Source: Gammaproteobacteria bacterium (GTDB lineage: Bacteria; Pseudomonadota; Gammaproteobacteria; Eutrophobiales; Eutrophobiaceae). From it: a stretch of DNA of 64,000 nt. How positions within the stretch are numbered: the first letter of the stretch is position 1; each line of letters starts with the position of its first letter. The stretch is taken from positions 2,480,091 through 2,544,090 of the forward strand of contig OZ242169.1 of NCBI GenBank assembly GCA_965205405.1, written 5' to 3'. The position numbers and the translations under genes were made by a program. This document shows positions 1 to 64,000 of this stretch, piece by piece. The notes under the pieces were generated by a model, which saw only the letters and a program-made list of their open reading frames with translations, did no database searches and was not told the origin of the DNA.

Positions 1-1378
1 GAAATTTTTGGAATAAATGAGGTCCATACTTCTTCCTTGGTATTGGCAAACGTCTGGTTGATCACGACAAAATCACCAGCCACGGCATCGTTGACGATTT
101 CTTTTTTCTCATAATTGTAGCGGCCACCGACAGTCAGTGTGACATTCTCCGTTAACAGCCAATCAACCTGGCCGAACCCGGCATAACTGTCTGTTTCGTT
201 AATTTGACGATAACGATCACTCCCATTGATGTTTTTGTCTGCAATAATATCAAACACTTCAAACCGGTTAGTTTGTTCATTCAGATACCAGAACCCGAAT
301 ACATAATTCAACGTATCCGTATTTCCACTCCAACGGAGCTCCTGGGTGAACTGATCGGTTTTATCAAAGATGTCATCTATCAATGGAATCGAGACGCCGA
401 CCGAATCCATCTCCCAGTCCACTTCGTTTTCCCTGTAAGCACTGATTGATTTCAATTCACCGATCCCCAAATCGTGGGTAACATGGAGACTCACTCCCCA
501 GGCGTCACGCTTGGCGAAACCGTCACTGGGATTCGTCGAACAACGCGGTCCCCTGTTACCGCACAGCGCTTGATACTGGTCGACAATCGGCCCTAGGCCG
601 CCGACTATCTGCGTCTGGGGAATTCTGGCCATATCCTCGACGTCCAGTCTGTTGTAGTCCGCCGTAAACATGATTTCCGTATCTCCAGAGGTGTAGAGGA
701 GTTGACCGCGGTAAGCCTGGGCGTCATCGTCTTTTTGTTTTTTATCCAAAACAACGTTGTCCACCCAGCCGTCCCGATTACGGTAGGAAAAAGAAAATTT
801 GCCTGCAATATTCTCTGTTAAGGGTCCGGTTAACAATCCGGCAAAGTCCGTGCGCTCATAATTCCCCAAATTCGCTCGTAATTTGGCTGAAAATTGTTCC
901 GTATCCGGTTTGGTTGATACGATATTAATTGCGCCACCGATAGTATTTTTTCCGTACAAGGTGCCTTGGGGGCCGCGCAATACTTCAACACGCTCAATAT
1001 CAAACATCTCCGGATTTATGTTGGATACCCGTCCGAGATAGACCTCATCCACGAATATGGCAACTGAGTTGTCCGTCCCCGCACCGTCATCATTGGATGA
1101 CACGCCACGCAGGGCGATAATATTTTGCCCTGGTGAAAACGGTGAATAAGTCAGGCTGGGAACCCGAGTGGCAATATCGGTCAGGTCGTGGATGTCAGCT
1201 TTTTCTATCGCTGCCTTACTCAATGCCGAGATAGCGATAGGCACGTCCTGTAAATTCTCGACGCGACGTTGTGCAACAACGGTAATTTCCTCCAGCATAC
1301 TGCCGTGTTGTTCAGCATGAATGGTGGCAAGACTCGCCGGGAACAACGCAACAATCATTATGGTTCGTAATAACGTCA
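1..1378 (-). CDS. TonB-dependent receptor, N-terminal part (gene runs off the left edge; C-terminal barrel lies outside the window)
   Basis: The minus-strand frame is open from pos 1 to an ATG at 1378-1376. The N-terminus has a signal peptide (MTLLRTIMIVALFPASLATIHA). A TonB-box/plug follows (EEITVVAQRRVENLQDVPIAISAL ... RGVSSNDDGAG). Barrel-like Gly/aromatic-rich repeats run downstream. Confidence 0.8.
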
Positions 1379-1604
1379 TTGATTATCTCCCCAAAGGTAA
1401 ATTCGGTATTTACTAGGTAGTATAGTGATAATACTTGAAAAGTAAAATAAAATCAAGTATTTTGAAGAAACAGATATGATTAATAAAATCATTAATAACT
1501 ATCTGTAAATAAAGGTAGTTATTTATTTTATTTTGAAAATAGTTAATTCATATAACAATTAAATAATACTTTATAAGTAAAACATAATGTGGCGATAATC
1601 GATT
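1379..1604. promoter_or_regulatory. Very AT-rich divergent intergenic region between the TonB-dependent receptor and the amidase; likely carries both promoters
   Basis: About 225 bp at roughly 20% GC with multiple TATAAT-like and TTGAAA-like hexamers. It lies between two divergently oriented start codons. Confidence 0.3.
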
Positions 1605-3011
1605 ATGAACGGGTTGATGAATCTGACCGCAGTAGAATTGATTGACAAAATAAAGGCGCAACCCATCCGTGTCCTTGATGTCATGCAACAGGTAATTAAT
1701 CGTGTAGCAATGACAAAGCAACTGAACGCTTTTATCAATACCAACGAGACCTATGTCTTGTCACGAGCAGAAAAACTGGATACAAATTTATCCAGGCAAA
1801 ACCTGTTGCCGCTCCATGGTCTGCCATTCGCTGTGAAAGACAACATTGATACCAAAGACTACATTACTACAGGAGGGACGCCCGCACTGATCAACAATAA
1901 GCCCAGAGATAATGCCGACGTTGTCGAGAAGCTGATAAACGCCGGAGCTGTTGTTATCGGAAAAACAAATTTGCATGAACTTGCTTACGGCATTACCAAC
2001 AATAACGCTTTCTTCGGCCCGGTGCACAATCCATACAACCATGACCTGATTCCGGGTGGGAGCAGCGGTGGCACGGCAGCGGCTGTTGCAGCACGCATAG
2101 TGCCTGTCGGATTAGGCACGGATACCGGAGGTTCGGTCCGGATACCGGCTGCATTATGCGGTGTTTGCGGCTACCGGCCATCAACTGGTCGCTATCCCGG
2201 GCAAGGTATTATTAATATCTCACGTACACGGGATACCATCGGTACGTTTGCACGTTCAGTGGAGGATATTCAGTTAATTGACGAAGTTCTCACAGGTGAT
2301 GGTGGGCATGAAACTGTAGAACTGGAGAATCTTCGTATCGGTATACCCACTGTTCCATTTTACTTGGGACTTGATAATGACGTTGCAGAAGTTATTCAGG
2401 TTGCCCTCGAACGATTAGAAAATGGCAAGCTGACCTTTTTGCATAAGGATATTGAGGGTCTGTATGAATTAAATGAAAAAGTCGGGTTTCCAATCGTATT
2501 ACACGAAACAATTCCTGATCTACACAGCTATATCACCTCCCATGATTTAACGATAGATATTGAAACGCTGATTGAAAATATCGCCAGTCGGGATGTGAAA
2601 AATATAATCAAACCATTATTGGGGGAAGGAGCCATACCTGCTTCGGTCTATCAGGATGCAAAAAATAAACATAGACCGAAACTGCAACAGCTTTATCAGG
2701 ATTATTTTGAAAAACATAAACTCGATGCAATTATCTACCCGACAACCCCATTAACTGCCAGACCCATCGGCCAGGATGATTCAGTACAGATCGATGGATC
2801 AATAATGCCAACATTTTCCACGTATATTCGTAACTGTGACCCCAGTGCAAATGCAGGAATACCCAGTCTGTCTGTACCTGCCGGTTTGACCGGAGAGCAA
2901 TTACCTGTCGGTATTTCAATAGATGGGCCGGCAGGGTCCGACCGGAAGTTGCTGGCTATTGGCGCTGCAATTCAGGCAATACTGCCGCAAATTGCGGGCC
3001 CGGATATATAG
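1605..3011 (+). CDS. Amidase-signature (AS) family amidase
   Basis: 468 aa. Gly/Ser-rich AS motif GGSSGGTAAAVAA with downstream GTDTGGSVRIPA, typical of the GatA/amidase family. Confidence 0.85.
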   Translation: MNGLMNLTAVELIDKIKAQPIRVLDVMQQVINRVAMTKQLNAFINTNETYVLSRAEKLDTNLSRQNLLPLHGLPFAVKDNIDTKDYITTGGTPALINNKPRDNADVVEKLINAGAVVIGKTNLHELAYGITNNNAFFGPVHNPYNHDLIPGGSSGGTAAAVAARIVPVGLGTDTGGSVRIPAALCGVCGYRPSTGRYPGQGIINISRTRDTIGTFARSVEDIQLIDEVLTGDGGHETVELENLRIGIPTVPFYLGLDNDVAEVIQVALERLENGKLTFLHKDIEGLYELNEKVGFPIVLHETIPDLHSYITSHDLTIDIETLIENIASRDVKNIIKPLLGEGAIPASVYQDAKNKHRPKLQQLYQDYFEKHKLDAIIYPTTPLTARPIGQDDSVQIDGSIMPTFSTYIRNCDPSANAGIPSLSVPAGLTGEQLPVGISIDGPAGSDRKLLAIGAAIQAILPQIAGPDI

Positions 3012-3020
3012 TAAGTAATA

Positions 3021-4097
3021 CTAATGACCGGGAGCGTTAGCGGGAATATCTGTAAAGGTCTCGATGATTTTGAAGTCAATGCCTTCTGCTTCAGCCAGGT
3101 AAATGGTCTTGGTACTGTGCCTGTTATGTATCACCATTGATCCCCTTGGACTTTCAAAAGTAAAGCCTTCGGTAAAAGAAGCAAGTTTCTGGACATCCAG
3201 TGATTTTGCTTTAGTCGTTAGCTTGGCAAGGAAATGCAACCCATCGTAGCAGGATTGTCCGACGACGTTCAGCATCGGCGCATTGTTACCAAATTTTGCC
3301 GCATAACGCTCCATGAAATTTCTATTCTGCGTTGTATCCAGGCAAGTAAAATAACCACTGGAGGAAAAAATCCCTTTGGAGCACTCAACGCCGATACCTA
3401 ATAAGGTATTTTCTTCAATTAATGGGCCATAACGTATGGTTTTGTCTGCCAGACCCTTCTCAGCGAAGGCGCGGTTAAAATCAACGGAATCGCTACCCAC
3501 CAGGGTAATCAATACAGCATCCGGACATAATTCCTCAATTTGTCTGAGAACGTAATCGAAGTTTTCGCTACCGAATGGCACGTATTCTTCACCGAGCACC
3601 TCGCCACCGATTAGCCCGATGAATTGCTTGCCCAGCCAGTTTGTGGTGTAAGGCCATTGATACGCATTCCCTACCATGTACCAGGTATTCACTTGCTTCT
3701 CCTGCATGAACCAGGGTATGGCGGGGGACATCTGTTGGTATGGAGTCTCGCCGAGAACGAATAAACCTTTGCCTGTTTCGTCTCCTTCATAGGGTGGGGT
3801 ATAGATGTAAGGAATGTTTCCCTGGATATGACGGGATACAATATGTCTTACGGCGCTGTCATGCGAGCCTATAATAGCCTTACAATTATTTGCCAGGAGC
3901 CTGTCCAGTTGTTCCATAAACACAGGACTATCCTGACCCACGTCAATAAATTCCAGATTTATTTCTGAACCAAGCAGGCCGCCTGCGTTTTGGTTTATTT
4001 CCTCAGCGGCTAATAATGCACAGTCTCGGGTGGACGGACCGAATAACCCCGAAGCGCCACTCATGGCTACGAGTACACTGACAGTTAAATCGTCCAT
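3021..4097 (-). CDS. AmiC-like type-I periplasmic-binding-protein-fold ligand sensor (amide/urea/branched-chain amino acid binding family), apparently cytoplasmic
   Basis: 358 aa with no signal peptide. The YTPPYEGDETGKG motif resembles AmiC YPTPYEGFEY. Convergent with the amidase gene. Confidence 0.65.
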   Translation of the reverse strand: MDDLTVSVLVAMSGASGLFGPSTRDCALLAAEEINQNAGGLLGSEINLEFIDVGQDSPVFMEQLDRLLANNCKAIIGSHDSAVRHIVSRHIQGNIPYIYTPPYEGDETGKGLFVLGETPYQQMSPAIPWFMQEKQVNTWYMVGNAYQWPYTTNWLGKQFIGLIGGEVLGEEYVPFGSENFDYVLRQIEELCPDAVLITLVGSDSVDFNRAFAEKGLADKTIRYGPLIEENTLLGIGVECSKGIFSSSGYFTCLDTTQNRNFMERYAAKFGNNAPMLNVVGQSCYDGLHFLAKLTTKAKSLDVQKLASFTEGFTFESPRGSMVIHNRHSTKTIYLAEAEGIDFKIIETFTDIPANAPGH

Positions 4098-4248
4098 ATA
4101 ATATTAGGTTGAGTTCAGTTTTTTAGTAATAATTCCTGATATTAGCGTATAACGTCTGGAAAACTTGTACAAGCCTGCCGAGTGCCTGTAAGAATCTTTC
4201 GCATTTTGGTATGACGCGTCTGCTCAGGTATCATGACTCTTTTCAGAC

Positions 4249-4710
4249 GTGTTGGCAAAAACAGAGCTCCTCCTTTTGGATAAACGTATTTTAGATAATC
4301 ACCTGGCCAGTTTAATGGCCCGTACCGGTCGCAAAGTAAATAACCGGTTGACTGCTGAGTTACGTAATGTAGGGCTGAGTCTGGATGCCTGGCTGGTATT
4401 GAATATGCTGGTGACCGAAGGCGGCAGGTCGATGGGCCAGATTGCAGATGCGCTGGTGTTAAATCTTGCGACAGCCACAAAGCTTATAGACCGAATGGTT
4501 AATGACAATCTGGTTTACAGGAAACCACACCATGAAGACCGACGCATCGTAGAAATCTTTCCATCTGACGCCGGAGTGATACGACACGAAGTGGCAAAAA
4601 GGCTGGTGGCAAAAGAGCAAGCTGCCCTGAAAAAATTGATCCCGGATATTGACCGATTGATGACCGAGCTTGTCAGGTTAAATCAGGATCTGGATAGAAA
4701 GAAGGAATAA
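4249..4710 (+). CDS. MarR-family transcriptional regulator
   Basis: 153 aa with the winged-HTH MarR pattern (GGRSMGQIADALVLNLATATKLIDRMVNDNLVYRKPHHEDRR). Confidence 0.8.
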   Translation: MLAKTELLLLDKRILDNHLASLMARTGRKVNNRLTAELRNVGLSLDAWLVLNMLVTEGGRSMGQIADALVLNLATATKLIDRMVNDNLVYRKPHHEDRRIVEIFPSDAGVIRHEVAKRLVAKEQAALKKLIPDIDRLMTELVRLNQDLDRKKE

Positions 4711-4741
4711 CAGGCTGAAACAGAGCCCGTAAAAGCCTGTT
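4709..4741. terminator. Candidate bidirectional hairpin between convergent MarR and ABC permease genes
   Basis: AACAGGCT ... AGCCTGTT is an 8-bp stem with a roughly 17-nt loop, immediately after the MarR stop and abutting the permease stop. Confidence 0.3.
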
Positions 4742-5517
4742 CAGGTCTTTATCCCCGTTCCCCGCCGGAGTAAGTACAGGGAAAAGAACGACAGGACGAA
4801 GATAAACAGGACGATTATGGCAAACGCAGTATGGATACTGATATCGGAGACGCCCAGAATGCCGTAACGGAAGGCGTTTACCATGTAAAGTATCGGATTG
4901 GCCAGGGAGATGGATTGCCAGACACGCGGCAGCAGGTCTATGGAATAGAATACCCCTCCCAGGTATATCAACGGGGTCAGCACGAAAGTCGGGATGATGG
5001 AGATGTCATCGAAATTCTTCGCGTATATGCCGTTAAGAAAACCGCCCAGGGAAAACAGGACGGAGGTCAGGATGACTGTAGTGACGACGATAAAGGGGTT
5101 GTAAACTGAAGGCATGCCGGTGAAGAACAACGCAATGACCGTCACGATCAGACCCACAATCAAGCCCCTGGTTACACCGCCGGTAATATAACCGGCCAGG
5201 ATGATCCAGTTCGGCACCGGAGCGATCAGTATTTCCTCTATATGGCGTTGAAATCTTGCGCCGAAAAACGAGGAAGACACGTTGGAGTAGGCATTGTTGA
5301 TGATCGACATCATGATGATCCCCGGAGCAATGAATTCCATATAGGAAAACCCACCCATCACTCCGATGCGGGGTCCGATCAGGTTGCCGAAAATAACGAA
5401 GTAAAGCGCCATGCTTATCGCTGCCGGCAGGATGGTTTGCGTCCAGATACGCATAAACCGGGTGATCTCCTTGGTTACGATGGTCTTGAAGGAGATGTAT
5501 AACCGGTCAGTCGTCAT
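4741..5517 (-). CDS. ABC-2 type transporter permease (YadH-like)
   Basis: 258 aa, 6 predicted TM segments, ABC-2 family pattern. It overlaps the upstream ATPase gene by about 11 nt, indicating an operon. Confidence 0.8.
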   Translation of the reverse strand: MTTDRLYISFKTIVTKEITRFMRIWTQTILPAAISMALYFVIFGNLIGPRIGVMGGFSYMEFIAPGIIMMSIINNAYSNVSSSFFGARFQRHIEEILIAPVPNWIILAGYITGGVTRGLIVGLIVTVIALFFTGMPSVYNPFIVVTTVILTSVLFSLGGFLNGIYAKNFDDISIIPTFVLTPLIYLGGVFYSIDLLPRVWQSISLANPILYMVNAFRYGILGVSDISIHTAFAIIVLFIFVLSFFSLYLLRRGTGIKT

Positions 5518-6436
5518 TTCCCTGCTCGTTGTCGTCCACTAGCCGGATGAATAACTCTTCCAGGCGATTTACTTTATTGCGCATGCTGCTCACTATGATC
5601 CGGTGCTCCGACAGTATCTCAAACACGGCATTTGCGTTCTGCTCCCTGTTGATGACCACTTCCAGGGTCATCTGGTCGATCTGGCGTATGTCCAGATAGG
5701 GGATATCGGGCAGTTTCTCCAGGGGACTTGCCAGGTCCAGGATAAACGTCTCCGAATGCAATTGGGCCAGCAGGTCTTTTTTATGGCCGAATTCAATGAT
5801 CGAACCCTTGTCGATAATGGCGATTTTTTCACACAGACTCTCGGCTTCTTCCAGGTAATGAGTGGTCAGTACGATGGTTGTGCCGCGGCGGTTAATCTCC
5901 TTCAGAAAATCCCAGGTGGAACGGCGCAGTTCCACGTCTACGCCGGCGGTCGGCTCATCCAGCAGCAGCAGTTTCGGTTCATGGACCAGGGCTCTCGCGA
6001 TCATCAACCGGCGTTTGAGTCCGCCGGAAAGGTTGCGGGATATATCGTTGCGCCGTTCCCACAAACCCAGTTGCCTGAGGTATTTCTCCGCTCTGGGGTA
6101 CGCCGATTTCCGGTCGATTCCATAATATCCCGCCTGGTTCAGCAAGATATTCAGACAGGTTTCAAATAATGAAAAGTTGATTTCCTGGGGAACGATGCCT
6201 AACAGGGATTTGATCTCGATTATATGGGTGTCGCTGTCAAGGCCAAGAACGCTGATGCTACCGGCGGTTTTGGTCACCAGCGAGGAGACGATACCGATAG
6301 TGGTAGACTTGCCGGCGCCGTTGGGGCCGAGTAACGCTAAGAAATCGCCTTCATCCACGTCCAGATCGATTCCTTTCAATGCCTGAAACCCGTTCTTGTA
6401 GGTTTTCTCCAGGCGGTTAATCTCCAGCGCTTTCAT
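5507..6436 (-). CDS. ABC transporter ATP-binding protein (YadG-like)
   Basis: Walker A GPNGAGKST, signature LSGGLKRRL, Walker B LLLLDEPT; 309 aa. Confidence 0.9.
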   Translation of the reverse strand: MKALEINRLEKTYKNGFQALKGIDLDVDEGDFLALLGPNGAGKSTTIGIVSSLVTKTAGSISVLGLDSDTHIIEIKSLLGIVPQEINFSLFETCLNILLNQAGYYGIDRKSAYPRAEKYLRQLGLWERRNDISRNLSGGLKRRLMIARALVHEPKLLLLDEPTAGVDVELRRSTWDFLKEINRRGTTIVLTTHYLEEAESLCEKIAIIDKGSIIEFGHKKDLLAQLHSETFILDLASPLEKLPDIPYLDIRQIDQMTLEVVINREQNANAVFEILSEHRIIVSSMRNKVNRLEELFIRLVDDNEQGNDD

Positions 6437-6585
6437 TCGTAATACGTCAATTCCTCAGAGTCTGCCCATGGATTCCTGCATTTGAACCCTGCATGTTGTT
6501 GCAGGGGATGAACTTACGCCATAATGACGGCTTTACGGCATCTTACGGCTGTTTCGGCAAGACAACTTATCCGGCAATATCACGT

Positions 6586-6966
6586 CTATTGGTTTCTACC
6601 TTTATAGGCCCGAACCGCAGAATTGAACAACTCACCCGTCGATGCCATTTCATCCACCATTTTATTGTAGAAAAGGATGTTGATTTGCAGTTGCTCTTCA
6701 GTGGCGGTTTCTCCCCAGCTATCCCGGAGTCCGTCAAGGCAGGCCAGCACGGCTTCCCCGTTGGCAATATAGTTTTTGATGCCCATTTGCGCATCAATCA
6801 TCTCCTCCTCGGAGGATTTCAACCCGTTGGGAATGGAAGGTCTTTCCGGCATCGGGCAGGTTTCAATCACCTCGGTGGATGCGGATTCGGCCTGAGCGAG
6901 CGTGACCTGGATTAGTGCGATGCCGAATATCAAGGAACAGGGCAAATACAGTGCTGCCGACTTCAT
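6586..6966 (-). CDS. Small secreted hypothetical protein
   Basis: 126 aa with an N-terminal signal peptide (MKSAALYLPCSLIFGIALIQVTLAQA) and two Cys. No family recognised. Confidence 0.4.
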   Translation of the reverse strand: MKSAALYLPCSLIFGIALIQVTLAQAESASTEVIETCPMPERPSIPNGLKSSEEEMIDAQMGIKNYIANGEAVLACLDGLRDSWGETATEEQLQINILFYNKMVDEMASTGELFNSAVRAYKGRNQ

Positions 6967-7072
6967 GAGCGCCTCCTATGAAAATATGTTATTCAGAATA
7001 CCTGAGCGTATACTATGATTTTATACGCCTCGCCATAACCGCTATCATACAGGGTTTTATGGGATAGTTAAT

Positions 7073-7738
7073 ATGGATTTATCAATCCGGAAATTTGGTT
7101 TACAGGAATACTTGGGCGTCTACGAAGCCATGGTTGACCATACCAACCGGCGCGATCCGGCAACTACGGACGAAATCTGGTGCCTGGAACACGAACCGGT
7201 ATTTACCCTGGGCCTGGCCGGCAGGACCGAGCACTTGCTGGACCCGGGCGAAATTCCGGTGCATAAGGTGGACCGGGGTGGACAGGTGACTTACCATGGC
7301 CCCGGTCAACTGGTTGTCTACCTGCTGTTTGACCTGAAGCGGCTTGGGGTGTCTATCAAGCGGTTCGTCAACCTGCTGGAGCAGGCGGTCATAGATTTCC
7401 TCGCCACCTGCGACCTGAAGGCGTCGCGCCGCAAGGGTGCGCCGGGGGTGTACATCGCTGACAGGAAGATCGCAGCCCTGGGTGTACGGGTAAGGAAAGG
7501 ATGCTGTTATCACGGCCTCGCTGTCAACGTCGACATGGATTTGTCTCCTTTTCAACGGATTAATCCGTGCGGCTATCCGGGGCTTGAAGTAACGCAACTG
7601 GCAGACCTGGGAGTCAAGTTGACGGTCAATGCAGCGCTTGAAAGATTTTTGCCTTGCCTGTTAAACCAGTTTCTATACAATGATGTGGAACGATATGATG
7701 AAAGGAACAATCCTTTTCCCACGGTTATGTCCCGGTAA
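7073..7738 (+). CDS. lipB: Octanoyltransferase LipB
   Basis: 221 aa with LipB motifs HEPVFTLG and RGGQVTYHGPGQLVVY. Immediately upstream of lipA. Confidence 0.9.
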   Translation: MDLSIRKFGLQEYLGVYEAMVDHTNRRDPATTDEIWCLEHEPVFTLGLAGRTEHLLDPGEIPVHKVDRGGQVTYHGPGQLVVYLLFDLKRLGVSIKRFVNLLEQAVIDFLATCDLKASRRKGAPGVYIADRKIAALGVRVRKGCCYHGLAVNVDMDLSPFQRINPCGYPGLEVTQLADLGVKLTVNAALERFLPCLLNQFLYNDVERYDERNNPFPTVMSR

Positions 7739-7763
7739 ATATTGATTCCCGATACCACTGCAA

Positions 7764-8714
7764 ATGAATACGGCAACAGAAAATCGCACCAAGTTAGATC
7801 AACGGGGAAGATTGAAAACCGCGCGCATCCCCATAAGAGTAGTACCGATGGAGGGAAAGCCGCCGAGAAAACCCAACTGGATCCGGGCTAAAGCTCCCAC
7901 TGATCCCAAAGTGTTTGAGTTGAAGCGGCTGTTGCGGGAACATTCCCTGCATACGGTGTGTGAGGAGGCCTCCTGTCCCAACCTGGGTGAGTGTTTTTCC
8001 CGCGGCACTGCCACCTTCATGATCATGGGCGATACCTGCACCCGGCGCTGCCCCTTTTGTGACGTGGCTCATGGCCGTCCTCAACCCCTGGACAAGGATG
8101 AACCGGAACACCTGGCCGACGCAGTCAAATTAATGGGTTTGAAATACGTAGTCATCACCTCCGTTGACCGGGATGACCTGAAAGATGGCGGGGCAGGGCA
8201 CTTCAGGGATTGTATTGAGGCCGTCCGCCGCAAGGCGCCGGCTACGAAGATCGAAATACTGACCCCGGACTTCCGCCGCCGGATGGACATAGCCCTGGAA
8301 AAACTGGGCAAAGCGCCCCCCGACGTCTTTAATCATAACCTGGAGACGACGCCGGTCCTGTACCGCAAGGCCAGACCGGGCGCCGATTATCCCTGGTCCC
8401 TGGAACTGATCCGGAAATTCAAGGCACAACATCCCGGAATACCGACAAAATCCGGTCTTATGCTGGGACTGGGTGAAGAGATTGAGGATGTCAAAGCAGT
8501 ATTACGCGACCTCAGGGATCATGACTGCGACATGCTGACCCTGGGCCAGTACCTGCAACCTAGCAAGTATCACCTGAAGGTGGAGAGATTCGTGGACCCG
8601 GCAGAATTCGCCGACCTGGGCGAATACGCCAGACAACTGGGCTTCACCAGTGTAGCCAGCGCCCCCATGGTGCGGTCATCGTACCATGCCGACCTGCAGG
8701 CCGCTGAGATCTAG
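7764..8714 (+). CDS. lipA: Lipoyl synthase LipA (radical SAM)
   Basis: 316 aa. Auxiliary cluster [12 protein letters not shown] and radical-SAM cluster CTRRCPFC. Confidence 0.95.
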
Positions 8715-8740
8715 CTCCCGGGATACCGGCTTCCCTAAGG

Positions 8741-8823
8741 ATATTTGGGGTCAGAGTAAAAATACGCAGCAATGGACCAGCAGCGCCTGTGAGTGTTTGT
8801 ATTTTTACTCTGACCCCAAATAT
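8741..8823. repeat. Family-A hairpin repeat copy 1: 25-bp perfect terminal inverted repeats ATATTTGGGGTCAGAGTAAAAATAC / GTATTTTTACTCTGACCCCAAATAT around a 33-bp unique spacer
   Basis: Seen directly in the sequence. The arms are exact reverse complements. The same arms recur at 26300, 50809 and 60594 with different spacers. Confidence 0.85.
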
Positions 8824-9003
8824 CCGGACGATGATCTTATCTCCTGACCTGTCAGATCCAACCCCGCTCTTAAAAAGTGGATTACCTTTGAGGGGCAGAT
8901 CAAATGTCTTGGCCATCTTTATCACCTATAATAATAATCGCCTATTTGAGCTGTTGGGTTTTAGCACAGTAAGCGTGAATAATCCCACCGGATAGAGCCA
9001 GAA

Positions 9004-10494
9004 ATGAGCATGCGACCACACCAGTTAATGTGGAAACAATTGATACAGCTGGACGCATCTGCTCAGGAAAGTCTGCAGATGCAATTGAGAAGAGGACTGA
9101 CCAACGCTATTCTCTATGGTCAGGTCAGTATTGATTTACCGCTACCCTCCAGCCGTGATCTGGCGCAGCAATTGCAAATATCCCGAAATACCATTGTTCT
9201 TGCGTATCAACGACTGGTGGATGAGGGCTATCTCATCAGTCGAGAAAGACAGGGCTATTTTGTTAACCCGGCAATCCTCGAATCCAGACCGCAGTACCAG
9301 GAGAACGAAGACACAGTAGGCTCAAGTACACCGGAATGGCAGGCCAGATTAAACTTCGACCTCTCAATACAACGTAATATACAAAAACCGAGTCATTGGC
9401 AAAAATTTGAATACCCTTTTGTCTATGGCCAATCCGACCCTTCATTGTTCCCTATCGCCGATTGGCGCGAGTGTGTGCGTCAATCACAAAGTGTCGCGGT
9501 GATAACCGCAGGCAGTTTTGACTATATTGATCAGGATGATGAGGTATTGGTAGAGGAATTGTGCATTCGAGTCCTGCCGCGGCGAGGCATTTGGATCAGG
9601 CCGGAACAATTACTGGTTACCATTGGCGCGCAGAACGCCCTGTCGATAATCTCGCAATTACTCTTTAACGAAGACTCTGTTATCGGCATTGAAAACCCTG
9701 GATATCCTGACGCCCGCAATTTATTTTCATTACGCACCAAGCAATTGGTGTTACTTGAAGTTGATGAGTATGGCTTGATCATTAACGACAAACTCAATCA
9801 ATGTGATTATGTGTACGTCACCCCTAGTCACCAGTCCCCTACCACAACCACTCTCCCCGTGGGAAGACGTAAGGAATTGCTGGATAAAGCCAGACTGCAC
9901 GACTTCATTATCATAGAAGATGATTATGAATCCGAAGCTAACTATATCCATCAGGCAATCCCGGCTTTGAAGAGTTCGGACACCAATAATCGAGTGATTT
10001 ATTGTGGTAGTTTATCGAAATCGCTCGCTCCTGGTCTCCGTCTCGGTTATCTGGTTGCCGATGTTGAACTGCTCACGCAAGCACGCATATTACGGCGCTT
10101 ATTATTACGCCATCCCCCTGCCCTAATTCAGAGAACAGTCGCATTGTTCCTTCAACTCGGTCATTACGACTCACATATCAATCGGTTTAACCAGGTGCTG
10201 AAAAACCGTTGGAAGATAATGGCCGAGGCACTTGAGCAATACATGCCCGGTTCGACCAACATTCCGGAATTTGGTGGCACAGCCTTCTGGATACAGGGAA
10301 CGGAGGGAAGTAACTCTCGCCAGCTCACAGAAGAGTGCGCCAAGCAGAGTATCCTCATAGAGCCGGGAGATGTCCATTTCGGACAGGATAATCCTCCCAA
10401 TAACTTTTTTCGATTAGGCTTCTCCTCCATAAGTGAAGATCGGATCCAAAAGGGTATCGCACATATCAAGGACATCCTTAATAGTCTAATTTAG
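9004..10494 (+). CDS. MocR-subfamily GntR regulator (N-terminal wHTH plus C-terminal PLP aminotransferase-like domain); candidate TauR-like regulator of the adjacent taurine module
   Basis: 496 aa. N-terminal GntR HTH (SSRDLAQQLQISRNTIVLAYQRLVDEGYLISRERQGYFV). C-terminal class-I aminotransferase fold with an SLSK PLP-lysine motif (YCGSLSKSLAPGLRLGY). Confidence 0.8.
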   Translation: MSMRPHQLMWKQLIQLDASAQESLQMQLRRGLTNAILYGQVSIDLPLPSSRDLAQQLQISRNTIVLAYQRLVDEGYLISRERQGYFVNPAILESRPQYQENEDTVGSSTPEWQARLNFDLSIQRNIQKPSHWQKFEYPFVYGQSDPSLFPIADWRECVRQSQSVAVITAGSFDYIDQDDEVLVEELCIRVLPRRGIWIRPEQLLVTIGAQNALSIISQLLFNEDSVIGIENPGYPDARNLFSLRTKQLVLLEVDEYGLIINDKLNQCDYVYVTPSHQSPTTTTLPVGRRKELLDKARLHDFIIIEDDYESEANYIHQAIPALKSSDTNNRVIYCGSLSKSLAPGLRLGYLVADVELLTQARILRRLLLRHPPALIQRTVALFLQLGHYDSHINRFNQVLKNRWKIMAEALEQYMPGSTNIPEFGGTAFWIQGTEGSNSRQLTEECAKQSILIEPGDVHFGQDNPPNNFFRLGFSSISEDRIQKGIAHIKDILNSLI

Positions 10495-10613
10495 GTAATC
10501 AATAGCTGTGTAGTCGAATAGATATTCAGAAACTCCAGTTAACTCCTCCCCCACTTCACCAATCACGCTGTTATGGTTCCAAAGGTAACTCCATGGTTGC
10601 GTAGATAACGTCG

Positions 10614-11693
10614 CTAAAATGAATTTTCTTTCACATAATCATCAAGGTTCTGCAGATATTTATGTCTATCCTCTTCCGAAATCCAGGCTGATTCAAATGC
10701 ATTACTAATAAGCTGGACGACTTCATCTATTGAATAGTCACCGTGTCGCTGTACTTCCGATAGCGTATTATTTAGATAGCGACTGGCGAACTCCGACGGA
10801 TCGTCTGTGTTCACTGAAACCAGTAGGTTCAAATCAAGCATCTCACGAATACCCTCAACTCGACGAGGTCCTGGATCTGAGGGCCTCCAGGTTGGGCACA
10901 TAGTCAGTGGTATCCGGTTATCCTGGACCGCTGAAATTAATTTCTGATCATCCAGTACTTGCAACCCGTGATCAATTCGTTCTACTTTCAGGATGTCTAG
11001 ACATTGGCGAATGTGATTTATGGAATTAGGTTGATCACAATCACAATGTGATGTCAAATGATAGCCTTCCTCTCGCGCTCGCTTGAATACTTTTTCAAAC
11101 TTTAGTGGGAAGTCGTGTACTTCATAGTTATCCAGACCGACAGCGTTTATTTCAGGCTTAAAGGGTTTAGCAATATCCAGTATTTCCATACTTGATTCTG
11201 CACTATGATCACGCTGAAAATTCATTATCCAATTGGATTCTATTCCGAAATCTCGCTTACCGTCTTGCCTTCCACGATTGAGACCAGTAAAAAAATTCCT
11301 AAATTCAACGCCACGACTGGTATGTGCTTGCGTATCAAACATCATTTCTACGTAAACAATATTTTCTTTTCGGCATTTTTCAAGAAAAGCATAGGTGAGT
11401 TCATAGAAATCTTGTTCTTTCTGCAATACACGTATGCAATTTTCGTGATATTTTAAGAAATTATCTAATGGCGGCTCCCCATAATCTTGAGCTGCCCATA
11501 CTTCTTTTTCATTCTGAAAAGGAATATCAATTTTATTACGTTCTGCAAACTCCAGTAGCATAGAGGGTTCTACACATCCTTCAATATGAACATGTAATTC
11601 CGCCTTTGGCATACTCGCAATAAATTCAGCAAAGTTTTTTATCATGTTTATCTTTTCCAATACCACTTCATTTCCGTGACAGATTGTGAGCAC
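10614..11693 (-). CDS. Adenosine/adenine-deaminase-family metal-dependent aminohydrolase (true start possibly the internal Met at 11645)
   Basis: HVHIEG metal-binding motif near the N-terminus (KAELHVHIEGCVEP) and an SVNTDDP motif near the C-terminus, as in adenosine deaminases. It overlaps the pta stop codon. Confidence 0.7.
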   Translation of the reverse strand: MLTICHGNEVVLEKINMIKNFAEFIASMPKAELHVHIEGCVEPSMLLEFAERNKIDIPFQNEKEVWAAQDYGEPPLDNFLKYHENCIRVLQKEQDFYELTYAFLEKCRKENIVYVEMMFDTQAHTSRGVEFRNFFTGLNRGRQDGKRDFGIESNWIMNFQRDHSAESSMEILDIAKPFKPEINAVGLDNYEVHDFPLKFEKVFKRAREEGYHLTSHCDCDQPNSINHIRQCLDILKVERIDHGLQVLDDQKLISAVQDNRIPLTMCPTWRPSDPGPRRVEGIREMLDLNLLVSVNTDDPSEFASRYLNNTLSEVQRHGDYSIDEVVQLISNAFESAWISEEDRHKYLQNLDDYVKENSF

Positions 11694-12646
11694 TAAGCCA
11701 GAAAGGCCGTGATAACAGCTATATCAAGAATGTCTTTAGCCGTACACCCTCTGGACAAGCCCATCCAGGGTTTCGCCAAGCCCTGTAATAATGGTCCGAG
11801 GGCCGTTGCACCGCCGATCCTTTCTGTTATTTTATATGCGATATTGCCGGAAGATAGATCTGGGAAAATAAATACATTTGCCTTACCTGCAACCGCCGAT
11901 TCTTCCAATTTCAACTTCGCAACTTCTGGATCAAATGCAGCGTCAAACTGAAGTTCGCCATCAATATGTAAGGCAGGTCGTCGTTGCCTGGCTATATCCA
12001 GGGCTTTTCTCACTTTAACCACATGAGCATGTTCAGTACTGCCCTTAGTAGAAAAAGACAATAAGGCAACTCGTGCCTCTTCCCCCGTAAGCACTAAATG
12101 GTTTTCGGCACTATCAATGGCAATGCAAGCCAACTGCTCGGCATCGGGATTTGGTACTACCCCGCAATCTGCGTAGGTCATAACACGATCCTTTAGTTCC
12201 ATTAGAAACATACTGGAAAGTAAATTTTTCCCGTCCGCCAGGCCTATTCCTCGAAGACCAGCCCGGACCACGTCGGCTGTAGTAGCAACCGAACCGGCAA
12301 CGCCTCCATCTGCATAACCAATATTTACCAATACGGCGGCAAGTAATAATGGATTACTGTTCAATTCAAGTGCCGCTTGCTCGACTTTAATACCTTTCGT
12401 GGCTTGTAGTTGAGAATACACATCTATACAACGTACATACCAATCATCTCTATCAGTGCGATGCTCAAATACTTCAATATCATGCATTTTCACTCGCCCT
12501 TGCCTGATAAATAATGCAGTACCGTAATTACCCCTATTGAACTCCAGGGCTGCATGCATGACGCGAGGATCTTCCGATTCTGGAAAAATAATACGCTTAG
12601 GTGCTTGCCTGGCTATTTTCCGGATAAACTCAAGTACCTGTGCCAT
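11693..12646 (-). CDS. pta: Phosphate acetyltransferase (short PTA_PTB-type)
   Basis: 317 aa. PTA/PTB family pattern (RIIFPESEDPRVMHAALE ... GYADGGVAGSVATTADVVRAGL). Confidence 0.75.
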   Translation of the reverse strand: MAQVLEFIRKIARQAPKRIIFPESEDPRVMHAALEFNRGNYGTALFIRQGRVKMHDIEVFEHRTDRDDWYVRCIDVYSQLQATKGIKVEQAALELNSNPLLLAAVLVNIGYADGGVAGSVATTADVVRAGLRGIGLADGKNLLSSMFLMELKDRVMTYADCGVVPNPDAEQLACIAIDSAENHLVLTGEEARVALLSFSTKGSTEHAHVVKVRKALDIARQRRPALHIDGELQFDAAFDPEVAKLKLEESAVAGKANVFIFPDLSSGNIAYKITERIGGATALGPLLQGLAKPWMGLSRGCTAKDILDIAVITAFLA

Positions 12647-12692
12647 ACATACCCTAGCCCCGTACTAAATGTTGGCCCATACGTTCTCGTTG

Positions 12693-14123
12693 TCAAGAAT
12701 AACTATCCAATACCTCTCGGAATATTTCACGCATGTCATTGATTTCCGATTTCTCAATAACAAAGGGTGGCGCTACTAATGCCGCATCTCCCGTCGTTTT
12801 GACATGCACGCCAGCATCAAACAGTCTCTTTTGAAAGTTGTGACCACGCCTTCCAGGAGTACCATCAACTGCAACATCGAATGCGGCCAACATGCCATAT
12901 CCTCGAATATCCGTCACCATCGGATGGTCTTGTAGAGAGAAAATTGCATCCAGAAAATAATCAGATAAATCTTTGGCTCTCTGAAAAAGATTTTCCTTTT
13001 CAAAAATATCCAGCGTTGCAAGCCCGGCAGCACAGGCTGCAGGATGACCTGAATACGTATATCCATGAAACATCTCAACAACATTTTCAGAGCAACTATT
13101 GATAACAGTATCATAGATATTGTCATGTACTGCCACACCAGACATTGGCTGGGCAGCATTGGTCATTGCTTTTGCCATGGTAATAATATCGGGAGTGACA
13201 CCAAATTCTTGTGATGCAAATGCAGAGCCGGTTCGACCGAAACCGGTAATTACCTCATCGAAAACTAATATAATATCGTGTTCGTCACAGATTTCACGTA
13301 AGCGCTGCAAATATCCTTCTGGTGGAACGATCACACCCGTCGAACCAGCAATCGGCTCAACGAAACAAGCAGAGATTCGATTCGCACCATACAATTGAAC
13401 AGCGCGTAACAGATCATTAGCCAACTCTTCTCCACCTTCCTTGGGTTGACCCTTAATGAACTTCTGATCAGGTGATAATGTGCTTCGCATATGTGTCACG
13501 TTTGGTAATACGCCAGTGAAGGCCTCCCTGTTTTTGGCAATACCGCTCAGCGCTGTACCACCTATATTGACACCGTGATAAGCACGTTCGCGCGAAACAA
13601 ATATATTTCTCTGTGCCTCTCCTCTGGCAAAGTTATACGCCATGACAATTTTCATTGCTGTATCAACAGCTTCTGATCCAGAATTTCCATAGAAAATATG
13701 GTTAAGTGGATTCGGAGTTAATGCAGCAATACGCTTGGCCAACTCAAATGACTTTGGCTGTCCCCGTAAAAAGGGTGCCGTAAAATCCAACTGCCGGAGT
13801 TGTTCATGTACTGCAGCCGTAATTTCAGGACGGCAATGGCCACATGCGACGGCAAACAAACCTGAAGATCCATCAATCAGCCTTTCACCTTTATTGTTCC
13901 AAAGATATATTCCCTCAGCCCCGGTAATTATCCTGGGATCCTGCTTGAAGGATTTGTTATCAGTAAAGGGCATCCAGTGATTTTCCAGATCGGTACTGGA
14001 TATATCGATTGGTTGTACCTGGCCATTATTTTCTGGCATATTGAGCAGGATGTCTGCGACTGTATTAACCATTTTCTTCACCTGTATAAGCTGTTCAAAA
14101 TAATCAATAATGCTATTTGCCAT
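12693..14123 (-). CDS. Class-III (omega) aminotransferase, candidate taurine-pyruvate aminotransferase (Tpa-like)
   Basis: About 476 aa from MANSIIDYF. Class-III fold pattern (HWMPF..., GHCRPEITAAV, PLP-Lys region DEVITGFGRTG). Sits between pta and the Xsc-like gene. Confidence 0.75.
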   Translation of the reverse strand: MANSIIDYFEQLIQVKKMVNTVADILLNMPENNGQVQPIDISSTDLENHWMPFTDNKSFKQDPRIITGAEGIYLWNNKGERLIDGSSGLFAVACGHCRPEITAAVHEQLRQLDFTAPFLRGQPKSFELAKRIAALTPNPLNHIFYGNSGSEAVDTAMKIVMAYNFARGEAQRNIFVSRERAYHGVNIGGTALSGIAKNREAFTGVLPNVTHMRSTLSPDQKFIKGQPKEGGEELANDLLRAVQLYGANRISACFVEPIAGSTGVIVPPEGYLQRLREICDEHDIILVFDEVITGFGRTGSAFASQEFGVTPDIITMAKAMTNAAQPMSGVAVHDNIYDTVINSCSENVVEMFHGYTYSGHPAACAAGLATLDIFEKENLFQRAKDLSDYFLDAIFSLQDHPMVTDIRGYGMLAAFDVAVDGTPGRRGHNFQKRLFDAGVHVKTTGDAALVAPPFVIEKSEINDMREIFREVLDSYS

Positions 14124-14165
14124 CAGTATGTTACGTATGTATTTGACACTCACATAGAGCCAGAA

Positions 14166-14316
14166 ATGAGTAAGCGATCGCACCAGCTGATGTGGGAGCA
14201 GTATCTCGAGAAATACGATAGTACTTACTTATCAATGGTTTGTTGATGAAGGTTATCTGGTTAGTAGAGAGAGACAAGGCTACTTTGTTAGACCGACAAT
14301 ATTAAAGACTCGCCCG
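14166..14316 (+). pseudogene. Decayed fragment of a second MocR/TauR-like regulator gene, divergent from the aminotransferase
   Basis: DNA similarity to the intact gene at 9004. The segment 14152-14225 matches 8990-9063, including the shared upstream AGAGCCAGAAATGAG and MS.R.HQLMW. The segment 14238-14316 matches about 9205-9290 (VDEGYLISRERQGYFV region). The intervening ~150 bp is deleted and the frame is broken. Confidence 0.5.
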
Positions 14317-14524
14317 CTACTATATACCGGAATTCCTTAATTACTGGCTCTGAATACACTTCGAAACTGGCTCTATTTTCAAGTGCAATCCTTCTCTAAA
14401 GTTACCGACTTGTTAATATGAATATGCAAATGATTCGATTGGAATGAATAGTGCCCAGAATACACAGTTAGCGTTCTCGCTTGTATTCTGAACACATTCC
14501 CCTACCTTTCAGGAGTTAAAGATT

Positions 14525-16279
14525 ATGACACGAATGACGCCCAGTGAAGCGTTTGTAGAAACCATGGTTGCCAATGGGGTAACCAAAATTTTTGGAATCA
14601 TGGGATCGGCCTTTATGGATGCTATGGATATCTTTGAGCCTGCCGGGATTGATTTTGTGCCCGTTGTACATGAACAAGGGGCTGCCCACATGGCTGATGG
14701 CTATTCCCGTGTCAGTGGCAAACATGGCGTGTGTATCGGCCAGAACGGACCCGGGATAAGTAACTGTGTCACGGCCATCGCAGCCGCCTATTGGGCTCAT
14801 TCACCGGTGGTTATAATCACCCCTGAAACCGGTACCATGGGGATTGGCCTGGGAGGGTTCCAGGAAGCCAACCAGTTACCCATGTTTCAAGAGTTCACCA
14901 AGTACCAGGGACATGTCTGCAATCCTAATCGTATGGCGGAAATTACCGGCCGATGCTTTGAGCGAGCCCTGTCGGAGTTGGGCCCTACTCAGTTGAACAT
15001 ACCACGTGATTATTTCTACGGTGATATCGATGTGGAAATCCCCCAACCCCGGACTCTGGATAGGGGACCAGGGGGTGAAAAAAGTCTGAATGACGCTGCA
15101 GAATTACTGGCAAAAGCGAAATTCCCCGTCATCATTTCCGGCGGTGGCGTGGTTATGGCTGATGCTGTTCAAGAGTGTAAAGCCCTGGCTGAGCGCCTGG
15201 GTGCACCGGTGGTAAATAGCTATTTACATAACGACTCCTTCCCCGCCGGTCATCCGCTTTGGTGTGGCCCCCTGGGTTATCAGGGCTCCAAAGCCGGTAT
15301 GAAACTCATCAGTAGAGCCGACGTGGTATTGGCGCTTGGTACACGGCTTGGTCCATTTGGTACTCTGGCCCAGTATGGGATGGATTATTGGCCAGAGGAC
15401 GCCAGGATCATCCAGGTCGATGCCGATCATAAAATGCTCGGCCTGGTAAAAGAAATTTCAGTGGGGATCTGTGGTGACGCAAAAGCCGCAGTAATCGCCA
15501 TACACTCTCGTCTGAATGATGGCTCTCTGGCTTGTGATGCGAATAAGGAACAACGTGCAACTGAGATAAGTCAGGAGAAACAGGCGTGGGAAAAAGAACT
15601 TGATGAATGGATTCATGAGAAGGACGACTTCAGCCTCAAAATGATTGAAGAAGCCGTAGGTAAATTGCTCCATCCTCGCCAGGTATTACGAGAACTGGAA
15701 ACAGCCATGCCTGCAGATGTTATGGTATCGACCGATATCGGTAACATTTGTTCTGTATCCAATAGCTATTTACGATTTGAACGGCCACGCAGTATGTTTG
15801 CAGCCATGAGTTTCGGTAACTGCGGTTATGCATTTCCGACCATTATTGGTGCTAAATTGGCTGCCATGGATCGTCCGGCTGTCTCATATGTAGGCGATGG
15901 TGCCTGGGGTATGAGTATGGGCGAAACTATGACCTGCGTACGTGAAGGTATTCCTGTTACGTCGGTCGTCTTCCACAATAAACAATGGGGGGCGGAGAAG
16001 AAAAACCAGGTGGATTTTTACGGCCGCCGTTTTGTGGCCGGCGAACTGGACAATCAGAGTTTTGCTGAAATTGGACGGGCCATGGGTGCGGAAGGTGTCG
16101 TTGTTGACAAGTTGGAAGATGTCGGTCCTGCCTTCACCAATGCAATCAATTTACAGATGAATGATGGTATAACAACAGTACTTGAAATCATGTGTACCCG
16201 CGAACTGGGTGACCCCTTCCGCCGTGATGCATTGTCAACACCGGTACGTTATCTTGAAAAATACAAAGATTATGTTTAG
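14525..16279 (+). CDS. xsc: ThDP-dependent enzyme of the acetolactate-synthase superfamily; best fit is sulfoacetaldehyde acetyltransferase (Xsc)
   Basis: 584 aa. The N-terminus (MTRMTPSEAFVETMVANGVTKIFGIMGSAFMDAMD ... IGQNGPGISN ... GGFQE ... NIPRD) matches my recollection of Xsc. Pta and a class-III aminotransferase are adjacent, as in known xsc-pta/tpa loci. Confidence 0.65.
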   Translation: MTRMTPSEAFVETMVANGVTKIFGIMGSAFMDAMDIFEPAGIDFVPVVHEQGAAHMADGYSRVSGKHGVCIGQNGPGISNCVTAIAAAYWAHSPVVIITPETGTMGIGLGGFQEANQLPMFQEFTKYQGHVCNPNRMAEITGRCFERALSELGPTQLNIPRDYFYGDIDVEIPQPRTLDRGPGGEKSLNDAAELLAKAKFPVIISGGGVVMADAVQECKALAERLGAPVVNSYLHNDSFPAGHPLWCGPLGYQGSKAGMKLISRADVVLALGTRLGPFGTLAQYGMDYWPEDARIIQVDADHKMLGLVKEISVGICGDAKAAVIAIHSRLNDGSLACDANKEQRATEISQEKQAWEKELDEWIHEKDDFSLKMIEEAVGKLLHPRQVLRELETAMPADVMVSTDIGNICSVSNSYLRFERPRSMFAAMSFGNCGYAFPTIIGAKLAAMDRPAVSYVGDGAWGMSMGETMTCVREGIPVTSVVFHNKQWGAEKKNQVDFYGRRFVAGELDNQSFAEIGRAMGAEGVVVDKLEDVGPAFTNAINLQMNDGITTVLEIMCTRELGDPFRRDALSTPVRYLEKYKDYV

Positions 16280-17307
16280 GCTCCCAGGCCCAATTTACCC
16301 AGTGCCTTTTTATAAGCCACACTACAAACATCCGCATGGGTGTGCCGCTCATTTCTTATATTCAGAAGATATTCCTTTGGGTGAAGCTTCTCAATAATGG
16401 CTTTATCTTCTTTATTGACTTGCAACATGTAATCAATGTCGGCACGCGGGTCGTTATGCTGTGTGACGGCAATCTGAAAAAGCGTACATGAATAAGCAGA
16501 ATTGGGGGTTGCAACGTCATGCACTGAATATCTAACGCTACCATCCTGCTCCTCATCAATCAGTAATGAGCAAAAAGGTAATGTCAGTTCGGATATTAGA
16601 GTGAAATCTCTGGCAACTCCATGTACTGCTGAATGGGTTGTTTTAACACGCCTGAGCACATGGGCCACCGTTTGGTCGACTTCAAACTCCGGGACAGAGG
16701 AGGCTTCCGGATTTCCAAACGATTCTCTATGGACAATTGAAAGATGTGCAGGATCGTTAAAATTCTCCACATGTCTCGCAGCTGATGCTTCCCAGACCTC
16801 TGAATTAATACTCACTTTGGTATCCGGGTGATTCATAATTCCTTCGTTTTCAAGAATCGGCCATTCTGGTAGAGGCAAAATTGGATCAGGCTTCAGGCAA
16901 ACCCAGAGTAAACCGAAACGCTCCTCACTCCGGTATGTGATAAGGTTGAAACTACTGGCGATAGGCGCCGTCTGATCTTGCCGTGCAGGAATTTTGCTAC
17001 AGGTCCCATCTGCTTCAAATTCCAGCCCATGATAAGGGCAGACAATTTTGTTTTCTTCCACACATCCCATGCTGAGCGGCGCCCCTCGATGGGGACAAAT
17101 ATCCCGAGCCACGGTAATTCCTTTTCTGGTACGATAAATTACCAGTGGGATATCCATTAATATAAAGCGAACCGGTTTGTCTTTAATATCATCAATTAAG
17201 GCCACAGGATGACACATTGCTGCCAGAATTAGCCAGTCACTTCTTGTAAACTCAGTTTGATCGGGAAAGTCCGAATCATCTTTAACAAAATTTTTCGGTA
17301 GAAACAT
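16276..17307 (-). CDS. Rieske [2Fe-2S] non-heme-iron oxygenase alpha subunit, short VanA/TsaM-like type (paralog 1)
   Basis: 343 aa. Rieske motif CPHRGAPLS...CPYHG. No beta subunit or reductase gene adjacent. Confidence 0.75.
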   Translation of the reverse strand: MFLPKNFVKDDSDFPDQTEFTRSDWLILAAMCHPVALIDDIKDKPVRFILMDIPLVIYRTRKGITVARDICPHRGAPLSMGCVEENKIVCPYHGLEFEADGTCSKIPARQDQTAPIASSFNLITYRSEERFGLLWVCLKPDPILPLPEWPILENEGIMNHPDTKVSINSEVWEASAARHVENFNDPAHLSIVHRESFGNPEASSVPEFEVDQTVAHVLRRVKTTHSAVHGVARDFTLISELTLPFCSLLIDEEQDGSVRYSVHDVATPNSAYSCTLFQIAVTQHNDPRADIDYMLQVNKEDKAIIEKLHPKEYLLNIRNERHTHADVCSVAYKKALGKLGLGA

Positions 17308-17337
17308 AACTTAATTCCTTAAATTCTATAAGCAAAT

Positions 17338-18663
17338 CTACGAATGCCTGATTTCTACTATCATATTCGCAAAAGGTTTTAGTCCTGAATAAAAAATTAC
17401 GATGGCAATGGGTATAAATATCGCACCAAACAAGGACAAAGAGTAATGAACCTGAAGTGTGTTTTGAAACACAGTATCAGTAAAAAAAGCTACCAGGAAT
17501 GGGCCCACACCCGCCCCGATCAGTACCAAAATAAAAAGATAAATCGCCAGTATCTGCCCACGAAATTCATTGGGTGTAATCTGAGTGATACATGCCATAC
17601 CAACACCAATATTGGCTCCCAAAAAAAACATTGTCGGACCCAGTAAACACAATACAGTTATAGAATTTGGTGCCAGTGGGGTCACAATAAAAATCAGTAA
17701 TCCAAGACAAGCATAGACGGACACCCTTAGATATGCATCAGCAAAACCTCTTTTTATAAGCCAATCTGCCCATATACCGCCACACATTGTGCCGCCGCCA
17801 CCAAAGAATAAAACAACCAGACCAAATGCTATTCCTACCTCTCCAGGTGTCCAGGAAAAAATACGAATAAATAGTGTCGGGGTCCAGGCTAATAGACCAT
17901 ATCCCAACATCGCGGTAGTCGAATAACCAAAAATGATGGTTAAGTAAACTCGCAGGTGTGATGCCATAAAACGAAAGGTTTCTCTCAATGGTAATAATAT
18001 TGGAGCACCTTCTCCTTTATTTAGCCTATCGTGTCGCAAAGGTTCTTTGACAGACAGCATTACCAGGGCGGCAACCAATACGCCGGGCAAACCAACGATT
18101 ATTAAAGTCGTTTGCCAGGGTTGCAGTACACCTACAAGAGGTAATTCCAGCGCCGTGCTTTTGGCAACGGCCTGTACAACAAGACCACCCAGGATAAAAG
18201 ATAGTCCCCCTCCGACGTATGGACCCATCGCCAGAAGGCTGATAGGTTTACTGCGTTTATCCCGTGGAAAATAGTCAGACACCATTGAATACCCACAAGG
18301 TGACAAGCAAGCCTCACCTACCCCCACGCCAATACGGGCCAGGAAAAACATCCAGAAATTTTTTGCAAGACCGCAACAGGCCGTCATCAGACTCCAGGCC
18401 GTAATACCTATTGCAATAATGGTGCGGCGATTTTTGGAATCAGCCAGGCGTCCAATCGGAATTCCCATAAACGCATAGAAAATAGCAAAGGCAAAGCCGT
18501 GTAAAATACTTATTTGTGTATCCGTAATACTGAGGTCTGCTTTTATGGGTTCTATGAGTAAACTAATAATCTGCCGGTCAATAAACGAGACAACATTGGC
18601 AACCATTAAGACAGCGGCAACATACCAGGCGTATATCGGATTTGGGTAGTTATCGTTCGCCAT
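17338..18663 (-). CDS. MFS transporter
   Basis: About 441 aa from the internal Met (MANDNYPN...), 12 predicted TM segments, MFS-type G-rich loop motifs. Confidence 0.75.
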   Translation of the reverse strand: MANDNYPNPIYAWYVAAVLMVANVVSFIDRQIISLLIEPIKADLSITDTQISILHGFAFAIFYAFMGIPIGRLADSKNRRTIIAIGITAWSLMTACCGLAKNFWMFFLARIGVGVGEACLSPCGYSMVSDYFPRDKRSKPISLLAMGPYVGGGLSFILGGLVVQAVAKSTALELPLVGVLQPWQTTLIIVGLPGVLVAALVMLSVKEPLRHDRLNKGEGAPILLPLRETFRFMASHLRVYLTIIFGYSTTAMLGYGLLAWTPTLFIRIFSWTPGEVGIAFGLVVLFFGGGGTMCGGIWADWLIKRGFADAYLRVSVYACLGLLIFIVTPLAPNSITVLCLLGPTMFFLGANIGVGMACITQITPNEFRGQILAIYLFILVLIGAGVGPFLVAFFTDTVFQNTLQVHYSLSLFGAIFIPIAIVIFYSGLKPFANMIVEIRHS

Positions 18664-18794
18664 ATTTGAGACAGTTGCCAATTCGTTCACAATAAACTGC
18701 GGAAAAAATAATAATGTTAGACCTGGATAAAACGCATAATAGAAAAAAAGGGTGGACAATCCACCCTATTTATCACTTAGTCGAATGCATACAA

Positions 18795-21074
18795 TCAGAA
18801 TCGATAGGAAAGCGTACCCCCAAATTGACGCGGAGGCCCACCAGGCAGCACCATATGTTCGGCAATAAATGTAAATCCGTCATTTATCCATTCTTCATCT
18901 GCAAGATTCTTAACCCATAGTCTTACATCCCAGTTATCGTCAGAACCAGTGTAACCAATGCTTGCATTGAGTATCCAAAAAGCATCTTGTGATTCGTAAT
19001 CCGTATTTGTATCAGTAAAAAATTGTTTATCTCTCCAGTGCGGATTGAGTGTAAATGCCAGTTGACCACCCTGTGCCATCGGTACTGTATAGGTTATAAA
19101 AGTATTTGATGTCAGTGCCGGCGTTTTCGCGGTCGTATTACCTGTGACATCACCACCCCCAAACCCAAGAGCTAAACTGGTACTTACAAATTCAGATTCT
19201 GTCCAGGCGAGTGCTGAATAGATATTCAACTGTTCCATTGGTTGCCAATCGACCTCAACTTCAGCGCCATATCCCTCGACATCGCCAAAGTTGGCCAATA
19301 ACGATATACTACCCAGAACGCCACGAGCACCAGGAATCTCAACGAATCCGATTTTGTCTGTATAATCGTAGTAGTATCCTGACGCATTCACGCGCAAGGT
19401 GTCATCCAGAAAATCACCTTTAAAACCAGCTTCGAAATTACTCAAGAATTCAGGGTCGGTAACTTCAAATTCGTCGTTAGCCAACGCACCGCCGTTGAAA
19501 TCTCCACCCCTGAAGCTTCGAGACCACGTAAACCACAGATTTACATCATCATTCAAAGCGTATTGAAGTGAAATTCTGGCACTGGGTTCAAACCACTCTT
19601 CTTTTTGATTATCTTCGTTTGCCAAAATCGTGTGTGGCAAACTAAACCACAGTTGTTTATCAATTAACGTATTATCGAACGTGGGGTTGGGGACGATGCT
19701 ACCGGCACGTATCGCACCTACTCGTTCATCCCACGTTAACCTCAGGCCCGCCGTCGCCGTAAAACGATCGTTAAAGTCATATGAAACTTCGCCGAAAATT
19801 GCAAAATTTTGTTGCTCTATAATATTCAGTCGTCCTGCACTCGTACCACCAAATGCGAGGATGTAGTTAGAACGAAAGTATGTGAGTTCATCGTCATAAT
19901 AAAAGCCGCCCAGGACCCAGTTCCATGGCCCATCACTGTTGGATGCAAATCTAATTTCCGTACTCCATTGTTCATGTTCGTCGTCAAAGTTCGCATTTAA
20001 TACTCCTTGTGGAGAGCCATCAGTTTCATTCAGTTCTTGGCGGACATTAGACTGGAAGGCGGTAATAATCGTAGTTGTAAAGCTATCAAATTCGTAATCC
20101 ACGAATAACGCGGTTTGAAACAATTCCATTTTCTGAAACCCATCGGCACCAGAATTAATTGTATAGGGATCAGCATCAGCCACACCACCTAACAGGTTCA
20201 CACAGCTCGTACCCGGGCGCCCCCTCAACGGATCAGAACATGAAAATCCGAAATCAAATGGGAATGCGCCAAGACCCAGCGCCTTTTGTGGAGTATCTTC
20301 TCCATCAAGTTCACTGTATGTAATTGCTAATCTGGTGTTTAAACGGTCGGTTGGCTGCCAGGATATCTGCCCCCTTAGGGCGCCCCACTCGTGGCCACCA
20401 AGATTACTATCAGCAGGCGATGCAGGATTACCATTATCATACAAGCCGTCGAAGCTGCGATAGGTAGCGCTTAGTCGTGCAGCAATGTTTTCACTGATCG
20501 AGAAACCCACTGCACCTTCAAAATCATACTCATCTCCTTCGGCCGCCGTAACATCTACGTAACCATTGGTTTCCCCGCCTATCTCGGGTTTAACCGACAC
20601 GTAGTTAATCAGACCGCCTGTAGTATTTCTTCCCCACAATGTTCCTTGTGGGCCTTTCAGCACTTCAACCCGGTCCAAGTCGAATACCAATCCAGCAGTA
20701 CCGTAATTAGAACCAAAAACGACACCATCTTGATAAATCGCCGTCGCGTTTCCGGCGCTGACCTGGAAATCATCAACACCTACACCACGCAAACTATATT
20801 CTGTCTTGCCGAAACCGGTACCTGCAGTGGTTAAACCAGGTATCGAATCCAAGAGTTCTCTGCCATTCGCAATCGCACGCTTTTTGATGGTATCACCAGT
20901 AATCGCTGTCACAGCAATAGGCACCTCTTGAAGACTTTGCTCTCGCTTTTGCGCTGTTACGATAACTTCTTCTAACACTCCCTGCGCAGAAGCCAGTCCC
21001 GTCCAAAGCATCAAGATACCAAGTACGCCGAATAAGCTAATAATTTCTTTGAATCTGATCAAAATGAACTGCAT
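18795..21074 (-). CDS. TonB-dependent receptor
   Basis: Start at the ATG at 21074 preceded by GGGGAG. Signal peptide, plug (EEVIVTAQKREQSLQEVPIAV), C-terminal ...TLSYRF barrel terminus. Confidence 0.85.
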   Translation of the reverse strand: MQFILIRFKEIISLFGVLGILMLWTGLASAQGVLEEVIVTAQKREQSLQEVPIAVTAITGDTIKKRAIANGRELLDSIPGLTTAGTGFGKTEYSLRGVGVDDFQVSAGNATAIYQDGVVFGSNYGTAGLVFDLDRVEVLKGPQGTLWGRNTTGGLINYVSVKPEIGGETNGYVDVTAAEGDEYDFEGAVGFSISENIAARLSATYRSFDGLYDNGNPASPADSNLGGHEWGALRGQISWQPTDRLNTRLAITYSELDGEDTPQKALGLGAFPFDFGFSCSDPLRGRPGTSCVNLLGGVADADPYTINSGADGFQKMELFQTALFVDYEFDSFTTTIITAFQSNVRQELNETDGSPQGVLNANFDDEHEQWSTEIRFASNSDGPWNWVLGGFYYDDELTYFRSNYILAFGGTSAGRLNIIEQQNFAIFGEVSYDFNDRFTATAGLRLTWDERVGAIRAGSIVPNPTFDNTLIDKQLWFSLPHTILANEDNQKEEWFEPSARISLQYALNDDVNLWFTWSRSFRGGDFNGGALANDEFEVTDPEFLSNFEAGFKGDFLDDTLRVNASGYYYDYTDKIGFVEIPGARGVLGSISLLANFGDVEGYGAEVEVDWQPMEQLNIYSALAWTESEFVSTSLALGFGGGDVTGNTTAKTPALTSNTFITYTVPMAQGGQLAFTLNPHWRDKQFFTDTNTDYESQDAFWILNASIGYTGSDDNWDVRLWVKNLADEEWINDGFTFIAEHMVLPGGPPRQFGGTLSYRF

Positions 21075-21316
21075 CTTTGTCTCCCCTCTTGGCTTGGCAA
21101 TAACTAGTTTTGAGATCGTTGCAACCTCACAACGTACAATTTTTCGAACCATAAAATATAATGCAGCTAAAGCCATCTAAGTAGTACCAAACAACCTTTA
21201 ACCTTAGTACCACGAATTATTTCCCACATTTTTAGTGGATGCCTCTCTGTTTCAGGTCAAAAACTAAGCTATAAGGCGTTGATATTAATAGTAATAATTT
21301 ATCAGTTCATCCTAAT

Positions 21317-22399
21317 TTATGCGACCTGCTTGTTCGCTGGATCTTTTATATCTTTCCTTATGCATTTAAGTAACTCTTCAGGACTTTTTTCTGCCGCCGC
21401 TGCCAGCTGCCTTAACCATTTACGATAGTGGATCGATATTTTATCCGACGGCACGGAGATCTCTTGAGATGGGCCTGGGATTTCCTGGGGATACTGGCTT
21501 TCGATAACAGGTTTGTCCTCGGCCAGAACTATCTCCTGGAATGCCAAATGCGGTGGATCCGGTTTGTCCATATCATGGTCTCGACAGGTAAATGAAAAAA
21601 TACGGCATGTTTTGGCATCGATTGGTGCTGCACACATCCACAGGATCGCATTGTTCCCCTTTCCCGCTTTGGTATTCAGTAAAAATTCAACGTTGACCGT
21701 AAACGGCATGGTGATGTGATAAACAGTCTTTCCCATTAAGGCAACATCCGGTACAGGCATTTCTTCCGGTGCCTCAAAGTGAAAAACCAGTTGTCCGTTT
21801 ACCCTGTCAATATAGGGCGGTGTTACATCCGTTATGTTGGGGTCAAACAAGGTATTAGGATGAATATAGGGAAAATGCGCCAGGTCAACATAATTTTCCA
21901 GTCGTCTAGCTGCCGATGTCTGCCAGTTGTAAGGAACTATTGGGACTGCTTTGAATTTCTCGTCGGTATATCCGGGACACAGAGGGATCTGGGTCTCTGT
22001 ACTTGAATCTAATCGTACCCATATCAAATCATATTTTACTTGTGTTTCATACTGAGGGATTTTAGCCACGGTTGGGATTTCCATGCCTGGGCATGCCGGT
22101 ATATCCACACATCGACCTTGACCATTGTAGGCCCAACCATGATACCGGCATCGCATTTTCCCATTATCGACAAATCCCAGTGCGAGCGAGGCCGAACGAT
22201 GACAACACCTTTCACTCAGCGCAACAATGCCCTCATCCAGTTCGACTATCACCAGGGATTCACCAAGAAGCTTCACTTTAATCGGACCTTTACCACTCGC
22301 ATCTTCGGAGTAAAATTCTTCCAGGGTACAAACTGGAAACCAAAAGTGTCGCCAGGTTGCCTCGCTGATGAAATCTGGATTTATGGTTTGATTACTCAA
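21317..22399 (-). CDS. Rieske [2Fe-2S] non-heme-iron oxygenase alpha subunit (paralog 2, more divergent)
   Basis: 360 aa. Rieske motif CCHRSASLA...CRYHGW. Confidence 0.75.
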   Translation of the reverse strand: MSNQTINPDFISEATWRHFWFPVCTLEEFYSEDASGKGPIKVKLLGESLVIVELDEGIVALSERCCHRSASLALGFVDNGKMRCRYHGWAYNGQGRCVDIPACPGMEIPTVAKIPQYETQVKYDLIWVRLDSSTETQIPLCPGYTDEKFKAVPIVPYNWQTSAARRLENYVDLAHFPYIHPNTLFDPNITDVTPPYIDRVNGQLVFHFEAPEEMPVPDVALMGKTVYHITMPFTVNVEFLLNTKAGKGNNAILWMCAAPIDAKTCRIFSFTCRDHDMDKPDPPHLAFQEIVLAEDKPVIESQYPQEIPGPSQEISVPSDKISIHYRKWLRQLAAAAEKSPEELLKCIRKDIKDPANKQVA

Positions 22400-22660
22400 A
22401 ATAGTTTCTCCTTAAAGATGTTCGAATTTGTCACTCACTAGATGTAGATCCAATTCATGAGAACCGTTATACCCAATATTCATAAGAAAATATTCATTAT
22501 TTCAGTTGCTTACGAGGGAGACGTAAATGATGATATTCCGCTCCTTCAAAGACAGTTGTACAGTGCATCAATGTGGCGCCTGCATTCGGACTAAAATTAA
22601 TATAGTATTTTTCTTAAACTTGATTAATAAATCCTTTTCTATTACCAAATTGGAACAATT

Positions 22661-23716
22661 ATGTTTTTACCCAGTGATCACTCCAAAAACATATCAACGC
22701 TACCTCGTAATTGTAGCTTGAATGAAAACGATTGGAATATCCTTGCCGGCCTCTGGCATCCGGTAGTCTTCTCTAAAGACATCGGTCATAAACCTGTCGC
22801 GGCCAAACTGCTCGATGTTCCTCTGGTAGTCTACCGCACCACCGCAGGCATCACAGTTGCCAAGGATCTTTGCGTCCACCGTGGTACCCCCATCAGCTTG
22901 GGCTGGATGAAGGATGATATGATCGTCTGCCCCATGCATGCCCTGCACTATGATGGCGAGGGAAGATGCCGACGTATCCCTTCGGTTGAAGATAAAAACC
23001 GCCCTATCTCAGATCGCTTGCAGCTCATTACCTTCCGAACAATAGAACGTTACGGAATTGTCTGGGTTTGTCTGAGTAATGACGAACCTGCAATTCCCCT
23101 TCCCGAATGGCCTGAGCTGGAAGACGAGCGATTCATGACTGATGTTAACATCAAGAAGATGAGCATCGACGAAATATGGAACTGTTCAGCTTCCCGGCAC
23201 ACTGAAAACTTTAATGACGCAGCCCATTTATCCTGGGTCCATGCTGATTCGTTTGGCAACCGGGATAAGCCGGAAGTGCACGACATCGAAGTCGATATGA
23301 CTGTGCCACATGTATTAAAGCGTGACCGCCGCCTGATGGAAGAGTCCCTGGGACAGGGGCGCTTATCACACTTTATCGCGGAATTGACCCTGCCATTCTC
23401 TTCCGCCCTCGTGGAGAAAGATGGCGATCAAAATCTAGCCTATGGCATATATGATGCCGCCTGTCCAATGTCTGCAAACGAAACCCGCGTATTTCAAATC
23501 ATCTGGTCGGGATTCCCCGATAGCTACCCGCACTCCCATGTACAATTATGGGAGCAAGTGAACCGGGAGGATATCGTTCTGGTATCACGCCAATGTCCGG
23601 AAGAGGTGCCACTCGACGTGCGGGAAGAGATTCACATTCCTGCTGACACTGTTTCATTAGCTTATAGAAAAGCCATGAAAGATCTGGGCCTGGGGGCTCC
23701 ACAGTTTACGCAATAG
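22661..23716 (+). CDS. Rieske [2Fe-2S] non-heme-iron oxygenase alpha subunit (paralog 3, clearly related to the 16276-17307 protein)
   Basis: 351 aa. Rieske motif CVHRGTPIS...CPMHA. Colinear similarity to paralog 1 (LPLPEWP, ENFND.AHLS.VH). Confidence 0.75.
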   Translation: MFLPSDHSKNISTLPRNCSLNENDWNILAGLWHPVVFSKDIGHKPVAAKLLDVPLVVYRTTAGITVAKDLCVHRGTPISLGWMKDDMIVCPMHALHYDGEGRCRRIPSVEDKNRPISDRLQLITFRTIERYGIVWVCLSNDEPAIPLPEWPELEDERFMTDVNIKKMSIDEIWNCSASRHTENFNDAAHLSWVHADSFGNRDKPEVHDIEVDMTVPHVLKRDRRLMEESLGQGRLSHFIAELTLPFSSALVEKDGDQNLAYGIYDAACPMSANETRVFQIIWSGFPDSYPHSHVQLWEQVNREDIVLVSRQCPEEVPLDVREEIHIPADTVSLAYRKAMKDLGLGAPQFTQ

Positions 23717-23748
23717 CAGTAGACTTGTTCGTTATTGAGTGGTTTAAC

Positions 23749-24915
23749 TTACCACGATTCTGTTGCCTTAGATCCTTCAATGGCGGCCAGCTGTTTTACT
23801 ACAATAATTATGATGAACGCAGTAAGCAGTTCGCCGGCAAAGGTAAAACCACCCAGGGCCATGGTATTCCAGTTATCCATAATCAAACCACCTAGCGCCG
23901 GCGCAACAGCAATGGCGCCCAGAAAAGATGTGGAGGCGATGGATGCCCAACGACCTTCCTGATCCAGGCGCGCCGCGGTACCGAGCAGATACGCTACGGT
24001 AAAGAAATAACTGATGTTGTTTAACAAAACGGAGATGGTATAGACAAAGGGATCAGGCACCGTACAAATCAAAAACCAAGTGCCGCCATTGACCAATACG
24101 CCGATCACCACGGGAACAATTCTGCCAAAACGCAGATTCAGCCAGGCAGCCAGCAATCCACCCAACATGCCGAAGATGAAACCTGCTCCCAATATCCCAC
24201 TGACTTGCTCAACTGCTAAACCGGCGGTTTCACCCATAATAGCCAAGTAAGCCCAGGGCGCGCTGACAACCATTATCCAATTTAAAATGGCAAATATGGT
24301 CAAGCAACCTAAAATAAAATGAGGTAATCGTATCTTCTTATTATCCGCTTGCTTTTCTTTCACCGTGTTGGGGAAACAACATAGTAGCGGCAAAGTACAT
24401 AAGGTTAATAAGGCCAGCACGCCGTAACCGCCGCCAACACCGTAACCTTTTACGGCATAGCCTGCCAGCCAAACCATGATTGCCATGATCATGGCATTGA
24501 ATGTTTTTACCAGGGCAAACATGCGATCGGGAGCCGCAGCGCCGGCGATCACCGCGCCCCCTGCGGCTAGCGCGGCGCCTGCAAACAAGCCGGCAAAAAA
24601 GCGAACAAATAACAACACCGCGTACGACGGACCCTGGGAACTGATGATATGTGCCATCACCGCCAGCAGACAGCCTACAACAGCAATCCTGCGTTTGGGG
24701 AGTTTGTCTATGAAAGGAGCGACGATCAGCGCAGTCAACGCGATACCGGCAAATTCCACCGAGACCAGATAACCGGCTTTGCTTGCCACCAGGGCCATAT
24801 GGTTTTTTAAGGCCTGTACAATAATTGGGGCCAGAGCCTGTGACAAATTGCCCACAAGAAAAGCACCCCATCCACTGAGAAAGATTAACCTGTTTCGGCG
24901 ATCAAGATTAAACAA
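23749..24915 (-). CDS. MFS transporter
   Basis: 388 aa, about 12 TM segments, Gly/Ala-rich helices. Confidence 0.7.
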   Translation of the reverse strand: MFNLDRRNRLIFLSGWGAFLVGNLSQALAPIIVQALKNHMALVASKAGYLVSVEFAGIALTALIVAPFIDKLPKRRIAVVGCLLAVMAHIISSQGPSYAVLLFVRFFAGLFAGAALAAGGAVIAGAAAPDRMFALVKTFNAMIMAIMVWLAGYAVKGYGVGGGYGVLALLTLCTLPLLCCFPNTVKEKQADNKKIRLPHFILGCLTIFAILNWIMVVSAPWAYLAIMGETAGLAVEQVSGILGAGFIFGMLGGLLAAWLNLRFGRIVPVVIGVLVNGGTWFLICTVPDPFVYTISVLLNNISYFFTVAYLLGTAARLDQEGRWASIASTSFLGAIAVAPALGGLIMDNWNTMALGGFTFAGELLTAFIIIIVVKQLAAIEGSKATESW

Positions 24916-24939
24916 TAGTGATGAATCCTTTTAAATCAT

Positions 24940-26283
24940 TTATTCTTTATCCGTATCGACCCTGTTGACAGTCGAGCGGACGCTTCCCTTGGAGAATCTT
25001 GTGCTGATCACGGCGTTTTCATGTAGTTGATCCGCTCTGCGCACGATGTTTTCGTCTTTATCCGTGACGATTGCGTAGCCCCTGCCCAGAGTTGCCAGAG
25101 GACTGACCGTCTTCAGGGAATGAGAAAGAAAATCCAGTTGTTTTTTCCATGCCTGCAGGTTACGGACTAGGTGATTTTGCAGTTGTTTGTCCAGGACATC
25201 GCATTTAGTACGATATCCTGCCAACTGTTGCAGCGGGTTTCTGCTCCTGAGGGTGTCTGCGAACCGGTTCAGACGAGCCTTGCGCAACACGATCCCGTTG
25301 TCCAGTGCGAGTCTCAGCCGGATAGCCAGGTCATCCATGCGTTGCGTCATGTTCTGCAGCAGGTAGGTGGGGCGGGGCAGTCTTTTTGCCAACTGCGTGA
25401 TATTGCGCAAATGGGTGTTCACCAGGTCGTTGATGCGCAGGTGGAATTGCGAGTGCAGGGTATCCAGCCTTGACTGCAGGGCGGCAGCATCGGGGCTGAC
25501 CAGTTCAGCCGCCGCCGACGGGGTAGGGGCCCGCTGGTCGGCAACGAAATCGGCAATGGTGAAATCTATCTCGTGGCCGACGCCGCTGACTACGGGAATA
25601 GTCGAACGGTAGATCGCCCTGGCAACGATTTCCTCGTTGAATGACCACAGGTCTTCCAGGGAGCCGCCGCCCCTGGAGAGGATCAGCACGTCACATTCCT
25701 GCCGGCGATTTGCCTCATCAATGGTTTCTGCAATCTGTTGCGCTGCGCCTTCACCCTGTACGGGTACGGGGTAAACGATGACACCGGCAGTGGCGTAGCG
25801 TCTCCCCAGCACCTGGATTATGTCTTTTACGGCTGCACCGGTCGGCGACGTTACGACCCCGATTGTCCCCGGATAGGCCGGGAGAGGCTGTTTGTGATCT
25901 TCAGCAAACAGGCCTTCTTCAAGTAGCTTCTGTTTGAGCTTCTCGAATGCCTGTTGCAGGGCGCCGGCGCCGGCCGGCTCCATGTGCTCCACGATCAGTT
26001 GGAACTCACCCCGGCCCTCGTACAGGCTGACGCCGGCCCTGGCAAATACTTCCTGTCCGTTCTCTACCGGGAATCTCAAGTGGCGGTTGGCGCTCCTGAA
26101 CATCGCACAACGTACCTGTGAATATTTATCCTTCAGGGAGAAGTAGATATGCCCCGAACCAGGCTGCGCCAGGTTGGAAATCTCGCCGCGCACCCACAAG
26201 GACGGGGGGAAACTGTCCTCCAATACAGCCCTGACCTCACGGTTAAGCCGTGTGATCGTGTAAATATCACGCTGTTCATTCAT
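24940..26283 (-). CDS. xseA: Exodeoxyribonuclease VII large subunit
   Basis: Start at the Met at 26283 (MNEQRDIYTITRLNREVRAVLE), giving about 447 aa. XseA OB-fold N-terminus. Conserved divergent position relative to guaBA. The longer ORF in the track starts inside the repeat element and is spurious. Confidence 0.9.
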   Translation of the reverse strand: MNEQRDIYTITRLNREVRAVLEDSFPPSLWVRGEISNLAQPGSGHIYFSLKDKYSQVRCAMFRSANRHLRFPVENGQEVFARAGVSLYEGRGEFQLIVEHMEPAGAGALQQAFEKLKQKLLEEGLFAEDHKQPLPAYPGTIGVVTSPTGAAVKDIIQVLGRRYATAGVIVYPVPVQGEGAAQQIAETIDEANRRQECDVLILSRGGGSLEDLWSFNEEIVARAIYRSTIPVVSGVGHEIDFTIADFVADQRAPTPSAAAELVSPDAAALQSRLDTLHSQFHLRINDLVNTHLRNITQLAKRLPRPTYLLQNMTQRMDDLAIRLRLALDNGIVLRKARLNRFADTLRSRNPLQQLAGYRTKCDVLDKQLQNHLVRNLQAWKKQLDFLSHSLKTVSPLATLGRGYAIVTDKDENIVRRADQLHENAVISTRFSKGSVRSTVNRVDTDKE

Positions 26284-26299
26284 TAGATTGTTAGTTTTT

Positions 26300-26382
26300 A
26301 TACTTGGGGTCAGAGTAAAAATACAGTCACTCGTGAACGACCCCGGCATGCTGTTGAGTATTTTTACTCTGACCCCAAATAT
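26300..26382. repeat. Family-A hairpin repeat copy 2 (one arm mismatch), in the xseA/guaB divergent promoter region
   Basis: Arms ATACTTGGGGTCAGAGTAAAAATAC / GTATTTTTACTCTGACCCCAAATAT around a 33-bp unique spacer. Confidence 0.8.
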
Positions 26383-26396
26383 CTATAGCGCCGCCC

Positions 26397-26421
26397 GGGG
26401 ACAGATTTTAAATCTGTCCCC
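26397..26421. repeat. Family-B 25-bp palindrome GGGGACAGATTT-T-AAATCTGTCCCC, 14 bp downstream of family-A copy 2
   Basis: Perfect 12-bp arms. The same palindrome (centre G) occurs at 62116-62140. A half-site AAATCTGTCCCC lies at 50906-50917 next to family-A copy 3. Confidence 0.6.
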
Positions 26422-26477
26422 TGAGGAATCCAGTCGATATTTATTGTTTACCACTTCGCTAAGGATCATTATAATAA

Positions 26478-27941
<1,464 letters not shown>

Positions 27942-27961
27942 GGAACACACCCTGCCCGTCA

Positions 27962-29535
27962 ATGTCGGACATACACAATGACAAGATCCTGATTCTGGAT
28001 TTCGGTTCGCAATATACCCAGCTCATCGCCCGGCGGGTACGCGAAGTAGGAGTCTACAACGAGATTCATCCCTATGACATGGATGAACAGGCTATCAGGC
28101 GCTTCAAGCCGAGTGCCGTCATATTATCCGGCGGTCCGGAATCGGTGGTTGACGATCACAGCCGGCGTGCGCCGGACCTCATATTCCGGCTGGGCGTTCC
28201 GCTGCTGGGTATCTGTTACGGTATGCAGACCATGGCGCAGCAACTGGGAGGGCAGGTCGCCGCTTCCCGTCAGCGCGAGTTCGGGTACGCCAGGGTCAGG
28301 GCCAGAGGGCATTCGCATTTGTTACGGGATATCCAGGATGATACCAACGCGGCAGGCCACGGATTACTGGATGTCTGGATGAGTCACGGTGACCGGGTCG
28401 ATGAATTACCCGAAGGATTTAAGGTCATCGCTTCATCAGATAACTCTCCTATTGCCGGTATGGCTGATGAGGCACGGCATTACTATGGCTTGCAGTTTCA
28501 CCCGGAAGTGACCCACACCCGTCAGGGCATGGCCATCCTGCGGCGTTTCGTCTGCGAGGTCGCAGGCTGTGATACGCTGTGGACAGCCGACAACATCATC
28601 ACGGACGCCATCGCTGACATACGCGCCAGGGTGGGCGCAGACGAGGTGTTGCTGGCCTTGTCCGGCGGCGTCGATTCCGCGGTAGCCGCAGCGTTGTTGC
28701 AGCGGGCCATTGGAGATCAATTGACCTGTATCTTCGTCGATACCGGCCTGTTGCGTCTCAATGAAGGCGATCAGGTTATGGAGACCTTTTCCAGGCACAT
28801 GGGTATCCGCGTTATCCGAGTCAACGCGGAACAACGCTATATGGAGAAACTAAAGGGAGTGGCCGACCCGGAAGATAAGCGCAAGATCATCGGCCGTGAG
28901 TTTATTGCCATCTTTGAAGAGGAAGCAAAAAACTCAAAAATGAAAAATGGTTGGCCCAGGGCACCATCTACCCGGACGTAATCGAGTCCGCCGGCGCCGG
29001 CACCGGCAAGGCCCATGTGATCAAGTCACACCATAACGTGGGGGGACTGCCGGAACTCATGAACCTGGAACTGCTCGAACCCCTGCGCGAGCTTTTCAAG
29101 GACGAAGTACGCAAACTGGGCGGACAACTGGGACTGCCGCCGGAAATAATCCAACGCCACCCGTTTCCGGGCCCGGGTCTGGGGGTGCGGATCCTCGGAG
29201 AGGTGAAAAAGGAATACGCGGATATCCTGCGCCAGGCCGATGATATTTTCATGCGCGCACTCATCCGGCATGACCTGTACCATAAAACCAGCCAGGCATT
29301 CACCGTGTTCCTGCCAGTCAAGTCCGTAGGCGTCAAGGGCGATGCCCGGCGCTATGACTACGTGGTAGCCCTGCGCGCCGTGGAAACCGTCGATTTCATG
29401 ACCGCCCGCTGGGCCCGCCTGCCCGGCGAATTCCTGCAGGAAGTCTCTGAGCGGATCATGAACGAGGTGGAGGGCGTATCCAGGGTGGTTTACGACATCT
29501 CCAGCAAGCCGCCGGCGACGATAGAGTGGGAGTAG
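27962..29535 (+). CDS. guaA: GMP synthase (glutamine-hydrolysing), interrupted by a -1 frameshift in an A6 tract (28927-28932)
   Basis: ORF 27962-28981 carries the GATase domain (GICYGMQ) and the ATP-PPase motif SGGVDS. ORF 28951-29535 carries the C-terminal dimerisation domain ([15 protein letters not shown] ... [10 protein letters not shown]). Adding one A restores [20 protein letters not shown]. Confidence 0.85.
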
Positions 29536-29715
29536 TGGAGATCACAACAATGACGCATCTGCAAATGTATTGAGAAAACTCGGATTCAAAATGACGGGTG
29601 AGGGCGGAATTTATTGTCTTTCCCGTAAACTAACGCTTCCTTGTATAACCATGGTATTAACGTAACCGTATTAACCTGGTTTAATCCTTGCGTAGTTTTT
29701 CATCGGTGCGCGGTC

Positions 29716-30897
29716 TCAAGCCAGGAACCACGGCAGCACGTCGAAACCCTTTAAGGAAAAACGTTCGTTACCGCCATGGACGAGCAATCCGCCACTGTTG
29801 GGATTAGTCGGAATGGAAGTCCACCACTGCAAGCCGAGAACCGCATCCGCCGGCACTGTCTCTCCGGACTTTACCTCCACCGGGAGGATGCGTTCGCCCA
29901 GGTCAATCAGGGTATCTATCTCGTGGCCGGTTGCATCTCGCCAGTAAAAGAGGGGGGGCTCACGGCGGCGGTTGGTAAAACTTTTTATGATCTCTGCTAT
30001 CACGTATGACTCAAAGATTGCGCCTCGGAGTGGGTGTCTGGCTAATATTTCGGCATCCGTTATGTCCAGCAGATAACAGGTCAAGCCACTGTCGAGAAGG
30101 TGCAGGCGCGGGCGTTTACGTAACCGTTTCCTGTAGTTTACATAGTGCGGGGGCAGCGTTATCGCAAGATAACCGACTTCCAGGGCATTCAACCAACGCC
30201 GGGCAGTTTGCTGTGTGATTCCCACGTCGCTTGCCATCCGGGTGAGGTTGAGTTCCTGGGCGGTATTTGCGGCGGCGAGCCTCACAAAGTTCTCAAAAGC
30301 GCGCGTGTCTGAAACTTCCAACACGGCGAGCAAATCGCGTTCGACATAGGTGCGAAAGTAATCAGCCAACCATTCACGAGCTGGAATCCCGGTGTCGTGG
30401 ATACGCGGATAAAAGCCATTGAACAGGGTTTGCCAGCGTTCCAGATCCGGCGCTGATTGTGAGACGGGCAATTGTGCAGGGTCAAAAAGTTCACGACCGG
30501 TTAATTCGGCTATTGAGAGTGGATAAAGGCGCAACAGGGCGGTGCGTCCTGCCAGGGTTTGTGACACTGATTCCATCAGCAGCAGGTTTTGCGAACCTGT
30601 GAGGATGAACCTGCCAGGGGCCGGATTATCATCAACCAACCCCTGTATGTATGAAAGCAGCTCGGGCGCGCGCTGAACTTCGTCCAGGATGATTTTGGAA
30701 CCGCCGGAGAGAAAACCGCGAGGGTCCTCAATGGCCCTTGAACGAACATCCGGCGCCTCGAGCGAAAAATATCGGTGCTTGGGGAACATGGCCCGTACCA
30801 GGGTTGTTTTACCGGATTGCCGGGGTCCCGTTAGCGTCACTACGGGATTTTGTTCAGCTGCGGCTCGCAGGGCTTTTGAGATATGGCGGGGAAACAT
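29716..30897 (-). CDS. AAA+ ATPase of the COG1373 type (AAA_14 N-terminal domain plus DUF4143-like C-terminal domain)
   Basis: Start at the Met at 30897 (MFPRHISKALRAAAEQNPVVTLTGPRQSGKTTL). P-loop present. C-terminal region of the DUF4143 type. Confidence 0.65.
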   Translation of the reverse strand: MFPRHISKALRAAAEQNPVVTLTGPRQSGKTTLVRAMFPKHRYFSLEAPDVRSRAIEDPRGFLSGGSKIILDEVQRAPELLSYIQGLVDDNPAPGRFILTGSQNLLLMESVSQTLAGRTALLRLYPLSIAELTGRELFDPAQLPVSQSAPDLERWQTLFNGFYPRIHDTGIPAREWLADYFRTYVERDLLAVLEVSDTRAFENFVRLAAANTAQELNLTRMASDVGITQQTARRWLNALEVGYLAITLPPHYVNYRKRLRKRPRLHLLDSGLTCYLLDITDAEILARHPLRGAIFESYVIAEIIKSFTNRRREPPLFYWRDATGHEIDTLIDLGERILPVEVKSGETVPADAVLGLQWWTSIPTNPNSGGLLVHGGNERFSLKGFDVLPWFLA

Positions 30898-31047
30898 GGT
30901 ATAAGGATAGCTTACAACCTGTATCCGTGTCAATCCAATGATTGTATCATGTAACTGACACGTAAAGCTCGCCGATACTGGGATCGCGGTACACCGGCAC
31001 TTATGAATACCTTGCAAATCAGGAATTAAAATCCTAAAATACAAGGT

Positions 31048-32217
31048 ATGCTAAAGCGTCAAATTACACAGAAACTTCAAACAACGATCGCGCAAGTGCC
31101 TGCGGTCGTATTGCTTGGCGCGCGTCAGGTCGGTAAGACGACGCTTGCAAAAACCATTGCTAAAAGCATCGATTCAATTTACCTCGATTTGGAAGCTCCC
31201 GAGGATCTGCTGAAACTCAGCGACCCCGCCAGTTTTTTAAGCGCTCATTCCGATAAACTGGTTATTCTGGACGAAATACAGCGAGCCCCGGAATTGTTCC
31301 CTGTGCTACGGGGTCTGATTGATAAAAACCGGGAGCAGGGTCTTAGAGCGGGTCAGTTCTTACTGCTTGGATCGGCTTCAATGGATTTAATGCGTCAGTC
31401 TTCGGAAAGCCTGGCTGGTCGGATTAGTTATATCGGGATGAGCGGCCTGAACCTTGCTGAGATAGATGGTAACCAACAGGATCGGCAGACCCTTTGGCTA
31501 CGGGGGGGTTTTCCCGACAGCTATCTGGCAACAGATGATGACTTGGCCATGGACTGGCTTGAAAATCTGGTTCGCACTTATCTTGAACGTGATGTCCCGC
31601 AAATGGGCTTCCGTGTTCCCGCAGCAAGGTTGCGCCGACTGTGGACGATGTTGGCTCATTTGCAGGGTGAAACCATTAACTATTCCAAGCTGGCTTCGAA
31701 TCTGGAAGTCGATGCGAAGACGGTCAGTCACTACATTGATATTCTGACGGACCTTTTGCTGGTCAGGCGCCTTGAGCCCTGGCATACCAACGTCAAAAAG
31801 CGATTAGTGAAATCACCCCGTTATTACGTTCGTGACAGCGGCATTCTGCACCGCTTGCTAGGTATCAACAGCTACGATGAGTTGCTGTCTAATCCGGTTT
31901 TGGGTAAGAGTTGGGAAGGCTTTGCGGTTGAAAATATTCTATCGGTCCTGCCGGGTCGCGCAGAAACCTACTTTTACCGAACAGCAGCCGGAGCAGAGGT
32001 TGATCTGGTTATCAGGATGACATCGTCGGAAATCTGGGCCATAGAGATCAAACATGGCGTTGCCCCCAAACTCGGCAAGCACTACAGCCAAACCTGCGAT
32101 GATGTTGGCGCAACGCATAAATACATCCTTTACGGTGGTGACGATGAGTTTCCTGTGGGTAATGATGTGAACATCATTTCTCTGTCAGGGCTTATGGAAA
32201 GACTTCATTCGGGCTGA
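31048..32217 (+). CDS. AAA+ ATPase of the COG1373 type (AAA_14 plus DUF4143-like), divergent paralog of the previous gene
   Basis: 389 aa with LLGARQVGKTTLAK and ILDEIQRAPELF. Same architecture as the divergent neighbour. Confidence 0.65.
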   Translation: MLKRQITQKLQTTIAQVPAVVLLGARQVGKTTLAKTIAKSIDSIYLDLEAPEDLLKLSDPASFLSAHSDKLVILDEIQRAPELFPVLRGLIDKNREQGLRAGQFLLLGSASMDLMRQSSESLAGRISYIGMSGLNLAEIDGNQQDRQTLWLRGGFPDSYLATDDDLAMDWLENLVRTYLERDVPQMGFRVPAARLRRLWTMLAHLQGETINYSKLASNLEVDAKTVSHYIDILTDLLLVRRLEPWHTNVKKRLVKSPRYYVRDSGILHRLLGINSYDELLSNPVLGKSWEGFAVENILSVLPGRAETYFYRTAAGAEVDLVIRMTSSEIWAIEIKHGVAPKLGKHYSQTCDDVGATHKYILYGGDDEFPVGNDVNIISLSGLMERLHSG

Positions 32218-32396
32218 TCTTTTATAATTTTTGAACATGGTATGTTTCATGGTTCGGCTACGCATAAACGCCCTGATATCACGCCTCTGGCCCCGTGCCA
32301 TGCGGACGGGTGGGTTTAGGGGTACACTACCAATGAGTGGTTCCCCCATGTTTAACCAAAGTTAAAAGTTAAAAGTAGAGGTTAATGAGGTAGCTG

Positions 32397-32642
32397 ATGA
32401 ACACAACTGAAATAATGTGCCCAGTGCCGGGCGTTTTTTACCGCAGCCCTAGTCCCGAAGAGGATCCTTTTGTTGCTCCCGGCCAGACAGTTTCTGCCAA
32501 GGATGTAATAGGGCTAGTAGAGGTGATGAAGCAGTTTTTCCCGGTAGCAGCCGGGTGCGACGGCGAACTGAAAGAATTTCTCGTTGAGAACGGGGAAGAG
32601 GTTATGGCCGGGCAAGTGCTGGCCACATGTGAAGCTGTGTAA
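32397..32642 (+). CDS. Stand-alone biotinyl (BCCP-type) domain protein
   Basis: 81 aa, colinear with the AccB C-terminal domain (PVPGVFYRSPSPEEDPFVAPGQTVSAKDVIGLVEVMKQF...). The biotin-Lys lies in the VMKQ motif. Confidence 0.75.
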   Translation: MNTTEIMCPVPGVFYRSPSPEEDPFVAPGQTVSAKDVIGLVEVMKQFFPVAAGCDGELKEFLVENGEEVMAGQVLATCEAV

Positions 32643-32722
32643 ATTCGTCCAAAAATATTTGACGAAAAAGCGAGTCTACTCATGAAGTTACGCGATCTAT
32701 TGACTCAGTTAGCCGGACACTA

Positions 32723-34133
32723 GTGATACCAGGTTGTAGTTCAATAATGATTAGAAAGCTATTAGTAGCCAACCGGGGAGAGATTGCCGTCAGGGTCGTC
32801 CGTGCTACTCGTGAAATGGGAATTTACTCGATACAGGTATACAGTGAGGCTGATAGCGATTCACTCGCCGTCAGGATGGCCGATGAAGCAGTCGCGATTG
32901 GACCAGCCAGGGCCTCTGAGTCTTACCTGAATATTGAGTCCATTTTACATGCGGCAAAGGCGACTGAAGCTGACGCCATTCATCCGGGTTATGGTTTCCT
33001 GTCGGAGAACCCTGACTTTGCCGATGCAGTTGAGTCAGCGGGTTTGCGCTTTGTCGGCCCTACCGCTAATACCATTCGATTGATGGGAGATAAGGTCTCG
33101 GCGCGTACCGTAGCAGTTGCAGCGGGAGTGCCAGTGGTGCCAGGTAGTTATGGGCGTATTGACGATATGGATGACGCTTGTCGGCTCGCCGATGACATTG
33201 GCTTTCCCGTGATGATCAAGGCCGCAGCGGGTGGAGGAGGTCGAGGAATTCGCATTGTTTCTGATCCCGATACATTTGCCAGTGAAGCCTCTCAAGCGAG
33301 AGCTGAAGCAAAAGCTGCTTTTGGTGACGGCGGACTTTATGTCGAGAAGGTCATAGAAAGCGCTCGACACATTGAAGTGCAGATATTGGGAGATGGTGAG
33401 AACGTAGTCCATTGTTATGAGCGGGAGTGCTCTTTACAACGTCGGCGGCAAAAGGTTTGGGAAGAGGCGCCTGCTACGGTATTGAGCGAAGCAATTCGTT
33501 CGGAATTGTGTGCGGCAGTTGTCCGTTTGGCGAAGGCTGTGAAGTATTCTGGTGCGGGAACAGTTGAATTTCTCTACAACGACGATACGGGCGAGTTCTA
33601 CTTTATCGAGATGAATACTCGGATTCAGGTAGAGCACCCTATAACTGAAGCGATTACGGGAGTTGATTTGGTGAGGGAGATGTTGTGGATTGCCTCAGGG
33701 CAAAAGCTGTCTCTTCGGCAGGATCAAATTCAGGTCAGGGGCCACGCGATCGAAGTCAGGTTGAACGCCGAGGATCCCGGCAACAATTTTTTCCCCGTCG
33801 CCTGGAACAGTAGTTGACTTGGAGGTTCCCACAGGACCTGGCGTGCGCTTCGACAGCATGCTATTTGAAGGCTATACCGTTTCTCCGCTGTATGACTCGC
33901 TAATTGGCAAGCTTATTGTTTGGGACCAGGATCGAGAATCGGCAATCAGCCGCCTAAAGAGAGCTTTGGGTGAGCTTCAAATCGGGGGGATATCTACGAC
34001 CAGGGCGCTTTTCCAGGCGCTTTCTGAGAGTGATGATCTGCTCAGGGGACGAATAAACACTCAGTGGCTGGAATCCTGGCTACTGGAAACTACTGATATT
34101 AAGGCTCCAACAAATAACGATATCCATGTATGA
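32723..34133 (+). CDS. Biotin carboxylase (AccC-like), interrupted by a +1 frameshift in a T6C4 tract near 33788-33800
   Basis: ORF 32723-33817 has the ATP-grasp biotin carboxylase pattern (MIRKLLVANRGEIAVRVVRA ... EMNTRIQVEHPITE). ORF 33819-34133 has the C-terminal domain (PSPGTVVDLEVPTGPGVRFDS ... in the alternative frame). Removing one base from TTTTTTCCCC gives the continuous NFFPSPG. Confidence 0.8.
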
Positions 34134-35002
34134 AAACGCGCTATGCCCACGGGGGCGATGAACACATATTTGTAGAACTTGATGAGGAGATGTCGTTAGA
34201 AGCTTTCTTCAAAGGTCTATCCATGGCAAATAAGGTCAGAGAGCTGAATATTGATGGCGTTACCGAAGTGTGTCCGGCGAACGCCTCTCTACAGGTTAAG
34301 TTTGATCCGGACGTGATCTCTCCTCACGAGATGCTGTCGAAGCTGAAGGAAATTGAGTATTCCGCTGAGCATTCGGACACTCTTGATACTCGCATTATCG
34401 AAATACCTGTGTATTACCAGGATCCCTGGACGCATGAATGCCTGATGAAGTTTCGTGATCGCCACCAGGATCCTAATTGTACGGACCTTGAGTATGCTGC
34501 GCGAATAAATGGTTACGCAACAGTCGAGGAGCTAATCGAAGCGCACTCCGGTTCCCCCTGGTTTGTTTCGATGGTAGGATTTGTCGCTGGTTTACCTTGG
34601 TTGTATCAAATGGTGGAGCGTTCGAAGCAGATCGAGGTGCCCAAGTATCTTCGCCCGCGCACCGACACGCCCAAGCAAACTATTGGCTATGGAGGATGCT
34701 TTAGCGCACTTTATTCAGTGAGGGGAGCCGGTGGATATCAGATGTTTGGTATTACGCCGATGCCAATCTATGATCCCAGGCAAGAAGTCAAGCACTTGCA
34801 GGACTTTATGATTCTTGCCAAGCCGGGTGACATCGTGAAGTTTAGATCTATTCAGCGTGAGGAGTATGACCGGATCCTGGCGCAAGTGGAAGCGCGCGAA
34901 TATGACCCCAGGATACGACCGGTAAAGTTCTCGCTTGACGAGTTCAATAAGGATATAGACGGCTGCAACAAGAAATTCCTGGAGGTTCTTAATGACGATT
35001 AA
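34130..35002 (+). CDS. KipI / PxpB-family protein (allophanate hydrolase subunit 1-like, 5-oxoprolinase subunit B family)
   Basis: 290 aa. Family pattern at the N-terminus (RYAHGGDEHIFVELDEEMSLEA ... NIDGVTEVCPANASLQVKFDP). Confidence 0.75.
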   Translation: MKTRYAHGGDEHIFVELDEEMSLEAFFKGLSMANKVRELNIDGVTEVCPANASLQVKFDPDVISPHEMLSKLKEIEYSAEHSDTLDTRIIEIPVYYQDPWTHECLMKFRDRHQDPNCTDLEYAARINGYATVEELIEAHSGSPWFVSMVGFVAGLPWLYQMVERSKQIEVPKYLRPRTDTPKQTIGYGGCFSALYSVRGAGGYQMFGITPMPIYDPRQEVKHLQDFMILAKPGDIVKFRSIQREEYDRILAQVEAREYDPRIRPVKFSLDEFNKDIDGCNKKFLEVLNDD

Positions 35003-35981
35003 TGTTAAAGCGCCTGGCTTGGCGACCACAGTCCAAGATCTGGGCCGGCCCGGACACTACCACATTGGAATACCGATATCTGGTGGAATGGACAGGTTTG
35101 CACTGCGCGTCGCCAACATGTTAGTGGGTAACGACGAGGGCGCAGCGGTGCTGGAATGTGCATTTTTAGGGCCTGAGCTGGAGTTCACAGCTGATGCGCT
35201 TGTTGCTGTAACTGGCGCAGAGTTGCCTCCAAAGATTGATGGTGAACCACAACAGACCTGGACGGCACTTGAAATGAAGGCTGGTCAGGTGCTCTCATTC
35301 GATTTCCTGAAAGGGGGCGCTAGAGCGTATATCGCAACATCTGGTGGCATTGATGTTCCTATGGTGCTGGGAAGTCGCTCAACATACCTTCTGGGATCAT
35401 TGGGTGGAGTAGAGGGGCGCACGCTGCAGGCGGGTGATACCCTCCCCGTAGGCCAGCCCCGGCAACAGGTTGAGCCTGGTCGCTCACTTCCATCGCATAT
35501 GAGACCGGAGCCGCCATCAGAGGTTGAACTCAGAATGTTGCCGGATCTCTACTGGCACCGGATTACCGAGGCCTCACAACAAGCCTTTTTGGATGATACC
35601 TGGAAGGTTGCTCCTGAAGCGGACAGGACAGGCTTCCGTTTCCGAGGGGGGCGGCAGCTGGAATTTGTGCCTCGAGAACAGCCATTTGGAGCGGGCTCCG
35701 ATCCCTCAAATATTGCCGATGCTTGTTATCCATACGGGTCAATTCAGGTTCCGGGCGGAACGGAGCCCATAGTATTGCACCGTGATGCTGTAACTGGCGG
35801 TGGTTATTTTATGCTTGGGACAGTGATATCGGCCGATATGGATATGATAGGCCAGTTACAACCAAACACTAAAGCTAGATTTGTCGCAGTTGATATGGAG
35901 ACTGCACTGGCCGCGCGGAGGGAGAGGCGGTTCGCACTCGATGCTGTTCGTGAGGAACTTACCGTTCAGGTCAACTTATGA
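34992..35981 (+). CDS. KipA / PxpC-family protein (allophanate hydrolase subunit 2-like, biotin-dependent carboxyltransferase-like family)
   Basis: 329 aa. Family pattern (VQDLGRPGHYHIGIPISGGMD). Overlaps the previous gene by 11 nt. Confidence 0.75.
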   Translation: MTINVKAPGLATTVQDLGRPGHYHIGIPISGGMDRFALRVANMLVGNDEGAAVLECAFLGPELEFTADALVAVTGAELPPKIDGEPQQTWTALEMKAGQVLSFDFLKGGARAYIATSGGIDVPMVLGSRSTYLLGSLGGVEGRTLQAGDTLPVGQPRQQVEPGRSLPSHMRPEPPSEVELRMLPDLYWHRITEASQQAFLDDTWKVAPEADRTGFRFRGGRQLEFVPREQPFGAGSDPSNIADACYPYGSIQVPGGTEPIVLHRDAVTGGGYFMLGTVISADMDMIGQLQPNTKARFVAVDMETALAARRERRFALDAVREELTVQVNL

Positions 35982-35991
35982 GGAGCACGCT

Positions 35992-36762
35992 ATGAAAAGT
36001 CGGGCGATGGATATCAACTGTGACATGGGCGAAAGTTATGGCAGCTGGGTGATGGGCAATGATGAGGCCCTTATGTCTCGTATCACCACGGCTAACGCCG
36101 CCTGTGGATTCCATGCAGGCGATCCTGTTACGATGCTAAAGACCGTCAGGTTGGCAAAACAGAACGGTGTTCAGATAGGAGCTCACCCGGGATTACCTGA
36201 TTTGCTGGGTTTTGGTCGTCGGCCAATGCCTCTGACGCCTGAAGAAGCCTATACCTATGTGTTGTACCAAACCGGAGCGCTGCAGGCCACCCTCAAAGCC
36301 AATGATATGACTTTGCACCATATCAAACCTCATGGCGCCTTCTACTCAATCCTGAAAACAGAACATGATTTGGCAGAGGCTGTGGCACAAGCAATATCGG
36401 AATTGTGTGAGGTTCCGATGCTCTACTGGCCTGCAGCACCCACCGACGCAGCCCTGCCTGCCGCAGCGAAAAAACGTGCTATCCGGGTAGTGGGTGAAAT
36501 CTATCCGGATCTTTCGTATGCGGCTGATGGAGCTCTGATTATTCAGCGTGAAATGCATGGGGCTGACCTTGATTTTGTTGCCGGCCAGGTCAGACGTTTC
36601 ATTGAGTCTTCGGTTGTAGAAGCGGTAGACGGCTCTCTCATTGAGCTTGAAGCTGACAGTATCTGTGTCCACGGTGATGGCGCCAATGCCGCGGAAGTGG
36701 CTGACACTATACGGTCTGTGCTCACCGAAAGCGGTTGCGAAATTGCACCGGTAATGGAATAA
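35992..36762 (+). CDS. LamB/YcsF-family protein (PxpA, 5-oxoprolinase subunit A family)
   Basis: Start at the ATG at 35992 (MKSRAMDINCDMGESYGSW ... ACGFHAGDP), the canonical LamB/YcsF N-terminus. The longer ORF in the track is an upstream read-through. Confidence 0.8.
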   Translation: MKSRAMDINCDMGESYGSWVMGNDEALMSRITTANAACGFHAGDPVTMLKTVRLAKQNGVQIGAHPGLPDLLGFGRRPMPLTPEEAYTYVLYQTGALQATLKANDMTLHHIKPHGAFYSILKTEHDLAEAVAQAISELCEVPMLYWPAAPTDAALPAAAKKRAIRVVGEIYPDLSYAADGALIIQREMHGADLDFVAGQVRRFIESSVVEAVDGSLIELEADSICVHGDGANAAEVADTIRSVLTESGCEIAPVME

Positions 36763-36797
36763 CGGCCGAGGTCATTGGGGCCGTAGCTTTTAGTTTT
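36763..36797. terminator. Weak candidate terminator between convergent pxpA-like and TonB-dependent receptor genes
   Basis: CGGCC-(11 nt)-GGCCG followed by TAGCTTTTAGTTTTA. Confidence 0.25.
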
Positions 36798-36883
36798 AGG
36801 GTCGGACCTGTATCATCCCGTATAACCCATTGATTATATTATGTATAAATACTAAAACAGGGCTAAATATGAGCTTAAAAAGG

Positions 36884-39799
36884 TCAATTTGGGGGTAAAA
36901 TAGCGAGCTTTAGCCGGATGTAATAAAACCTGCCCAGGTAGTCGTAGATTGACGAGGTGTTGAGCGCAACGTCAGGCACGTAGGGTGGGGACTTATCAGT
37001 GAGGTTATCCACACCAAATGTGATGTTTATGATATTGCCGCGGTAGCTTCCGTAGGTGTCGAAGTAGTTGACCGCGTCAACGGTCTTGTGAATATTATCG
37101 AATTCAATCGTATCGAACACGTCCATGGCATCCAGGTAGCGCCAGGAACCGCCGATGGTCCAGTTATTACGGCTGAACGCCAGGGACAGGTTGGAGCGCC
37201 ATTCCGGGTAGCCGGCCCAATCGGAGACGTTGCCTGCCACCATATCGGTGCGGTCGCTGACCGCGCCGGAGTCGCTTGTCTCGACGTACTCGTTGAGCCA
37301 GTTGACGTTGCCGCTGAAACTCACATCGCCAAAGTCAGTCGACAAAATGTAGCTGGTGCTGAGATCAATACCGGATGTTTCCAGACGGGCCAGGTTTTCA
37401 TTGAGGAGGTCGAAGCGGGTAATCGTGCCGGACGAACCGCGACTGATGCGGTCGCATTCCGGCGCTGCCAGGTTCGGTGTGGTATAGCAGGTCAGGATCA
37501 CATTAACCGGGTCGGGGGTATTGATAGCGTCGTCCACTTGCACGTCGTAATAGTCGATACTGAGTGATAAGTTGTCGATTTCATCCGGCGTCCAGACAAG
37601 CCCGGCGGAGAAGCTGTCGGATGTTTCCGGTTTGAGTTCGGAGTTGCCGCCTGCCGAAATTTTCAGCTGTGAGGCATTTTGCACGTAGTTTGCGGGGATA
37701 CCCTGGCTGGCGCAGTTTTCTCGTACCGTAGCATTATCCTGATAGAGGTCTGCAGCAGTATTACAGGGGTCCGCCACAGTCGGAAACGTATCCGAGGTGC
37801 CGCCAAAGGATTCCAGGATATTCGGCGCCCGGAAACCGGTGGCAATGACCCCGCGGAAATGCAGGTCGTTACCGGGCGCCCAGTGTAAGGCAAGCTTGTA
37901 GGTCGCTTCCGAACCGACGGTATTGTAGTCGGAATAGCGCACTGCGGCTTCCAGGGACAACTCCTGTGCGAAGCGCCGGTCAGCGATAAGCGGTGCATGA
38001 AATTCTGCGAAGAACTCCCACACCGAAAAATCACCTTCAGTCGGCTCGGCAAAATTACCGCCACTGTGCCCGGCCTGAACAGTAGCCGAATGTGTTACAT
38101 CGCCCGATTCACGACGCCACTCCAGACCGGCCGCAACGTCAATCGTACCGCCGGGTAAAGTCCATAACTCGCCTGTGACCGCCCCGGCCAGGTGCCACAT
38201 TTCATATCTTGTTGCTTCTTCATCGTCGAACAGGATGTAATCGATTTCCGCTTGAGACTTGTCGCCCCGGCCGAATATATCCAGCGTCGGATTGCCCCGG
38301 GCGTCTTTGGGGCAGGCAGTGTCCCGGTTGCAGGCAGCCGGGAGCAAAGCCGTCTGCAACTTCGCAACGTTGACCTGATTTTGGGTAACTTCATCCAGGG
38401 TTGAACGACCGTAGGTGAACCAGGCATCGTATTCCCATCCATCCACGAGAAACGGCAGGTCGCCGCGTAAACCCACGGTGGTTTTCATAGTCTCGCTGTT
38501 GTACCTTAAATGGCGGTTGCCAAGGTCCAGCGCGCGCCACCACATTTGGAATTGAGTCGCATCGGGGTCTACCGCGGCCCGGATTACAGGTATGGCGTCA
38601 GCCGGCACATGCGGGTTGGTAAAGGGGACCTGGAGCAGGTCAGTGAACCGCCCCAGCGCATCGGCAATGGGCAAAGGCGTATATTCCTGCGCGCCCTTGC
38701 GGTGTGTCCCCAGCAGTTCGTAATACAGGGTGGCGTTATCCAGGTTCAACTCGCCGATGATACTGCTGTTTACGACACGGGACGTATTCAGCAGGGAAAG
38801 TCCCTGTTCAATGTCGCTGTAATTAAAGCGGTGCCCGGTATCGAGTATGGACTGCAGACTGCCGTCTCCTGCCGAACCGTTCAGGCCGCTCAAACCAAAG
38901 GTATCGTAGAGCTGAAAACTGGCGCCGGTAGTCGGATCCGGCTTGAAGATAATGCCTGCGTCCGGCTGTCTGCCCTGCGGCGGTACGCCGCTGCCCATCA
39001 AAGTCAGAATAGTCCCGTCATCGTCCAGTTGTCCCAGGATTGGAATTTTTGACCAGCTGCGCTGCTGGAAATCCACCCTGCCGGTATCGACGATGGTGGC
39101 CGCCAGGGTCACGTGACCGCGTTCTCCGGCCAAACCGGCGATGATACCGGCATTATAGGAGTCGCCGCCCGGATTATCCGGCATACCGGCCCCGGCGCTA
39201 AGTTCTATACCCTCGAAGCGTCTGGTTTTGACGTTGATAACGCCGGCTACTGCGTCTGATCCGTAGATGGCGGAAGCCCCGTCTGCCAGCACTTCAATGC
39301 TGTCAATCATGGTGATGGGAAACGACTGCAAATCAACCCCCAGCCCGAGCGAATCACGGATGGTATGCACCATGCGCCGGCCGTTCAGCAACACCAGTGT
39401 CCGTTCGGGGGTCAGTTGATGAATGCCGGAAAAATGCGCTCCCCGCCCGGCGTCGGCCTTGTTCCGGGAACTCCCTTGCAGGCCGATTGAGGGAAGCTTC
39501 AGGAGCATATCCTGCACGCTGTAATTGGGGGTAAGTGTGATATCCGCGCCGTCGATTACCGACATTGGACCCACATGGTCGGCCGGTTCCCGGCCGATAC
39601 GAGAGCCGGTGACGATAATTTCCTCCAGTTCTTCAGTCTGTCCCTGGGCAGGAGACAGACCGGCTGACAGCGCGTAGATTGAGGCTGATACAAATGTTAA
39701 CAGGCATAATTTCCCCCATTGCCAGCTCAATGTCGCGAGATCAGGGGGACGGCATATATAGCTCACTAATCTAAACTCCGCAAACAGGTAAGTTATCAC
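36884..39799 (-). CDS. TonB-dependent receptor (large, about 950 aa; start codon uncertain, the ORF-track start is a GTG)
   Basis: Signal peptide (LCLLTFVSASIYALSAGLSPAQG) then plug (EELEEIIVTGSRIG...). Long barrel with a C-terminal ...YYIRLKLAI-like terminus. Confidence 0.8.
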   Translation of the reverse strand: MITYLFAEFRLVSYICRPPDLATLSWQWGKLCLLTFVSASIYALSAGLSPAQGQTEELEEIIVTGSRIGREPADHVGPMSVIDGADITLTPNYSVQDMLLKLPSIGLQGSSRNKADAGRGAHFSGIHQLTPERTLVLLNGRRMVHTIRDSLGLGVDLQSFPITMIDSIEVLADGASAIYGSDAVAGVINVKTRRFEGIELSAGAGMPDNPGGDSYNAGIIAGLAGERGHVTLAATIVDTGRVDFQQRSWSKIPILGQLDDDGTILTLMGSGVPPQGRQPDAGIIFKPDPTTGASFQLYDTFGLSGLNGSAGDGSLQSILDTGHRFNYSDIEQGLSLLNTSRVVNSSIIGELNLDNATLYYELLGTHRKGAQEYTPLPIADALGRFTDLLQVPFTNPHVPADAIPVIRAAVDPDATQFQMWWRALDLGNRHLRYNSETMKTTVGLRGDLPFLVDGWEYDAWFTYGRSTLDEVTQNQVNVAKLQTALLPAACNRDTACPKDARGNPTLDIFGRGDKSQAEIDYILFDDEEATRYEMWHLAGAVTGELWTLPGGTIDVAAGLEWRRESGDVTHSATVQAGHSGGNFAEPTEGDFSVWEFFAEFHAPLIADRRFAQELSLEAAVRYSDYNTVGSEATYKLALHWAPGNDLHFRGVIATGFRAPNILESFGGTSDTFPTVADPCNTAADLYQDNATVRENCASQGIPANYVQNASQLKISAGGNSELKPETSDSFSAGLVWTPDEIDNLSLSIDYYDVQVDDAINTPDPVNVILTCYTTPNLAAPECDRISRGSSGTITRFDLLNENLARLETSGIDLSTSYILSTDFGDVSFSGNVNWLNEYVETSDSGAVSDRTDMVAGNVSDWAGYPEWRSNLSLAFSRNNWTIGGSWRYLDAMDVFDTIEFDNIHKTVDAVNYFDTYGSYRGNIINITFGVDNLTDKSPPYVPDVALNTSSIYDYLGRFYYIRLKLAILPPN

Positions 39800-40379
39800 T
39801 TGTTCTTATTTGAACGTTAGAGTATATAATCTCAGTATAATCACCGATTCATCTCATTGCTATATCCGCGCTACGACTCACTATATGCTCAATATTATTC
39901 AGATAAACGCAGTCGAACAGCAAGTATGGGGCAGGCCGGATAAGTTGGCGAGGTCAGGCATGGGGCTGCCCGGTCAGGTTATGGCGCAGGAGGTACGGCA
40001 TGGGGAGACAGTTCTGCCCGCACCACCGCTCTGCCCATGGTGGCCGCAGGTATCCTGGGGGAGGTCATTGCGCGGCAATTCCGGGACAGCATAGTAACGT
40101 GTATCCTTACTCTTTTAGGTAGTATTACCAATATTATATTTTATCCCTACTACTCAAAAGAATACAAAACTACTAATCTAAGTGGTTTTACGGAGCTTCT
40201 TATCTCCTATCCTTTAATAGAGTCACCTGCAAGCGGCCAGTTGCAAACTCGGTTTCTGTGCCAGGGATGACCCTCGGGTCATTAAGACAGCCGCAAAACC
40301 CATTTTGTAGGAACGGCCGATGCAACTTAAGATTTGAATCAGCAAAAGCTCTTCATGAACTATAATATCAACGAGTAAT

Positions 40380-43130
40380 ATGGTTACATTGAAGAATGAA
40401 ATTGACCTTGATGGTCTCTATCAGATTTCAACCGATCTGAACACCACTCCTTTTACCAACAGTAAGTACCACCCGCCAAGTCAGAAGGTCCATCTGATAG
40501 AGCGGGTGGCCCTTAACCAGATTCTCAAAGAAATACAAAGCAGGAAGTTGATTGTTTTACAGGCGCCCGCCGGTTACGGTAAGAGTACCTTATTATCGCA
40601 GTGGCACACGAAACTGATTTCGGATAATTTCAGGGTAGGCTGGTTGTCTCTGGATGATGATGACAATAATACCCTCACTTTATTGAGTTATTTACTGGGT
40701 ATTATTTCATCCATGGGAGCCCCGTCCGATCCGGAAGAAATTACCAGTGGTAAAACTATCCATGAACTGTCAACTCGTGACCTGTTTGTCCTGCTGATTC
40801 ATGAAATTGAAAAATTTAATGAATCGGTTTTCCTCATTCTGGATAATTTTGAGATGCTGGATAAAGAGGTCGTTAATGCAGTAATCAGGCCGTTATTACA
40901 ATTTACACCTGATCATTTCCATTTAATCATCGCATCTCGATTTCAGCCGGACCTGGAGCTGTCACGTTTACGTACACAGGGGCTGCTCCACCAGATTAAA
41001 GCAACTGATTTGCGATTTAGCCTGTACGAAATCGAGGAATTTTTTCAGGGTAAATTATCAAAATACGAAGAAAGGACTATTGCGGAACGAACCCAGTGCT
41101 GGCCTGTCGCTGTTCAGTTGGCGCGGTTCTGGCGTGATAGTGACGGAGGTGGCATTCTGAAAAAATTTTCCGGCGTTCCCGAAGAAATCGCCGAGTATTT
41201 ATCTGAGCAGGTACTGTTACAGCTACCTGAGCCGGTGCAGGAATTTTTATTGGAGACGTCTGTACTGAACGTTCTGACTGAAGTGGATATAAAAGGAATA
41301 TTTATTGAACGGGATTATTGGTCAATGCTGGGTGATTTGATCTCCCTTGAGCCTTTTTTATATCTCCATGACACTGACCCCAAGAGTTATCACTTGAATC
41401 CGATTTTCCGTGATTATTTACGTATGGAATTCAATGAAAGGAGCCCGGAAAAAAAACAGGCCGTCCATCATTCAGCTGCTATGTGGTTTGCGGCAAATAA
41501 TCAACTCTCGACGGCTGTCCGCCACGCAAAAGAGTCCCATGATAAGGAACTGGCCGGTCGAATCGTACAGGATGCGGGCGGATTGAGTATATGGATCAGT
41601 CAAGGGCTGTTACTTATAACTACCGTGCACCGTCTTCTTGATGAGAAGGTAATTGAAGATTTTCCCAGGTTGAAGTTGTTACGATCATTGATATTGCTGA
41701 AAGAGGGAAAGTTAATTGAAGCCAGACGTTTATATGAACAGGTCAGGAAGGAGAGCAACCATTTTTCAACGGATAAAAAAAGCCAGGATATCAGTGCACT
41801 CAAATTAGATGCCCTGGTTGTTGACTCAACTCTGCTGGTTAACGAATGCAGGCTTGCCACGGCTGATTATGTTTCTGATTATGAAGCGGTAGTTTCGGAT
41901 ATGGCAACTAAAGATGAACTTTTACATGGTAATCTCATAACTCTACTGTGTCTGTCACATCATCAGCGGGGCGAGTTTGCGAAAGGTTTGGATTATGCGG
42001 ATAGAGCTATTGCCGTCTATGGAAGCAATGGCATAGTTCATGGGCAAATATATAATTATTTACATAAGGGAGTGATTCAGTTCGCCCAGGGTAATTCAAG
42101 GAAAACGCTTCATTGTTATAAACAGGCCCTTTCGATTGCCCGTACATATTACGGTACCGATAAAAGCAAGATTGCGGTTACTTTCCCATTGATAGCAGAA
42201 GTGAATTATGAATTGAACAACCTGGATACGGCCGGTTCGCACTTACACAACATTATTAAAAAATTACATGCAACCGAAGGTTGGTTTGATATTTATGCGG
42301 CGGGTTATATCACTACAGCACAATTAATCCTGAATGATGCCGGTCTGGATGCGGCAATGGAGTTTCTGGATAGCGTGGAAAGTGAGATTGAAGCATGCGG
42401 CATAGTTGGGCTGGTAAAGATAATCCTGGCTACACGAATAAGCCTGTTATCCCGTCATGGATTATTCAGTGAAGCTGAATACATTCTTAGATACTCAAAT
42501 CTGACAATTGACGCTTATATCAGGCCCGACCCTGATGTAACGACATGGCGAGAGCGGGAAGCCGTTATCAAGGCAATCGCTGAATTATCTATTCCACGCG
42601 GTAAAAATCACAAACTATTTCAGGATCTATTGCAGATATCCAATAACTTGCTGGCTACCATGCATATTCGCAGTTTTATTCATATTGGCATACTCACTGC
42701 GCTGGCTGGCATGTCATTGGGCGAGAAAGAACAAACATGGAAATTATTGTTGCAGGTTATGGATAAATCCCTCCATTCGGGATTTATCCGGTTTTTTATC
42801 GATAGAGGAGACCCGGCAAAACAAATGCTTGAAATGTTTGAAAAAGAATGCGGCCCTGTAATATCCGGGCGGACAGCAGAGCATTGTCATGACATTATTG
42901 AGCAGTTTGACATCTCCAGGCAGGAAAAACAGAATTTTTCATTGACAAAGCGCGAAGCCGAGTTGCTCGTGGAACTGAAAAGCGGGAAACCGGATAAACT
43001 TATTGCCAGATCGCTCAGAGTCAGCCCTAATACAGTCAGATATCATTTAAAAAAATTATACAGGAAACTCGGTGCTGTCAATCGAACTGAAGCAGTTCAT
43101 ATCGCGCGGGAATCTTCCCTGATTGAATAG
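40380..43130 (+). CDS. Large ATP-binding LuxR-family (LAL / MalT-like) transcriptional regulator
   Basis: 916 aa. N-terminal P-loop NTPase (VLQAPAGYGKSTLLSQW). Long helical (TPR-like) middle region. C-terminal LuxR/GerE HTH (LTKREAELLVELKSGKPDKLIARSLRVSPNTVRYHLKKLYRKLG). Confidence 0.8.
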   Translation: MVTLKNEIDLDGLYQISTDLNTTPFTNSKYHPPSQKVHLIERVALNQILKEIQSRKLIVLQAPAGYGKSTLLSQWHTKLISDNFRVGWLSLDDDDNNTLTLLSYLLGIISSMGAPSDPEEITSGKTIHELSTRDLFVLLIHEIEKFNESVFLILDNFEMLDKEVVNAVIRPLLQFTPDHFHLIIASRFQPDLELSRLRTQGLLHQIKATDLRFSLYEIEEFFQGKLSKYEERTIAERTQCWPVAVQLARFWRDSDGGGILKKFSGVPEEIAEYLSEQVLLQLPEPVQEFLLETSVLNVLTEVDIKGIFIERDYWSMLGDLISLEPFLYLHDTDPKSYHLNPIFRDYLRMEFNERSPEKKQAVHHSAAMWFAANNQLSTAVRHAKESHDKELAGRIVQDAGGLSIWISQGLLLITTVHRLLDEKVIEDFPRLKLLRSLILLKEGKLIEARRLYEQVRKESNHFSTDKKSQDISALKLDALVVDSTLLVNECRLATADYVSDYEAVVSDMATKDELLHGNLITLLCLSHHQRGEFAKGLDYADRAIAVYGSNGIVHGQIYNYLHKGVIQFAQGNSRKTLHCYKQALSIARTYYGTDKSKIAVTFPLIAEVNYELNNLDTAGSHLHNIIKKLHATEGWFDIYAAGYITTAQLILNDAGLDAAMEFLDSVESEIEACGIVGLVKIILATRISLLSRHGLFSEAEYILRYSNLTIDAYIRPDPDVTTWREREAVIKAIAELSIPRGKNHKLFQDLLQISNNLLATMHIRSFIHIGILTALAGMSLGEKEQTWKLLLQVMDKSLHSGFIRFFIDRGDPAKQMLEMFEKECGPVISGRTAEHCHDIIEQFDISRQEKQNFSLTKREAELLVELKSGKPDKLIARSLRVSPNTVRYHLKKLYRKLGAVNRTEAVHIARESSLIE

Positions 43131-43310
43131 CGTCATGCTTTTCGTCCGGCGCCGATTCCCCCGGGACCGATGTCTGTTTCGCCTTGCCCCCGGAGGTTTA
43201 TATACCTACTGATTCAGGTAGTCTTTTCTTAAAATAGAAACTCACCCCCTACTCAAGAAACTTCCAAACTACTTTTTGCAGTAATTCAACAGGGGTCGTT
43301 CATCCCGTAT

Positions 43311-43330
43311 CCTTTTATCTAGATAAAAGG
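43311..43330. promoter_or_regulatory. Perfect 20-bp palindrome CCTTTTATCTAGATAAAAGG about 70 bp upstream of the hydantoinase-like gene; candidate operator
   Basis: Exact dyad symmetry seen in the sequence, in the LuxR-regulator / hydantoinase-like intergenic region. Confidence 0.45.
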
Positions 43331-43401
43331 TTTCTTTATGAAGCCGCACGGTTACCTGAGAAGAAGAACCGGAAGATGCGATATTGAAGCGGAGTAAATA
43401 A

Positions 43402-44964
43402 ATGCGACTTGGTGTGGATGTCGGAGGTACAAATACTGATGCCGTCTTGATGGATGGCGCACTGGTACAAAGCTGGCATAAAAGTTTCACTACGGAAGAC
43501 ATCAGCACGGGGATATTTTCGGCCATCAGGAGTGTTCTGACAAAAGCCGATATATCCGCCGATAGCATCGAAGGTGTGATGATCGGGACAACTCATTTTG
43601 CCAACGCAATCATAGCGCGGGAGGGATTGGAAAATGTCGGCATCATCAGGATTGCGTTGCCTGCTACTCGTGGTTTACCGCCACTGACTGATTGGCCCGA
43701 TGATTTGAAAGTGCTTGTAGGCGGCCATGCCTATCTGATCCGGGGAGGCTATCAATTTGATGGGCGCTTGAATAGCAAGCTTGACGAAGCCGGGTTGTGT
43801 GATGCCGTTCATGACATTAAAAAGCGAAGGTTGAGATCAGTGGCAATATCTTCACTATTCTCTCCTGTTAACAGTGATATGGAGTTTCGTGCTGAGGCAA
43901 TAATAAAAAATGAGTTGCCTGACGTATCAGTCACTTTGTCTCATCGAATCGGCAGACTTGGTCTGCTTGAACGTGAAAACGCAACCATCATGAATGCCAG
44001 CCTGACGGGTCTCTCCCGGAAAGTGGTCAATTCAATTCGAACAGCCTTGCTTGATCTGAATATTACCGCCCCATTTTACATAAGCCAGAACGACGGCACT
44101 TTAATGGACGCGGAGGCTGTGGAGAAATATCCGGTACTAACCATCTTATCCGGCCCGACTAACAGTATGCGCGGCGCGGCATATTTGTCGGGCCAGAAAA
44201 ATGCAGTAGTAGCGGATATCGGTGGGACCACCACTGAAATAGGCATGCTGGTAAATGGATTCCCCAGGGAATCTTCGTTAACCGTCGATGTGGGCAAGGT
44301 ACGCACCAACTTTCGTATGCCGGATATTCTTGTACTCGGGTTGGGCGGCGGCAGCCTGGTCAGAAACACCATGCCTGTTAGGGTAGGTCCGGATTCTGTC
44401 GGTTATCGGATAACCAGAGACGCCCTTGTCTTCGGTGGTAATGAATTGACTGCAACTGATATAGCAGTCGCAGCCGGCCATACATTAATCGGTAATCCCG
44501 AATATGTTTCAGGACTGGAAAAAGGGTTTGTCAATGCAGCCATAAAGGAAATAAGACTTGTGGTCGAAACCGGTATTGACAGGATCAAAACATCTCCCGA
44601 ACCAATTCCACTGGTATTGGTAGGAGGAGGTTCTGTTTTGGCGCCGCGCAAGTTATCAGGAGTATCTGAAATTATTATTCCTGAGCATGCGCCCGTTGCC
44701 AATGCGGTTGGAGCGTCAATTGCGCAAATTGGTGGAGAGATAGAGCACGTCTATCTTTACTCACAGCTTGGCCGCGAAGAAGCCTTATCACAAGCGCGTT
44801 CAGGTGCGATTCAAAATGCAATAAGCATGGGAGCGGACCCTTCAACTACAAACGTTGTGGACTTGGAAGAAATACCGCTTGCCTATGTGCCCGGAGGCGC
44901 TGTCAAGGTACGCGCGAAAGCGACCGGGATACTTAATCTGGTAAATCCTGATAGACCAGTATAA
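43402..44964 (+). CDS. Hydantoinase-A/oxoprolinase-family (ASKHA-fold) protein, HyuA-like, 520 aa
   Basis: N-terminal MRLGVDVGGTNTDAVLMDG, typical of the Hydant_A_N domain. Size and Gly-rich motifs (GGGS, GPTNS) fit the short HyuA-like proteins that pair with DUF917. Confidence 0.65.
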   Translation: MRLGVDVGGTNTDAVLMDGALVQSWHKSFTTEDISTGIFSAIRSVLTKADISADSIEGVMIGTTHFANAIIAREGLENVGIIRIALPATRGLPPLTDWPDDLKVLVGGHAYLIRGGYQFDGRLNSKLDEAGLCDAVHDIKKRRLRSVAISSLFSPVNSDMEFRAEAIIKNELPDVSVTLSHRIGRLGLLERENATIMNASLTGLSRKVVNSIRTALLDLNITAPFYISQNDGTLMDAEAVEKYPVLTILSGPTNSMRGAAYLSGQKNAVVADIGGTTTEIGMLVNGFPRESSLTVDVGKVRTNFRMPDILVLGLGGGSLVRNTMPVRVGPDSVGYRITRDALVFGGNELTATDIAVAAGHTLIGNPEYVSGLEKGFVNAAIKEIRLVVETGIDRIKTSPEPIPLVLVGGGSVLAPRKLSGVSEIIIPEHAPVANAVGASIAQIGGEIEHVYLYSQLGREEALSQARSGAIQNAISMGADPSTTNVVDLEEIPLAYVPGGAVKVRAKATGILNLVNPDRPV

Positions 44965-44982
44965 ACACTTAGGAGATGTGAA

Positions 44983-47094
44983 ATGAAGATGACTAAGATA
45001 ATTCAACCTTTAAGCACTCTGTTGATTTCTTCAGTTCTGTTTACTGCTTCACTCGGGACTCAGTATTTATTTGCGGCTGATGGCGTTGATGTAACTGCCC
45101 TGGAAGAAATAGTGGTAATAGCACGTAAACGGCAAGAAAACCTGCAGGAGGTCCCGGAAGCTATAACGGCCTTCAGCGAACGCAGGCTGGAACTGGCCAA
45201 AGTAGAGAATTTACGTGATTTCGTAGACCTGACGCCGAACCTGATGATACGTGAAACTTTCCGCTCAAATGAGAGTTTTCTTACCCTGCGCGGTCTGTCA
45301 AGTGCGCAGGGAGGGTTACCACCGGTGAGTTTTATTGTGGATGGTGTGCAGTTGGGTTCCAATGATTTTATAAACCAGGATATTCTGGACGTGGAACGGA
45401 TTGAGATACTGAGAGGCCCACAAGGCGCGCTTTATGGACAAGGCGCGATAGCAGGCGCTATTGTAGTAACGACAAAAGCGCCGAGTAACGACCCAGAATT
45501 CCATATAAAGGGCTCCTATGGCAAGGGTGACAGCTATCGGGTGGCAGTTTCCGGGTCTGCGCCGATTGTCGATGACCAACTGTTTTTGCGTATCTCGGGC
45601 TATTACCGTGACAGCGATGGCCTCATCGATAACATACGCGGTGAAGATATAGATTTCAGCGAGGAAGGTTCCATCCGAGCGCGTCTGCAATATGAAGGAG
45701 ACAACCTGCGCGCCAGTCTGCGCGGGTCCTATACGGAAGGTGATGGGAATTGTTGTATGCAGGACCGCTTGCCCAGAGACGCCAACCGACAGATTTCGGC
45801 GGGCGTGGATATTGACGATGTGGATAACCCTGGACCAAGTAGTGATCTTTTAGGCACCAGTGGTACCAGTTTTCGTGATGTATCACTGAAGCTGGATTAC
45901 GATCTGGCCAATTTCACCTTTACCTCCATAACGGGTTACGCGGAAGTGCGCCAGTCTGTTTTTGGGGATGCCGATTTTGCGCCGGTACCATTTGTCAAAC
46001 AGGATCTGGGTTTCAATACTGACGTATTCAATCAGGAAATACGCCTGGCATCGAGTGATGACAGCCGTTTACAATGGATTGTTGGCGGGTTTTACCAGGA
46101 CCGCCAGGAAAGACAACCGGTTTTTGTCGGGGCGGTGACACCGGGGGCCGGCCTGCCTGTTCCGGATGTCATTTTAGATCTTGATAACGAAATCAACAGT
46201 GAATCATGGGCAATCTTTGGACAGGTAAGCTATTACCTTACCGATAAACTGGAGGGTTTGTTTGCCTTACGCTATGACGAAGATGATCAGGATACGGTTG
46301 ATAAAAATAATCCACCCACGTTCAAGGAAGCCTCATTTGATGAATTGCAACCGAAAGCGCAATTATCCTACCGCTGGACCGATGACGTACTGACTTTCTT
46401 CAGTTATTCAACCGGGTTCAGAACAGGGGGGTTTACGCAAAACAGCAAGTTTGGTAACGAAACGACGGATAATTTCGAGCTTGGCTTCAAGGGAACCTTC
46501 CTGGATAGACGTCTGATCGTAAATGCCTCTGTATTTCACGTTGATTATGCCAATCAACAATTATCGTTTGTTGTGTTCGACAATAATATAGCCCGGCGAG
46601 GGGTAGTGAATATACCTGCAACTGATATTGATGGTCTGGAACTGGAAATTCAGGCATTACCGTTTGATGGCCTGAATGTATCTATTGGTGTCGGAATTTC
46701 CGATTCGGTCATAAAAGAGATCACCTCGTTGGATGCTGCGCTCGGTGACGTTTCTGGCGCATCTGGTAATCGGTCACCTTTTGTTCCATCTTTCACCTTT
46801 AATGGGTCCCTGACATATACGTATCCGATATATGACCAAATTGAACTGGTGCTTCACACCGACTACCGGCGCAGGGGTAATTACTACAGCGACCTCAATA
46901 ATGAGATTCAAACTGCTACCAGGGATTTCATCGATGGAAGAATAGCGCTGGAGGCCCGAAATTGGTCTTTGGCGTTATGGGGCAGGAATTTGACCGACAG
47001 CCGGCATGCCACGCGCGTATCAGCGACGGGCTCTGCGTTGCGCAACCAGAACCAGCCACGGTCTTACGGGGTTGAACTCAGTTACCGTTTTTGA
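44983..47094 (+). CDS. TonB-dependent receptor
   Basis: 703 aa. Signal peptide, plug (EEIVVIARKRQENLQEVPEAITA), C-terminal ...ELSYRF. Confidence 0.85.
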   Translation: MKMTKIIQPLSTLLISSVLFTASLGTQYLFAADGVDVTALEEIVVIARKRQENLQEVPEAITAFSERRLELAKVENLRDFVDLTPNLMIRETFRSNESFLTLRGLSSAQGGLPPVSFIVDGVQLGSNDFINQDILDVERIEILRGPQGALYGQGAIAGAIVVTTKAPSNDPEFHIKGSYGKGDSYRVAVSGSAPIVDDQLFLRISGYYRDSDGLIDNIRGEDIDFSEEGSIRARLQYEGDNLRASLRGSYTEGDGNCCMQDRLPRDANRQISAGVDIDDVDNPGPSSDLLGTSGTSFRDVSLKLDYDLANFTFTSITGYAEVRQSVFGDADFAPVPFVKQDLGFNTDVFNQEIRLASSDDSRLQWIVGGFYQDRQERQPVFVGAVTPGAGLPVPDVILDLDNEINSESWAIFGQVSYYLTDKLEGLFALRYDEDDQDTVDKNNPPTFKEASFDELQPKAQLSYRWTDDVLTFFSYSTGFRTGGFTQNSKFGNETTDNFELGFKGTFLDRRLIVNASVFHVDYANQQLSFVVFDNNIARRGVVNIPATDIDGLELEIQALPFDGLNVSIGVGISDSVIKEITSLDAALGDVSGASGNRSPFVPSFTFNGSLTYTYPIYDQIELVLHTDYRRRGNYYSDLNNEIQTATRDFIDGRIALEARNWSLALWGRNLTDSRHATRVSATGSALRNQNQPRSYGVELSYRF

Positions 47095-47116
47095 TATGAC
47101 TCTTCCGTTGTTTTGT

Positions 47117-47148
47117 GGGCTGATCCTCCTGGATCAGCTTTCTTTTTA
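47117..47148 (+). terminator. Rho-independent terminator after the TonB-dependent receptor gene
   Basis: GCTGATCC-TCCT-GGATCAGC is a perfect 8-bp stem, followed by TTTCTTTTTAT. Confidence 0.7.
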
Positions 47149-47266
47149 TGTTTTATTTATGAAAGTTATTACGCTTTGCGATCCGGTTATCGCCCGTTTG
47201 GCAATCGGTAATTTGAGTTACCCTATTATTCGGATGCCAATTTAATAAATACAGAACAATAGTCAA

Positions 47267-48562
47267 ATGTCCCGTTTGCGAACATTGACACAGGACTACA
47301 ACAGGGTACCGGTTCCTGATGAAAAGACTGTGAGCGCCTGGCACATCGCCTTGATTAAAATAGGTATTGTCATTGCTCTTCCCGCTTTTTTTACTGGCGC
47401 TGAAATCGGGGTAGCTATGGGCCTGGTGGATGCTTGTCTGGTCATAATCGCAGCTGCGCTTATCCTGGCGTTGCTTGCTGCGTTGACCGGTACAGTAGGA
47501 GCGAGTTCACGTTTGTCAACATCAATGATTCTACAATTTTCCTTCGGAATACATGGCGCAAAATTCGTTAATTTCATACTTGCCACTACTTTGCTGGGTT
47601 GGTTTGGAGTGACAACCGCCTTATTCGGGCATACATTAAATGATCTTGTCATTTCCACTTTAGATATCCGGTTAGTACCGACGTTATATATGTTTCTGGG
47701 CGGATTATTGATGATTGTGACGACAGTTTTCGGTTTCAAAGCCCTGCAAAAACTCTCCAATTTTGTGGTTCCGTTATTACTCATCGGAATTGTTGTCGTG
47801 TCTTATATATCCACTCAACAAGGTGAATTCTATCCACTGATGTTAACAACCGGTGATGGCAGTTTATCTATCGGCCTTGGTATCTCAGCATTGGTAGGAG
47901 GAATGGTAGTAGGGGTCACTATTTTTCCTGATCTGACCCGTTATGCCCGTAGTTCTGTTCACGGGCGAGCCGCAGCAGGATTAAGTTATGGATTAGGGGT
48001 TCCTTTTGTACTCATCACGGTTGCTATCCCGAGTATTGTCACAGGCGAAAAGGATCTATTGCTGATCATGCTGTCTTTGGGCTTGGGGATTACCTCATTA
48101 TTGGTGCTTATCATCACTGCGTGGACAACCAATGCAGGCAATTTATATTCGTCTTCTCTGGTTTTGGCAACGATATTCCAGGCAGTAGAAAAATGGAAAA
48201 TCTGTATTGCGGCGGGACTGATCGGAACTGTCTTTGCCGTATCAGGTATCACTGAATATTTTCTATCTTTCCTGATCCTGCTCGGGGTCTGTATTCCGCC
48301 CATAGTAGGGATTTATTTGGCCGATTTTTATTTCATCAGGAATAAACAGTATGATTTATTGAAACTGAAACAGGTCCCGGCTATCAATATTGAGGCATTT
48401 ATCGCCTGGTTACTTGGTATCAGCGTTGCGTCAATGACCTCAAGGGATATTATTTCTCTCACGACAATTCCTTCCTGCGACGCAGTTTTGACAGCTTTTT
48501 CTGTCTATATCCTGCAAAAAAAATTTTCTTTCGGGAGCCCGTGGCGCCTTTACAGGAAGTAA
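47267..48562 (+). CDS. NCS1-family nucleobase-type permease, CodB (cytosine permease)-like
   Basis: 431 aa, about 12 TM segments. Colinear resemblance to CodB (SFGIHGAKF ... LLGWFGVTTALFG). Confidence 0.75.
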   Translation: MSRLRTLTQDYNRVPVPDEKTVSAWHIALIKIGIVIALPAFFTGAEIGVAMGLVDACLVIIAAALILALLAALTGTVGASSRLSTSMILQFSFGIHGAKFVNFILATTLLGWFGVTTALFGHTLNDLVISTLDIRLVPTLYMFLGGLLMIVTTVFGFKALQKLSNFVVPLLLIGIVVVSYISTQQGEFYPLMLTTGDGSLSIGLGISALVGGMVVGVTIFPDLTRYARSSVHGRAAAGLSYGLGVPFVLITVAIPSIVTGEKDLLLIMLSLGLGITSLLVLIITAWTTNAGNLYSSSLVLATIFQAVEKWKICIAAGLIGTVFAVSGITEYFLSFLILLGVCIPPIVGIYLADFYFIRNKQYDLLKLKQVPAINIEAFIAWLLGISVASMTSRDIISLTTIPSCDAVLTAFSVYILQKKFSFGSPWRLYRK

Positions 48563-48592
48563 TATCTGGTGTGATTTATTTATAACAAGTAT

Positions 48593-49681
48593 TTGAATAT
48601 TGTGAAGATTTCATCTGAAGATGTTGAAGATATTGCACTCGGCGCATCATTGCTCGGTACGGGTGGCGGGGGTGACCCCTATATAGGACGCCTGATAACC
48701 CAGTCAGCCCTGTCAGAATACGGCCCTCCAACAGTTTTAGACATGGATGAGCTGGATGATGATGCTGTAGTTTATTCGATAGCAGGTTATGGCGCCCCTA
48801 CGGTCCAGATAGAAAAGCTGATTAATGGTGATGAAGTTGAATTCGCATTAACTAAACTCGAAGATTTCACAGGACATAAAGCCGATGCTTTATTCCCTGC
48901 TGAAATCGGCGGTGGCAATTCACTACTTCCTGTCATGCTGGCGGCTCGTCGCGGGATTTCTGTAATCAACGGTGACGGTATGGGCCGCGCTTTTCCTGAA
49001 TTACAGATGAACTGCTTGAGTATAATGGGAATCAAAGCCACACCCCTGGTCGTAGTCGATGAGCATCTGAATTACGTAATTATTGAAGCCGGCGATGATA
49101 AAATCGCTGAAGATTTAACCCGTTCCCTGGCCATAAGAATGGGGTTACGAGTGTTTATTGCGTGTTTTCCTATGACAGGGCGGGATGTAAAGAAAGCTGC
49201 AATACCCGGGACATTGGGGATAGCGCTTGAGATTGGCCGCACTCTCCGGGAAGGACGCAGAACAGGTGATGTAATAACCCGTCTGTTTAATTATCTTACC
49301 TCATCGAATTATTACAACAAACCCCAGGTACTTTTTATCGGCAAAATAGTGGATGTGTATCGGGAAACTTCCCAGGGTTTTTCCAGTGGTTCATGTAAAT
49401 TAGTGGATTTAAATGACACTGGCAGGACTGCAGTCATTCGCTTCCAGAATGAAAATCTGGTAGTGAAAGTTGCTGACAAGACCGCGGCCATTGTTCCCGA
49501 TCTGATTTGTATTTTAGACAGTGAGACCGGGGAACCAATCTTGACGCCTAACCTCAGATATGGGCAGAGAGTCATAGTGATTGGGCTGAATGCGCCACCT
49601 CAGCTGCGTACTTCAGATGCGTTGTCGATATTCGGTCCGCAGTGTTTCGGAATTGACGAACCGTTTATACCGTTACCTTAA
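48593..49681 (+). CDS. DUF917-family protein (Pfam PF06032-type; usual partner of HyuA-like hydantoinase-family proteins)
   Basis: 362 aa. TTG/GTG start region. N-terminus ...SSEDVEDIALGASLLGTGGGGDPYIGRL, characteristic of DUF917. Confidence 0.65.
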   Translation: MNIVKISSEDVEDIALGASLLGTGGGGDPYIGRLITQSALSEYGPPTVLDMDELDDDAVVYSIAGYGAPTVQIEKLINGDEVEFALTKLEDFTGHKADALFPAEIGGGNSLLPVMLAARRGISVINGDGMGRAFPELQMNCLSIMGIKATPLVVVDEHLNYVIIEAGDDKIAEDLTRSLAIRMGLRVFIACFPMTGRDVKKAAIPGTLGIALEIGRTLREGRRTGDVITRLFNYLTSSNYYNKPQVLFIGKIVDVYRETSQGFSSGSCKLVDLNDTGRTAVIRFQNENLVVKVADKTAAIVPDLICILDSETGEPILTPNLRYGQRVIVIGLNAPPQLRTSDALSIFGPQCFGIDEPFIPLP

Positions 49682-49711
49682 ACCGGTTCTTTCATTTATT
49701 CTTTACCCGTT

Positions 49712-50806
49712 ATGAATGCGGGCATATACTCCAGCTTCATGAAGAAGCTCGTGCTTTTATTGCTGTTGTTTGCCCCTGCAGTATTTGCGGAGACTGTAAT
49801 CGGCGATTTCCGGCTCTCCGTACTTACCGATGAAGTGCCGGGTGCGCGGCAGATGGCGGAGACGGAATCCGGCCTGTTGCTGGTGGGGTCGCTGCGTCCC
49901 GGCAAACTGTATGCGGTGCTGCCCGACGCGGAAGGGAAGGCCGAGGTCGTCACTTTTGCCCGGGGGCTTAGCGTGCCGAGCGGCCTGGCCCTGATCGGCG
50001 AGGATTTATACGTAGGCGCGCTGGACCGGGTCCTGCGTTATCGTGCCATTGAGAAGACTTATCGGGATAATCCGCAACCGGAGACAGTGACCGACAGCTT
50101 GCCGGACAAGCGCCATCATGGTTGGAAGTACCTGTCCGTCGGTCCCGACGGATTTCTGTATGTTCCCGTGGGTGCGCCCTGTAATATCTGCGAATCGGAT
50201 GACCCCCGGTTTGCCAGTATCCTGCGGATGGATCTGATGACCGGCAAGACGACTATTTACGCTGCGGGCGTCAGGAATTCCGTTGGCATGGCCTGGCACC
50301 CGGATACCGGTGAACTCTGGTTCTCGGATAACGGACGGGATATGCTGGGGGATGACGTACCTCCCGAGGAGATCAATCGCGTAACCGAAGCCGGCGCTCA
50401 CTACGGATATCCCTACGTCCACGCCGGGGACATACTCGATCCAAAGTTCGGCGAGGGACGGGACCCGGCGGACTATGTAGCCCCGGAAATCATGATCCAG
50501 GCTCACTCCGCGGCACTGGGCTTGGACTTTTACACAGGCACGCAATTCCCCGAGTCATACCGGAACGCCCTGTTCATAGCCGAACACGGATCCTGGAACC
50601 GTTCCTCAAAAGTGGGTTACCGGGTCAGCGTCGTGCGCTTCGGCGCGGCAGGAGGGCCGGTGTATGAGCCGTTCCTGGACCTGTGGTTGAAAGATGACGA
50701 GGTATCGGGCCGCCCTAATGACGTTCTGGTATCCCGGGATGGCAGTCTCTTGATCTCGGATGATAAGGTGGGTGCGATTTATCGGGTGACCTATCAGGGG
50801 GAATGA
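49712..50806 (+). CDS. Periplasmic PQQ-dependent sugar (glucose/sorbosone) dehydrogenase-family beta-propeller protein
   Basis: Signal peptide MKKLVLLLLLFAPAVFA. SGDH-family pattern (LWFSDNGRDMLGDDVPPEEINRVTEAGAHYGYPY). Confidence 0.7.
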   Translation: MNAGIYSSFMKKLVLLLLLFAPAVFAETVIGDFRLSVLTDEVPGARQMAETESGLLLVGSLRPGKLYAVLPDAEGKAEVVTFARGLSVPSGLALIGEDLYVGALDRVLRYRAIEKTYRDNPQPETVTDSLPDKRHHGWKYLSVGPDGFLYVPVGAPCNICESDDPRFASILRMDLMTGKTTIYAAGVRNSVGMAWHPDTGELWFSDNGRDMLGDDVPPEEINRVTEAGAHYGYPYVHAGDILDPKFGEGRDPADYVAPEIMIQAHSAALGLDFYTGTQFPESYRNALFIAEHGSWNRSSKVGYRVSVVRFGAAGGPVYEPFLDLWLKDDEVSGRPNDVLVSRDGSLLISDDKVGAIYRVTYQGE

Positions 50807-50808
50807 CG

Positions 50809-50893
50809 CTTCCGTTGGAAATTTGGGGTCAGAGTAAAAATATGGTCAACTTGGTAGGTGTTGCCGGTTTATTCGTGAGTATTTTTACTCTGA
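50809..50893. repeat. Family-A hairpin repeat copy 3, between the convergent PQQ-dehydrogenase and MoaD-like genes
   Basis: Arms AAATTTGGGGTCAGAGTAAAAATAT / GTATTTTTACTCTGACCCCAAATAT around a 35-bp unique spacer. Followed by the family-B half-site AAATCTGTCCCC at 50906-50917. Confidence 0.8.
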
Positions 50894-50925
50894 CCCCAAA
50901 TATCCAAATCTGTCCCCGCCCGGCA

Positions 50926-51189
50926 CTATCCCCCGCCGATAGCGGGGACGAAAAAGACCTCGTTGTTTTCTTCCAGGCGTTGCAGGGGCCCCAGGTGGCT
51001 GATTTGTCCGTTGACTGCAACGGCAATACCGGGTTTTAACCTGTCACCGTCCATGAGCGCATCTTTTAATCCGGGATAGCTCTCATCCAGCGCGACGACC
51101 AGCCTCCTGACGGTGCGGCCTTCCATCTCGACGGTTTCCTTGCCGCCGGTATATGTCTGCATGGCTTTTGGGATCCAGACCGTCGGCAT
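50926..51189 (-). CDS. MoaD/ThiS-family ubiquitin-like sulfur-carrier-type protein ending in Gly-Gly
   Basis: About 87 aa from MPTVWIPKAMQTYTGG ... VNGQ ... EVFFVPAIGGG. The beta-grasp MoaD pattern and C-terminal GG match. Its start overlaps the stop of the Mo-hydroxylase large subunit by about 8 nt. Confidence 0.6.
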   Translation of the reverse strand: MPTVWIPKAMQTYTGGKETVEMEGRTVRRLVVALDESYPGLKDALMDGDRLKPGIAVAVNGQISHLGPLQRLEENNEVFFVPAIGGG

Positions 51190-51196
51190 AACGTCA

Positions 51197-53482
51197 TCAG
51201 GCGGCTTTGGCGGGTTTAGCGGCTTTGATGGCCGCACAGACCTTGTGGGGCGCCATCGGCATGGAGTTCATCCGTACGCCGACTGCGTCATGGATGGCGT
51301 TGGCGATGGCCGCAGGCGGCGGGGCGATGGAAATTTCACCGCAACCGCGCACGCCGAAAGGATGGGCGGGATTGGGCGATTCCAGGATCACAGTTTCCAG
51401 CATCGGCACATCCAGCGAGGTAGGCAGACGGTAGTCAAGCAGACTGGCATTTTTCAGGTGTCCTTCTTCATCGTAGAAATACTCTTCATTTAAAGCCATG
51501 CCTATCCCCTGTACCGCGGCGCCCTGCATCTGGCCTTCCACGTAATCCGGATGGACGGCCTTGCCCACGTCCTGGAATATCGTATACCGGAGAATGTCAA
51601 CCTTGCCGGTCTCGGGGTCCACTTCTACGTCCACCAGGTGTGCTGCAGAGTTTGGAATAAAGCTCTGGGGGCTCCCGGTCTTGTGGTAGCTGATAGGGCC
51701 GCCGGTCTCAAACATTCGCGCCGCCAGTTCATTAAATGTCAGGGTCTGTCCTGGTTCTGCCTTGTTACTGAACACACCTTGGTCGACGCTCACCTGGTCG
51801 GCATCGGTCTCCCACAGCAGGGCGGCCCGTTCACACATTTGCCTGAGTATCTCCTGCGCTACCTCACAGACGACTGCACCGGTGCCGTAGGTGGTCCGAC
51901 TGCCTACCGAAGGCAGTGAAAAACCGATGGACTGGGTGTCGGAGACAAGCGGGGACACCTGTTCAACGCCTATGCCCAGCATCTCCGCGGCCTGCATGGC
52001 CAGCGAGATCCGGGTGCCGCTCAAGTCGGGGCTGGCCGTGGTCATTGTGACGGAGCCATCCGGGTTGACCTGAAGGCGCGCGCTGGAGGTTTCGCCCAGA
52101 TTGAACCACAGGCTGTAGGCAAGGCCTCGTCCCTGGTTCGGCCCGTCCAGAGGCGCCTGGTAATGGGGGTGCGCCCTGACTGTGTCCATCAGTTTTTCCG
52201 TGTCTATGGGCGCCAGCGGGAATCCCGGCACCAGCCGGTCTCCGGTCCTGGTAAGATTTTGCATGCGGAAATCGATGGGGTCCATGTCCAGTTCAAAAGC
52301 CAGCTCATCTATCATCTGCTCCACCGCAAACAGGGCCTGGGGCGCGCCCGGGGCGCGATAGGGACGCATGGTGGGTTTGTTTACGATGACATCGAAGCCG
52401 TTTATCAGGATATTGGGTATGTTATAGCGGGACGTGGAAGACAGGATGCCGAGAAACAGGGGGCCACCGGCATAAGCGCCTGCTTCGTAGGCCATGTGCA
52501 GGTCGGCCGCCGTGATGGTGCCGTCCTGTTTAACGCCGAATTTCAGTTTGATATAAGTGCCGGAACTCGGCCCGGTTGCGCGGAAAACCTCATCACGGCG
52601 CATGGCGATCTTGACCGGGCACTGGGACTTTTTCGAGAGCATGGCTGCGACCGGGTCGATATAAACGCGCTCTTTCCCGCCAAAGCCACCGCCAATCTCC
52701 AGCGGTACGACGTTAACATTACTCATGGGCACCTGGATGATATCCGCCAGGTGATCGCGCAAACCAAACTGCCCCTGGGTCGCGGTCCACACGGTCACAT
52801 AGTCATTGTTATCCCAGTTTACCGTGGTGACGTGGCTTTCAATGTAACCCTGGTGAATGGTCTCCGCCGTGTATTCCCTCTCCAGGACGAGGTCGGCCTC
52901 GGTAAAGCCCTGTTCGATATCGCCATTGCCGAGTTGCAGGCGGGTGGCATTGGGTAGAAATTTCTCCGTGGGCGCGATAAAGCTCCCCGGGTGGTAATTT
53001 TCATGGATGACCGGGGCATCATCGGCCATGGCCGCGCGCACGTTCATGACCGGCGCCAACAGTTCATAGTCCACTTCAATCAGGTTGACGGCTTGTTCTG
53101 CGACGTGGGGGCTGTCTGCCGCTACCGCCGCCAGGGCGTGACCGTCGTAGAGAACCTTGTCTTTCGCCATGCAGTTCTCCGACATCTCGCGCATGTTGAT
53201 CATCCCGGCCATGCCCTGGCTGACCATTTCGTGTATAACCGGAGGGAAATCAGCGCCGGTCACGACTGCGCGCACACCGGGCAGGGCCTGCGCTGCGCGG
53301 GTGTCGATGGACTTTATACGCGCATGAGCATGGGGACTGCGAAGAATTTTCCCGTGCAGCATATTGGGCGGATGAAAATCATCGGCAAACAGAGCGCGTC
53401 CTGTTACCTTGTCCAATCCATCCGGGCGCATCGGTGTGGTACCGATGACGTTAAAATTGTTGTTCACAACTGCGCTGTTCAT
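51197..53482 (-). CDS. Molybdopterin-binding large subunit of a xanthine-dehydrogenase/CoxL-family hydroxylase
   Basis: About 762 aa from the ATG at 53482 (RBS GGAGG). N-terminus MNSAVVNNNFNVIGTTPMRPDGLDKVTGRALFADD ... KILRSPHAHARI. Aldehyde oxidase/XDH a/b-hammerhead and Mo-binding domains. Confidence 0.85.
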   Translation of the reverse strand: MNSAVVNNNFNVIGTTPMRPDGLDKVTGRALFADDFHPPNMLHGKILRSPHAHARIKSIDTRAAQALPGVRAVVTGADFPPVIHEMVSQGMAGMINMREMSENCMAKDKVLYDGHALAAVAADSPHVAEQAVNLIEVDYELLAPVMNVRAAMADDAPVIHENYHPGSFIAPTEKFLPNATRLQLGNGDIEQGFTEADLVLEREYTAETIHQGYIESHVTTVNWDNNDYVTVWTATQGQFGLRDHLADIIQVPMSNVNVVPLEIGGGFGGKERVYIDPVAAMLSKKSQCPVKIAMRRDEVFRATGPSSGTYIKLKFGVKQDGTITAADLHMAYEAGAYAGGPLFLGILSSTSRYNIPNILINGFDVIVNKPTMRPYRAPGAPQALFAVEQMIDELAFELDMDPIDFRMQNLTRTGDRLVPGFPLAPIDTEKLMDTVRAHPHYQAPLDGPNQGRGLAYSLWFNLGETSSARLQVNPDGSVTMTTASPDLSGTRISLAMQAAEMLGIGVEQVSPLVSDTQSIGFSLPSVGSRTTYGTGAVVCEVAQEILRQMCERAALLWETDADQVSVDQGVFSNKAEPGQTLTFNELAARMFETGGPISYHKTGSPQSFIPNSAAHLVDVEVDPETGKVDILRYTIFQDVGKAVHPDYVEGQMQGAAVQGIGMALNEEYFYDEEGHLKNASLLDYRLPTSLDVPMLETVILESPNPAHPFGVRGCGEISIAPPPAAIANAIHDAVGVRMNSMPMAPHKVCAAIKAAKPAKAA

Positions 53483-53484
53483 TT

Positions 53485-53967
53485 TTATGCCTCCGTCATG
53501 GTGTCTGCCGCTTTCAGCACGGAACGCACCAGCTTGTCGTAACCGGTACAGCGGCACAGGTTCCCCGCCAGCCAGTGGCGCACCTGCTGCTCATCCGGCC
53601 GGGGATTTTTATCCAGCAGTGCCTTTGCCGATACCAGGAAACCCGGCGTACAGATACCGCATTGCATTCCGGTTTCTTCCAGGAAAGCCTGTTGCAGAGG
53701 GTGTAATTCAGCGCCCGTTGCCAGTCCCTCTATGGTTTCGATGCTGCTGCCCTCCGCTTCAACGGCCAGCATACAGCAGGCATCCAGTAATACGCCGTCA
53801 ACGATAACGCTGCAAGCGCCGCAGTTGCCGTCGTTGCAACCTTCCTTTGTGCCGGTGAGATAGAGGATATCCCGTAGCGCCTCCAGCAGGCTTTGCCGGG
53901 GTTCGCACAGGAAATCTTTAGCCTCGCCGTTGATCGTTGCCGTGATACGGGATTTGTTACTCATCAT
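53485..53967 (-). CDS. [2Fe-2S]-binding small subunit (CoxS-type)
   Basis: About 160 aa from MMSNKSRITATINGE. Plant-type ferredoxin cluster CNDGNCGACSV plus a second cluster CGICTPG...CRCTGY. Confidence 0.85.
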   Translation of the reverse strand: MMSNKSRITATINGEAKDFLCEPRQSLLEALRDILYLTGTKEGCNDGNCGACSVIVDGVLLDACCMLAVEAEGSSIETIEGLATGAELHPLQQAFLEETGMQCGICTPGFLVSAKALLDKNPRPDEQQVRHWLAGNLCRCTGYDKLVRSVLKAADTMTEA

Positions 53968-54839
53968 TCCTCTCCCCTGGCGCGGGCGATCGCGCACCGT
54001 AATGCCCTTGTTGTCAGTACTTCAACCAGTTGTTTTCGATGTTCTATCGTGCCGCGCATGTCGTTTATCGGCGTGGATGCATCCCGGGCAATTTTGGCGG
54101 CGTCGCTTATCGACGCATCATTTACAGGTTTGCCGCTGAGCGCAGCGCCGGCCGCTTCCACGAACAGGGGCGTCGGCGCCACGGCGCCTATGGCTATCCG
54201 AGCAGTCTTGAAGGTTGCGCCGCTGTCATCCAGGTCGACCCGGGCCGCGGCATTCGCCACGGCGATATCCATTTCATTGCGTGGGATAAAACGCAGGAAC
54301 GCGGCGCCCGAGTTTGCCGGCGGCGCAGGGATGGACAGGGAAACCAGTATTTCATCAGGGGCTAGTGAGGTCCGGCCGGGTCCCGTACAGATTTCTTCCA
54401 CCGGCACATCACGTTCACCCCGGGCGCTGATGATGTGGGCGATTGCGCCGTAGACGATCAACGGGGGAACGGTGTCGGCGCTGGGGGCGGCATTGCACAG
54501 GTTGCCGCCGAATGTCGCCCGCCCCTGGATCTGGATCCCGCCGATCAAGGTCGCAGCGTCTGTCAAAGCCGGAAATCTTTCGGCTATTTCCGGGTGCTCC
54601 CAGATTGTCCGGCAACTGACCGCGGCGCCGATGGTCAGACGATCCGCATCCAGCTGTACGCGGGTGAGTTCCGGGATTTTTTTTGCGTCGATGATGAAAT
54701 CGGGAGACTTGCGGCCGTTGCGCATGAATATCAGCAGGTCCGTTCCTCCTGCGAGAAGCTGTGCCGAACCTGCGTGCTCGGCCATCAGTACGGCCGCCTC
54801 TTCAAGTCCACGCGGCGCCAGGTATTGGAAGTCTTTCAT
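53964..54839 (-). CDS. FAD-binding medium subunit (CoxM-type)
   Basis: 291 aa. MKDFQYLAPRGLEEAAVLMAEHAGSAQLLAGGTDLL, the FAD_binding_5 pattern. Confidence 0.8.
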   Translation of the reverse strand: MKDFQYLAPRGLEEAAVLMAEHAGSAQLLAGGTDLLIFMRNGRKSPDFIIDAKKIPELTRVQLDADRLTIGAAVSCRTIWEHPEIAERFPALTDAATLIGGIQIQGRATFGGNLCNAAPSADTVPPLIVYGAIAHIISARGERDVPVEEICTGPGRTSLAPDEILVSLSIPAPPANSGAAFLRFIPRNEMDIAVANAAARVDLDDSGATFKTARIAIGAVAPTPLFVEAAGAALSGKPVNDASISDAAKIARDASTPINDMRGTIEHRKQLVEVLTTRALRCAIARARGEE

Positions 54840-54853
54840 GGGTAAGTTTCTTG

Positions 54854-55936
54854 TTATGTGTATTTGATGCGCTCGACGGTCATATTATCATCGATAATCC
54901 TGCCGTTTTCTATGATGGCCCGGCCATCCAGTTCCATGGTGCAATCCCGCATGGGTACGTCGTAGTGCCCGCGGGTTGTGCGTTTGCCCCCGCCCTGGTT
55001 ATTGGGGCCGGTCGAGAACAGGAAGTTGCCGGGAAAGGTGCGGGCCGCGGCCCGGCTGCGCTCCGGCTCATCGCCGTTAAGGGCGATGCCGTACCACAGG
55101 GCCTGCGGGTTCAGGCCCCAACCGAGGTGGGAAACCGCATACGGGTCCCTGTCATCTGCGCCGGTACGATTATCATCCAGCCAATCCCGCATGAGTTTGG
55201 CATCGAGTCCGCCTTCCACTTTGTCGACAAAACCGGCGCGGATCGTCAGCTTGACCTCATCCTGGATGTACCGGCAATAAGGCAGGATTACGATGTCCCC
55301 CGGCTGAAAGACTACCGTGCCGTTGGCGCTGCCTTCATTGGGGAAGGTGTGGACGTGACCGCCTCCCCAGTGGTCAAACCGCCCCGGCGCGTCGGCATAG
55401 CCGTATTGACTCATCACCGGATATTCTCCGCACTCGTAGCTCAGGTCAGTACCGGCTTCACTGGTAACGTGTATTTTTTGGGTGTTTGCCAGCAGGGCGT
55501 CGGCATAGAGTACGGCTTCCTTCAAACCCGGCGGCGCCATTAGCTGCTCCAGGTCGTCCGGAGAGTCAATGATCATCAATACCCGGGTTCCGGCATCCCT
55601 GATTTCTTTCAACCAACTGGTGAACAAGGGTACGTGTAAGGCTACAATCAAGTCAGCGGCCCTGGCCGCTTCCAAGGTTCCCTTGCACTGTCCTACGGTG
55701 GGAACGCCGACCTTGGTCCAGGAAGGAATGGAGTTGACACACATTTCATAAACGTCGGCGCCAAGGTCTTCAGCAGCGGCGAATACCGCCTCCACGTATT
55801 CACGACGGGAGGCAAGATCGGTAAGTAACATCACGGTCTCGCCTTGTTGCACTTTGCAAAGTTCTAATTGTTTTTTATACAGCATACCCAGCTTGGCTGG
55901 GTTTAATTCCTGTACGCGGGCGATTGCGGGTAACAT
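54854..55936 (-). CDS. NicX/Hpo-like protein: 2,5-dihydroxypyridine 5,6-dioxygenase family (aminopeptidase-T/M29-like fold)
   Basis: 360 aa. The motifs YGYADAPGRFDHWGGGH, SHLGWGL and GNFLFSTGPNNQGGGKR match my recollection of P. putida NicX (YGYADEPGRWDHW, HIGWGL, GNFLFSTGPN..GGKR). First gene of the operon that continues into the CoxMSL-type genes. Confidence 0.6.
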   Translation of the reverse strand: MLPAIARVQELNPAKLGMLYKKQLELCKVQQGETVMLLTDLASRREYVEAVFAAAEDLGADVYEMCVNSIPSWTKVGVPTVGQCKGTLEAARAADLIVALHVPLFTSWLKEIRDAGTRVLMIIDSPDDLEQLMAPPGLKEAVLYADALLANTQKIHVTSEAGTDLSYECGEYPVMSQYGYADAPGRFDHWGGGHVHTFPNEGSANGTVVFQPGDIVILPYCRYIQDEVKLTIRAGFVDKVEGGLDAKLMRDWLDDNRTGADDRDPYAVSHLGWGLNPQALWYGIALNGDEPERSRAAARTFPGNFLFSTGPNNQGGGKRTTRGHYDVPMRDCTMELDGRAIIENGRIIDDNMTVERIKYT

Positions 55937-56048
55937 GTAAATACTCCTCCAGAGTTATTTGACATGATTGAATGACTATGCCGTTTTGTCAAGAAATCAA
56001 TGGGGTCAGACTCGATTGATTTAGTTCATTAGATTCCTGCTTTCGCAT

Positions 56049-56087
56049 AATTAATGGGGTAATTAATGGGGTCTGACCCCATTAATT
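56049..56087. promoter_or_regulatory. Tandem AATTAATGGGGT repeat plus 27-bp palindrome AATTAATGGGGTC-T-GACCCCATTAATT upstream of the nicX-like operon; candidate operator
   Basis: Seen in the sequence. 56049-56060 and 56061-56072 are direct repeats. 56061-56087 is a perfect 13-bp-arm palindrome. A related AATGGGGTCAGAC lies at 55998-56010. Confidence 0.4.
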
Positions 56088-56152
56088 TCTGAATTACTAC
56101 CTTCGGCTTTCGCAGGACTAAGAGGGAAAATACAAACTGTCCCCTGTTATGC

Positions 56153-56977
56153 TCAGGGCGCATTCAGGTTCCAGTCGTAATCATCGTCGAAATTGTTGTA
56201 ATTGTCGAGAACATCGGCTAACTCCGGGTTAGCGTACTGCTTCAGGTGGGCAAATACCCCAGTATCAGCGTCACCGAAATCCTCTTTGAACCAATCGTAG
56301 ATGCTGGAGATCACCAATTCATCATCCTCTACCTGTGCGCCCCGGGGGTGGTTGATATAGTCCTTTGCCGCTTGCTCCAGGAGTCTTTCAAGATTATCCG
56401 AGCGAAACGCTTCAGGAGACAGGTTCGGGCAGCCGATACTCGCGCAATTCACAGCGTAATGGATCCGGGGGTCTCTCCATATCGGCCGCAATATGCCGTG
56501 TTCTATCTGGTTCAAGGTCAGTTTTTCACCCTGCAGCGGAAACAACTCCAGGTTCCAGGGACCGAAGTCAACGATCCCGCTCTTGATATCCTTGATCGAG
56601 GCAACCGGGTAGCGCGGGACGATAACGAAAATCGTGAGCGCATTGTAGAGGTTGATCCAGTAAGCCATCTGTTCATCCCTGGAAAAGCTACGCGGGTCGA
56701 TAGCGGCGAGGCTCTTCAGGTAAGCGGACAGTTTGCCGCGGTCATTCGCGTTGGCTTTCAACGCGCCATAATCGAAGCGATGAATGCCGGAGGGGTGGTC
56801 GGTTTTCAGGTAGGCATCCAGAAGTTCCTGCCAGAGAGCGTGGTCTATGATGCCGGTGTTGGTTTCATCACTGACATCCCATTCAGGGATGACTTCAGCT
56901 TTTTGCGCGGCTCCGGCAAGCGTACCGATGCTTATCAGGGAAATAAAAATCAAACAGAGGACATTGTTTTTTTTCAT
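56153..56977 (-). CDS. Secreted DUF547-family protein
   Basis: 274 aa. Signal peptide MKKNNVLCLIFISLISIGTLAGAA. DUF547-like core (YWINLYNALTIFVI ... HYAVNCASIGCP). Confidence 0.55.
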   Translation of the reverse strand: MKKNNVLCLIFISLISIGTLAGAAQKAEVIPEWDVSDETNTGIIDHALWQELLDAYLKTDHPSGIHRFDYGALKANANDRGKLSAYLKSLAAIDPRSFSRDEQMAYWINLYNALTIFVIVPRYPVASIKDIKSGIVDFGPWNLELFPLQGEKLTLNQIEHGILRPIWRDPRIHYAVNCASIGCPNLSPEAFRSDNLERLLEQAAKDYINHPRGAQVEDDELVISSIYDWFKEDFGDADTGVFAHLKQYANPELADVLDNYNNFDDDYDWNLNAP

Positions 56978-56984
56978 GGTCGGG

Positions 56985-57704
56985 TTACCTGTATCGATAT
57001 TGGCAAAATTGTTGCCAACGGAGTTTGATGATCATGCGCAGAATACCTGTGCTGGCTCGAACTGCGCCCCGCAGGGTACCGCTGATCTTGGATTTGCCGA
57101 TGCGTAGCCGGGTATCTACCGGAACCTCGGCTATCTCCAGACCTTGTTGAATTGCCTTGACCTGCATCTCGACGGTCCAGCCAAAGCGGGTATCCGCCAT
57201 AGCCAGGCGAGCAAGCGCAGCAAAGCGGATGGCCCGGTACGGTCCCAGGTCGGTTACCCGTTGTCCCCACAGGAACCGGATCAAGGCACAGATGATCCGG
57301 TTGCCCAGGGCCTGGCCCGGAGATAAAGCGCCGCGCTCCGGGCGGCCCAGGGTACGGGAACCGATAGCCAGGTCGGCGCCGGCGCTAATGCGGTCCAGCA
57401 GGCTCGTTACCTGCGCTGCATCAAAAGCATGGTCGCCGTCAATAAAAACGATGGCGTCCGGTCCCTGCAATGTCGCTATGGCAGCCAGGCAGGCGCTGCC
57501 GTAACCGGCCTGTTGCTCATGCACCACGCGGGCGCCGGCTTCCCGCGCGCGCAGTGCCGTCGTGTCGCTGGAACCGTTGTCACAAACAACCAGGTCGTCT
57601 ACCACCATGGTATTTTCTGCATTGCGTAAAGACCGCAATTCGCGCACGACCATACCGATGGATTGTTCTTCGTTCAGAGCCGGTATCACTACCGCGATAC
57701 TCAT
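56985..57704 (-). CDS. GT2 glycosyltransferase, polyprenyl-phosphate sugar transferase (DPM1/GtrB/ArnC-like)
   Basis: Start at MSIAVVIPALNEEQSIGMVVREL (ATG 57704, or 57716 MYND). DxD (VVDD...CDNGSSD) within a GT-A fold, about 240 aa. Confidence 0.7.
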   Translation of the reverse strand: MSIAVVIPALNEEQSIGMVVRELRSLRNAENTMVVDDLVVCDNGSSDTTALRAREAGARVVHEQQAGYGSACLAAIATLQGPDAIVFIDGDHAFDAAQVTSLLDRISAGADLAIGSRTLGRPERGALSPGQALGNRIICALIRFLWGQRVTDLGPYRAIRFAALARLAMADTRFGWTVEMQVKAIQQGLEIAEVPVDTRLRIGKSKISGTLRGAVRASTGILRMIIKLRWQQFCQYRYR

Positions 57705-57764
57705 GTCGTTATACATGCAGCACCAGCCCGCGCCGGGAAGCTTACAGGCTTCCCGCAACCAGGT

Positions 57765-58613
57765 TTACTGTCCCCCCAGCTTATAGAAATCGAAGGTGTA
57801 GGTGACCGTACCCAGGATGGCATCGAAATCGGCGGTGTTACGGCCGTCCAGGACACTGAACCAGTTCAGCCCCAGGCTCAACTGGCCGGTCAGGTTAAAC
57901 GACCCGCCCACGGCGATACGGTCTATGTCTTCGTCGGTCTCAGGGAAACGGGTCGGGTTGAAGCCGGGGCCGCCGATGTCCAGGTCGCCATCGGACATGG
58001 TCTTGTGGTACTGCACTGACAAGGACAATTTCGGTGACACCAGCATGTAGGCGCCCGCGTTCAGGAACGTCTCGCCCGGGACACTGTCGTTGCGTTCCCG
58101 GCGGCCCACCTCAGCGGACAACGCAAACCGGTTGTCGAAGATTTTGCCGGCAATCAGGGATGCCTCAAAACCGTCCCCGCCGTCGCCGATGGCCTGGGGC
58201 ATGCCGGTGTCGTAGTCCCCGGCAATAATCCCGGCCACGCGCACGGCGATACTCGGGGCGCCGGCCTCGCTGATGTCTTCATCGACCACCCGCCAGGTCA
58301 GCCCCACGGTGGTGTCGATCATGCCGTCGGATTCCATGCCGTTGTCGGTTTCCACTTCGGAATAACCGCCCTGCACATCCACGGCCAGCGAGTCTGTCAA
58401 GCCGTAGTTCAGTGATGCCAGGGTCGTGCTCTGCTCAATGCCGCCGAAAGGCAGGCGCCGCCGGTCCTTGCCGCGGTAGAACTTCTCGGCATCCTGGTAG
58501 ACATGGGATACGCTTAAAGAGCCGGATTTGGGGATTGGCAGCCAGGCCGAACCCTGGGCCCAGACCGGGGTGCTGACAACAGTGATAAGAATGAAAGTAA
58601 GTATATGTCGCAT
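57765..58613 (-). CDS. Putative outer-membrane beta-barrel protein
   Basis: 282 aa. Signal peptide MRHILTFILITVVSTPVWAQG. Alternating hydrophobic/Gly-rich beta-strand pattern. Aromatic-rich C-terminus (TYTFDFYKLGGQ). Confidence 0.45.
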   Translation of the reverse strand: MRHILTFILITVVSTPVWAQGSAWLPIPKSGSLSVSHVYQDAEKFYRGKDRRRLPFGGIEQSTTLASLNYGLTDSLAVDVQGGYSEVETDNGMESDGMIDTTVGLTWRVVDEDISEAGAPSIAVRVAGIIAGDYDTGMPQAIGDGGDGFEASLIAGKIFDNRFALSAEVGRRERNDSVPGETFLNAGAYMLVSPKLSLSVQYHKTMSDGDLDIGGPGFNPTRFPETDEDIDRIAVGGSFNLTGQLSLGLNWFSVLDGRNTADFDAILGTVTYTFDFYKLGGQ

Positions 58614-58633
58614 CAGGGGTCTCCGTACCGGCC

Positions 58634-59047
58634 TCAGCCTTGGATGTTAAAACGCCGGGTCAGGTAGTACTGCACCATCTCCTGCTCGTCGGGACGCCCG
58701 GCGCAATCGCCGGCATTTTCACCGGGGCATAACACGCTGATAATGGCGTCGTTTTCCGATTCCTCGAACTTGAGTTCAGCCCGGGTGCGCAGGCTTTCGA
58801 CCAGACCGGTTGCGAGGTTCCCGCTTAACTGGTTGCGCTTGACGGGACAGGCCGATCGGCTGCAGGCGACCTTCCTGAAGAACACCATCTTGCCCTGCTT
58901 GTATATCTGGCCGAATTGACTCACGCCGCTGTTGCCCGTGCTGATGGACCCGGAAGCCAGGACGACGGGGGTGAGAAGGACTGCAAATACTACAGACCAG
59001 GTAAACGCAGTTGATGGATATTTAAATAGGAGCTTCTGTATTGTCAT
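58634..59047 (-). CDS. Hypothetical exported/membrane-anchored protein
   Basis: 137 aa, N-terminal hydrophobic segment, 5 Cys. No family recognised. Confidence 0.3.
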   Translation of the reverse strand: MTIQKLLFKYPSTAFTWSVVFAVLLTPVVLASGSISTGNSGVSQFGQIYKQGKMVFFRKVACSRSACPVKRNQLSGNLATGLVESLRTRAELKFEESENDAIISVLCPGENAGDCAGRPDEQEMVQYYLTRRFNIQG

Positions 59048-59218
59048 TATTTTCTTCTCAGAATTTTAAAAGGGGTAATAGCAACTATGGAAAGTGAAAA
59101 AATATATTTATATATTGAATGTCTGTCAAGTGTTATTTGGTTACATAGTGGGGAAATATTCTACGAATATTATAAACACTAACTTTTTAGTCGGCGTAAC
59201 AGAATGTATGCCGTTTTT

Positions 59219-60544
59219 CTATAAGAACCTGCGTCGTAAGTCTAGCAACAGGCCCAGGAAAATCAAGCCGAATTCAAGCGGACGAACCCACAGTGGATGA
59301 GCGAACGGTTCCAGGTTGAAGTCGCCCAGGTTGAGCCCCGTGATATAGGAAAGGAGCAGCGCCCAGGAGGCTGTCCATGCCCAGAAACTGGGATAAACAA
59401 CGGCGAAGGGCAATAACCAGAGCGCATACCAGGGATTGATCACCGGAGCTGCGAACAGGAACAGACCGTAAACCCAGTCCCCCCGGGGGATCTCTCCCGG
59501 CGTTTCCCGGCGGTAGCGCAGCCAGTAGGCGCTGCCGAGCGCCAGCAGTCCACTACCCAATAACAGTTTTGCATCAGGATCGGAAAGCCATTGTGTCAGT
59601 ATACCGTACAGGGCAGAATTGAATTCCCAGCCCTGGGCAAACACGGCCAGGGAAGTTGTATCCGAACTTCCCTGAAGCAGGAACGGCAGATACAGCAGGG
59701 CGAGGAGGGCGCCAAAGGTAAGCCAGACGCGCAGGCTTGTACGCGCCAGGATAAACGGAACCAACAGCAGCGCCAGCATCTTGGTCCCGACTGCGAGGGC
59801 CAGGCAGGCTGCGGCGCTGCAGGCATATTCGCGCCGGCGCAGCAGAATGGCTGCAACGAGCAGGCAGGCGCCCATGCCGTCCGGATGGGCGGTAAAGGCG
59901 ATTTCCTTGATGACCAGCGGGCACCAGGCGTATAGCAGCACGTATCCCGCAGGAGCGGCCCACAGCAACAGCCGGATGAGCAGGATGTCGACACCGATGA
60001 ACAGCAGTTGCAGCGGGACCAGGCTGCCGGCTTTCAGGAAGTAGCTCAGCAGGAAGGCGTATTGGCTGGTAGGCCCGTAGATAGTGGACAAATCCGGGTA
60101 GTTGACTTGGTCCAGGATGCGTTGAAATTCGATCGGTACCCCGGGATCGCTGAAGGAATCCGCCGGCGCCCAACCGTAGGGCGTGCCGGTTTCGGCGAAA
60201 CGGTAACCATCCCACAGATAGCGGAACCAGTCGTCTTCGAACAGGGGTATGCCGAACAGCCCGCAGCAGCGAAATAATACCGCCCAGATGAGCAGGCGTC
60301 CTACGGGTAGAGTCCCGGGCTGATGCCGGAAACAGGAAAACACGACAAGCAGCGGCAGCGACACCCAGCCCAGCAACAGGAAAAAGCCCGGTAATTCCGG
60401 CGCCCAGGTCGTTCCGCGTGAATACCAGGCGAGTGCGGCATAGCCTGTCAGGCACACTAACCCGCAGACGTCGACGACCCTGTTGCGCCCCTGGTTGGTG
60501 AGTAAAATGTGAGCCTGCATATAATTTCCGGCGTACTTTTTCAC
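59219..60544 (-). CDS. Polytopic membrane protein with GT-C-like (PMT/ArnT/DUF2029-like) glycosyltransferase features
   Basis: 441 aa with more than 10 TM segments. The first periplasmic-loop acidic motif (FEDDWFRYLWDG) is reminiscent of GT-C enzymes. The overlapping antisense ORF 59574-60551 is a high-GC shadow. Confidence 0.5.
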   Translation of the reverse strand: MKKYAGNYMQAHILLTNQGRNRVVDVCGLVCLTGYAALAWYSRGTTWAPELPGFFLLLGWVSLPLLVVFSCFRHQPGTLPVGRLLIWAVLFRCCGLFGIPLFEDDWFRYLWDGYRFAETGTPYGWAPADSFSDPGVPIEFQRILDQVNYPDLSTIYGPTSQYAFLLSYFLKAGSLVPLQLLFIGVDILLIRLLLWAAPAGYVLLYAWCPLVIKEIAFTAHPDGMGACLLVAAILLRRREYACSAAACLALAVGTKMLALLLVPFILARTSLRVWLTFGALLALLYLPFLLQGSSDTTSLAVFAQGWEFNSALYGILTQWLSDPDAKLLLGSGLLALGSAYWLRYRRETPGEIPRGDWVYGLFLFAAPVINPWYALWLLPFAVVYPSFWAWTASWALLLSYITGLNLGDFNLEPFAHPLWVRPLEFGLIFLGLLLDLRRRFL

Positions 60545-60593
60545 TTGCCATTCTACATGGCAGAATTTATCCTGTTTACCTGAATAACCATCG

Positions 60594-60707
60594 ATATTTG
60601 GGGTCAGAGTAAAAATACTTCGATATTTGGGGTCAGAGTAAAAATACGTCTAATCCGGTAGATTGTGTTGCTGTACTATTAAGTATTTTTACTCTGACCC
60701 CAAATAT
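60594..60707. repeat. Family-A hairpin repeat copy 4, with a tandemly duplicated left arm (29-bp period)
   Basis: Left arms at 60594-60618 and 60623-60647, 35-bp unique spacer, right arm at 60683-60707. Flanked on both sides (3 bp away) by the direct repeat TGAATAACCA (60581-60590 and 60711-60720). Confidence 0.85.
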
Positions 60708-60741
60708 CTCTGAATAACCAGCGGGGTAAGGAGGAAACACA

Positions 60742-61626
60742 GTGGCATTAACCAGCGTCGAATCATTTCACAGCCCAACGGATATCCCTACCGTGGTGCA
60801 ACTGCTGCAGCGGCATGAGGACAGCGCCTTGATCATTGCCGGCGGCACTTTTCTGCACGGACTGGCTTCCCGGGGACTGCTTACGGGTATTGAGGCCCTG
60901 ATAGATATACAGAACCTGGGGCTGGATGACGTCAGCGTCGGCAACGATAACGTAGTGATCGGGGCTACTACCCGGTTGGCGCAACTGGAGGCAAATGCGG
61001 CGATACGGTCGGAAGCCTGGCTGGGCGCGGTAAAAGACGCCGTCACCTATCCACCGGTGCAGATCATGAATTCCGCGACGGTCGGCGGTTCCGTTGCCTC
61101 GGCTTGTCCCCTGTTTGATTTGCCGACCAGTTTCCTGGCATTGGACGGCGTGGTACAGGCTCACGGACCTGAGGGCAGCCGGGATATCCCTCTGGAGACA
61201 TTTTTTGCCGGCCTGTTTGAAAACAGCCTTGCTCCGGCTGAATTTGTCACGGCGATCAGCCTGCCGCGAGCGCCGTCGAACAGCGCCAGCGCGTTCATCA
61301 AGCTGGAAACCAACGCCAATGACCTGGCTATCGTGAATGTCGCAGTGGCATTGACACTGAAGAGTTCCGGCTTATGCAGCCAGGCCAGGGTGTTTGTCGG
61401 CGGAGGAACCGGTGAAACCCCGGTAAGAGCCGGATCGGCGGAAGAACTGCTTACCGGCGCCCGCCTGGATGAAGATGTGATCAGCGCTGCGGCTGCCGCA
61501 GCACAAACGGACGTGGACCCCATCTCCGACCACCGGGCATCGAAGGCGTATCGCTCGGCTATGGTCAAGGTGCTGACGGAGAAGGCCTTACGCAAGGCAA
61601 TAGCCAGGTTTACAGACGCAGGTTAA
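60742..61626 (+). CDS. FAD-binding medium subunit (CoxM-type) of a second Mo-hydroxylase
   Basis: 294 aa. ...DSALIIAGGTFLHG..., the FAD_binding_5 pattern. Paralog of the 53964-54839 protein. Confidence 0.8.
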   Translation: MALTSVESFHSPTDIPTVVQLLQRHEDSALIIAGGTFLHGLASRGLLTGIEALIDIQNLGLDDVSVGNDNVVIGATTRLAQLEANAAIRSEAWLGAVKDAVTYPPVQIMNSATVGGSVASACPLFDLPTSFLALDGVVQAHGPEGSRDIPLETFFAGLFENSLAPAEFVTAISLPRAPSNSASAFIKLETNANDLAIVNVAVALTLKSSGLCSQARVFVGGGTGETPVRAGSAEELLTGARLDEDVISAAAAAAQTDVDPISDHRASKAYRSAMVKVLTEKALRKAIARFTDAG

Positions 61627-61639
61627 CGGGAGAGACTGG

Positions 61640-62101
61640 ATGAAGCAGGTGATTCGGCTTGAGGTAAATAATGAGGTACATGAAATTGCGGTACACCCGT
61701 ATAGCAGTCTGTTGCAGACCTTGCGGGAAACGCTGGGATTGAACGGAGCCAAGCGCGGCTGTGATTCCGGCGGCTGCGGCTGTTGCACCGTCCTGATTGA
61801 TGGTAAAGCCGCCTATTCCTGCATGACCATGGCCATGCAGGTCGGAGCTCGGAAAGTGACTACCGTGGAGGGGCTGGGTGATGGCGCCGGCCTGGACCCC
61901 GTACAGCAGGCCTTTATCGATGCTGACGCGGTGCAGTGCGGTTACTGCACCTGCGGCATTATGATGGCCGCGAAACAGTTGCTGGCCGAGAACCCGCACC
62001 CTGACGAAGAGGCGATCCGTAAGGGAATATCCGGAAATCTGTGCCGCTGTACCGGTTACCAGAAAATTGTTGAGGCCGTGCAGATGGCGGCTGCGCGTTG
62101 A
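61640..62101 (+). CDS. [2Fe-2S]-binding small subunit (CoxS-type) of the second Mo-hydroxylase
   Basis: 153 aa. CDSGGCGCCTV and CGYCTCG...CRCTGY clusters. Confidence 0.85.
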   Translation: MKQVIRLEVNNEVHEIAVHPYSSLLQTLRETLGLNGAKRGCDSGGCGCCTVLIDGKAAYSCMTMAMQVGARKVTTVEGLGDGAGLDPVQQAFIDADAVQCGYCTCGIMMAAKQLLAENPHPDEEAIRKGISGNLCRCTGYQKIVEAVQMAAAR

Positions 62102-62115
62102 TGAATACAACAAGG

Positions 62116-62140
62116 GGACAGATTTGAAATCTGTCCCCGA
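62116..62140. repeat. Family-B 25-bp palindrome GGGGACAGATTT-G-AAATCTGTCCCC in the 52-bp spacer between the small- and large-subunit cistrons
   Basis: Perfect 12-bp arms. Identical arms to 26397-26421. Confidence 0.6.
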
Positions 62141-62153
62141 AGGGCATAACTAT

Positions 62154-64000
62154 GACACAGTTGAATGTTATCGGTAACAGCGTCGTCCGGCCGGACGCTT
62201 ATGACAAGGTCACGGGCGGCAAACACTATACGGTGAACTATAGCCTGCCCGGCATGTTGCACGGGAAAATGCTGCGCAGTCCCTATCCCCACGCGCGCAT
62301 AACCCGTATTGACACCAGTGAAGCCGCAAGATTGCCGGGGGTGAAGGCAGTGATCACGCCGGCGGACGTGCCGCAGAATTTTTTTACCCCCGTGTATTTT
62401 GTCCCTGCCCATGCCAAGAGCATGGTGCAGGATTTTGTCGTGATGAGCGACCGGGTGCGCTGGGCCGGTCAGCCCGTGGCGGCTGTCGCCGCGCTTACCC
62501 CGGAGATCGCAGAAGCTGCGCTGCAACTCATCGACGTGGAATATGAGGAACTGCCGGCCGTGTTTGATCCGGAACAGGCCATGCAGGACGGCGCGCCGCA
62601 GATCCACGACCATGCGCCGAATAATATTGCCAAGGCGCCGTCATTTAATTTTGGAGACCTGGAAGCCGGGTTTGCCGAGGCCGACCATATTTTTGAGGGC
62701 GTATACCAGACCCAGAGGGTACATACCTGTTACATGGAACCCCGGGTCTGCGTGGTGGATACTGAAACGGACGGCAGGATTACCGTCCATTCATCCATGC
62801 AGCATACTTTTGGCCTCAGGGAGAAAATGGCCGTTGCCCTGGGTATTCCCGAGAGCAGGGTAAACGTGGTCAAACCGGCTTATATCGGCGGTGGTTTCGG
62901 CGGTAAGCTGGATATCGGGCATCTTGAGCCGGTCGCGGCATTGTTGAGCCGCAAGGCGAGACGGCCGGTACGAATAGAACATACCCGCGGGGAGGACTTT
63001 ATCACGACTACCCGCAACCCGATCAAGGTGTTTCTCAAGACCGGCGTAAAGAACGACGGCAGCTATACGGCCCGTTACATCAAGAGTATTCTGGATGCAG
63101 GCGCTCACGCCACCCACGGTGCCGAGGTCATCATGGTGCATGGCCTGTACGGGACGTTCTTTCCATGGAAATGCCCGAACCAGACCTGGGAAGGATTCAC
63201 CGTCTATACCAATAACATCATCGGTGGCGGGTACCGCGGCTATGGCGCGCCCCAGGGCTGTTTCGCGGTGGAATCCCAGAATGATGAGATCTGTGAAAAG
63301 CTTGGCCTTGATCCTATCGAATTTCGTTCCCGTAACACCTGGAAGGAAGGCGACCCCCACCCCGTGTTGCAAGGTCATAAATTGAACAGCTATCGTCTGG
63401 ATGACTGCCTGAAACAGGGCGCCGAGCGCATCGGCTTCGACCGGCGCCGTCCCGCCGGAGCGGATGAAGGCAGGATAAAACGCGGTATCGGGTTTGCCTG
63501 TCATCCGCTCTGGGTGAGTGGCTGCCTGGGTTTCCCGGACATCTATGAACACTCGGGGGCGACGGTGAAACTGAATCGGGACGGGACTGCCGACGTGGTG
63601 TCGTCCTGTGTTGACCTTGGATCCGGCCAGATCACCATGTTGACCCAGGTTGTGGCGGAGGAACTGGGCTTATCGTCTGAAGCCGTCAAGATTGTTTATG
63701 CCGATACGGATACCGCGCCGTTTGATGCCCCCACTCACGCCAGCCGCGCTACCTACTCGGCAGGTCTGGGAGTCCAGGCAGCTGCAGTTGCGGTAAAGAA
63801 TCGCCTGTTTCAGGCGGCCGCCGCCATCATGGAGGCGAACCCCGAGGACCTATATCTTGAAGACGGTCAAATCCTGGTTAAAGGCGCGCCGGACTCCGGT
63901 GTAGCCATGACGGAAATCATCGCCCGGGCCGAATCACCGTTTATACAGATGACCGATACCGGTCCGCAGCCTACCAGCATCGCGGAAAAAGGCACTATCA
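62154..64000 (+). CDS. Molybdopterin-binding large subunit (CoxL/XDH family) of the second Mo-hydroxylase; partial, runs off the right edge
   Basis: ATG at 62154. MTQLNVIGNSVVRPDAYDKVTGGKHYTVNYSLPGMLHGKMLRSPYPHARI parallels the N-terminus of the 51197-53482 protein. The frame stays open to 64000. Confidence 0.8.

Follow-up and report, generated by a model that had tools for sequence, protein, structure and literature searches.

Hairpin repeats of a gammaproteobacterial genome as REPIN-like doublets probably related to RAYT units

Four hairpin elements in the 64-kb window

The window (the whole 64-kb stretch of gammaproteobacterial DNA analysed here) carries four hairpin elements of one repeat family (family A), 83–85 bp long and the fourth with an additional left arm, as well as palindromes of two further families (B and C). 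The features are as follows:

8741–8823, no strand assigned: copy 1; left arm 8741–8765, centre 8766–8798 (33 nt), right arm 8799–8823
26300–26382, no strand assigned: copy 2; left arm 26300–26324 (ATACTT variant), centre 26325–26357, right arm 26358–26382
26397–26421, no strand assigned: family-B palindrome GGGGACAGATTTTAAATCTGTCCCC, 14 nt past copy 2, with the GGGGWCAGA tip of family A
50819–50903, no strand assigned: copy 3; left arm 50819–50843 (AAATTT...AAATAT variant), centre 50844–50878 (35 nt), right arm 50879–50903
50906–50917, minus strand: half family-B unit AAATCTGTCCCC, 2 nt past copy 3
55992–56096, no strand assigned: family-C composite palindrome AATGGGGTCAGAC / GGGGTCTGACCCCATTAATT, with the same GGGGTCAGA tip
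60581–60590, plus strand: left 10-bp direct repeat TGAATAACCA, 3 bp outside copy 4
60591–60619, plus strand: extra left arm of copy 4 (arm 60594–60618), the 29-nt tandem duplicate TCGATATTTGGGGTCAGAGTAAAAATACT
60623–60707, no strand assigned: complete doublet of copy 4; left arm 60623–60647, centre 60648–60682 (35 nt), right arm 60683–60707
60711–60720, plus strand: right 10-bp direct repeat TGAATAACCA, 3 bp outside copy 4
62114–62138, no strand assigned: second complete family-B palindrome, with a minus-strand flag from a simple terminator scan

A preliminary description of this DNA had reported the same four elements and placed copies 1, 2 and 4 correctly, while its interval for copy 3, 50809–50893, has to be shifted rightwards by 10 bp. 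The tandem left arm that it noted at 60594–60618, ahead of the doublet of copy 4, was found again, and the neighbouring genes of all four copies agree with the intergenic settings it described (two divergent, one convergent, one co-directional). Copy 1 starts 27 nt after the lipA stop codon, between lipA and a co-directional GntR-type gene; copy 2 is enclosed by the divergent xseA and guaB genes, a position that is also occupied by an element in two related genomes; copy 3 lies between convergent GSDH and molybdopterin oxidoreductase genes; and copy 4 lies between divergent genes, one unknown and the other encoding an FAD-binding subunit.

Each arm consists of an A/T-only outer segment of 6–7 nt and a 19-nt core, GGGGTCAGAGTAAAAATAC. 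The 25-bp arms are identical from copy to copy at 22–25 of 25 positions, and the 21-mer TTTGGGGTCAGAGTAAAAATA has nine matches with at most one mismatch in the window against 0.00 expected (100 shuffles), in agreement with the claim of a shared arm. The perfect palindrome of copy 1 reaches 8739–8825 (27-nt arms, 100% complementary) and the imperfect palindrome of copy 3 reaches 50815–50907. Folding gave a stable stem of 25–28 bp in all four copies, with z scores of about −7 to −10 overall (RNA: −39 to −52 kcal/mol, z −6.8 to −9.9; single-stranded DNA: −25 to −29 kcal/mol, z ~−9.7). The outer six arm positions are 77–90% complementary, and T:A to A:T swaps at outer positions 2, 3 and 5 exceeded those in all 500 shuffles. 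On its own, an arm forms no hairpin, whether or not the adjoining inner sequence is included (single-stranded DNA, −0.4 / −0.5 kcal/mol, z +0.22 / +0.37), and it has no conserved GTAG/CTAC tetranucleotide; the family thus lacks the palindromic unit that defines a REP and that the characterised E. coli RAYT recognises.

Spread and mobility in related genomes

The window copies are not the only ones, a concern raised in the preliminary description. The 18-mer GGGGTCAGAGTAAAAATA occurs at no fewer than 106 loci in GTDB genomes, almost all of them Gammaproteobacteria; the carriers among the matches listed are Pseudohongiellaceae, Haliea, Woeseiaceae, Spongiibacter and unnamed MAGs, mostly with inverted pairs. 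Dozens of gammaproteobacterial MAGs likewise carry the core GGGGTCAGAGTAAAAATAC in inverted pairs, and the 27 blocks of OZ252091 (the closest complete relative) among the matches listed, a lower bound, hold 65 arms. Arm spacing in 77 inverted pairs is bimodal, with modes at 7–8 and 33–38 nt, and only two of 72 elements lie inside a long ORF. The plasmids searched contained no copy.

Several observations indicate that the repeat is mobile, as had been proposed. Near-identical whole copies occur at unrelated loci: six copies in OZ252091 agree in both the centre, CGGCTAATCTGGTAGAGGACGCGGGCTTATTGTTGAG, and the asymmetric outer arms but lie in unrelated flanks, which delimits an 89-bp unit, and copy 4, centre included, is 93% identical to an element at a different locus in MAG JAPOQU (L019). 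One orthologous site shows insertion polymorphism: the window has no element in the intergenic region upstream of its gene at 7073, where two relatives (L089 and L092) hold independently placed ones, and this is an empty site of the kind suggested as a test. Arm duplications like that of copy 4 also occur in other genomes (L026, L007, L096, L035). At the orthologous xseA–guaB site, the arms are perfect across species that are ~80–85% identical, while flanks and centre diverge. Relatives were retrieved with an exact 18-mer, which biases the set towards conserved arms, and the perfect arms at this site may also reflect host-level selection.

The centres had been described as completely different, which overstates their divergence. 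Within the window they are weakly alike (global alignment scores of 11.5–18 over 33–35 nt, at 1 per match with gap penalties), copies 3 and 4 share 78% identity over 90 nt with the arms included, and 44 long-form copies from about ten genomes fit a degenerate, oriented consensus, CAGTCA..TTGGCAGG.G.TG CTGGTTTATTGTTGAG, at a length held to 33–38 nt. The orientation of the centre is independent of the direction of transcription (13 vs 7, p = 0.26). A conserved stem with a variable loop could also be the mark of a family of small structured RNA genes or riboregulators, and both the very stable predicted hairpins and the loose consensus of the centre would suit one. We consider this extremely unlikely, as there is no consistent promoter or terminator and no orientation bias, no covarying substructure within the centre, and a short form that dispenses with the centre altogether; a search of the whole window against Rfam at gathering thresholds gave no match.

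The 10-bp pair of TGAATAACCA around copy 4 exists, 3 bp out on either side as reported, and is unique to that copy. Its reading as a target-site duplication fails because none is found family-wide: the best flanking direct repeats of 70 elements are 2–6 bp long and follow the distribution of mismatched flank pairs, and in recently copied members the flank bases are neither common nor duplicated. This argues against a classical MITE, i.e., an internally deleted DDE-type insertion sequence moved by cut-and-paste like Correia/NEMIS or the Tn3-derived TIMEs, for which each copy should have a duplication of fixed length; the flanking repeats here match the null. The 25-bp terminal inverted repeats, the short interior, the two size classes and the direct repeat of copy 4 would all fit such an origin. 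The ends of Tn3-derived TIMEs start with GGGGTC, and the core start GGGGTCAGA may resemble the Tn3 end, GGGGTCTGA. The inverted repeat, however, extends 6–7 nt beyond GGGG, so GGGG is not the terminus. Moreover, neither a DDE transposase nor any other gene family is enriched in ~850 kb of element flanks, no copy was found in the plasmids searched, and the ends correspond to those of a Y1 transposase unit (see below), which together make a DDE-type MITE very improbable.

RAYT genes bounded by the same arms

Metagenome contigs were scanned for the arm followed by a QRGNN coding motif. The scan gave at least 120 contigs in which the same arm brackets a gene for a ~235-aa HUH/Y1 transposase (RAYT); the distance from the start of the upstream arm to the ATG is 65–128 nt. 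Of 60 testable cases, 41 also have the inverse arm, no part of the scan pattern, at or just past the stop codon, and in eight of these 41 the TGA stop lies inside CTCTGACCCC. The window's exact 19-nt core followed by AGT occurs in five distinct contigs; three of them have a full-length gene, with a mirrored right end that is exact in two and has a single mismatch in the third. The RAYT of the complete genome Pseudohongiella OZ244938.1 (P0125) has ATAAATGGGGTCAGAGTAAAAATAC at 3902 and the inverse arm at 4695 of locus L236, and the same genome also carries dispersed doublets (L084, L096). Full-length ORFs account for 64 of 123 RAYT-A matches, many others being truncated, and two matches lie ~1–1.5 kb apart on each of two contigs (L155, L157). 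A sister RAYT clade, 49% identical, is likewise flanked by GGGGACAGACCACG in six organisms (L078, L110–L112, L114, L115; L113 repeats the L112 gene), which makes GGGGWCAGA a shared end motif.

The HUH motif is present in 89 of 93 ORFs that are long enough, and Y..NP in 76 matches; the consensus contains HAWVFMTNHVHLL and RYIELNPVRAGMV. The protein scored 50 bits against Pfam PF01797 (Y1_Tnp; cutoff 23) and 70 bits against NCBIfam NF047646 (REP-associated tyrosine transposase), under the equivalog cutoff of 80, and its best PDB match was E. coli TnpA-REP (4ER8, E = 0.002), in an alignment that takes in both the HUH and the Tyr motif. The Y1_Tnp domain with its HUH motif and catalytic Tyr places it in the RAYT protein family. 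No TnpB partner gene adjoins the transposase gene in the seven loci with called-gene tables (L110–L115, L236). Neither tblastn of the 64-kb window nor the 27 blocks of OZ252091 yielded a RAYT, so we infer the cognate gene of the window's own genome.

The suggestion of an IS200/IS605-type partner was thus borne out in relatives, where the arms are the ends of an IS200-like Y1 (RAYT) unit. The left part of the centres resembles the stretch just inside the left end of that unit, and the centres are diverged homologues rather than the free, copy-specific loops first described. Because the arm brackets a RAYT gene, we interpret the elements as REPIN-like doublets, i.e., the two ends of a RAYT unit from which the gene was deleted, with a probability of roughly 0.8. 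Among the structurally constrained mobile repeats initially considered (MITE, REP-like element or transposon end-pair), it is a REP-like end-pair that stands and the DDE-type MITE that falls. A RAYT partner had also been named as a finding that would reduce novelty, and it does; the hairpin repeats are a previously undescribed family within the well-known REP/REPIN class, common to many uncultured Gammaproteobacteria.

Judging from the sequences, the doublets are probably moved in trans by a RAYT with the same arms. Loss of the RAYT gene would have left a remnant of 33–37 nt between the terminal inverted repeats, or in other lineages a loop of 4–8 nt alone. The arms would be recognised, probably on single-stranded DNA and paired as a 25–28 bp hairpin, by a RAYT encoded once in the window's genome, outside the 64 kb; this enzyme would cut and rejoin the strand with no duplication of the target, similar to the peel-and-paste of IS200/IS608-type elements and the chemistry of E. 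coli TnpA-REP. Such cutting and rejoining would disperse the doublets in trans, and the conservation of the arms would reflect the need to stay a RAYT substrate. Secondary effects on the host are plausible, such as 3′ mRNA hairpins, which resemble terminators in lineages with A6/T6 outer hexamers.

Gene context and comparison with known systems

An alternative explanation is that the hairpin is a host-selected structural element (a 3′ mRNA stabiliser, an RNase III/RNase E barrier or a (bi)directional terminator) whose link to RAYTs is historical only. The copies are biased towards the 3′ side of genes, with tandem, convergent and divergent positions numbering 32, 20 and 4 as compared with 185, 60 and 78 in the background (chi-square p = 4e-4); the arms at the xseA–guaB site have stayed perfect while flanks and centre diverged; and in Pseudohongiella lineages the A6/T6 outer hexamers form, by eye, a terminator-like A-tract, stem and T-tract. 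Co-option of REPs/REPINs for attenuation has already been proposed (PMC3337134). In the window's lineage, however, the stem is followed by AAATAT with no T-run and the loops are 33–35 nt long, so the window copies were rejected as intrinsic terminators; a simple terminator scan that covered copies 3 and 4 flagged neither. Centre orientation is unrelated to transcription, and two of the four window copies lie in divergent promoter regions. A host function alone would also leave unexplained the near-identical copies at unrelated loci, the independent insertions, the arm duplications and the exact match to the ends of RAYT genes. We therefore consider it unlikely as the origin, and a host role is compatible with the RAYT-derived doublets as a secondary one.

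REPINs are inverted pairs of REPs at several spacings with a poorly conserved spacer, among them an 89-bp hairpin element, and RAYTs are flanked by repeats (PMC3337134, PMC5581495). The family described here resembles the REPIN-RAYT systems of Pseudomonas fluorescens SBW25 and E. coli in its two inverted short conserved repeats around a less conserved spacer of several length classes, its ~89 bp size and long hairpin, its extragenic location in tens of copies or more per genome with no target-site duplication, its IS200-like HUH/Y1 transposase gene flanked by the same repeat, and the persistence of copies at orthologous sites across species (PMC3337134, PMC3116915, PMC5581495). Many extragenic copies, inverted hairpin doublets and, in relatives, a RAYT flanked by the same repeat were thus all found. 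It differs in that the single unit is not an imperfect palindrome and has no GTAG motif; the RAYT, ~235 aa long with a C-terminal extension, falls under the NCBIfam cutoff and bears only a remote similarity to E. coli TnpA-REP; and in some RAYT genes the right repeat contains the stop codon. In addition, several bacterial families share an identical core of 15–19 nt here, unlike published REPs, which are usually confined to one species or genus.

With IS200/IS605 elements and their gene-less derivatives (e.g., PATEs), the family shares the Y1 HUH domain (Pfam Y1_Tnp), a hairpin-forming DNA substrate, the lack of a target-site duplication and non-autonomous derivatives made of ends only. The ends of IS200/IS605 are not mutual inverted repeats and each has its own subterminal hairpin, whereas the ends here are inverted repeats of 25–33 bp that pair only with each other, and the transposase gene has no adjoining TnpB gene (seven loci). 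Correia/NEMIS elements, a MITE of Neisseria, have terminal inverted repeats of 25–26 bp, a length of ~100–150 bp in two classes, and many intergenic copies with a transcribed hairpin and possible effects on the expression of neighbours. The family is similar to them in repeat length, size, two classes and its intergenic multi-copy hairpin. Correia elements duplicate a TA target and are not known to have a RAYT partner, whereas the present family has no target-site duplication and matches the ends of RAYT genes.

Family B is a related but separate repeat family, which co-occurs with family A in the same genomes and shares its tip GGGGWCAGA. Family B adjoins copies 2 and 3, as first described, but the composite A+B repeat suggested on that basis is not supported; the families also occur apart. 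We tentatively raise the possibility that this RAYT group uses a different substrate geometry, with plain inverted-repeat ends of 25–33 bp that form a hairpin only by pairing of the left and right ends in single-stranded DNA. The gene unit may then form a panhandle and the doublet a simple stem-loop, the common tip GGGGWCAGA after the A/T-only hexamer may be the cleavage or recognition site, and the next 8–10 nt (GTAAAAATAC, CCACGTTT, TTT...) may set which RAYT paralogue acts. If true, this would explain why three same-tip repeat families coexist in the window, why the tip is identical across bacterial families, and why it is the doublet, and not one repeat, that replicates.

The assignment places an abundant intergenic repeat, so far unannotated, of uncultured Gammaproteobacteria from marine, sponge, soil and freshwater habitats in the REPIN-RAYT class, names the likely enzyme, and extends clear REPIN-type populations to a clade of ~235-aa RAYTs beyond the well-studied E. 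coli and Pseudomonas groups. An end conserved across families, together with a tip common to sister clades, offers natural material for studying substrate reading by RAYTs and the co-evolution of repeat and enzyme. The elements mark rearrangement-prone intergenic sites and may influence housekeeping genes, guaB among them, through promoter effects or 3′-end hairpins. Annotation pipelines could mask the spurious peptides IFTLTPNI and LGVRVKI and avoid ORF starts called within the arms, as for xseA here.

Family A and related palindromes in the window and in other genomes

The window was searched with the 21-mer arm, the conserved terminal repeat of family A, allowing up to three mismatches. Nine occurrences carried at most one mismatch, compared to 0 expected from 100 shuffles; eight of them make up four inverted pairs and the ninth is an additional left arm. 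We confirmed the coordinates of copies 1, 2 and 4 and the gene orientations around all four copies as given in the preliminary description, and found copy 3 ten bases further right.

Palindromic repeats in the window, by position
8741-8823: family A, copy 1
26300-26382: family A, copy 2
26397-26421: family B (GGGGACAGATTT...)
50819-50903: family A, copy 3
50906-50917: family B
55992-56096: family C (arm GGGGTCAGAC)
60594-60707: family A, copy 4
62114-62138: family B

Between the window copies, 22-25 of 25 arm positions are identical, and each copy folds into a stem of 25-28 bp both as RNA (z -6.8 to -9.9) and as single-stranded DNA (z about -9.7). The genes beside the copies are ordinary chromosomal ones, encoding lipoyl synthase, a GntR/aminotransferase regulator, the exonuclease VII large subunit, IMP dehydrogenase, a sorbosone-dehydrogenase-like protein and molybdopterin oxidoreductase subunits. 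The xseA frame in the ORF list (24940-26349) extends into copy 2, which is an artefact of the repeat. Repeats of families A, B and C with the tip GGGGWCAGA gave 16 matches in the window, compared to 0.8 expected, and a scan of the window against Rfam matched 0 families. In other genomes, family B was seen 20 times inside the family-A loci.

One genome per GTDB species was scanned for exact matches to the 18-mer GGGGTCAGAGTAAAAATA, which recovered at least 106 loci. A few single matches fell in unrelated phyla, consistent with the number roughly expected by chance for an 18-mer in 596 Gb, and the remaining listed loci all belong to Gammaproteobacteria (Pseudohongiellaceae, Haliea, Spongiibacter, Woeseiaceae, Lysobacterales, Thiogranum and many MAGs). 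Viral contigs gave three single matches (rough chance estimate 2-3) and the plasmid collection none. Most of the listed gammaproteobacterial loci contain inverted pairs of the 18-mer, and a single 8-kb block often has several. Their spacing is bimodal, either 7-8 nt (short form, a perfect 50-56 bp palindrome, ...AAATACAGTACTGTATTT...) or 33-38 nt with a peak at 37 (long form, to which the window copies belong); in the intermediate forms that exist, the palindrome merely reaches further inward. The 6-7 A/T-only positions outside the GGGG vary by lineage (ATATTT, AAATTT, ATAAAT, AAAAAA, ATAATT), yet they remain 77-90% complementary between the two arms, and T:A to A:T swaps exceed those in every shuffle. 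From position 9-10 outward, complementarity is at chance level, and the arm unit therefore comprises 6-7 + 19 nt. A core of 15-19 nt is identical across several bacterial families; finding the relatives through an exact 18-mer inflates the apparent conservation of the arms. Partial or tandem arm duplications, as in copy 4, are frequent in other genomes as well.

The centres, the spacers between left and right arm, had been described as copy-specific. They do look unrelated within the window (alignment scores of 11.5-18 over 33-35 nt, at 1 per match with gap penalties), but 44 long-form centres from about ten genomes fit one oriented consensus, CAGTCA..TTGGCAGG.G.TG CTGGTTTATTGTTGAG, which occurs in both orientations relative to the flanks. 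The correct picture of family A is thus one of near-invariant arms around a homologous but diverging centre. An IHF site, considered by analogy to the RIP/BIME elements of E. coli, was rejected for the centre after a by-eye check against WATCAANNNNTTR gave no convincing match.

A RAYT clade bracketed by family-A arms

All-against-all clustering of 3,619 ORFs from the 106 loci and the window found no gene family enriched beside the elements, the candidate clusters being response regulators, a methyltransferase, a coiled-coil protein and similar. A motif regex and tblastn located five scattered genes or fragments resembling RAYTs, the REP-associated HUH/Y1 tyrosine transposases (L050, L054, L074, L078 and L106), and none of them was bracketed by the arms in the 106 listed family-A loci. 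In one of these loci, L050, a Y1-like gene of 331 aa (3836-4827) appears to be frameshifted. Its 3' end and downstream sequence are duplicated over 397 bp (4639-5035 and 7043-7439, 97% identical); the duplicate starts exactly at the end of a family-A element, which suggests an element-associated rearrangement.

In L078, GGGGACAGACCACGTTT precedes the gene start by about 100 nt, and because of this upstream GGGGACAGACC repeat a flank comparison and a composite scan were made. The GGGGACAGACCACGTTT repeat brackets a RAYT-like gene of about 230 aa in six organisms (L078, L110-L112, L114 and L115; L113 repeats the L112 gene and was left out of the count), with the left repeat 70-114 nt before the ATG and the inverse repeat directly after the stop. 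The end of this sister clade shares its first nine bases, GGGGWCAGA, with family A; as a side observation, the sister ends (GGGGACAGACCACG) carry the same tip as families B and C. In L111, six same-orientation repeats of this clade (AAACGTGGTCTGTCCCC plus a T/C-rich tail) follow the RAYT stop directly, within 240 bp (3692-3932).

The composite scan searched the metagenome collection for a family-A arm, followed after 101-161 nt by a degenerate QRGNN coding motif (the RAYT N-terminus), and found at least 120 contigs with the arm upstream of the motif. The translated matches constitute a coherent protein family, MARLPRLCLPGIPQHIIQRGNNRQVCF...HAWVFMTNHVHLL...RYIELNPVRAGMV, here called RAYT-A. Among the matches listed, the HUH motif was present in 89 of 93 long-enough ORFs, the Tyr motif in 76 matches, and the arm started 65-128 nt upstream of the ATG. 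The inverse arm was absent from the scan pattern and thus provides an independent check: it lies at or just past the stop in 41 of the 60 full-length genes with enough downstream sequence (among the matches listed). In eight of these 41, the stop is a TGA inside the right arm CTCTGACCCC (L127, L134, L137, L141, L146 and others); the last residues (...EFLL) are arm-encoded, so gene and mobile unit overlap at their ends. The exact 19-nt core of the window plus AGT was found upstream of a RAYT-A gene in five distinct contigs among the matches listed (L206 repeats L192 and was not counted as a sixth). Two of the three full-length genes among them have the mirror end ...ACTGTATTTTTACTCTGACCCC plus an A/T hexamer downstream (L193 and L211), and that of the third (L224) differs by one mismatch. 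Searching proteins with a RAYT-A also found P0125, a RAYT of Pseudohongiella OZ244938.1, whose gene has ATAAATGGGGTCAGAGTAAAAATAC 99 nt upstream and, 10 nt past the stop, an inverse arm bearing a single mismatch; the same genome holds dispersed family-A elements (L084, L096).

A RAYT-A representative scored 50 bits against Pfam Y1_Tnp (cutoff 23) and 70 bits against the NCBIfam 'REP-associated tyrosine transposase' model, below its 80-bit equivalog cutoff. Its best solved-structure match was E. coli TnpA-REP (4ER8, E = 0.002), across the HUH and catalytic-Tyr regions, and it shares 49% identity with the sister clade whose ends carry GGGGACAGACC. Two RAYT-A starts lie 1-1.5 kb apart in L155 (2296-3924) and L157 (2552-3683), with L192/L206 also listed, and several ORFs are shortened to 40-130 aa; RAYT-A is therefore not always single-copy or intact.

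Family A is thereby linked to its transposase clade as a real, well-defined repeat family. The window elements are very probably paired ends of a RAYT unit, doublets that lack the gene. They may have arisen through loss of the interior of that unit, since the stretch directly inside its left end (CAGTAGTTTTGGCAGTG) resembles, by eye, the left part of the centre consensus. No RAYT was seen in the window, and we infer that the one serving its genome is located elsewhere in that genome.

Mobility, insertion sites and comparison with REPINs

In OZ252091, a complete MAG and the closest complete relative, read in the blocks matching the 18-mer scan, six copies (L015, L044, L055, L056, L105 and L109) share the asymmetric outer arms GATATAT...AACTATG and a near-identical centre within unrelated flanks, which delimits an 89-bp unit that was recently copied. 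Copy 4 and an element at a different locus of the MAG JAPOQU are 93% identical, centre included. Synteny with the window, at about 80-85% identity, was seen for two loci, L089 (OZ252091) and L092 (from the MAG JAPPLI). In the xseA-guaB gap, all three have an element at the same place with essentially intact arms; the centre in L089 has about 65% identity, and that in L092 is a loop of only four bases. The intergenic region preceding the gene at 7073 has no element in the window but is occupied in L089, by a short variant, and in L092, by a nested composite about 15 bp away; these two are independent insertions into the one region.

The preliminary description had proposed a REP- or MITE-like mobile hairpin and had read a 10-bp repeat around copy 4 as resembling a target-site duplication. 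The reading as a mobile hairpin stands. That as a duplication does not: around 70 elements the best direct repeats are 2-6 bp, the same distribution as for mismatched flank pairs, and the repeat at copy 4 is therefore a one-off, perhaps linked to the arm duplication of that copy. Reading the outer hexamer as a TA (IS630-type) or 5-bp (Tn3-type) duplication also failed, as the hexamer is mirrored and not a direct repeat; some lineages have AAATTT, without the TA.

Separately, about 16 kb of genes (8824-24940) lie between lipA and xseA in the window; this distance is 0.4-1.3 kb in L092 and L089, where an HTH/toxin-antitoxin-like cassette fills the gap. The left edge of the extra segment coincides exactly with copy 1, after which comes a short remnant ORF.

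A mechanism is suggested by analogy with the established chemistry of IS200/IS608 and E. coli TnpA-REP. On this view, a RAYT encoded elsewhere in the genome would act in trans on the single-stranded hairpin and insert doublet copies without target duplication, and selection to remain a RAYT substrate would keep the arms invariant. Published REPINs consist of an inverted pair of conserved repeats around a less conserved spacer that comes in several length classes, form hairpins of about 89 bp, persist for long and have RAYT genes flanked by the same repeat (PMC3337134; PMC5581495). Family A is like them in its paired repeats, spacer classes, hairpin of about 89 bp, RAYT flanking and persistence. 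Unlike classical REPs, it lacks a palindromic single unit: an arm alone has no secondary structure (single-stranded DNA fold z +0.2 to +0.4) and no GTAG, and the hairpin arises from the arm pair only. RAYT-A is also longer than the E. coli RAYT and lies outside the NCBIfam equivalog cutoff. The missing single-arm hairpin, the longer protein and the cross-family core are our grounds for raising the idea that RAYT-A might act on a distinct substrate geometry, paired ends only, which we regard as speculative and rather unlikely. Neither the searchable literature nor Rfam contains a description of family A; literature searches with its arm and the sister-clade repeat returned only unrelated PCR primers.

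Position relative to genes

By crude ORF calls, 56 elements comprised 32 co-directional, 20 convergent and 4 divergent placements, compared to an intergenic background of 185/60/78 (p = 4e-4), and many lie 10-40 bp 3' of a stop codon. The two window copies in divergent promoter regions are therefore in the less usual placement. Centre orientation showed no bias relative to transcription direction (13 vs 7, p = 0.26), and the window copies do not resemble intrinsic terminators. The 3'-end bias, together with the A6/T6 outer hexamers of some lineages, suggests that hairpin effects on transcripts are tolerated or co-opted.

The guaB transcript is suggested to be leaderless, because a perfect TATAAT ends 7-8 nt before the ATG with no visible Shine-Dalgarno in the window (26440-26483), L089 (~1085-1135, minus strand) and L092 (~3740-3770, minus strand). 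The right arm (TTTTTACT) lies at -35 distance from this TATAAT in L089 and L092; in the window the two are about 95 bp apart, with a family-B palindrome in between, and TTTACC occupies the -35 place. Finally, a 47-nt direct repeat (83% identical) occurs at 8992-9038, covering the ribosome-binding region and first codons of the GntR/aminotransferase gene at 9004, and at 14154-14200, just past the start of its opposite-strand paralogue (12693-14183).

Follow-up and report, generated by a model that had tools for sequence, protein, structure and literature searches.

Results

Gene content and extent of the island

The locus lies within a 64-kb stretch of gammaproteobacterial DNA, here called the window, and comprises the following genes and control elements.

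8994-9001, plus strand: AGAGCCAG half-site, a putative autoregulatory operator abutting the MocR start codon
9004-10494, plus strand: MocR-family regulator, GntR HTH plus aminotransferase-fold domain (Pfam, NCBIfam)
10614-11645, minus strand: type A adenine-deaminase-family hydrolase, HCDCDQ / CPTWRPSDPGPRR variant (Pfam A_deaminase)
11693-12646, minus strand: phosphate acetyltransferase Pta, short PTA_PTB-only form (Pfam PTA_PTB)
12693-14072, minus strand: class-III omega-aminotransferase, beta-alanine/AptA type (Pfam Aminotran_3, NCBIfam AptA)
14156-14374, repeats on both strands: control region between the divergent aminotransferase and xsc genes, carrying AGAGCCAG repeats
14525-16279, plus strand: sulfoacetaldehyde acetyltransferase Xsc (TIGR03457, NF005713)
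16276-17307, minus strand: Rieske/VanA_C oxygenase 1, SxtT/SxtDIOX- and NdmA/B-like (domain and PDB matches)
17338-18759, minus strand: MFS transporter 1 (MFS1), anion:cation-symporter-like (Pfam MFS_1; TIGR00893 the best NCBIfam match)
18795-21176, minus strand: TonB-dependent outer-membrane receptor (plug and beta-barrel domains)
21317-22399, minus strand: Rieske/VanA_C oxygenase 2, close NdmA/NdmB homolog (PDB 6icp, 6icl)
22661-23716, plus strand: Rieske/VanA_C oxygenase 3, 45% identical to oxygenase 1
23749-24915, minus strand: MFS transporter 2 (MFS2; Pfam MFS_1)

The five open reading frames of an earlier note on this DNA, at 9004-10494 (+), 10614-11693 (-), 11693-12646 (-), 12693-14183 (-) and 14525-16279 (+), are all present. 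The interval of 9004-16279 to which that note confined the module is too short, since the conserved block continues to about 24915 and includes the three Rieske/VanA_C oxygenases; the functional unit, an island of ~16 kb, spans 9004-24915. The aminotransferase most likely begins at ATG 14072, giving a protein of 459 aa, a start also used in the gene call of the source contig and consistent with the length of relatives (458-461 aa). A GTG at 11693, overlapping the pta stop codon (TAGTG), is no more than the earliest possible start of the hydrolase; its homologs start 8-17 residues ahead of PKAELH, matching ATG 11645 (MIKNFAEF...), which is most likely the true start. With 47 nt then left between the pta stop and the hydrolase, the translational coupling of the two genes proposed earlier is not supported, and their co-transcription is plausible. 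The start codon of MFS1 is uncertain (relatives have 444-456 aa). The annotated ORFs of the window revealed no Rieske reductase of the FNR or ferredoxin type, and neither a sulfite exporter nor a sulfite oxidase was found in its 64 kb.

Two sets of related loci were compared with the island. Six are linked to xsc (L082-L086 and L180) and represent five further distinct arrangements; the sister loci L181-L185 are short contigs of 3-9 kb without xsc, which could lie just past their ends.

The core sulfonate route

Taurine dissimilation in Rhodobacter, Ruegeria and Paracoccus reportedly proceeds via Tpa, Xsc and Pta under the control of TauR, according to Cook and co-workers, and the earlier note placed the locus in this scheme. 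Its core, from an amino-sulfonate through sulfoacetaldehyde and acetyl phosphate to acetyl-CoA, is supported, and Xsc is unambiguous. In an NCBIfam search the ThDP enzyme encoded at 14525-16279, with three ThDP domains matched by Pfam, scored 1027.8 bits against the Xsc equivalog TIGR03457 (cut-off 676.4) and 1009.8 bits against NF005713, while the best acetolactate synthase model reached 310.7 bits (cut-off 538). The protein described earlier as Xsc-like is thus a true Xsc by equivalog score, and these model scores set it well apart from the acetolactate synthases, with which clustering had been named as the outcome that would undo the sulfonate interpretation. Judged by family membership, it is sulfoacetaldehyde acetyltransferase (EC 2.3.3.15). 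Its orthologs are 87-89% identical in every xsc-linked related locus.

The Pta protein matches Pfam PTA_PTB (E 6e-98), with scores of 309.5 bits against the NCBIfam phosphotransacetylase model (cut-off 310) and 301 against TIGR00651 (cut-off 311). Along with xsc, a Pta-type gene is found in the window and in every related locus except L082 (five of six loci, and four of five distinct arrangements); the copies in the related loci are only ~40% identical to that of the window and occupy other positions. That the pairing of xsc and pta is kept despite this divergence and relocation points to its being under selection.

The ORF at 12693-14183 matches Pfam Aminotran_3, the class-III aminotransferases (E 6e-90), and passes the NCBIfam AptA model with 576 bits (cut-off 500). 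Its homologs at 74-81% identity form a clade that coincides with the xsc-linked loci; the next ones do not exceed 66% (62-66%) and are, where specifically named, beta-alanine--pyruvate transaminases, none being named Tpa. On the AptA score and these names, the enzyme is of the beta-alanine/AptA type instead of Tpa-like, as it had been called. We infer a role as taurine:pyruvate aminotransferase (EC 2.6.1.77) for this AptA-type omega-aminotransferase. Its gene accompanies xsc in all five further arrangements and, with the sole exception of L086, a MocR gene as well; a 56% homolog in Novosphingobium adjoins MocR and TauE genes.

The MocR regulator and operator-like repeats

Pfam matches to GntR and Aminotran_1_2 (aminotransferase I/II) bear out the MocR type of the regulator. 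The more specific label of TauR-like is not supported by the model scores, as PdxR is the sole NCBIfam model whose cut-off was passed (358.8 bits, cut-off 320). As far as sequence features can tell, a GntR HTH with an aminotransferase-fold domain, a position beside putative target genes and direct-repeat operator-like sites would be in keeping with a TauR-type regulator. In L082, L083, L085 and L180, a MocR ortholog of 77-78% identity separates xsc from the aminotransferase gene.

The exact octamer AGAGCCAG has four copies in the 64-kb window, all within the regulatory DNA of the cluster: the one abutting the MocR start, one at 14156-14163 (+), and two at 14344-14351 and 14367-14374 (-), which form a direct repeat 23 nt apart. 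A GCCAGAA box adjoins the MocR start also in L082, L083 and L085, and its version in L180 is GTACCAGAA. Upstream of xsc, the element GAAAATAG[AGT]GCCAGTTAT-N14-AAG[AT][GT]CCAGAA is kept in the same three loci, with a degenerate second half-site in L180. In the window, no such repeat was detected ahead of the receptor gene or any of the oxygenase genes.

Conservation of the island and a possible division into two modules

The xsc-linked loci have been considerably rearranged: pta and the MocR gene have moved, L180 no longer has an intact oxygenase 1, and L082 contains additional genes. Throughout, the hydrolase gene lies within the aminotransferase operon, and in L083 it begins 7 nt after the aminotransferase gene. 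Part of this conservation reflects shared ancestry, as the loci all come from a fairly narrow clade, judging by the identity of their Xsc proteins.

The island may alternatively house two independent modules, a plain taurine route (MocR, aminotransferase, Xsc and Pta) with uptake by one of the MFS carriers, and a pathway for methylated amino-oxopurines (receptor, MFS transporter and three Rieske demethylases or hydroxylases) in which the type A enzyme would be an ordinary deaminase and release ammonia. In favour of such a division, the set of receptor, MFS transporter, Rieske oxygenase and hydrolase recurs in L181-L185 with no xsc in view and with AraC or LysR regulators in place of MocR, sulfonate genes are missing from the surroundings of most type A members elsewhere, and the operator-like repeats are limited to the MocR, aminotransferase and xsc promoters. 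It is opposed by the constant position of the hydrolase gene inside the aminotransferase operon, both modules having stayed united through several rearrangements, by the absence of a recognised taurine transporter, and by the TonB-dependent receptor, which would be unexpected for free taurine. We regard the division as unlikely, though deserving of serious attention.

An altered and conserved active site in the hydrolase

Membership of the hydrolase in the adenosine/adenine deaminase family, as first proposed, is confirmed by Pfam (A_deaminase, E 9e-63). It scores 281.9 bits against TIGR01430 (cut-off 216.6), and its closest model, NF006850, gives 309.5 (cut-off 419). Among PDB entries it is best matched by 3ou8, the adenine deaminase Pa0148, and an AF2 model (pLDDT 95) superposes by Foldseek on this structure and on 3rys (AAur1117) with TM 0.83-0.92, at 32-36% sequence identity. 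In common with these enzymes it has the TIM-barrel amidohydrolase fold and keeps the HxH, His and Asp metal ligands (H18, H20, H200 and D281), which are invariant in the alignment together with His226, and the catalytic His and Asp-Asp. It differs from them in that HAGE has become HCD with a 2-residue insertion (HAGEEGPP aligns to HCDCDQPNS), so that Cys or Asp replaces the catalytic Glu of the HxxE motif after strand 5, as in all 120 best homologs; in that CPLSN is replaced by an arginine-rich loop, CPTWRPSDPxPRR, with three conserved arginines; and in being encoded in operons for uptake and catabolism instead of purine salvage. These sequence features indicate that the hydrolase is part of a large, uncharacterised adenine-deaminase-like subfamily under selection, whose members are now labelled 'adenosine/adenine deaminase'. 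The arginine-rich loop is present also in type A members without xsc nearby and can therefore not be specific for sulfonates, and the HCD motif is shared with the type B enzymes, a very common group that may consist of ordinary adenine deaminases.

In a neighbour-joining (NJ) tree of the hydrolases the xsc-linked proteins form a single clade nested among Rieske-linked sisters. The closest relatives are always accompanied by Ndm/Sxt-like Rieske genes, while wider relatives adjoin genes for BMP-type binding proteins, PNP, XdhC and a second ADA paralog. Of the earlier suggestion of an N-substituted or amidated sulfonate, the processing of an N-substituted sulfonate ahead of transamination survives, sharpened here to a proposed release of taurine from a purine-type amidine carbon. 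A simple N-acyl or amidated sulfonate is not supported, since this adenine-deaminase-family enzyme travels with caffeine-demethylase-like oxygenases and without amidases.

Rieske oxygenases and a purine theme

Oxygenase 2 aligns over ~325 residues with structures of the methylxanthine N-demethylases NdmA/NdmB, 6icp (309 bits) and 6icl (306 bits), and by eye roughly half of the residues aligned to NdmA are identical. Oxygenases 1 and 3 reach only 80-112 bits against NdmA/B and match the saxitoxin hydroxylases SxtT/SxtDIOX as well as they match Ndm. Orthologs of oxygenase 1 are 68-70% identical in L082-L086 and 60% in L183, with a 44-residue remnant in L180; a 58% ortholog of oxygenase 2 lies beside the type A hydrolase gene in L181; and oxygenase 3 has an ortholog of 83% in L086, while in L184 and L185 orthologs of 72-80% follow directly on the type A hydrolase gene. 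L181 and L182 show the layout of NdmC/D/E (PMC4408171), their hydrolase being paired with a catalytic subunit devoid of a Rieske domain, a separate Rieske protein and a GST. An 8-oxoguanine-deaminase-like gene is additionally found in L183 and a CDA-fold deaminase in L082.

The oxygenase 2 match and the split subunit, Rieske protein and GST-like protein of the sister loci recall the NdmABCDE system for caffeine N-demethylation of Pseudomonas putida CBB5. Unlike that system, the window has no NdmD-type reductase, and its oxygenases occur together with a sulfonate pathway and a hydrolase of the deaminase family. Caffeine itself is an unlikely substrate of the island, as it is without an exocyclic amine.

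Further readings involve the oxygenases. Enzymes of the Ndm type oxidatively N-dealkylate N-methyl groups (PMC4408171), and by the same chemistry a Rieske oxygenase might hydroxylate the nitrogen-adjacent carbon of an N-(2-sulfoethyl) heterocycle and free sulfoacetaldehyde directly for Xsc, after which the type A enzyme would deaminate the exposed amine and the aminotransferase would serve free taurine only. The convergence of oxygenase 1 with xsc, with which it overlaps by 4 nt and which its ortholog adjoins in all relatives but one, would suit such a scheme. We nevertheless think it improbable, as oxygenase 1 has decayed in L180, where xsc, the aminotransferase and the hydrolase are kept, and as the pairing of aminotransferase and hydrolase, the most constant feature of all, is not needed by it.

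Marine algae and invertebrates contain methylated taurines, and mono-, di- and trimethyltaurine could be demethylated stepwise to taurine by the three oxygenases, their number matching the three methyl groups, with the deaminase-family gene as a passenger. Every gene except the hydrolase would thereby find a role, leaving a conserved enzyme unexplained that is, across loci, the one most tightly tied to the oxygenases. Oxygenase 2 moreover reaches 309 bits against the purine-specific NdmA, and the known quaternary-amine Rieske demethylases match weakly (GbcA model against oxygenase 1, E 4.5e-6). There is in our view little chance that methyltaurines are the substrates.

The likeness of oxygenases 1 and 3 to hydroxylases of saxitoxin, a guanidinium compound, and the inclusion of O-demethylases among VanA-type enzymes would be in line with another taurine conjugate bearing an amidine-like or enaminone C-N bond, which the type A enzyme would hydrolyse, leaving the remainder to Rieske O-demethylation or hydroxylation. 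Taurocyamine (guanidinoethanesulfonate) and mycosporine-taurine are documented marine metabolites of this kind. The hydrolase is nearest to adenine deaminases in both sequence and fold, its neighbours elsewhere are purine-type genes, and no precedent was found for the action of ADA-family enzymes on non-heterocyclic guanidines; such conjugates are accordingly the least probable of the substrates considered.

Transport

The earlier statement that the module has no transporter is correct for the TauABC, TRAP TauKLM and TauE families, of which no gene is present at the locus, nor is any other recognised taurine transporter. It fails for the island as a whole, as MFS1, the TonB-dependent receptor and MFS2 lie downstream of xsc, just outside the interval first considered. 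The best NCBIfam match of MFS1 is to TIGR00893 (anion:cation symporter), with a score below the cut-off. Its orthologs are 72-78% identical in every related locus that reaches far enough, and in L183 the 72% ortholog and the hydrolase gene share a strand, with the transporter gene immediately upstream. With anion:cation symporters as nearest relatives and the hydrolase gene as neighbour in L183, MFS1 fits an anionic substrate. Orthologs of the receptor (74-78%) are found in L083-L086, and distant receptors (39-44%) take the same position in L082, L180 and L183. An MFS gene also lies beside the oxygenase 3 ortholog in L086.

Discussion

The island resembles the Tpa-Xsc-Pta/TauR systems for taurine in having a true Xsc, a Pta, a pyruvate-type omega-aminotransferase encoded within one set of operons with them, and a MocR-family regulator whose operator-like sites are direct repeats. 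It departs from them in the beta-alanine/AptA type of its aminotransferase, in the lack of TauABC, TauKLM and TauE, in a probable uptake through a TonB-dependent receptor and an anion-symporter-type MFS transporter, and in having three Rieske oxygenases and an adenine-deaminase-family hydrolase as integral parts. The reading we favour, at a probability of about 0.4, is that the island serves to break down a purine-type compound that is imported, anionic and N-alkylated and bears a taurine (2-sulfoethylamino) group, and from which the hydrolase would release taurine. We infer the substrate, taurine as leaving group, the order of the oxygenase and hydrolase steps and taurine as the MocR effector.

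The compound would be taken up by the TonB-dependent receptor and the anion-symporter-type MFS transporter. In the type A enzyme a metal-activated water may attack the amidine carbon much as in adenine deaminase, expelling taurine instead of ammonia and leaving an oxopurine, while the Ndm/Sxt-like Rieske oxygenases would N-demethylate or hydroxylate the heterocycle. Taurine could then be converted to sulfoacetaldehyde by the omega-aminotransferase, sulfoacetaldehyde to acetyl phosphate and sulfite by Xsc, and acetyl phosphate to acetyl-CoA by Pta. MocR, acting on the AGAGCCAG repeats, would activate its own gene, the aminotransferase-pta-hydrolase operon and xsc.

Amine-releasing chemistry of the kind proposed here has analogies in the ADA family. 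The cytokinin deaminase Patl2390 (cog1816 group 3) is reported to split N6-substituted purines by hydrolysis into the oxopurine and a free amine (PMC13296781), and N6-methyl-AMP deaminase (MAPDA/ADAL) would be comparable. The likeness to Patl2390 is one of described activity, no match named for strain T6c being present among the hydrolase homologs listed, and MAPDA differs in acting on nucleotides and in being only ~20% identical to the hydrolase.

Against the proposed substrate it must be said that no taurine-substituted purine is known to be common. Microxine, from a sponge, would with its sulfoethyl side-chain be one example; in the literature examined it is described just as an 8-oxoadenine derivative.

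Organosulfonates are a major sulfur and carbon currency in aquatic systems, and to our knowledge few entry points to the Xsc pathway have been described, namely taurine, isethionate, sulfoacetate and the breakdown products of sulfoquinovose. The combination of Xsc with a purine-type hydrolase, caffeine-demethylase-like oxygenases and TonB uptake points to an additional sulfonated substrate. The question lends itself to a direct test, given that candidates for the substrate are accessible by synthesis and that expression of the enzyme should be easy. More tentatively than for the island itself, we suggest that aquatic Gammaproteobacteria may catabolise unrecognised taurine-substituted, N-methylated (oxo)purines, and that the HCD/CPTWRPSDPxPRR subfamily could represent amine-releasing purine hydrolases feeding Xsc. 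The island would provide the first testable functional context for this large and misannotated subfamily of 'adenosine/adenine deaminases'.

Gene content and extent of the island

The earlier note described a taurine module at 9004-16279, and its five open reading frames (ORFs) were confirmed there with the expected domains. The functional unit reaches from 9004 to about 24915 and comprises these five genes (assigned by domain match), three oxygenases, two MFS transporters and a receptor:

9004-10494, forward strand: MocR-type regulator, GntR and aminotransferase I/II domains
10614-11693, reverse strand: A_deaminase domain ORF, here the hydrolase; GTG 11693 is the first possible start
11693-12646, reverse strand: pta, PTA_PTB domain
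12693-14183, reverse strand: class-III aminotransferase
14525-16279, forward strand: xsc, with ThDP N, M and C domains
16276-17307, reverse strand: Rieske/VanA_C oxygenase 1
17338-18759, reverse strand: MFS transporter, MFS1
18795-21176, reverse strand: TonB-dependent receptor
21317-22399, reverse strand: Rieske/VanA_C oxygenase 2
22661-23716, forward strand: Rieske/VanA_C oxygenase 3
23749-24915: second MFS transporter

The supposed lack of a transporter does not hold, as both MFS genes and the receptor adjoin the interval first named, just outside it. Translational coupling of the hydrolase gene to pta had also been proposed, and GTG 11693 does overlap the pta stop. Homologs of the hydrolase start 8-17 residues ahead of a PKAELH motif, however, which matches ATG 11645 (MIKNFAEF...), and with this start 47 nt past pta the coupling is not supported. 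Co-transcription of the two genes is plausible. The aminotransferase gene most likely starts at 14072, giving a product of 459 aa.

The island is flanked by lipB/lipA on one side and by xseA-guaB-guaA on the other, and its GC content (0.43-0.47 over 9000-24900) is lower than that of the flanks (0.50-0.56). The block is found in other flanking contexts in relatives and therefore behaves as a transferable island; its lower GC and the differing flanks together suggest lateral transfer. All four occurrences of the octamer AGAGCCAG in the window fall inside the control DNA of the cluster, two of them as a direct repeat 23 nt apart, and a much similar element is kept upstream of xsc in three of four compared relatives and partly in the fourth. 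Scans for sigma-70 promoters and terminators gave chance-level, uninformative results.

Enzymes of the sulfonate route and the oxygenases

The profile check proposed in the earlier note bore out the Xsc assignment: the ThDP enzyme scored 1027.8 bits with TIGR03457 (cut-off 676.4) and is thus predicted to be Xsc. The best acetolactate synthase model reached 310 bits against these 1027.8, which rules out that identity. The aminotransferase exceeds the cut-off of the AptA omega-aminotransferase equivalog, and its nearest specifically named homologs are beta-alanine–pyruvate transaminases; taurine is the sulfonate analogue of beta-alanine. Gene context makes a taurine role for this enzyme plausible, and a homolog of 56% identity in Novosphingobium has a MocR gene, TauE, a receptor and an amidohydrolase as neighbours. 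For the MocR protein PdxR was the only cut-off passed, and the closest family of MFS1 is the anion:cation symporters (TIGR00893).

Oxygenase 2 matched NdmA with 309 bits over about 325 residues, about half of them identical as judged by eye, and oxygenases 1 and 3 were about as similar to NdmA/B as to the saxitoxin hydroxylases SxtT/SxtDIOX (80-112 bits). No Rieske reductase, sulfite exporter or sulfite oxidase was found among the annotated ORFs of the window, four ORFs being without a family.

An altered active site in the hydrolase

The best solved relatives of the hydrolase are the adenine deaminases 3ou8 (225 bits) and 3rys (199 bits). In the alignment to these, HCDCDQPNS stands in place of the catalytic HAGEEGPP, and CPTWRPSDPGPRR in place of CPLSN. 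The 120 best homologs in the database (43-74% identical) all carry HCD[CV]DQ and CPTWRPSDPxPRR or close variants, and an AlphaFold model (pLDDT 95.1) superimposed on 3ou8 and 3rys with TM 0.83-0.92. This conservation and the confident model exclude a decayed or pseudogenised deaminase. In a 31-sequence alignment H18, H20, H200, C201, D202, D225, H226 and D281 were invariant and R254, R261 and R262 nearly so.

Comparison with 80 genomic relatives gave three classes: canonical enzymes, which carry H-AGEEGP together with CPLSN; type B, which is very common and combines HCD[VIL][DN]Q with a retained CPxSN; and type A, to which the hydrolase belongs, with HCDCDQ and the new loop. In a neighbour-joining tree, drawn without support values, the type A proteins form a single clade within the HCD-type enzymes.

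Type B is widespread in marine Gammaproteobacteria, Nocardia, other actinobacteria and lactobacilli (L003-L014, L016, L019, L022, L037, L072, L075, L077), and is annotated as adenine/adenosine deaminase although the HxxE glutamate is absent. A type B protein used as query brought up no match named for Paraglaciecola sp. T6c, the strain of the ADA-family enzyme Patl2390 (locus Patl_2390).

Conservation of the block in relatives

The closest hydrolase homologs (66-71% identity) are found in six xsc-linked loci, L082-L086 and L180, which represent five distinct arrangements since L083 and L084 are identical. Their neighbouring proteins are well conserved (Xsc 87-89%, MFS1 76-78%, MocR 77-78% and aminotransferase 74-81% identity). 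The hydrolase gene and a TonB-dependent receptor are present in all six, MocR in all but L086 and Pta in all but L082. In every one the aminotransferase gene is followed by the hydrolase gene, with a gap of 7 nt in L083. The MocR gene sits between xsc and the aminotransferase gene in the relatives, an order differing from that in the window, and their pta, about 40% identical to the window's, is located downstream, often next to a citrate synthase gene. In L180 a 44-residue remnant is all that is left of oxygenase 1, L082 additionally holds genes for a CDA-fold deaminase and for a second MFS1-like protein (54% identity with MFS1), and in L085 a sulfite-oxidase-like molybdoenzyme adjoins the receptor. 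The block has been retained through these rearrangements.

The citrate synthase gene lies before or after pta (L083/L085 11095-17590; L180 11010-13134), and L083 and L085 further hold AhpC/thioredoxin-like, MauE, CoA-transferase and Fe-alcohol-dehydrogenase genes. These pta neighbours may handle acetyl-CoA and sulfite or redox products.

Beyond the xsc-linked clade xsc is no longer seen, on sister contigs (L181-L185) that are short, and oxygenases are retained. In L183 (hydrolase 66% identical) the order is oxygenase-1 ortholog, AraC, receptor, MFS1 ortholog (72%), hydrolase and an 8-oxoguanine-deaminase-like gene (132.7 bits, 101 residues). In L181 (60%) and L182 (56%) the hydrolase is accompanied by a GST-like protein and by a VanA_C protein that lacks the Rieske domain, with a Rieske protein encoded separately. 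NdmC, NdmD and NdmE have been described with this layout (PMC4408171); the likeness to NdmC/E was judged by architecture and PDB similarity only, NCBIfam having no Ndm-specific models. An oxygenase-2 ortholog (58%) is full-length in L181 and a fragment at the contig end in L182, and in L184 and L185 (57%) an oxygenase-3 ortholog (72-80%) lies directly 3' of the hydrolase gene. More distant type A members (41-54%) adjoin several kinds of ABC importer, TetR regulators, a second canonical ADA paralog, BMP-type binding proteins, PNP and XdhC, and no xsc was present near them.

A genome-contig scan with the family alignment, dominated by canonical adenine deaminases, found the HCD motif in 13 of 81 loci, the window's contig included, and xsc in none of these except that contig. 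About 45 type A loci were recovered by a metagenome scan for the loop with no new xsc linkage, and the xsc link is therefore clade-specific. A plasmid collection held one confirmed type A only (Phaeobacter), with no xsc nearby.

A canonical-HAGE ADA paralog (about 355 aa, HVHFTGA...TAHAGEFGEP) often stands beside type A genes, as at L091 5877-6944 and in 14 metagenome loci, and may resemble 4gxw, an uncharacterised cog1816 protein. A parallel cluster in Novosphingobium pentaromativorans pLA3 (L092, 565279-590559) contains a divergent MocR, a 56%-identical aminotransferase, an amino-acid permease, a TonB-dependent receptor, an amidohydrolase, a TauE/SafE exporter and an aldehyde dehydrogenase, and could represent a further system of the "conjugate hydrolase plus aminosulfonate" kind.

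Other genes in the window

guaA (GMP synthase, 27962-29535) appears to be broken into two ORFs (27962-28981 and 28951-29535) that overlap in different reading frames, reflecting either an assembly-error frameshift or a pseudogene. Next to it are two adjacent divergent ATPase genes of the AAA_14 plus DUF4143 type (29716-32217). A 5-oxoprolinase/allophanate-hydrolase-like set of biotin carboxylase, CT_C_D, CT_A_B and LamB/YcsF genes, followed by a 971-aa TonB-dependent receptor, occupies 32723-39799. A second heterocycle-utilisation cluster (40380-50806) encodes a MalT/LuxR-type regulator, hydantoinase A, a TonB-dependent receptor, an NCS1 nucleobase permease, a DUF917/S-Me-THD-like protein and a GSDH-like protein. 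Two subunit sets of the xanthine-dehydrogenase/CO-dehydrogenase family (51197-54839 and 60742-62101) have ORFs without a Pfam family nearby (54854-55936, 57765-58613, 59219-60544 and 62791-63552).

A proposed pathway and its alternatives

Some ADA-family enzymes are known to act on N6-substituted purines with release of an amine; PMC13296781 cites Patl2390. Our leading reading, held tentatively at a probability of about 0.4, is that the island serves to break down a single purine-type compound that is imported, anionic and N-alkylated and bears a taurine group. By the chemistry of adenine deaminase, the type A enzyme would expel taurine from the amidine carbon. Dealkylation or hydroxylation of the ring would fall to the Rieske enzymes, and taurine would pass through the aminotransferase to Xsc and Pta. 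This single-compound model is the simplest one that assigns every conserved gene a role. It has its weak points: we know of no abundant natural substrate of the taurine-purine type, the arginine loop is also present outside the xsc-linked clade, type B enzymes, which may be plain deaminases, have the HCD motif as well, and the xsc-linked loci make up a narrow clade. The main rival, which we regard as rather unlikely, places two separate modules on one island, one for free taurine and one for methylated aminopurines. Lesser alternatives are an oxidative N-dealkylation variant and methylated taurines or other taurine conjugates as substrates.

The Xsc pathway itself is already known. The searchable literature holds no description of it combined, as here, with an uncharacterised adenine-deaminase subfamily, TonB-dependent uptake and Ndm-like oxygenases, and under the single-compound model these parts would serve the catabolism of one conjugate.

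Follow-up and report, generated by a model that had tools for sequence, protein, structure and literature searches.

The window, that is, the whole 64-kb stretch of DNA that was analysed, contained lipB, lipA and an intact regulator gene, followed on the minus strand by an adenosine-deaminase-family (add-like) gene (10614–11693), pta (11693–12646) and a class-III, Tpa-like aminotransferase gene (12693–14072), and then by a regulator gene remnant, xsc, and genes for a Rieske/VanA-like oxygenase, an MFS transporter and a TonB-dependent receptor. These genes were assigned by family scans, and the aminotransferase gene was also delimited by comparison with relatives. The xsc gene (14525–16279, plus strand) for sulfoacetaldehyde acetyltransferase matched TIGR03457 with 1028 bits against a cutoff of 676. 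The genes tpa, xsc and pta make up the standard taurine dissimilation route (PMC5320631). Both pta and the add-like gene were apparently co-operonic with tpa. Species-representative genomes were scanned with the aminotransferase, which yielded 80 tpa loci. The closest loci, L001–L003, belonged to three uncultured Gammaproteobacteria MAGs, with identities of 74–77% for tpa and 77–78% for MocR at the amino acid level. The polymorphism sample was composed of 12 sequences, the window and 11 strain-level contigs with MocR proteins 98.6–99.6% identical.

The add-like gene followed tpa in the window, in L001–L003 and in all 12 same-species strains (12/12), and it overlapped the stop codon of pta in the window. 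The position of pta between these two genes was found in the window lineage only; tpa and add were directly adjacent in L001–L003, and tpa was followed by pta in the relative L093. The oxygenase, transporter and receptor genes (16276–21176, minus strand) adjoined xsc in the window and in L001/L003, and this set may serve to take up and process a substituted taurine or some other sulfonate. Upstream of these three genes, a full CTGG-N19-CTGG operator with good boxes was not seen.

The longest open reading frame of tpa started at ATG 14123 (or GTG 14183). The conserved start is probably ATG 14072 or GTG 14081, because the relatives have a stop codon in the extension to 14123. The distance of 43 bp from the tpa start in the original prediction held for ATG 14123, and the conserved start gave an intergenic distance of 84–93 bp. 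The predicted −10 element of tpa (14128–14133) would place the transcription start downstream of 14123. Gene callers disagreed on the tpa product among the strain contigs, giving 412, 426, 459 or 476 residues.

The intact regulator (9004–10494, plus strand) was a MocR/TauR-like protein of 496 residues encoded between lipA and the 3′ end of the add-like gene. It was composed of a GntR winged helix-turn-helix (wHTH) domain (PF00392, residues 27–87) and an aminotransferase-like domain (PF00155, residues 155–488), and its translation contained the PLP lysine motif SLSKSLAPGLR. The gene clustered with the taurine dissimilation genes tpa, xsc and pta, and this association was kept in relatives. The best NCBIfam match was the PdxR equivalog (359 bits; cutoff 320), an assignment at odds with the genomic context; a TauR model was absent among NCBIfam and Pfam. 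Since the PdxR cutoff was exceeded and there is no curated TauR model, the name TauR rests on genomic context and motif. On these grounds the regulator appears better named TauR-like than PdxR, and automatic annotation would likely mislabel it as PdxR. Within the species, variable sites of the gene were distributed over the three codon positions as 6, 4 and 19, respectively. Its GC content (46.8%) was close to that of the neighbouring genes, and no mobile-element genes flanked it. When compared with the L001–L003 orthologues, the intact copy was 72.7–73.7% identical at the nucleotide level, and tpa, add and xsc were 70–79% identical. A collection of 5.8 billion proteins held no MocR with an identity between 79% and 98.6%.

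An insertion of 185 bp was located at 8740–8924, between lipA and the intact regulator and 79 nt upstream of the regulator ATG. It was present only in the window strain and in the strain L081, and absent from 11 other strains. The insertion held a palindromic repeat of ~87 bp (core 8739–8825), which had further copies at 26300–26383, 50817–50905 and 60593–60708 (at least three in the window), and it may be a MITE/REP-like element. L081, of the same species, matched the window at every position between 8562 and about 17338, so it adds no information on the locus. All but four of its 155 mismatches lay left of 8561, with 2.4% in lipB, which suggests that a recombination boundary lies close to the lipA 3′ end.

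The original prediction of a fossil copy of this regulator gene upstream of the aminotransferase was borne out. When 14050–14530 was compared with the whole window by blastn, two matches colinear with the intact gene 9004–10494 were found: 14154–14195 aligned with 8992–9033 (block 1; 42 nt, 85.7% identity, E 2.7e-8) and 14210–14300 with 9185–9275 (block 2; 91 nt, 75.8%, E 3.5e-13). No further match rose above noise within the 64-kb window. The translations agreed, and the similarity was not of the low-complexity kind.

The remnant was composed of two parts on the plus strand. Part A (14166–14201), placed by blastn, translation and orthology with the mocR 5′ ends of L001–L003, held the start codon and codons 1–12 of the dead tauR/mocR, and read MSKRSHQLMWEQ against MSMRPHQLMWKQ in the intact regulator. 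Part B (14203–14316), placed by blastn and codon alignment, held codons 59 to 96 or 97, covering the recognition helix and wing of the wHTH domain, and read ISRNTIVLTYQWFVDEGYLVSRERQGYFVRPTILKTRP against ISRNTIVLAYQRLVDEGYLISRERQGYFVNPAILESRP. Codon 12 ended at 14201, a stray T occupied the junction at 14202, and codon 59 started at 14203. Codons 13–58 were thus missing through a net internal deletion of 137 bp, which was frameshifting. The first block had been described as the ribosome-binding region, the start codon and about 20 codons; the actual extent is the −12 region plus 12 codons. The second block had been assigned to codons ~70–95, for which the codon-level alignment gave 59–97 in the +1 frame relative to part A. 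The scar of a 3′ deletion of ~1.2 kb, which removed codons ~98–495 and the start of the downstream spacer, was located within 14317–14343 by alignment with relatives, the junction being placed only within this range. The open reading frame from ATG 14166 was only 26 codons long, with a stop at 14244–14246. Of 38 residues in the remnant peptide, 30 were identical to the MocR of the window and also to P0002. The GC content of the remnant was 38.7% versus 47.7%, a drift toward AT. The homology to the MocR wHTH domain beyond chance, the destroyed and truncated frame, and the positional orthology to an intact gene identify the remnant as a pseudogene. A candidate C-terminal relic at 14321–14340 (ATATACCGGAATTCCTTAAT, compared with 10462–10481) was rejected, as 30 of 300 shuffles scored as well and the match was not colinear.

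In L001–L003, an intact mocR of 495 residues was located between tpa and xsc, in the order add-tpa | mocR-xsc-Rieske-MFS-TonB, and the DNA aligned in the same order as the window across tpa, the two remnant blocks and xsc. The spacer upstream of the remnant was similar to the tpa–mocR spacer of the relatives (p about 0.005–0.008). The remnant is therefore positionally orthologous to a live gene, and this was the site of the ancestral regulator, as had been proposed. L093, with a 68% identical regulator, had the order pta-tpa | mocR-xsc and likewise carried mocR between tpa and xsc; a 62% relative had the order pta | mocR. Overall, mocR was immediately divergent from tpa in 25 of the 80 tpa loci. 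The intact copy in the window, 3.6 kb from the remnant, was located precisely where the synteny with L001–L003 stopped, at the add-like 3′ end.

The L093 mocR showed features of its own. An in-frame TAG was located at codon 27 (6925–7010 of that locus), the gene was called from a TTG just past this codon, operator box 1 read TTGG instead of CTGG, and IS and recombinase genes surrounded the locus. A further regulator copy may be in the course of being lost here, or the assembly may be in error.

Shared CTGG direct repeats were located at 8992–9024 and 14344–14376, and a third pair coincided with similarity block 1. The predicted TauR-type operator facing tpa (14154–14186, minus strand) was assigned from the motif across loci and the published consensus. 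It was composed of box 1, CTGGTGCGAT (14177–14186), within the old codons 4–7, and box 2, CTGGCTCTAT (14154–14163), in the old ribosome-binding region. These direct repeats, CTGGTGCGAT-N13-CTGGCTCTAT, had a period of 23 bp and straddled the old start codon. The predicted operator facing xsc (14344–14376, plus strand; CTGGCTCTGA-N13-CTGGCTCTAT) was orthologous to the operator in the mocR–xsc spacer of the relatives. The sequence AACTGGCTCTATTTTC was common to the mocR–xsc spacers of L001–L003 and to window 14343–14385, with a second CTGG box 23 bp upstream. Hence the proposal that the remnant may carry the operators of both tpa and xsc applied to tpa, within block 1, but not to xsc, whose operator was outside the remnant, downstream in the retained former mocR–xsc spacer. 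The third operator copy (8992–9024, minus strand; CTGGTGTGGT-N13-CTGGCTCTAT) was carried with the intact regulator, straddled its start codon, and is a probable autoregulatory site.

The published TauR consensus consists of CTGGACYTAA direct repeats, and it is common for MocR regulators to use sites of this kind both for activation of the divergent gene and for repression of their own (PMC5320631, PMC4494728). The box period was 23 bp throughout the sites here, and their likeness to the published TauR sites rests on the box sequence. The pattern CTGG-N19-CTGG was oriented toward tpa in 21 of the 25 divergent mocR|tpa loci, with regulator identities down to 44%, and it straddled the mocR start in 10 of these 21. 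In L094, the operator straddled the mocR start and was oriented toward pta; in L093, it was present with one core mismatch. Upstream of xsc, the pattern was found in 13 of 37 loci, all with mocR nearby. The background was 0.09 per kb (1.31 Mb of loci, both strands). Over 24 sites, the consensus of box 2 was CTGG-C-(T/C)-C-T-A-(T/C). A refined pattern gave three matches in the 64-kb window, at 8993–9024 (minus), 14155–14186 (minus) and 14344–14375 (plus), with 0.19 expected, a shuffle statistic that is post hoc because the pattern was refined after the window sites had been seen. The independent support for the operators is provided by the other loci and the literature consensus.

At nearly all sites, a −10-like TAnnnT hexamer followed the promoter-proximal box at a distance of 20–21 nt. 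From this conserved geometry, candidate −10 hexamers may be assigned to tpa (TAACAT, 14128–14133, minus strand, 20 nt downstream of box 2, with TAATAT at that offset in L001–L003) and to xsc (TAAAGT, 14397–14402, plus strand, 20 nt after box 2, with TAGAGT or TACAGT in L001–L003). The resulting operator model was CTGGnnCTAn-N13-CTGGnnCTAn, 20 nt from a −10 element. This offset would place box 2 over the −35 region, as for class II activators, and transcription would be predicted to start near 14120 for tpa and near 14409 for xsc. Inspection ruled out TGGCTCTATTTTC as a sigma-54 promoter, as there was no GC at the −12 position. A generic scan for sigma-70 promoters and terminators gave 17 sites, with 12.7 expected, and was uninformative, and an Rfam scan of 13900–14700 gave no match.

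Two further features were observed near these sites. The xsc leader (14403–14524) was about 65–70 nt longer than in L001–L003 and contained an inverted repeat, CCCAGAATACA...TGTATTCTG, at about 14455–14490, with a fold that was not exceptional (z −1.4). A −10-like TACTGT (8966–8971, minus strand) was found 20 nt beyond box 2 of the 8992–9024 operator, an offset equal to those at tpa and xsc, and pointed antisense into the 3′ region of lipA. This hexamer may be left over from the old tpa promoter, or may match by chance, with a likelihood of about 1 in 32.

When the remnant was compared with functional genes (the intact copy, L002 and L003), block 1 had an identity of 86–89%, whereas that of block 2 was only 74–76%. 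Codons 1–7 of the remnant were identical to those of L001, third positions included. The relic with both deletions was fixed in all 12 sampled strains (12/12). Among these strains, the tpa and xsc operators had no variable sites (0/66), whereas the relic body (14187–14320) had 8 of 134 (6.0%); the third codon positions of five neighbouring genes were 3.9% variable. The difference between operators and body gave a Fisher p of 0.055, which is weak evidence of constraint within the species. Purifying selection on the coding body was not apparent at present, the numbers being small, and we read the body as drifting neutrally. In our reading, the 5′ 33 bp of the stub were kept because they serve as the predicted tpa operator.

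When the remnant was compared with the intact copy over 50 codons, the differences at codon positions 1, 2 and 3 were 14, 2 and 27, respectively, as against 5–6, 2–4 and 23–30 in comparisons between functional genes. Third positions were as saturated between the two window copies (27/50) as between species, and only 12 of 50 differed between L001 and L003. Had a recent duplication been followed by neutral decay, the three codon positions should differ to a similar extent, and this course was rejected. Of the proposed regulator duplication and decay, the decay was upheld, but a fresh duplication was not, given saturated third positions and nearly untouched second positions. At sites invariant in four live genes, remnant-specific changes occurred at 10/43, 1/46 and 6/19 of positions 1, 2 and 3, respectively. 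Changes from GC to AT affected 7 of 24 G/C sites at position 1 and none of 18 at position 2, and the AT shift was confined to positions 1 and 3. This codon-position pattern, which is drawn from 50 codons only, implies that most of the remnant divergence arose under protein-level constraint, though relaxed. Both copies would then have been separate, protein-constrained genes for a long time, with comparatively recent deletions and a short truly neutral phase since.

About eight amino acid replacements, among them R70W and L71F of the recognition helix, were unique to the remnant, and its specific residues W70, F71 and R88 were shared by none of the 127 homologous proteins compared. At informative first and second positions, the remnant agreed four times with the relatives (e.g. 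K3 and S5) and once with the intact copy (I59). Upstream of the ATG, ATAGAGCCAGAA was shared by both window copies and GTAGTGCCAGAA was found in L001–L003. For a placement of the remnant as sister to the window copy or to the L001–L003 clade, the informative sites were split 6 against 11, mostly at saturated third positions, and settled on neither.

The flanks of the intact copy were also compared. On the 5′ side, a 26-nt match between 8905–8930 and 14060–14086 beyond the operator, which was reminiscent of the tpa start and seemed colinear, was rejected, as it spans the edge of the strain-specific 185-bp insert. In the insert-free strain L084, the flank showed no significant similarity either to that of the remnant (z 1.3) or to L001–L003, so the detectable homology starts exactly at the operator box (8992 and 14154, respectively); it ends before the stop codon. 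The 3′ flank (10495–10613) had no similarity to 14301–14524 or to the mocR–xsc spacers of the relatives. A 93-aa open reading frame (8644–8925, minus strand), considered as a relic of the tpa 5′ end, had no similarity by tblastn. As possible mechanisms of relocation, add-(pta)-tpa-mocR may have been duplicated in tandem with subsequent loss of the upstream add-tpa, or mocR may have been copied and pasted together with its operator.

We consider it probable that the stretch is the decayed stub of an ancestral tauR, that the second copy acts in trans, and that the 5′ 33 bp of the stub are the predicted tpa operator. In this explanation, a tauR gene encoding a MocR-subfamily GntR regulator would have stood between tpa and xsc, divergent from tpa. 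Its role would have passed to a second, intact copy at a distance of 3.6 kb, flanked by lipA and the 3′ end of the tpa-pta-add operon, and we infer that this copy now supplies the regulator in trans. The resident copy would have been destroyed by the 137-bp internal and the ~1.2-kb 3′ deletion, after which the body would have drifted neutrally. Because the operator straddles the regulator start codon, the first ~7 codons could not be lost without loss of tpa induction; the 5′ 33 bp, with two CTGG-headed direct repeats, would remain as the TauR operator of the tpa promoter. The xsc gene would keep its own operator and promoter in the preserved former mocR–xsc spacer, and the relocated regulator would have kept its start-codon operator copy, probably for autoregulation. 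We also lean, by a narrower preference, toward a regulatory entanglement as what dictated the shape of the relic, with the start of the dead gene being a selected cis-element and the operator split into specialised copies. The TauR operator and an activator-dependent tpa promoter would overlap the ribosome-binding site and first seven codons of the regulator, so that deletions could take all but the 5′ stub after the function had moved. Relocation would thereby have split the shared operator into 8992–9024 for autoregulation and 14154–14186 for tpa.

Other explanations bear on the origin of the two copies and on the survival of the stub. Rather than through an old duplication within the genome, one copy may have arrived by horizontal transfer from a related lineage, most likely the intact one at the synteny breakpoint by lipA, and coexisted briefly with the resident gene before the latter decayed. 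This xenologous displacement avoids a long coexistence of redundant paralogues and accommodates third positions as saturated between the copies as between species (27/50 against 23–30/50), the sharing of only one of five informative first- and second-position derived states with the intact copy, and the location of the intact copy exactly where the L001–L003 synteny ends. It is nevertheless the less probable course, if a real possibility, as the intact copy was no farther from its L001–L003 orthologues than tpa, add and xsc were from theirs, had the GC content of its neighbours, and lacked flanking mobile-element genes, the nearby MITE-like insert being strain-specific. The ATAGAGCCAGAA common to the window copies, and the ~8 unique replacements, which suggest relaxed constraint of the remnant beside a second copy, also argue against it.

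The stub could instead persist by chance, as sequence not yet deleted, with the CTGG repeats unused and tpa driven otherwise. The body was clearly neutral, the within-species operator constraint was only marginal (p about 0.05), and pseudogene relics of this size are common in bacteria. Chance persistence is nonetheless improbable in view of the higher identity of block 1 than of block 2 against all four functional genes, the third positions of codons 2–7 that were all identical to L001, the ends of both deletions short of the operator, and the repeats with a fixed −10-like distance kept across loci with only 44–53% regulator identity. A reversed polarity, in which the gene at 9004 is the original and 14154–14316 a partial 5′ copy inserted upstream of tpa, is compatible in principle with the within-window similarity alone, and we regard it as extremely unlikely. 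The relatives carry an intact gene at the remnant position, their flanks (the tpa–mocR spacer, and the mocR–xsc spacer with its operator) are orthologous to those of the remnant, and the remnant retains the ancestral K3 and S5, which are changed in the 9004 copy.

The decayed-stub explanation was compared with known systems. TauR of Rhodobacter capsulatus and the reconstructed proteobacterial TauR regulons (Suvorova & Rodionov 2016, PMC5320631) involve a MocR-subfamily regulator with a GntR wHTH and an aminotransferase-like domain, clustered with tpa, xsc and pta, as here. Their CTGG-headed direct repeats, CTGGACYTAA, are located just upstream of target promoters and correspond to the predicted CTGGCTCTAT, CTGGTGCGAT and CTGGCTCTGA. 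In contrast to these regulons, the regulator in the canonical position is dead here and is presumably replaced in trans by a second copy at a distance of 3.6 kb, an operator box is inside the regulator's own first codons, and NCBIfam labels the regulator PdxR-like, the TauR assignment coming from context and motif. In the GabR–gabTD divergon of Bacillus subtilis, the MocR paradigm (PMC5320631), the regulator and aminotransferase genes are likewise divergent with a short shared control region, and the direct repeats are spaced by whole helical turns, which was counted as a likeness. There, GabR acts through shared sites as activator of the enzyme gene and as repressor of its own. Its box (ATACCA), spacing and pathway (GABA) differ from those of the window, where moreover the autoregulatory and activating functions would be split physically over two loci. 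Ordinary pseudogene relics left by paralogue or xenologue redundancy share the frameshift and truncating deletions, AT drift, neutral polymorphism and species-wide fixation seen here. However, the best-preserved part of this relic coincides with a predicted cis-regulatory element of the neighbouring gene, a specific reason for the survival of the 5′ end.

The locus is a TauR-type MocR divergon of a known kind, in which the resident regulator is dead and a second copy presumably took over. It is only slightly unusual, in that an operator within the regulator's first codons seems to have shielded the 5′ stub. For annotation, 14154–14316 is a tauR pseudogene fragment, predicted TauR operators are located at 14154–14186 and 14344–14376, and the start codon of tpa probably belongs at 14072 or 14081. 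The finding represents a tidy, ordinary case of gene relocation and decay and does not overturn current understanding. It provides a clean, datable case of a divergon that loses its resident regulator to a distant copy while the control region stays, and a well-supported predicted operator model for an uncultured gammaproteobacterial clade that is directly testable. It also illustrates how an operator that lies within coding sequence may persist after the gene itself has died.

Follow-up and report, generated by a model that had tools for sequence, protein, structure and literature searches.

What do three Rieske oxygenases act on when they are encoded beside genes for uptake across both membranes, and where do their electrons come from? 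We addressed these questions in a 64-kb stretch of DNA (the window) from an uncultured marine bacterium that is probably a sponge or coral symbiont. Coordinates are given in window numbering, domain calls are from Pfam, and L numbers denote loci or lineages of related MAGs that were compared with the window. As originally predicted, the cluster at 16276-24915 contains three Rieske oxygenases, two MFS transporters, and one TonB-dependent receptor, and the ORFs lie exactly as follows:

16276..17307, minus strand: Rieske1, alpha-only Rieske monooxygenase, 343 aa (Rieske and VanA_C)
17338..18759, minus strand: MFS1, inner-membrane transporter, 473 aa (MFS_1, 9.5e-41)
18795..21176, minus strand: TonB-dependent outer-membrane receptor (TBDR), 793 aa (Plug and TonB_dep_Rec_b-barrel)
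21317..22399, minus strand: Rieske2, NdmA/NdmB-like alpha-only Rieske monooxygenase, 360 aa (Rieske and VanA_C)
22661..23716, plus strand: Rieske3, alpha-only Rieske monooxygenase, 351 aa (Rieske and VanA_C)
23749..24915, minus strand: MFS2, second inner-membrane transporter, 388 aa (MFS_1, 2.7e-21)

The minus-strand operon starts with Rieske2 and continues through TBDR and MFS1 to Rieske1, whose stop codon overlaps that of xsc. Rieske3 is transcribed divergently from Rieske2, and MFS2 lies 24 bp downstream of xseA. With the start chosen in related records, TBDR would be 759 aa long; it had no specific relative among NCBIfam or PDB. MFS1 was most similar to the anion:cation-symporter (D-galactonate) subfamily (TIGR00893, 119 bits, under its cut-off). 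The expected pattern of two paralogs and one divergent member was also recovered: Rieske1 and Rieske3 were 45% identical over their full length (E 1e-108), and Rieske1 and Rieske2 were 26% identical. The proposed coupling of alpha-only Rieske monooxygenases to outer- and inner-membrane uptake stands.

We then compared the oxygenases with characterized enzymes. In phmmer searches of PDB, Rieske2 aligned nearly full length with NdmA (3.3e-91) and NdmB (2.9e-90), and its identity to them was 40-47% over the full length. Full-length alignments were also obtained for Rieske1 (SxtDIOX/GxtA, 2.6e-30; SxtT, 1.8e-29; NdmA, 1.6e-25) and Rieske3 (NdmA, 2.5e-31; SxtDIOX, 5.7e-30). By sequence comparison, the nearest characterized enzymes are NdmA/NdmB (3e-91 for Rieske2 and about 1e-25 to 1e-31 for Rieske1/3) and SxtT/GxtA (about 1e-30), so the family assignment in the original prediction needs correcting. 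Its label "VanA/TsaM-type" is valid only insofar as the Pfam VanA_C domain is shared; VanA/TsaM-like enzymes, CntA, and GbcA are much more distant, and no homology pointed to TsaM. As the original prediction proposed, the likeliest chemistry is that a scarce small molecule is demethylated or hydroxylated. DdmC reached only 1e-9 to 1e-18, with the N-terminal half alone aligned. CntA reached 1e-4 for Rieske1, and for Rieske3 it gave no match even at E<=10. The GbcA score was 25 bits against a cut-off of 670. Members of the Rieske3 family were metagenome and MAG sequences only.

NdmA and NdmB are the methylxanthine N1-/N3-demethylases of the Pseudomonas putida CBB5 caffeine pathway and work with NdmD (PDB 6ICK and 6ICL). 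Like them, the window oxygenases are alpha-only Rieske and VanA_C proteins of about 350 aa with identical metal ligands, and several paralogs share one cluster, presumably for different positions. All eight metal ligands (all Rieske ligands and the 2-His-1-Asp site) were conserved in all three proteins, in agreement with the predicted 2-His-1-carboxylate type. We also inspected the seven residues that contact caffeine in NdmA (bioRxiv 10.1101/2021.12.17.472166). The pocket of Rieske2 is Y-F-T-L-Q-V-L versus F-F-F-L-Q-V-L in NdmB; it retains the NdmB specificity pair Q/L and five of the seven NdmB pocket residues, plus a conservative F-to-Y change. The pockets of Rieske1 and Rieske3 are F-L-L-V-M-V-N and F-L-F-I-W-V-N. 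Unlike in NdmA/NdmB, F223 is Thr throughout the marine clade and F168 is Tyr in the Rieske2 orthogroup.

SxtT and GxtA (SxtDIOX), the saxitoxin C12/C11 hydroxylases (PDB 6WN3 and 6WNC; 334 aa), are likewise alpha-only, with a separate reductase that is not encoded adjacently. Among solved relatives, they rank within the first two or three for Rieske1 and Rieske3, over the full length and at about 1e-29 to 1e-30, which would fit detoxification of a toxin or alkaloid of guanidinium or purine-like type by C-H hydroxylation (saxitoxin-type chemistry), not demethylation. We consider this very unlikely: no sxt-type genes are found nearby, and GcvT-type formaldehyde-trapping genes accompany the oxygenase family in L004, L081, L089, and L091, which argues for demethylation. 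The cyanobacterial enzymes also differ in being biosynthetic, the window context being catabolic or uptake-related, and the similarity is only moderate (about 1e-30).

The original prediction had found no reductase or ferredoxin within 8 kb. This was borne out for the full 64-kb window: no partner was found by Pfam on all sizeable ORFs, by a six-frame motif scan, or by tblastn with NdmD, VanB-like, and PDR-type reductases. Two molybdopterin dehydrogenases, near 53.8 and 61.8 kb, carry the window's only 2Fe-2S motifs in their small subunits. The orphan state of the oxygenases is therefore real, but it is ordinary, being common to about 40 related loci. The exceptions in this clade were L089, where such a cluster is flanked by a 321-aa PDR/VanB-type reductase, and L005, with a reductase 56% identical to it about 9.7 kb from the cluster. 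The partner type in relatives is thus a standard PDR/VanB-type reductase, and free-living Ndm clusters contain NdmD or VanB-like reductases. These cases suggest that the window oxygenases probably receive electrons from a reductase encoded elsewhere in the genome. The window cluster differs from the Ndm system in lacking NdmD (Rieske-FNR-Fd) and NdmC/NdmE, in its coupling to a TonB-dependent receptor and MFS permeases, in having taurine rather than xanthine/formaldehyde genes as neighbors, and in its host, an uncultured marine MAG lineage with no caffeine link.

Next, we examined the contexts of related modules. In sponge/coral-type MAGs, such modules were located in purine-to-urate catabolic loci. 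The MAG of the closest relative carries a paralogous module (Rieske2-like, Rieske3-like, TBDR, and MFS genes) between XDH-XdhC-PuuD urate oxidase and adenosine deaminase-GcvT-Amidohydro_1. The L081 island, which L091 resembles, contains eight such Rieske genes, three of them 39-48% identical to Rieske3, with the PbuX xanthine permease, adenosine deaminase, two GcvT genes, and OHCU decarboxylase. The multi-Rieske/GcvT/TBDR/MFS islands of L081, L091, L089, and L004 share with the window the same three or four Rieske subfamilies, TBDR, MFS, and a usually missing reductase. They carry GcvT, AraC regulators, PbuX, adenosine deaminase, XDH, urate oxidase, and OHCU decarboxylase, whereas the window cluster has none of these inside and adjoins taurine genes. 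In the window, we found no XDH ortholog, XdhC, uricase, PbuX, GcvT, OHCU decarboxylase, or AraC gene; the missing purine-catabolic set was counted against a purine substrate.

In at least eight species-level MAGs, a homolog 62-63% identical to Rieske2 ends a ligU-ligK-ligJ-pobA-ligA-ligB operon. This position and the VanA_C domain would suit VanA analogs that O-demethylate methoxylated aromatic acids (vanillate- or methylgallate-like), with ring cleavage encoded elsewhere. Such a role seems improbable. LigB and other ring-cleavage genes were not found in the window, the LigAB-context loci lack Rieske1/3-type partners and the TBDR-MFS arrangement, and DdmC, the only named solved O-demethylase among the matches, is far more distant than NdmA/B. 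The class-IA systems VanAB, TsaMB, and DdmABC share the VanA_C catalytic domain, and their PDR/VanB-type partner recurs in L089, but similarity is much lower and no reductase is adjacent in the window. Enzymes 80-84% identical to the purine-context ones close a protocatechuate 4,5-cleavage operon; thus, clade context does not uniformly predict substrate. Of the seven pocket positions, only one (F to Y) separates Rieske2 from its cousins in purine and LigAB contexts, no arginine is gained, and the positions are otherwise alike across purine, LigAB, and taurine contexts.

Our tentatively favored reading is that a methylated purine-type heterocycle is imported and then oxidatively N-demethylated or hydroxylated by enzymes that receive their electrons in trans. 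The TonB-dependent receptor and two MFS permeases would bring in a small methylated metabolite, which the three catalytically intact monooxygenases of the NdmA/NdmB-SxtT/GxtA branch would hydroxylate, most likely at N-methyl groups, from which formaldehyde would leave. The likeliest substrates would be methylated N-heterocycles of the purine type, derived from the host animal or from nucleic-acid turnover, and each oxygenase may take a different position or congener. Electrons would pass from NAD(P)H to the oxygenases through a PDR/VanB-type FNR-[2Fe-2S] reductase, probably shared with other Rieske clusters. This reading draws on the match of Rieske2 to NdmA/NdmB with its pocket residues and metal ligands, on Rieske1 and Rieske3 having NdmA and the saxitoxin hydroxylases as their closest solved relatives, and on the purine-locus modules of the closest relative's MAG, L081, and L091 together with an adenosine-deaminase-family gene in the window's own island. 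Counted against it were the pocket identity across contexts, the modest identity of Rieske2 to NdmA/B, and its dispensability in L092.

The predicted low-GC block was confirmed: its GC content is 45.5%, whereas the window averages 50.5% and the flanks 52.6/56.5%. It actually spans 16 kb (9004-24915) and takes in a taurine module (9004..16279, 45.3% GC) comprising the following genes:

9004-10494, plus strand: MocR-type regulator (MocR-type domain architecture)
10614-11693, minus strand: adenosine-deaminase-family gene (TIGR01430, 282 bits; cut-off 217)
11693-12646, minus strand: Pta
12693-14183, minus strand: class-III aminotransferase, putative taurine-pyruvate aminotransferase Tpa by context (omega-aminotransferase model NF052567, 576 bits versus 500)
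14525-16279, plus strand: Xsc (TIGR03457, 1028 bits; cut-off 676)

The taurine module and Rieske cluster are alike in GC and GC3; GC3 of island genes was 0.37-0.53 versus 0.65-0.66 for lipA, xseA, and guaB. We compared five closely related orthologous clusters (window, L003, L028, L092, and L093). They adjoin taurine genes (Xsc and Tpa), with Xsc adjacent wherever the contig extends far enough and abutting Rieske1 in the window, L003, and L092. The position next to the sulfonate module, noted in the original prediction, proved more relevant than expected: a SorAB-type sulfite dehydrogenase lies within the operon in four of the five clusters (L003, L028, L092, and L093). There, sorB-sorA (cytochrome c and sulfite-oxidase-type) occupies the Rieske2-Rieske3 intergenic position, with or without a fourth Rieske gene; it reads in the same direction as the next Rieske gene, 8-44 bp away. 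That these four orthologs are set among taurine/sulfite genes, not purine genes, was counted against a purine substrate. TBDR (77-78% identical, same position) and MFS1 (75-76%) have orthologs in L003 and L092; MFS2 (72-74%) adjoins Rieske3 in L003, L092, and L093, preceded by an MBL-fold hydrolase and a DUF2783 gene. Rieske2 is the variable component and is missing from L092.

The main rival explanation is that the 16-kb island forms one pathway for a sulfonate-linked substrate, which we judge possible, though unlikely. TBDR and MFS would import a taurine derivative, for example N-methyl-, N,N-dimethyl-, or N,N,N-trimethyltaurine, or a heteroaromatic that bears taurine or a sulfonate; the oxygenases would demethylate or desulfonate it for Tpa, Xsc, and Pta, and sulfite would be oxidized by SorAB in relatives. 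The single compositional island and the xsc and sorBA arrangements are consistent with this; the island has no other taurine transporter, MFS1 resembles anion:cation symporters, and stepwise demethylation would suit three or four oxygenases. However, aliphatic sulfonates and quaternary amines are not substrates of any characterized relative (CntA and GbcA being very distant), and the Rieske2 pocket has gained no arginine. The window itself lacks sorAB, and the five lineages are so closely related that the adjacency may be one ancestral arrangement. In the window and L003, the candidate MocR operator is also limited to taurine genes. In the sponge gammaproteobacterial symbiont "Ca. Taurinisymbion ianthellae," taurine is imported by TauABC and dissimilated through Tpa-Xsc-Pta, with sulfite oxidation by AprAB/Sat (PMC10356861). 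The window resembles this system in Xsc, Pta, the aminotransferase at the Tpa position, and the MocR-type regulator, and its relatives have a sulfite dehydrogenase, but no Rieske oxygenases or TBDR are described with the symbiont's system.

Of the five clusters, that of the window is the smallest, and guaA and a biotin carboxylase are frameshifted in the assembly. A decaying, non-functional remnant from which sorAB, a fourth Rieske gene, the MBL/DUF2783 genes, and any regulator would have disappeared is nevertheless hardly probable: all six ORFs are full length with every metal ligand intact, the region is 99.88% identical across two independently assembled contigs with 0 indels, and the frameshifts elsewhere occur in homopolymer runs and have the appearance of assembly artifacts.

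Finally, non-coding elements were examined:

14343..14376, plus strand: candidate MocR (TauR-like) operator in the tpa-xsc intergenic region, direct repeat ACTGGCTCT-N14-ACTGGCTCT
18749..18767, minus strand: hairpin (8-bp stem, 5 G-C pairs) followed by TTTTTTT, just past the TBDR stop codon
21178..21225: conserved block of non-coding sequence ahead of the TBDR gene, direct repeat TAGTACCA ... TAGTACCA
22400..22660: 261-bp region between the divergent genes, presumed to hold the promoters of the Rieske2-TBDR-MFS1-Rieske1 operon and of Rieske3

The candidate operator footprint was identical at 17 of 17 positions with the L003 xsc-mocR intergenic region; its 9-mer repeat was found twice and nowhere else (0.26 expected). 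Further copies of CTGGCTCTAT lie at 14154-14163 and 8992-9001 (both minus strand), and all perfect 10-mer matches fell within the taurine module, with 0 in the Rieske cluster. A search for a regulatory motif common to both found none. The divergent region had no Rfam match and no candidate MocR-operator motif, and no riboswitch or regulator pointed to the cluster's ligand. The conserved block matched the L003 Rieske2-TBDR intergenic region at 38 of 47 positions. The hairpin, judged from its consensus match alone, is a possible attenuator or partial terminator within the operon.

All six open reading frames (ORFs) of the cluster lie exactly where the original prediction had placed them, and Pfam annotation identified them as follows.

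16276-17307, minus strand: Rieske1, oxygenase alpha subunit of 343 aa (Rieske + VanA_C)
17338-18759, minus strand: MFS1, transporter (MFS_1)
18795-21176, minus strand: TBDR, TonB-dependent receptor (Plug + TonB barrel)
21317-22399, minus strand: Rieske2, oxygenase alpha subunit of 360 aa (Rieske + VanA_C)
22661-23716, plus strand: Rieske3, oxygenase alpha subunit of 351 aa (Rieske + VanA_C)
23749-24915, minus strand: MFS2, transporter (MFS_1), 24 bp downstream of xseA

Rieske2, TBDR, MFS1, and Rieske1 form an operon in this order with gaps of 140, 35, and 30 bp, and Rieske3 diverges from it across a 261-bp Rieske2-Rieske3 intergenic region. TBDR consists of an N-terminal plug (PF07715, 1.5e-17) and a 22-strand barrel (PF00593, 2.1e-34), and its similarity to solved structures (siderophore and colicin receptors) was confined to the plug domain. 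A terminator consensus scan found one plausible hairpin, after the TBDR gene, and footprinting against the orthologous cluster L003 revealed a conserved 47-nt block upstream of the same gene. The promoter consensus scan was uninformative, as shuffled sequence yielded more promoter-like sites than the real one. No Rfam family was detected in the window at the gathering threshold or in the 16.0-25.2 kb interval at E<=1. The cluster had been described as low in GC, and a content of 45.5% bears this out; the low-GC block spans 9004-24915, the taurine module (45.3%) included. The GC3 of genes in this block was 0.37-0.53, compared with 0.65-0.66 for the flanking lipA, xseA, and guaB.

We compared the three oxygenases with each other and with solved structures. 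Rieske1 shares 45% identity with Rieske3 along the full length of both proteins (E 1e-108) and 26% with Rieske2. Rieske2 matched NdmA (3.3e-91) and NdmB (2.9e-90) with residues 16-340 of 360 aligned, followed by SxtT/GxtA at ~1e-30 and all others at 1e-17 or weaker. NdmA and NdmB are methylxanthine N1- and N3-demethylases, respectively; Rieske2 is 40-44% identical to them in a multiple alignment, clusters with their clades in a neighbor-joining tree, and is likewise an alpha-only protein of ~350 aa with a VanA_C catalytic domain. The oxygenase fold is already fixed by the sequence identity to the solved NdmA/B structures. Rieske1 was nearest to GxtA/SxtT (~1e-30; best 2.6e-30), then to NdmA (1.6e-25), and Rieske3 matched NdmA (2.5e-31), GxtA (5.7e-30), and NdmB. 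The similarity of Rieske1 (2.6e-30) and Rieske3 (5.7e-30) to SxtT/GxtA was moderate and fell short of a close relationship, and no sxt genes were found by Pfam annotation of the sizeable ORFs in the window; toxin hydroxylation, the function on which these matches bear, is highly improbable. DdmC aligned with the N-terminal half only, at 1e-9 to 1e-18, whereas the values for NdmA/B were 1e-25 to 1e-91. Membership in the quaternary-amine oxygenases was not supported by the scores with CntA and GbcA: CntA matched Rieske1 at 1.3e-4 and gave no match for Rieske3 at E<=10, and the GbcA model NF058607 matched Rieske1 only, with 25 bits against a cut-off of 670. The VanA_C (PF19112) matches of 8e-11, 1.7e-21, and 6.5e-12 were all over the gathering score. 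The label VanA/TsaM-type, used in the original prediction, consequently holds at the level of Pfam domains but not for the nearest characterized relatives, which are NdmA/B and SxtT/GxtA. Judged by sequence, the three oxygenases belong to the Ndm/Sxt branch.

Loss of the 2-His-1-carboxylate iron motif had been raised as a concern; in the alignment, the bridging Asp and the 2-His-1-Asp ligands are conserved in all three proteins. The four Rieske ligands (C-x-H...C-x-x-H) are conserved as well in Rieske1, Rieske2, and Rieske3, so that all eight metal positions are kept, and there is very little probability that the cluster is a non-functional remnant. Residue numbering follows the orthologs of NdmA and NdmB from Pseudomonas sp. 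S31 (locus L063). In NdmA, caffeine is contacted by F168, F174, F223, L248, N282, V285, and F286, and NdmB carries Q and L at two specificity positions, N282 and F286 in NdmA (bioRxiv 10.1101/2021.12.17.472166). At the seven contact positions, Rieske2 has Y-F-T-L-Q-V-L, of which five are those of NdmB, with F168Y a conservative replacement and F223T a change. Homologs in purine, LigAB, and other contexts carry the same pocket signature, which therefore does not define the substrate. The corresponding residues are F-L-L-V-M-V-N in Rieske1 and F-L-F-I-W-V-N in Rieske3. Furthermore, 41 positions are fixed differently in the clade of the window-type Rieske2, including F168Y and W264S (NdmA numbering), with no new pocket arginine among them.

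The absence of a reductase or ferredoxin, claimed for the surroundings of the cluster, was borne out for the whole 64 kb. The remaining sizeable ORFs of the window were annotated with Pfam, all six frames were scanned for motifs of four kinds (plant-type ferredoxin, FNR NAD-binding, RxYS, and Rieske), and reductases of related loci (NdmD, VanB-like, and PDR-type) served as tblastn queries. NdmD found matches solely in the three oxygenase genes, at their Rieske domains, and NdmC solely at their catalytic domains; the FNR and ferredoxin parts of NdmD were unmatched in the window. The only extra [2Fe-2S] motifs in the window belong to two molybdopterin dehydrogenases, in their small subunits (~53.8 and 61.8 kb). 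By contrast, the Ndm cluster has a dedicated NdmD (Rieske-FNR-[2Fe-2S]) and NdmC/NdmE, and the free-living homolog loci (L044-L066) carry an NdmC-like gene and a reductase, either NdmD-like (Rieske-FNR-Fd) or VanB-like, at most ~5 kb away. A reductase-like gene within 10 kb was found in only 1 of ~40 marine-clade loci, indicating that the orphan state is a property of the clade. The missing reductase, the headline of the original prediction, is thus real, yet not surprising.

One NCBI MAG locus (L089), with a Rieske gene 48% identical to Rieske3, carries genes for a 321-aa PDR/VanB-type reductase and an IMPDH-like protein; next to them, in divergent orientation, are an AraC gene and a cluster comprising five Rieske genes together with one MFS and one GcvT gene. 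The related locus L005 ends within a gene ~9.7 kb from its Rieske2-like gene, and the final 90 residues of the encoded protein show 56% identity to the L089 reductase; the IMPDH-like genes of two other loci (L004 and L007) are 71% identical to that of L089. By analogy with these loci, the partner of the family would be an ordinary class-IA reductase, often encoded far off and presumably shared among several Rieske loci per genome. No ortholog of the L089 reductase on the 3.47-Mb source contig or on the contigs of near relatives was among the best 120 of 6,529 matches.

Taken together, a generic mechanism of uptake and Rieske monooxygenation with a reductase in trans is very probable. The substrate would cross the outer membrane through TBDR and the inner membrane through MFS1 and MFS2, and would be monooxygenated by three substrate- or position-specific Rieske enzymes of the alpha3 type, with electrons supplied from NAD(P)H via a PDR/VanB-type reductase encoded in trans. 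The favored chemistry would be oxidative N-demethylation because of the similarity to NdmA/B and because GcvT-type formaldehyde-trapping genes accompany the family elsewhere.

Next, the relatives of Rieske2 and their contexts were considered. Proteins identical to those of the window are encoded, with unchanged gene order, by the 3.47-Mb NCBI contig and by metagenome contigs of ENA, and in a scan of species-representative genomes the nearest relatives were found only in uncultured Gamma- and Alphaproteobacteria MAGs. Judging from many of the isolate names (RHO3, APA, CAR2, Spongia_Bin9, SB0661, and Plut), the hosts would be sponges or corals. In genuine caffeine-degrading lineages (Pseudomonas sp. 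S31/S37, Paraburkholderia caffeinitolerans, and others), the homologs were 42-46% identical. In the neighbor-joining tree, the Rieske2 of the window and of L003 is sister to two subclades that are 80-84% identical mutually and only 60-63% identical to the window's Rieske2.

In one of these subclades, the contexts are of the purine type. The locus L004, in the same MAG as L003, contains in order genes for an XDH large subunit, XdhC, a PuuD urate oxidase, two phosphoribosyltransferases, a Rieske3-like protein, two AraC regulators, a Rieske2-like protein, a TBDR, an MFS transporter, an adenosine deaminase, GcvT, Amidohydro_1, an amine oxidase, and an IMPDH-like protein. An island in L081/L082 (ENA ERZ21829562 ctg254137l, 1-19645) contains eight Rieske/VanA_C genes together with one TBDR gene, two MFS genes, one AraC gene, and genes for a PbuX xanthine permease, two GcvT proteins, an adenosine deaminase, and an OHCU decarboxylase, and no reductase was found there. 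The PbuX match was above the curated cut-off, and the stop of its gene overlaps the start of a Rieske2-like gene. A resembling context was observed in L091. The L081/L082 island is followed by integrase and transposase genes. A methylated purine-type heterocycle as the substrate is the leading but tentative assignment, to which we give somewhat less than even weight.

In the other subclade, the context is aromatic, with the Rieske gene standing last in a ligU-ligK-ligJ-pobA-ligA-ligB operon. Such an NdmB-like gene ends the protocatechuate 4,5-cleavage operon in L088 (10001-11062), L006, and L008-L015, from several gammaproteobacterial MAGs, and these genes are 80-84% identical to the copies in purine-catabolic loci. 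The seven pocket residues are equal in the purine and aromatic contexts, so the context of these cousins is informative but not uniform, and since Rieske2 branches before the two contexts split, the tree does not decide the substrate. A methoxy-aromatic substrate, for which the aromatic operons would speak, is improbable, and LigB is missing from the window. The window also lacks SorAB, GcvT, AraC, XdhC, uricase, PbuX, and OHCU decarboxylase, and the two MoCo dehydrogenases that it encodes share no more than 25-32% identity with the XDHs of L004 and L005.

Other neighborhoods contributed little. That of Xan_ur_permease in 19 alphaproteobacterial loci was given little weight because the genes are convergent, not operonic, and the loci closely related, and the contexts P0010 (a mobile/defense island) and P0176 (Rhodobacteraceae) were uninformative. 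In L083-L085, a lone Rieske2-like gene (57% identical) lies within a mobile/defense island with integrase, MmeI-type restriction-modification enzyme, ThsB-TIR, ThiF, and Multi_ubiq genes.

We also investigated the direct orthologs of the cluster, which were present in four more lineages (L003, L028, L092, and L093) with component identities of 70-89%. The core comprises Rieske1, MFS1, TBDR, Rieske3, and MFS2, and xsc abuts Rieske1 wherever the contig extends that far. Among the variable parts, Rieske2 is missing in L092, and a fourth Rieske type of 339 aa is present in L092 and L093; the 339-aa subfamily and those of Rieske1 and Rieske3 are wholly uncharacterized. In all four lineages, genes for a cytochrome c and a sulfite-oxidase-type molybdoenzyme (SorBA type) replace the window's 261-bp intergenic region and are co-directional with the next Rieske gene, 8-44 bp away.

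In the adjoining taurine module of the window, Xsc scored 1028 bits with TIGR03457 (cut-off 676) and Pta matched PTA_PTB at 5.8e-98 (Pfam). The class-III aminotransferase matched the omega-aminotransferase model NF052567 (576 versus 500) and no Tpa-specific model, and is a putative Tpa by context. No TauABC or TauKLM transporter was found by Pfam annotation of the window. An adenosine-deaminase-family gene (10614-11693; TIGR01430, 282 bits versus 217) has a start that overlaps the pta stop and apparently forms one operon with tpa and pta. In a taurine operon such a gene is unexpected; it shares 34% identity with the adenosine deaminase from the Rieske island of L081. A candidate operator for MocR (TauR-like), the direct repeat ACTGGCTCT-N14-ACTGGCTCT at 14343-14376, is conserved in L003, and two further copies, CTGGCTCTAT, lie at 14154-14163 and 8992-9001. 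Every perfect copy lies either upstream of mocR or close to the promoter region of tpa-xsc. Footprinting found no copy in or near the Rieske cluster in either the window or L003, and the tpa-xsc intergenic region shared no more k-mers with the Rieske2-Rieske3 intergenic region than expected by chance. Co-regulation of the Rieske cluster with the taurine module is not supported, the candidate operator being confined to the latter.

A sulfonate-linked substrate, such as methylated taurines, is rather unlikely, though it has the sulfite dehydrogenase genes inside the operon of four relatives in its favor; regulation and enzyme features give no support. Given the operator, Rfam, and residue results, the link to taurine and sulfite is one of position and of shared operons, as seen in relatives. 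It is doubtful that the 16-kb island encodes an entire pathway, as yet undescribed, that acts on methylated derivatives of taurine or on another sulfonate from the host. In such a pathway, TBDR and the MFS transporters would import the substrate, the Ndm/Sxt-branch oxygenases would remove N-methyl groups stepwise to give taurine, and taurine would be consumed by Tpa-Xsc-Pta, with the SorAB genes kept in the relatives' operon. If so, the caffeine-demethylase branch would gain a new, non-aromatic substrate class, and missing enzymes of methyl-taurine turnover in marine animal holobionts would be identified.

The Ndm affinity and the relatives' operonic tie to sulfite oxidation are of more interest than the missing reductase. 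To our knowledge, caffeine degraders, from soil or associated with insects, have hitherto been almost the sole source of Ndm-type Rieske N-demethylases. In the literature searched, no Rieske demethylase, of the Ndm type or otherwise, was linked to symbionts of sponges or corals, to marine-bacterial methylated purines, or to the demethylation of methyl-taurine. The branch now extends to uncultured marine MAG lineages resembling sponge/coral symbionts, with up to eight genes per island, TonB-dependent uptake, and locations beside purine, protocatechuate, or taurine pathways. Chemistry and fold are already known; the novelty lies in the combination of TonB-dependent uptake, three or four oxygenase subfamilies in variable sets, a probable reductase in trans, and embedding among genes of taurine/sulfite metabolism. 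If the substrates are host-derived methylated purines or taurines, the clusters would represent an unrecognized route by which symbionts harvest nitrogen- or sulfur-rich host metabolites, and also a source of regiospecific demethylases for biocatalysis.

Several further features were observed elsewhere in the window. A dispersed family of palindromic repeats of ~87 nt (8739-8825, 26298-26384, 50817-50905, and 60592-60709) has 27-nt arms (GGATATTTGGGGTCAGAGTAAAAATAC) and a spacer of 33-35 nt, with nine arm matches versus none expected. Every copy lies between genes, and of the 93 loci only the same-species contigs L001 and L002 contain the repeat, which looks like a REP- or MITE-type element. 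The guaA gene (27962-29535) is split into two ORFs by a break near 28926, where an A-run is A6 in the window and A7 in L001, whose GuaA is intact (524 aa); the frameshift is probably an assembly indel. This gene is 97.2% identical to that of L001, with differences spaced in multiples of three, whereas identity in the flanks, the Rieske island among them, is 99.2-99.9%, suggesting a recombined allele. A biotin carboxylase gene (32723-34133), frameshifted beside T6/C4 homopolymer runs (~33786-33797), heads a CT_C_D, CT_A_B, and LamB/YcsF cluster to 36762 that is 5-oxoprolinase- or allophanate-hydrolase-like. A second low-GC (45.7%) catabolic block at 40380-49681 encodes a MalT/LuxR-type regulator, hydantoinase A, another TonB-dependent receptor, a cytosine/purine-family permease, and an S-Me-THD (DUF917-like) protein, and may be a further uptake cluster for a hydantoin or creatinine-like host metabolite. 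Between guaA and the carboxylase cluster (29716-32217) lie two divergent AAA_14/DUF4143 ATPase genes, a pair also present in L001.
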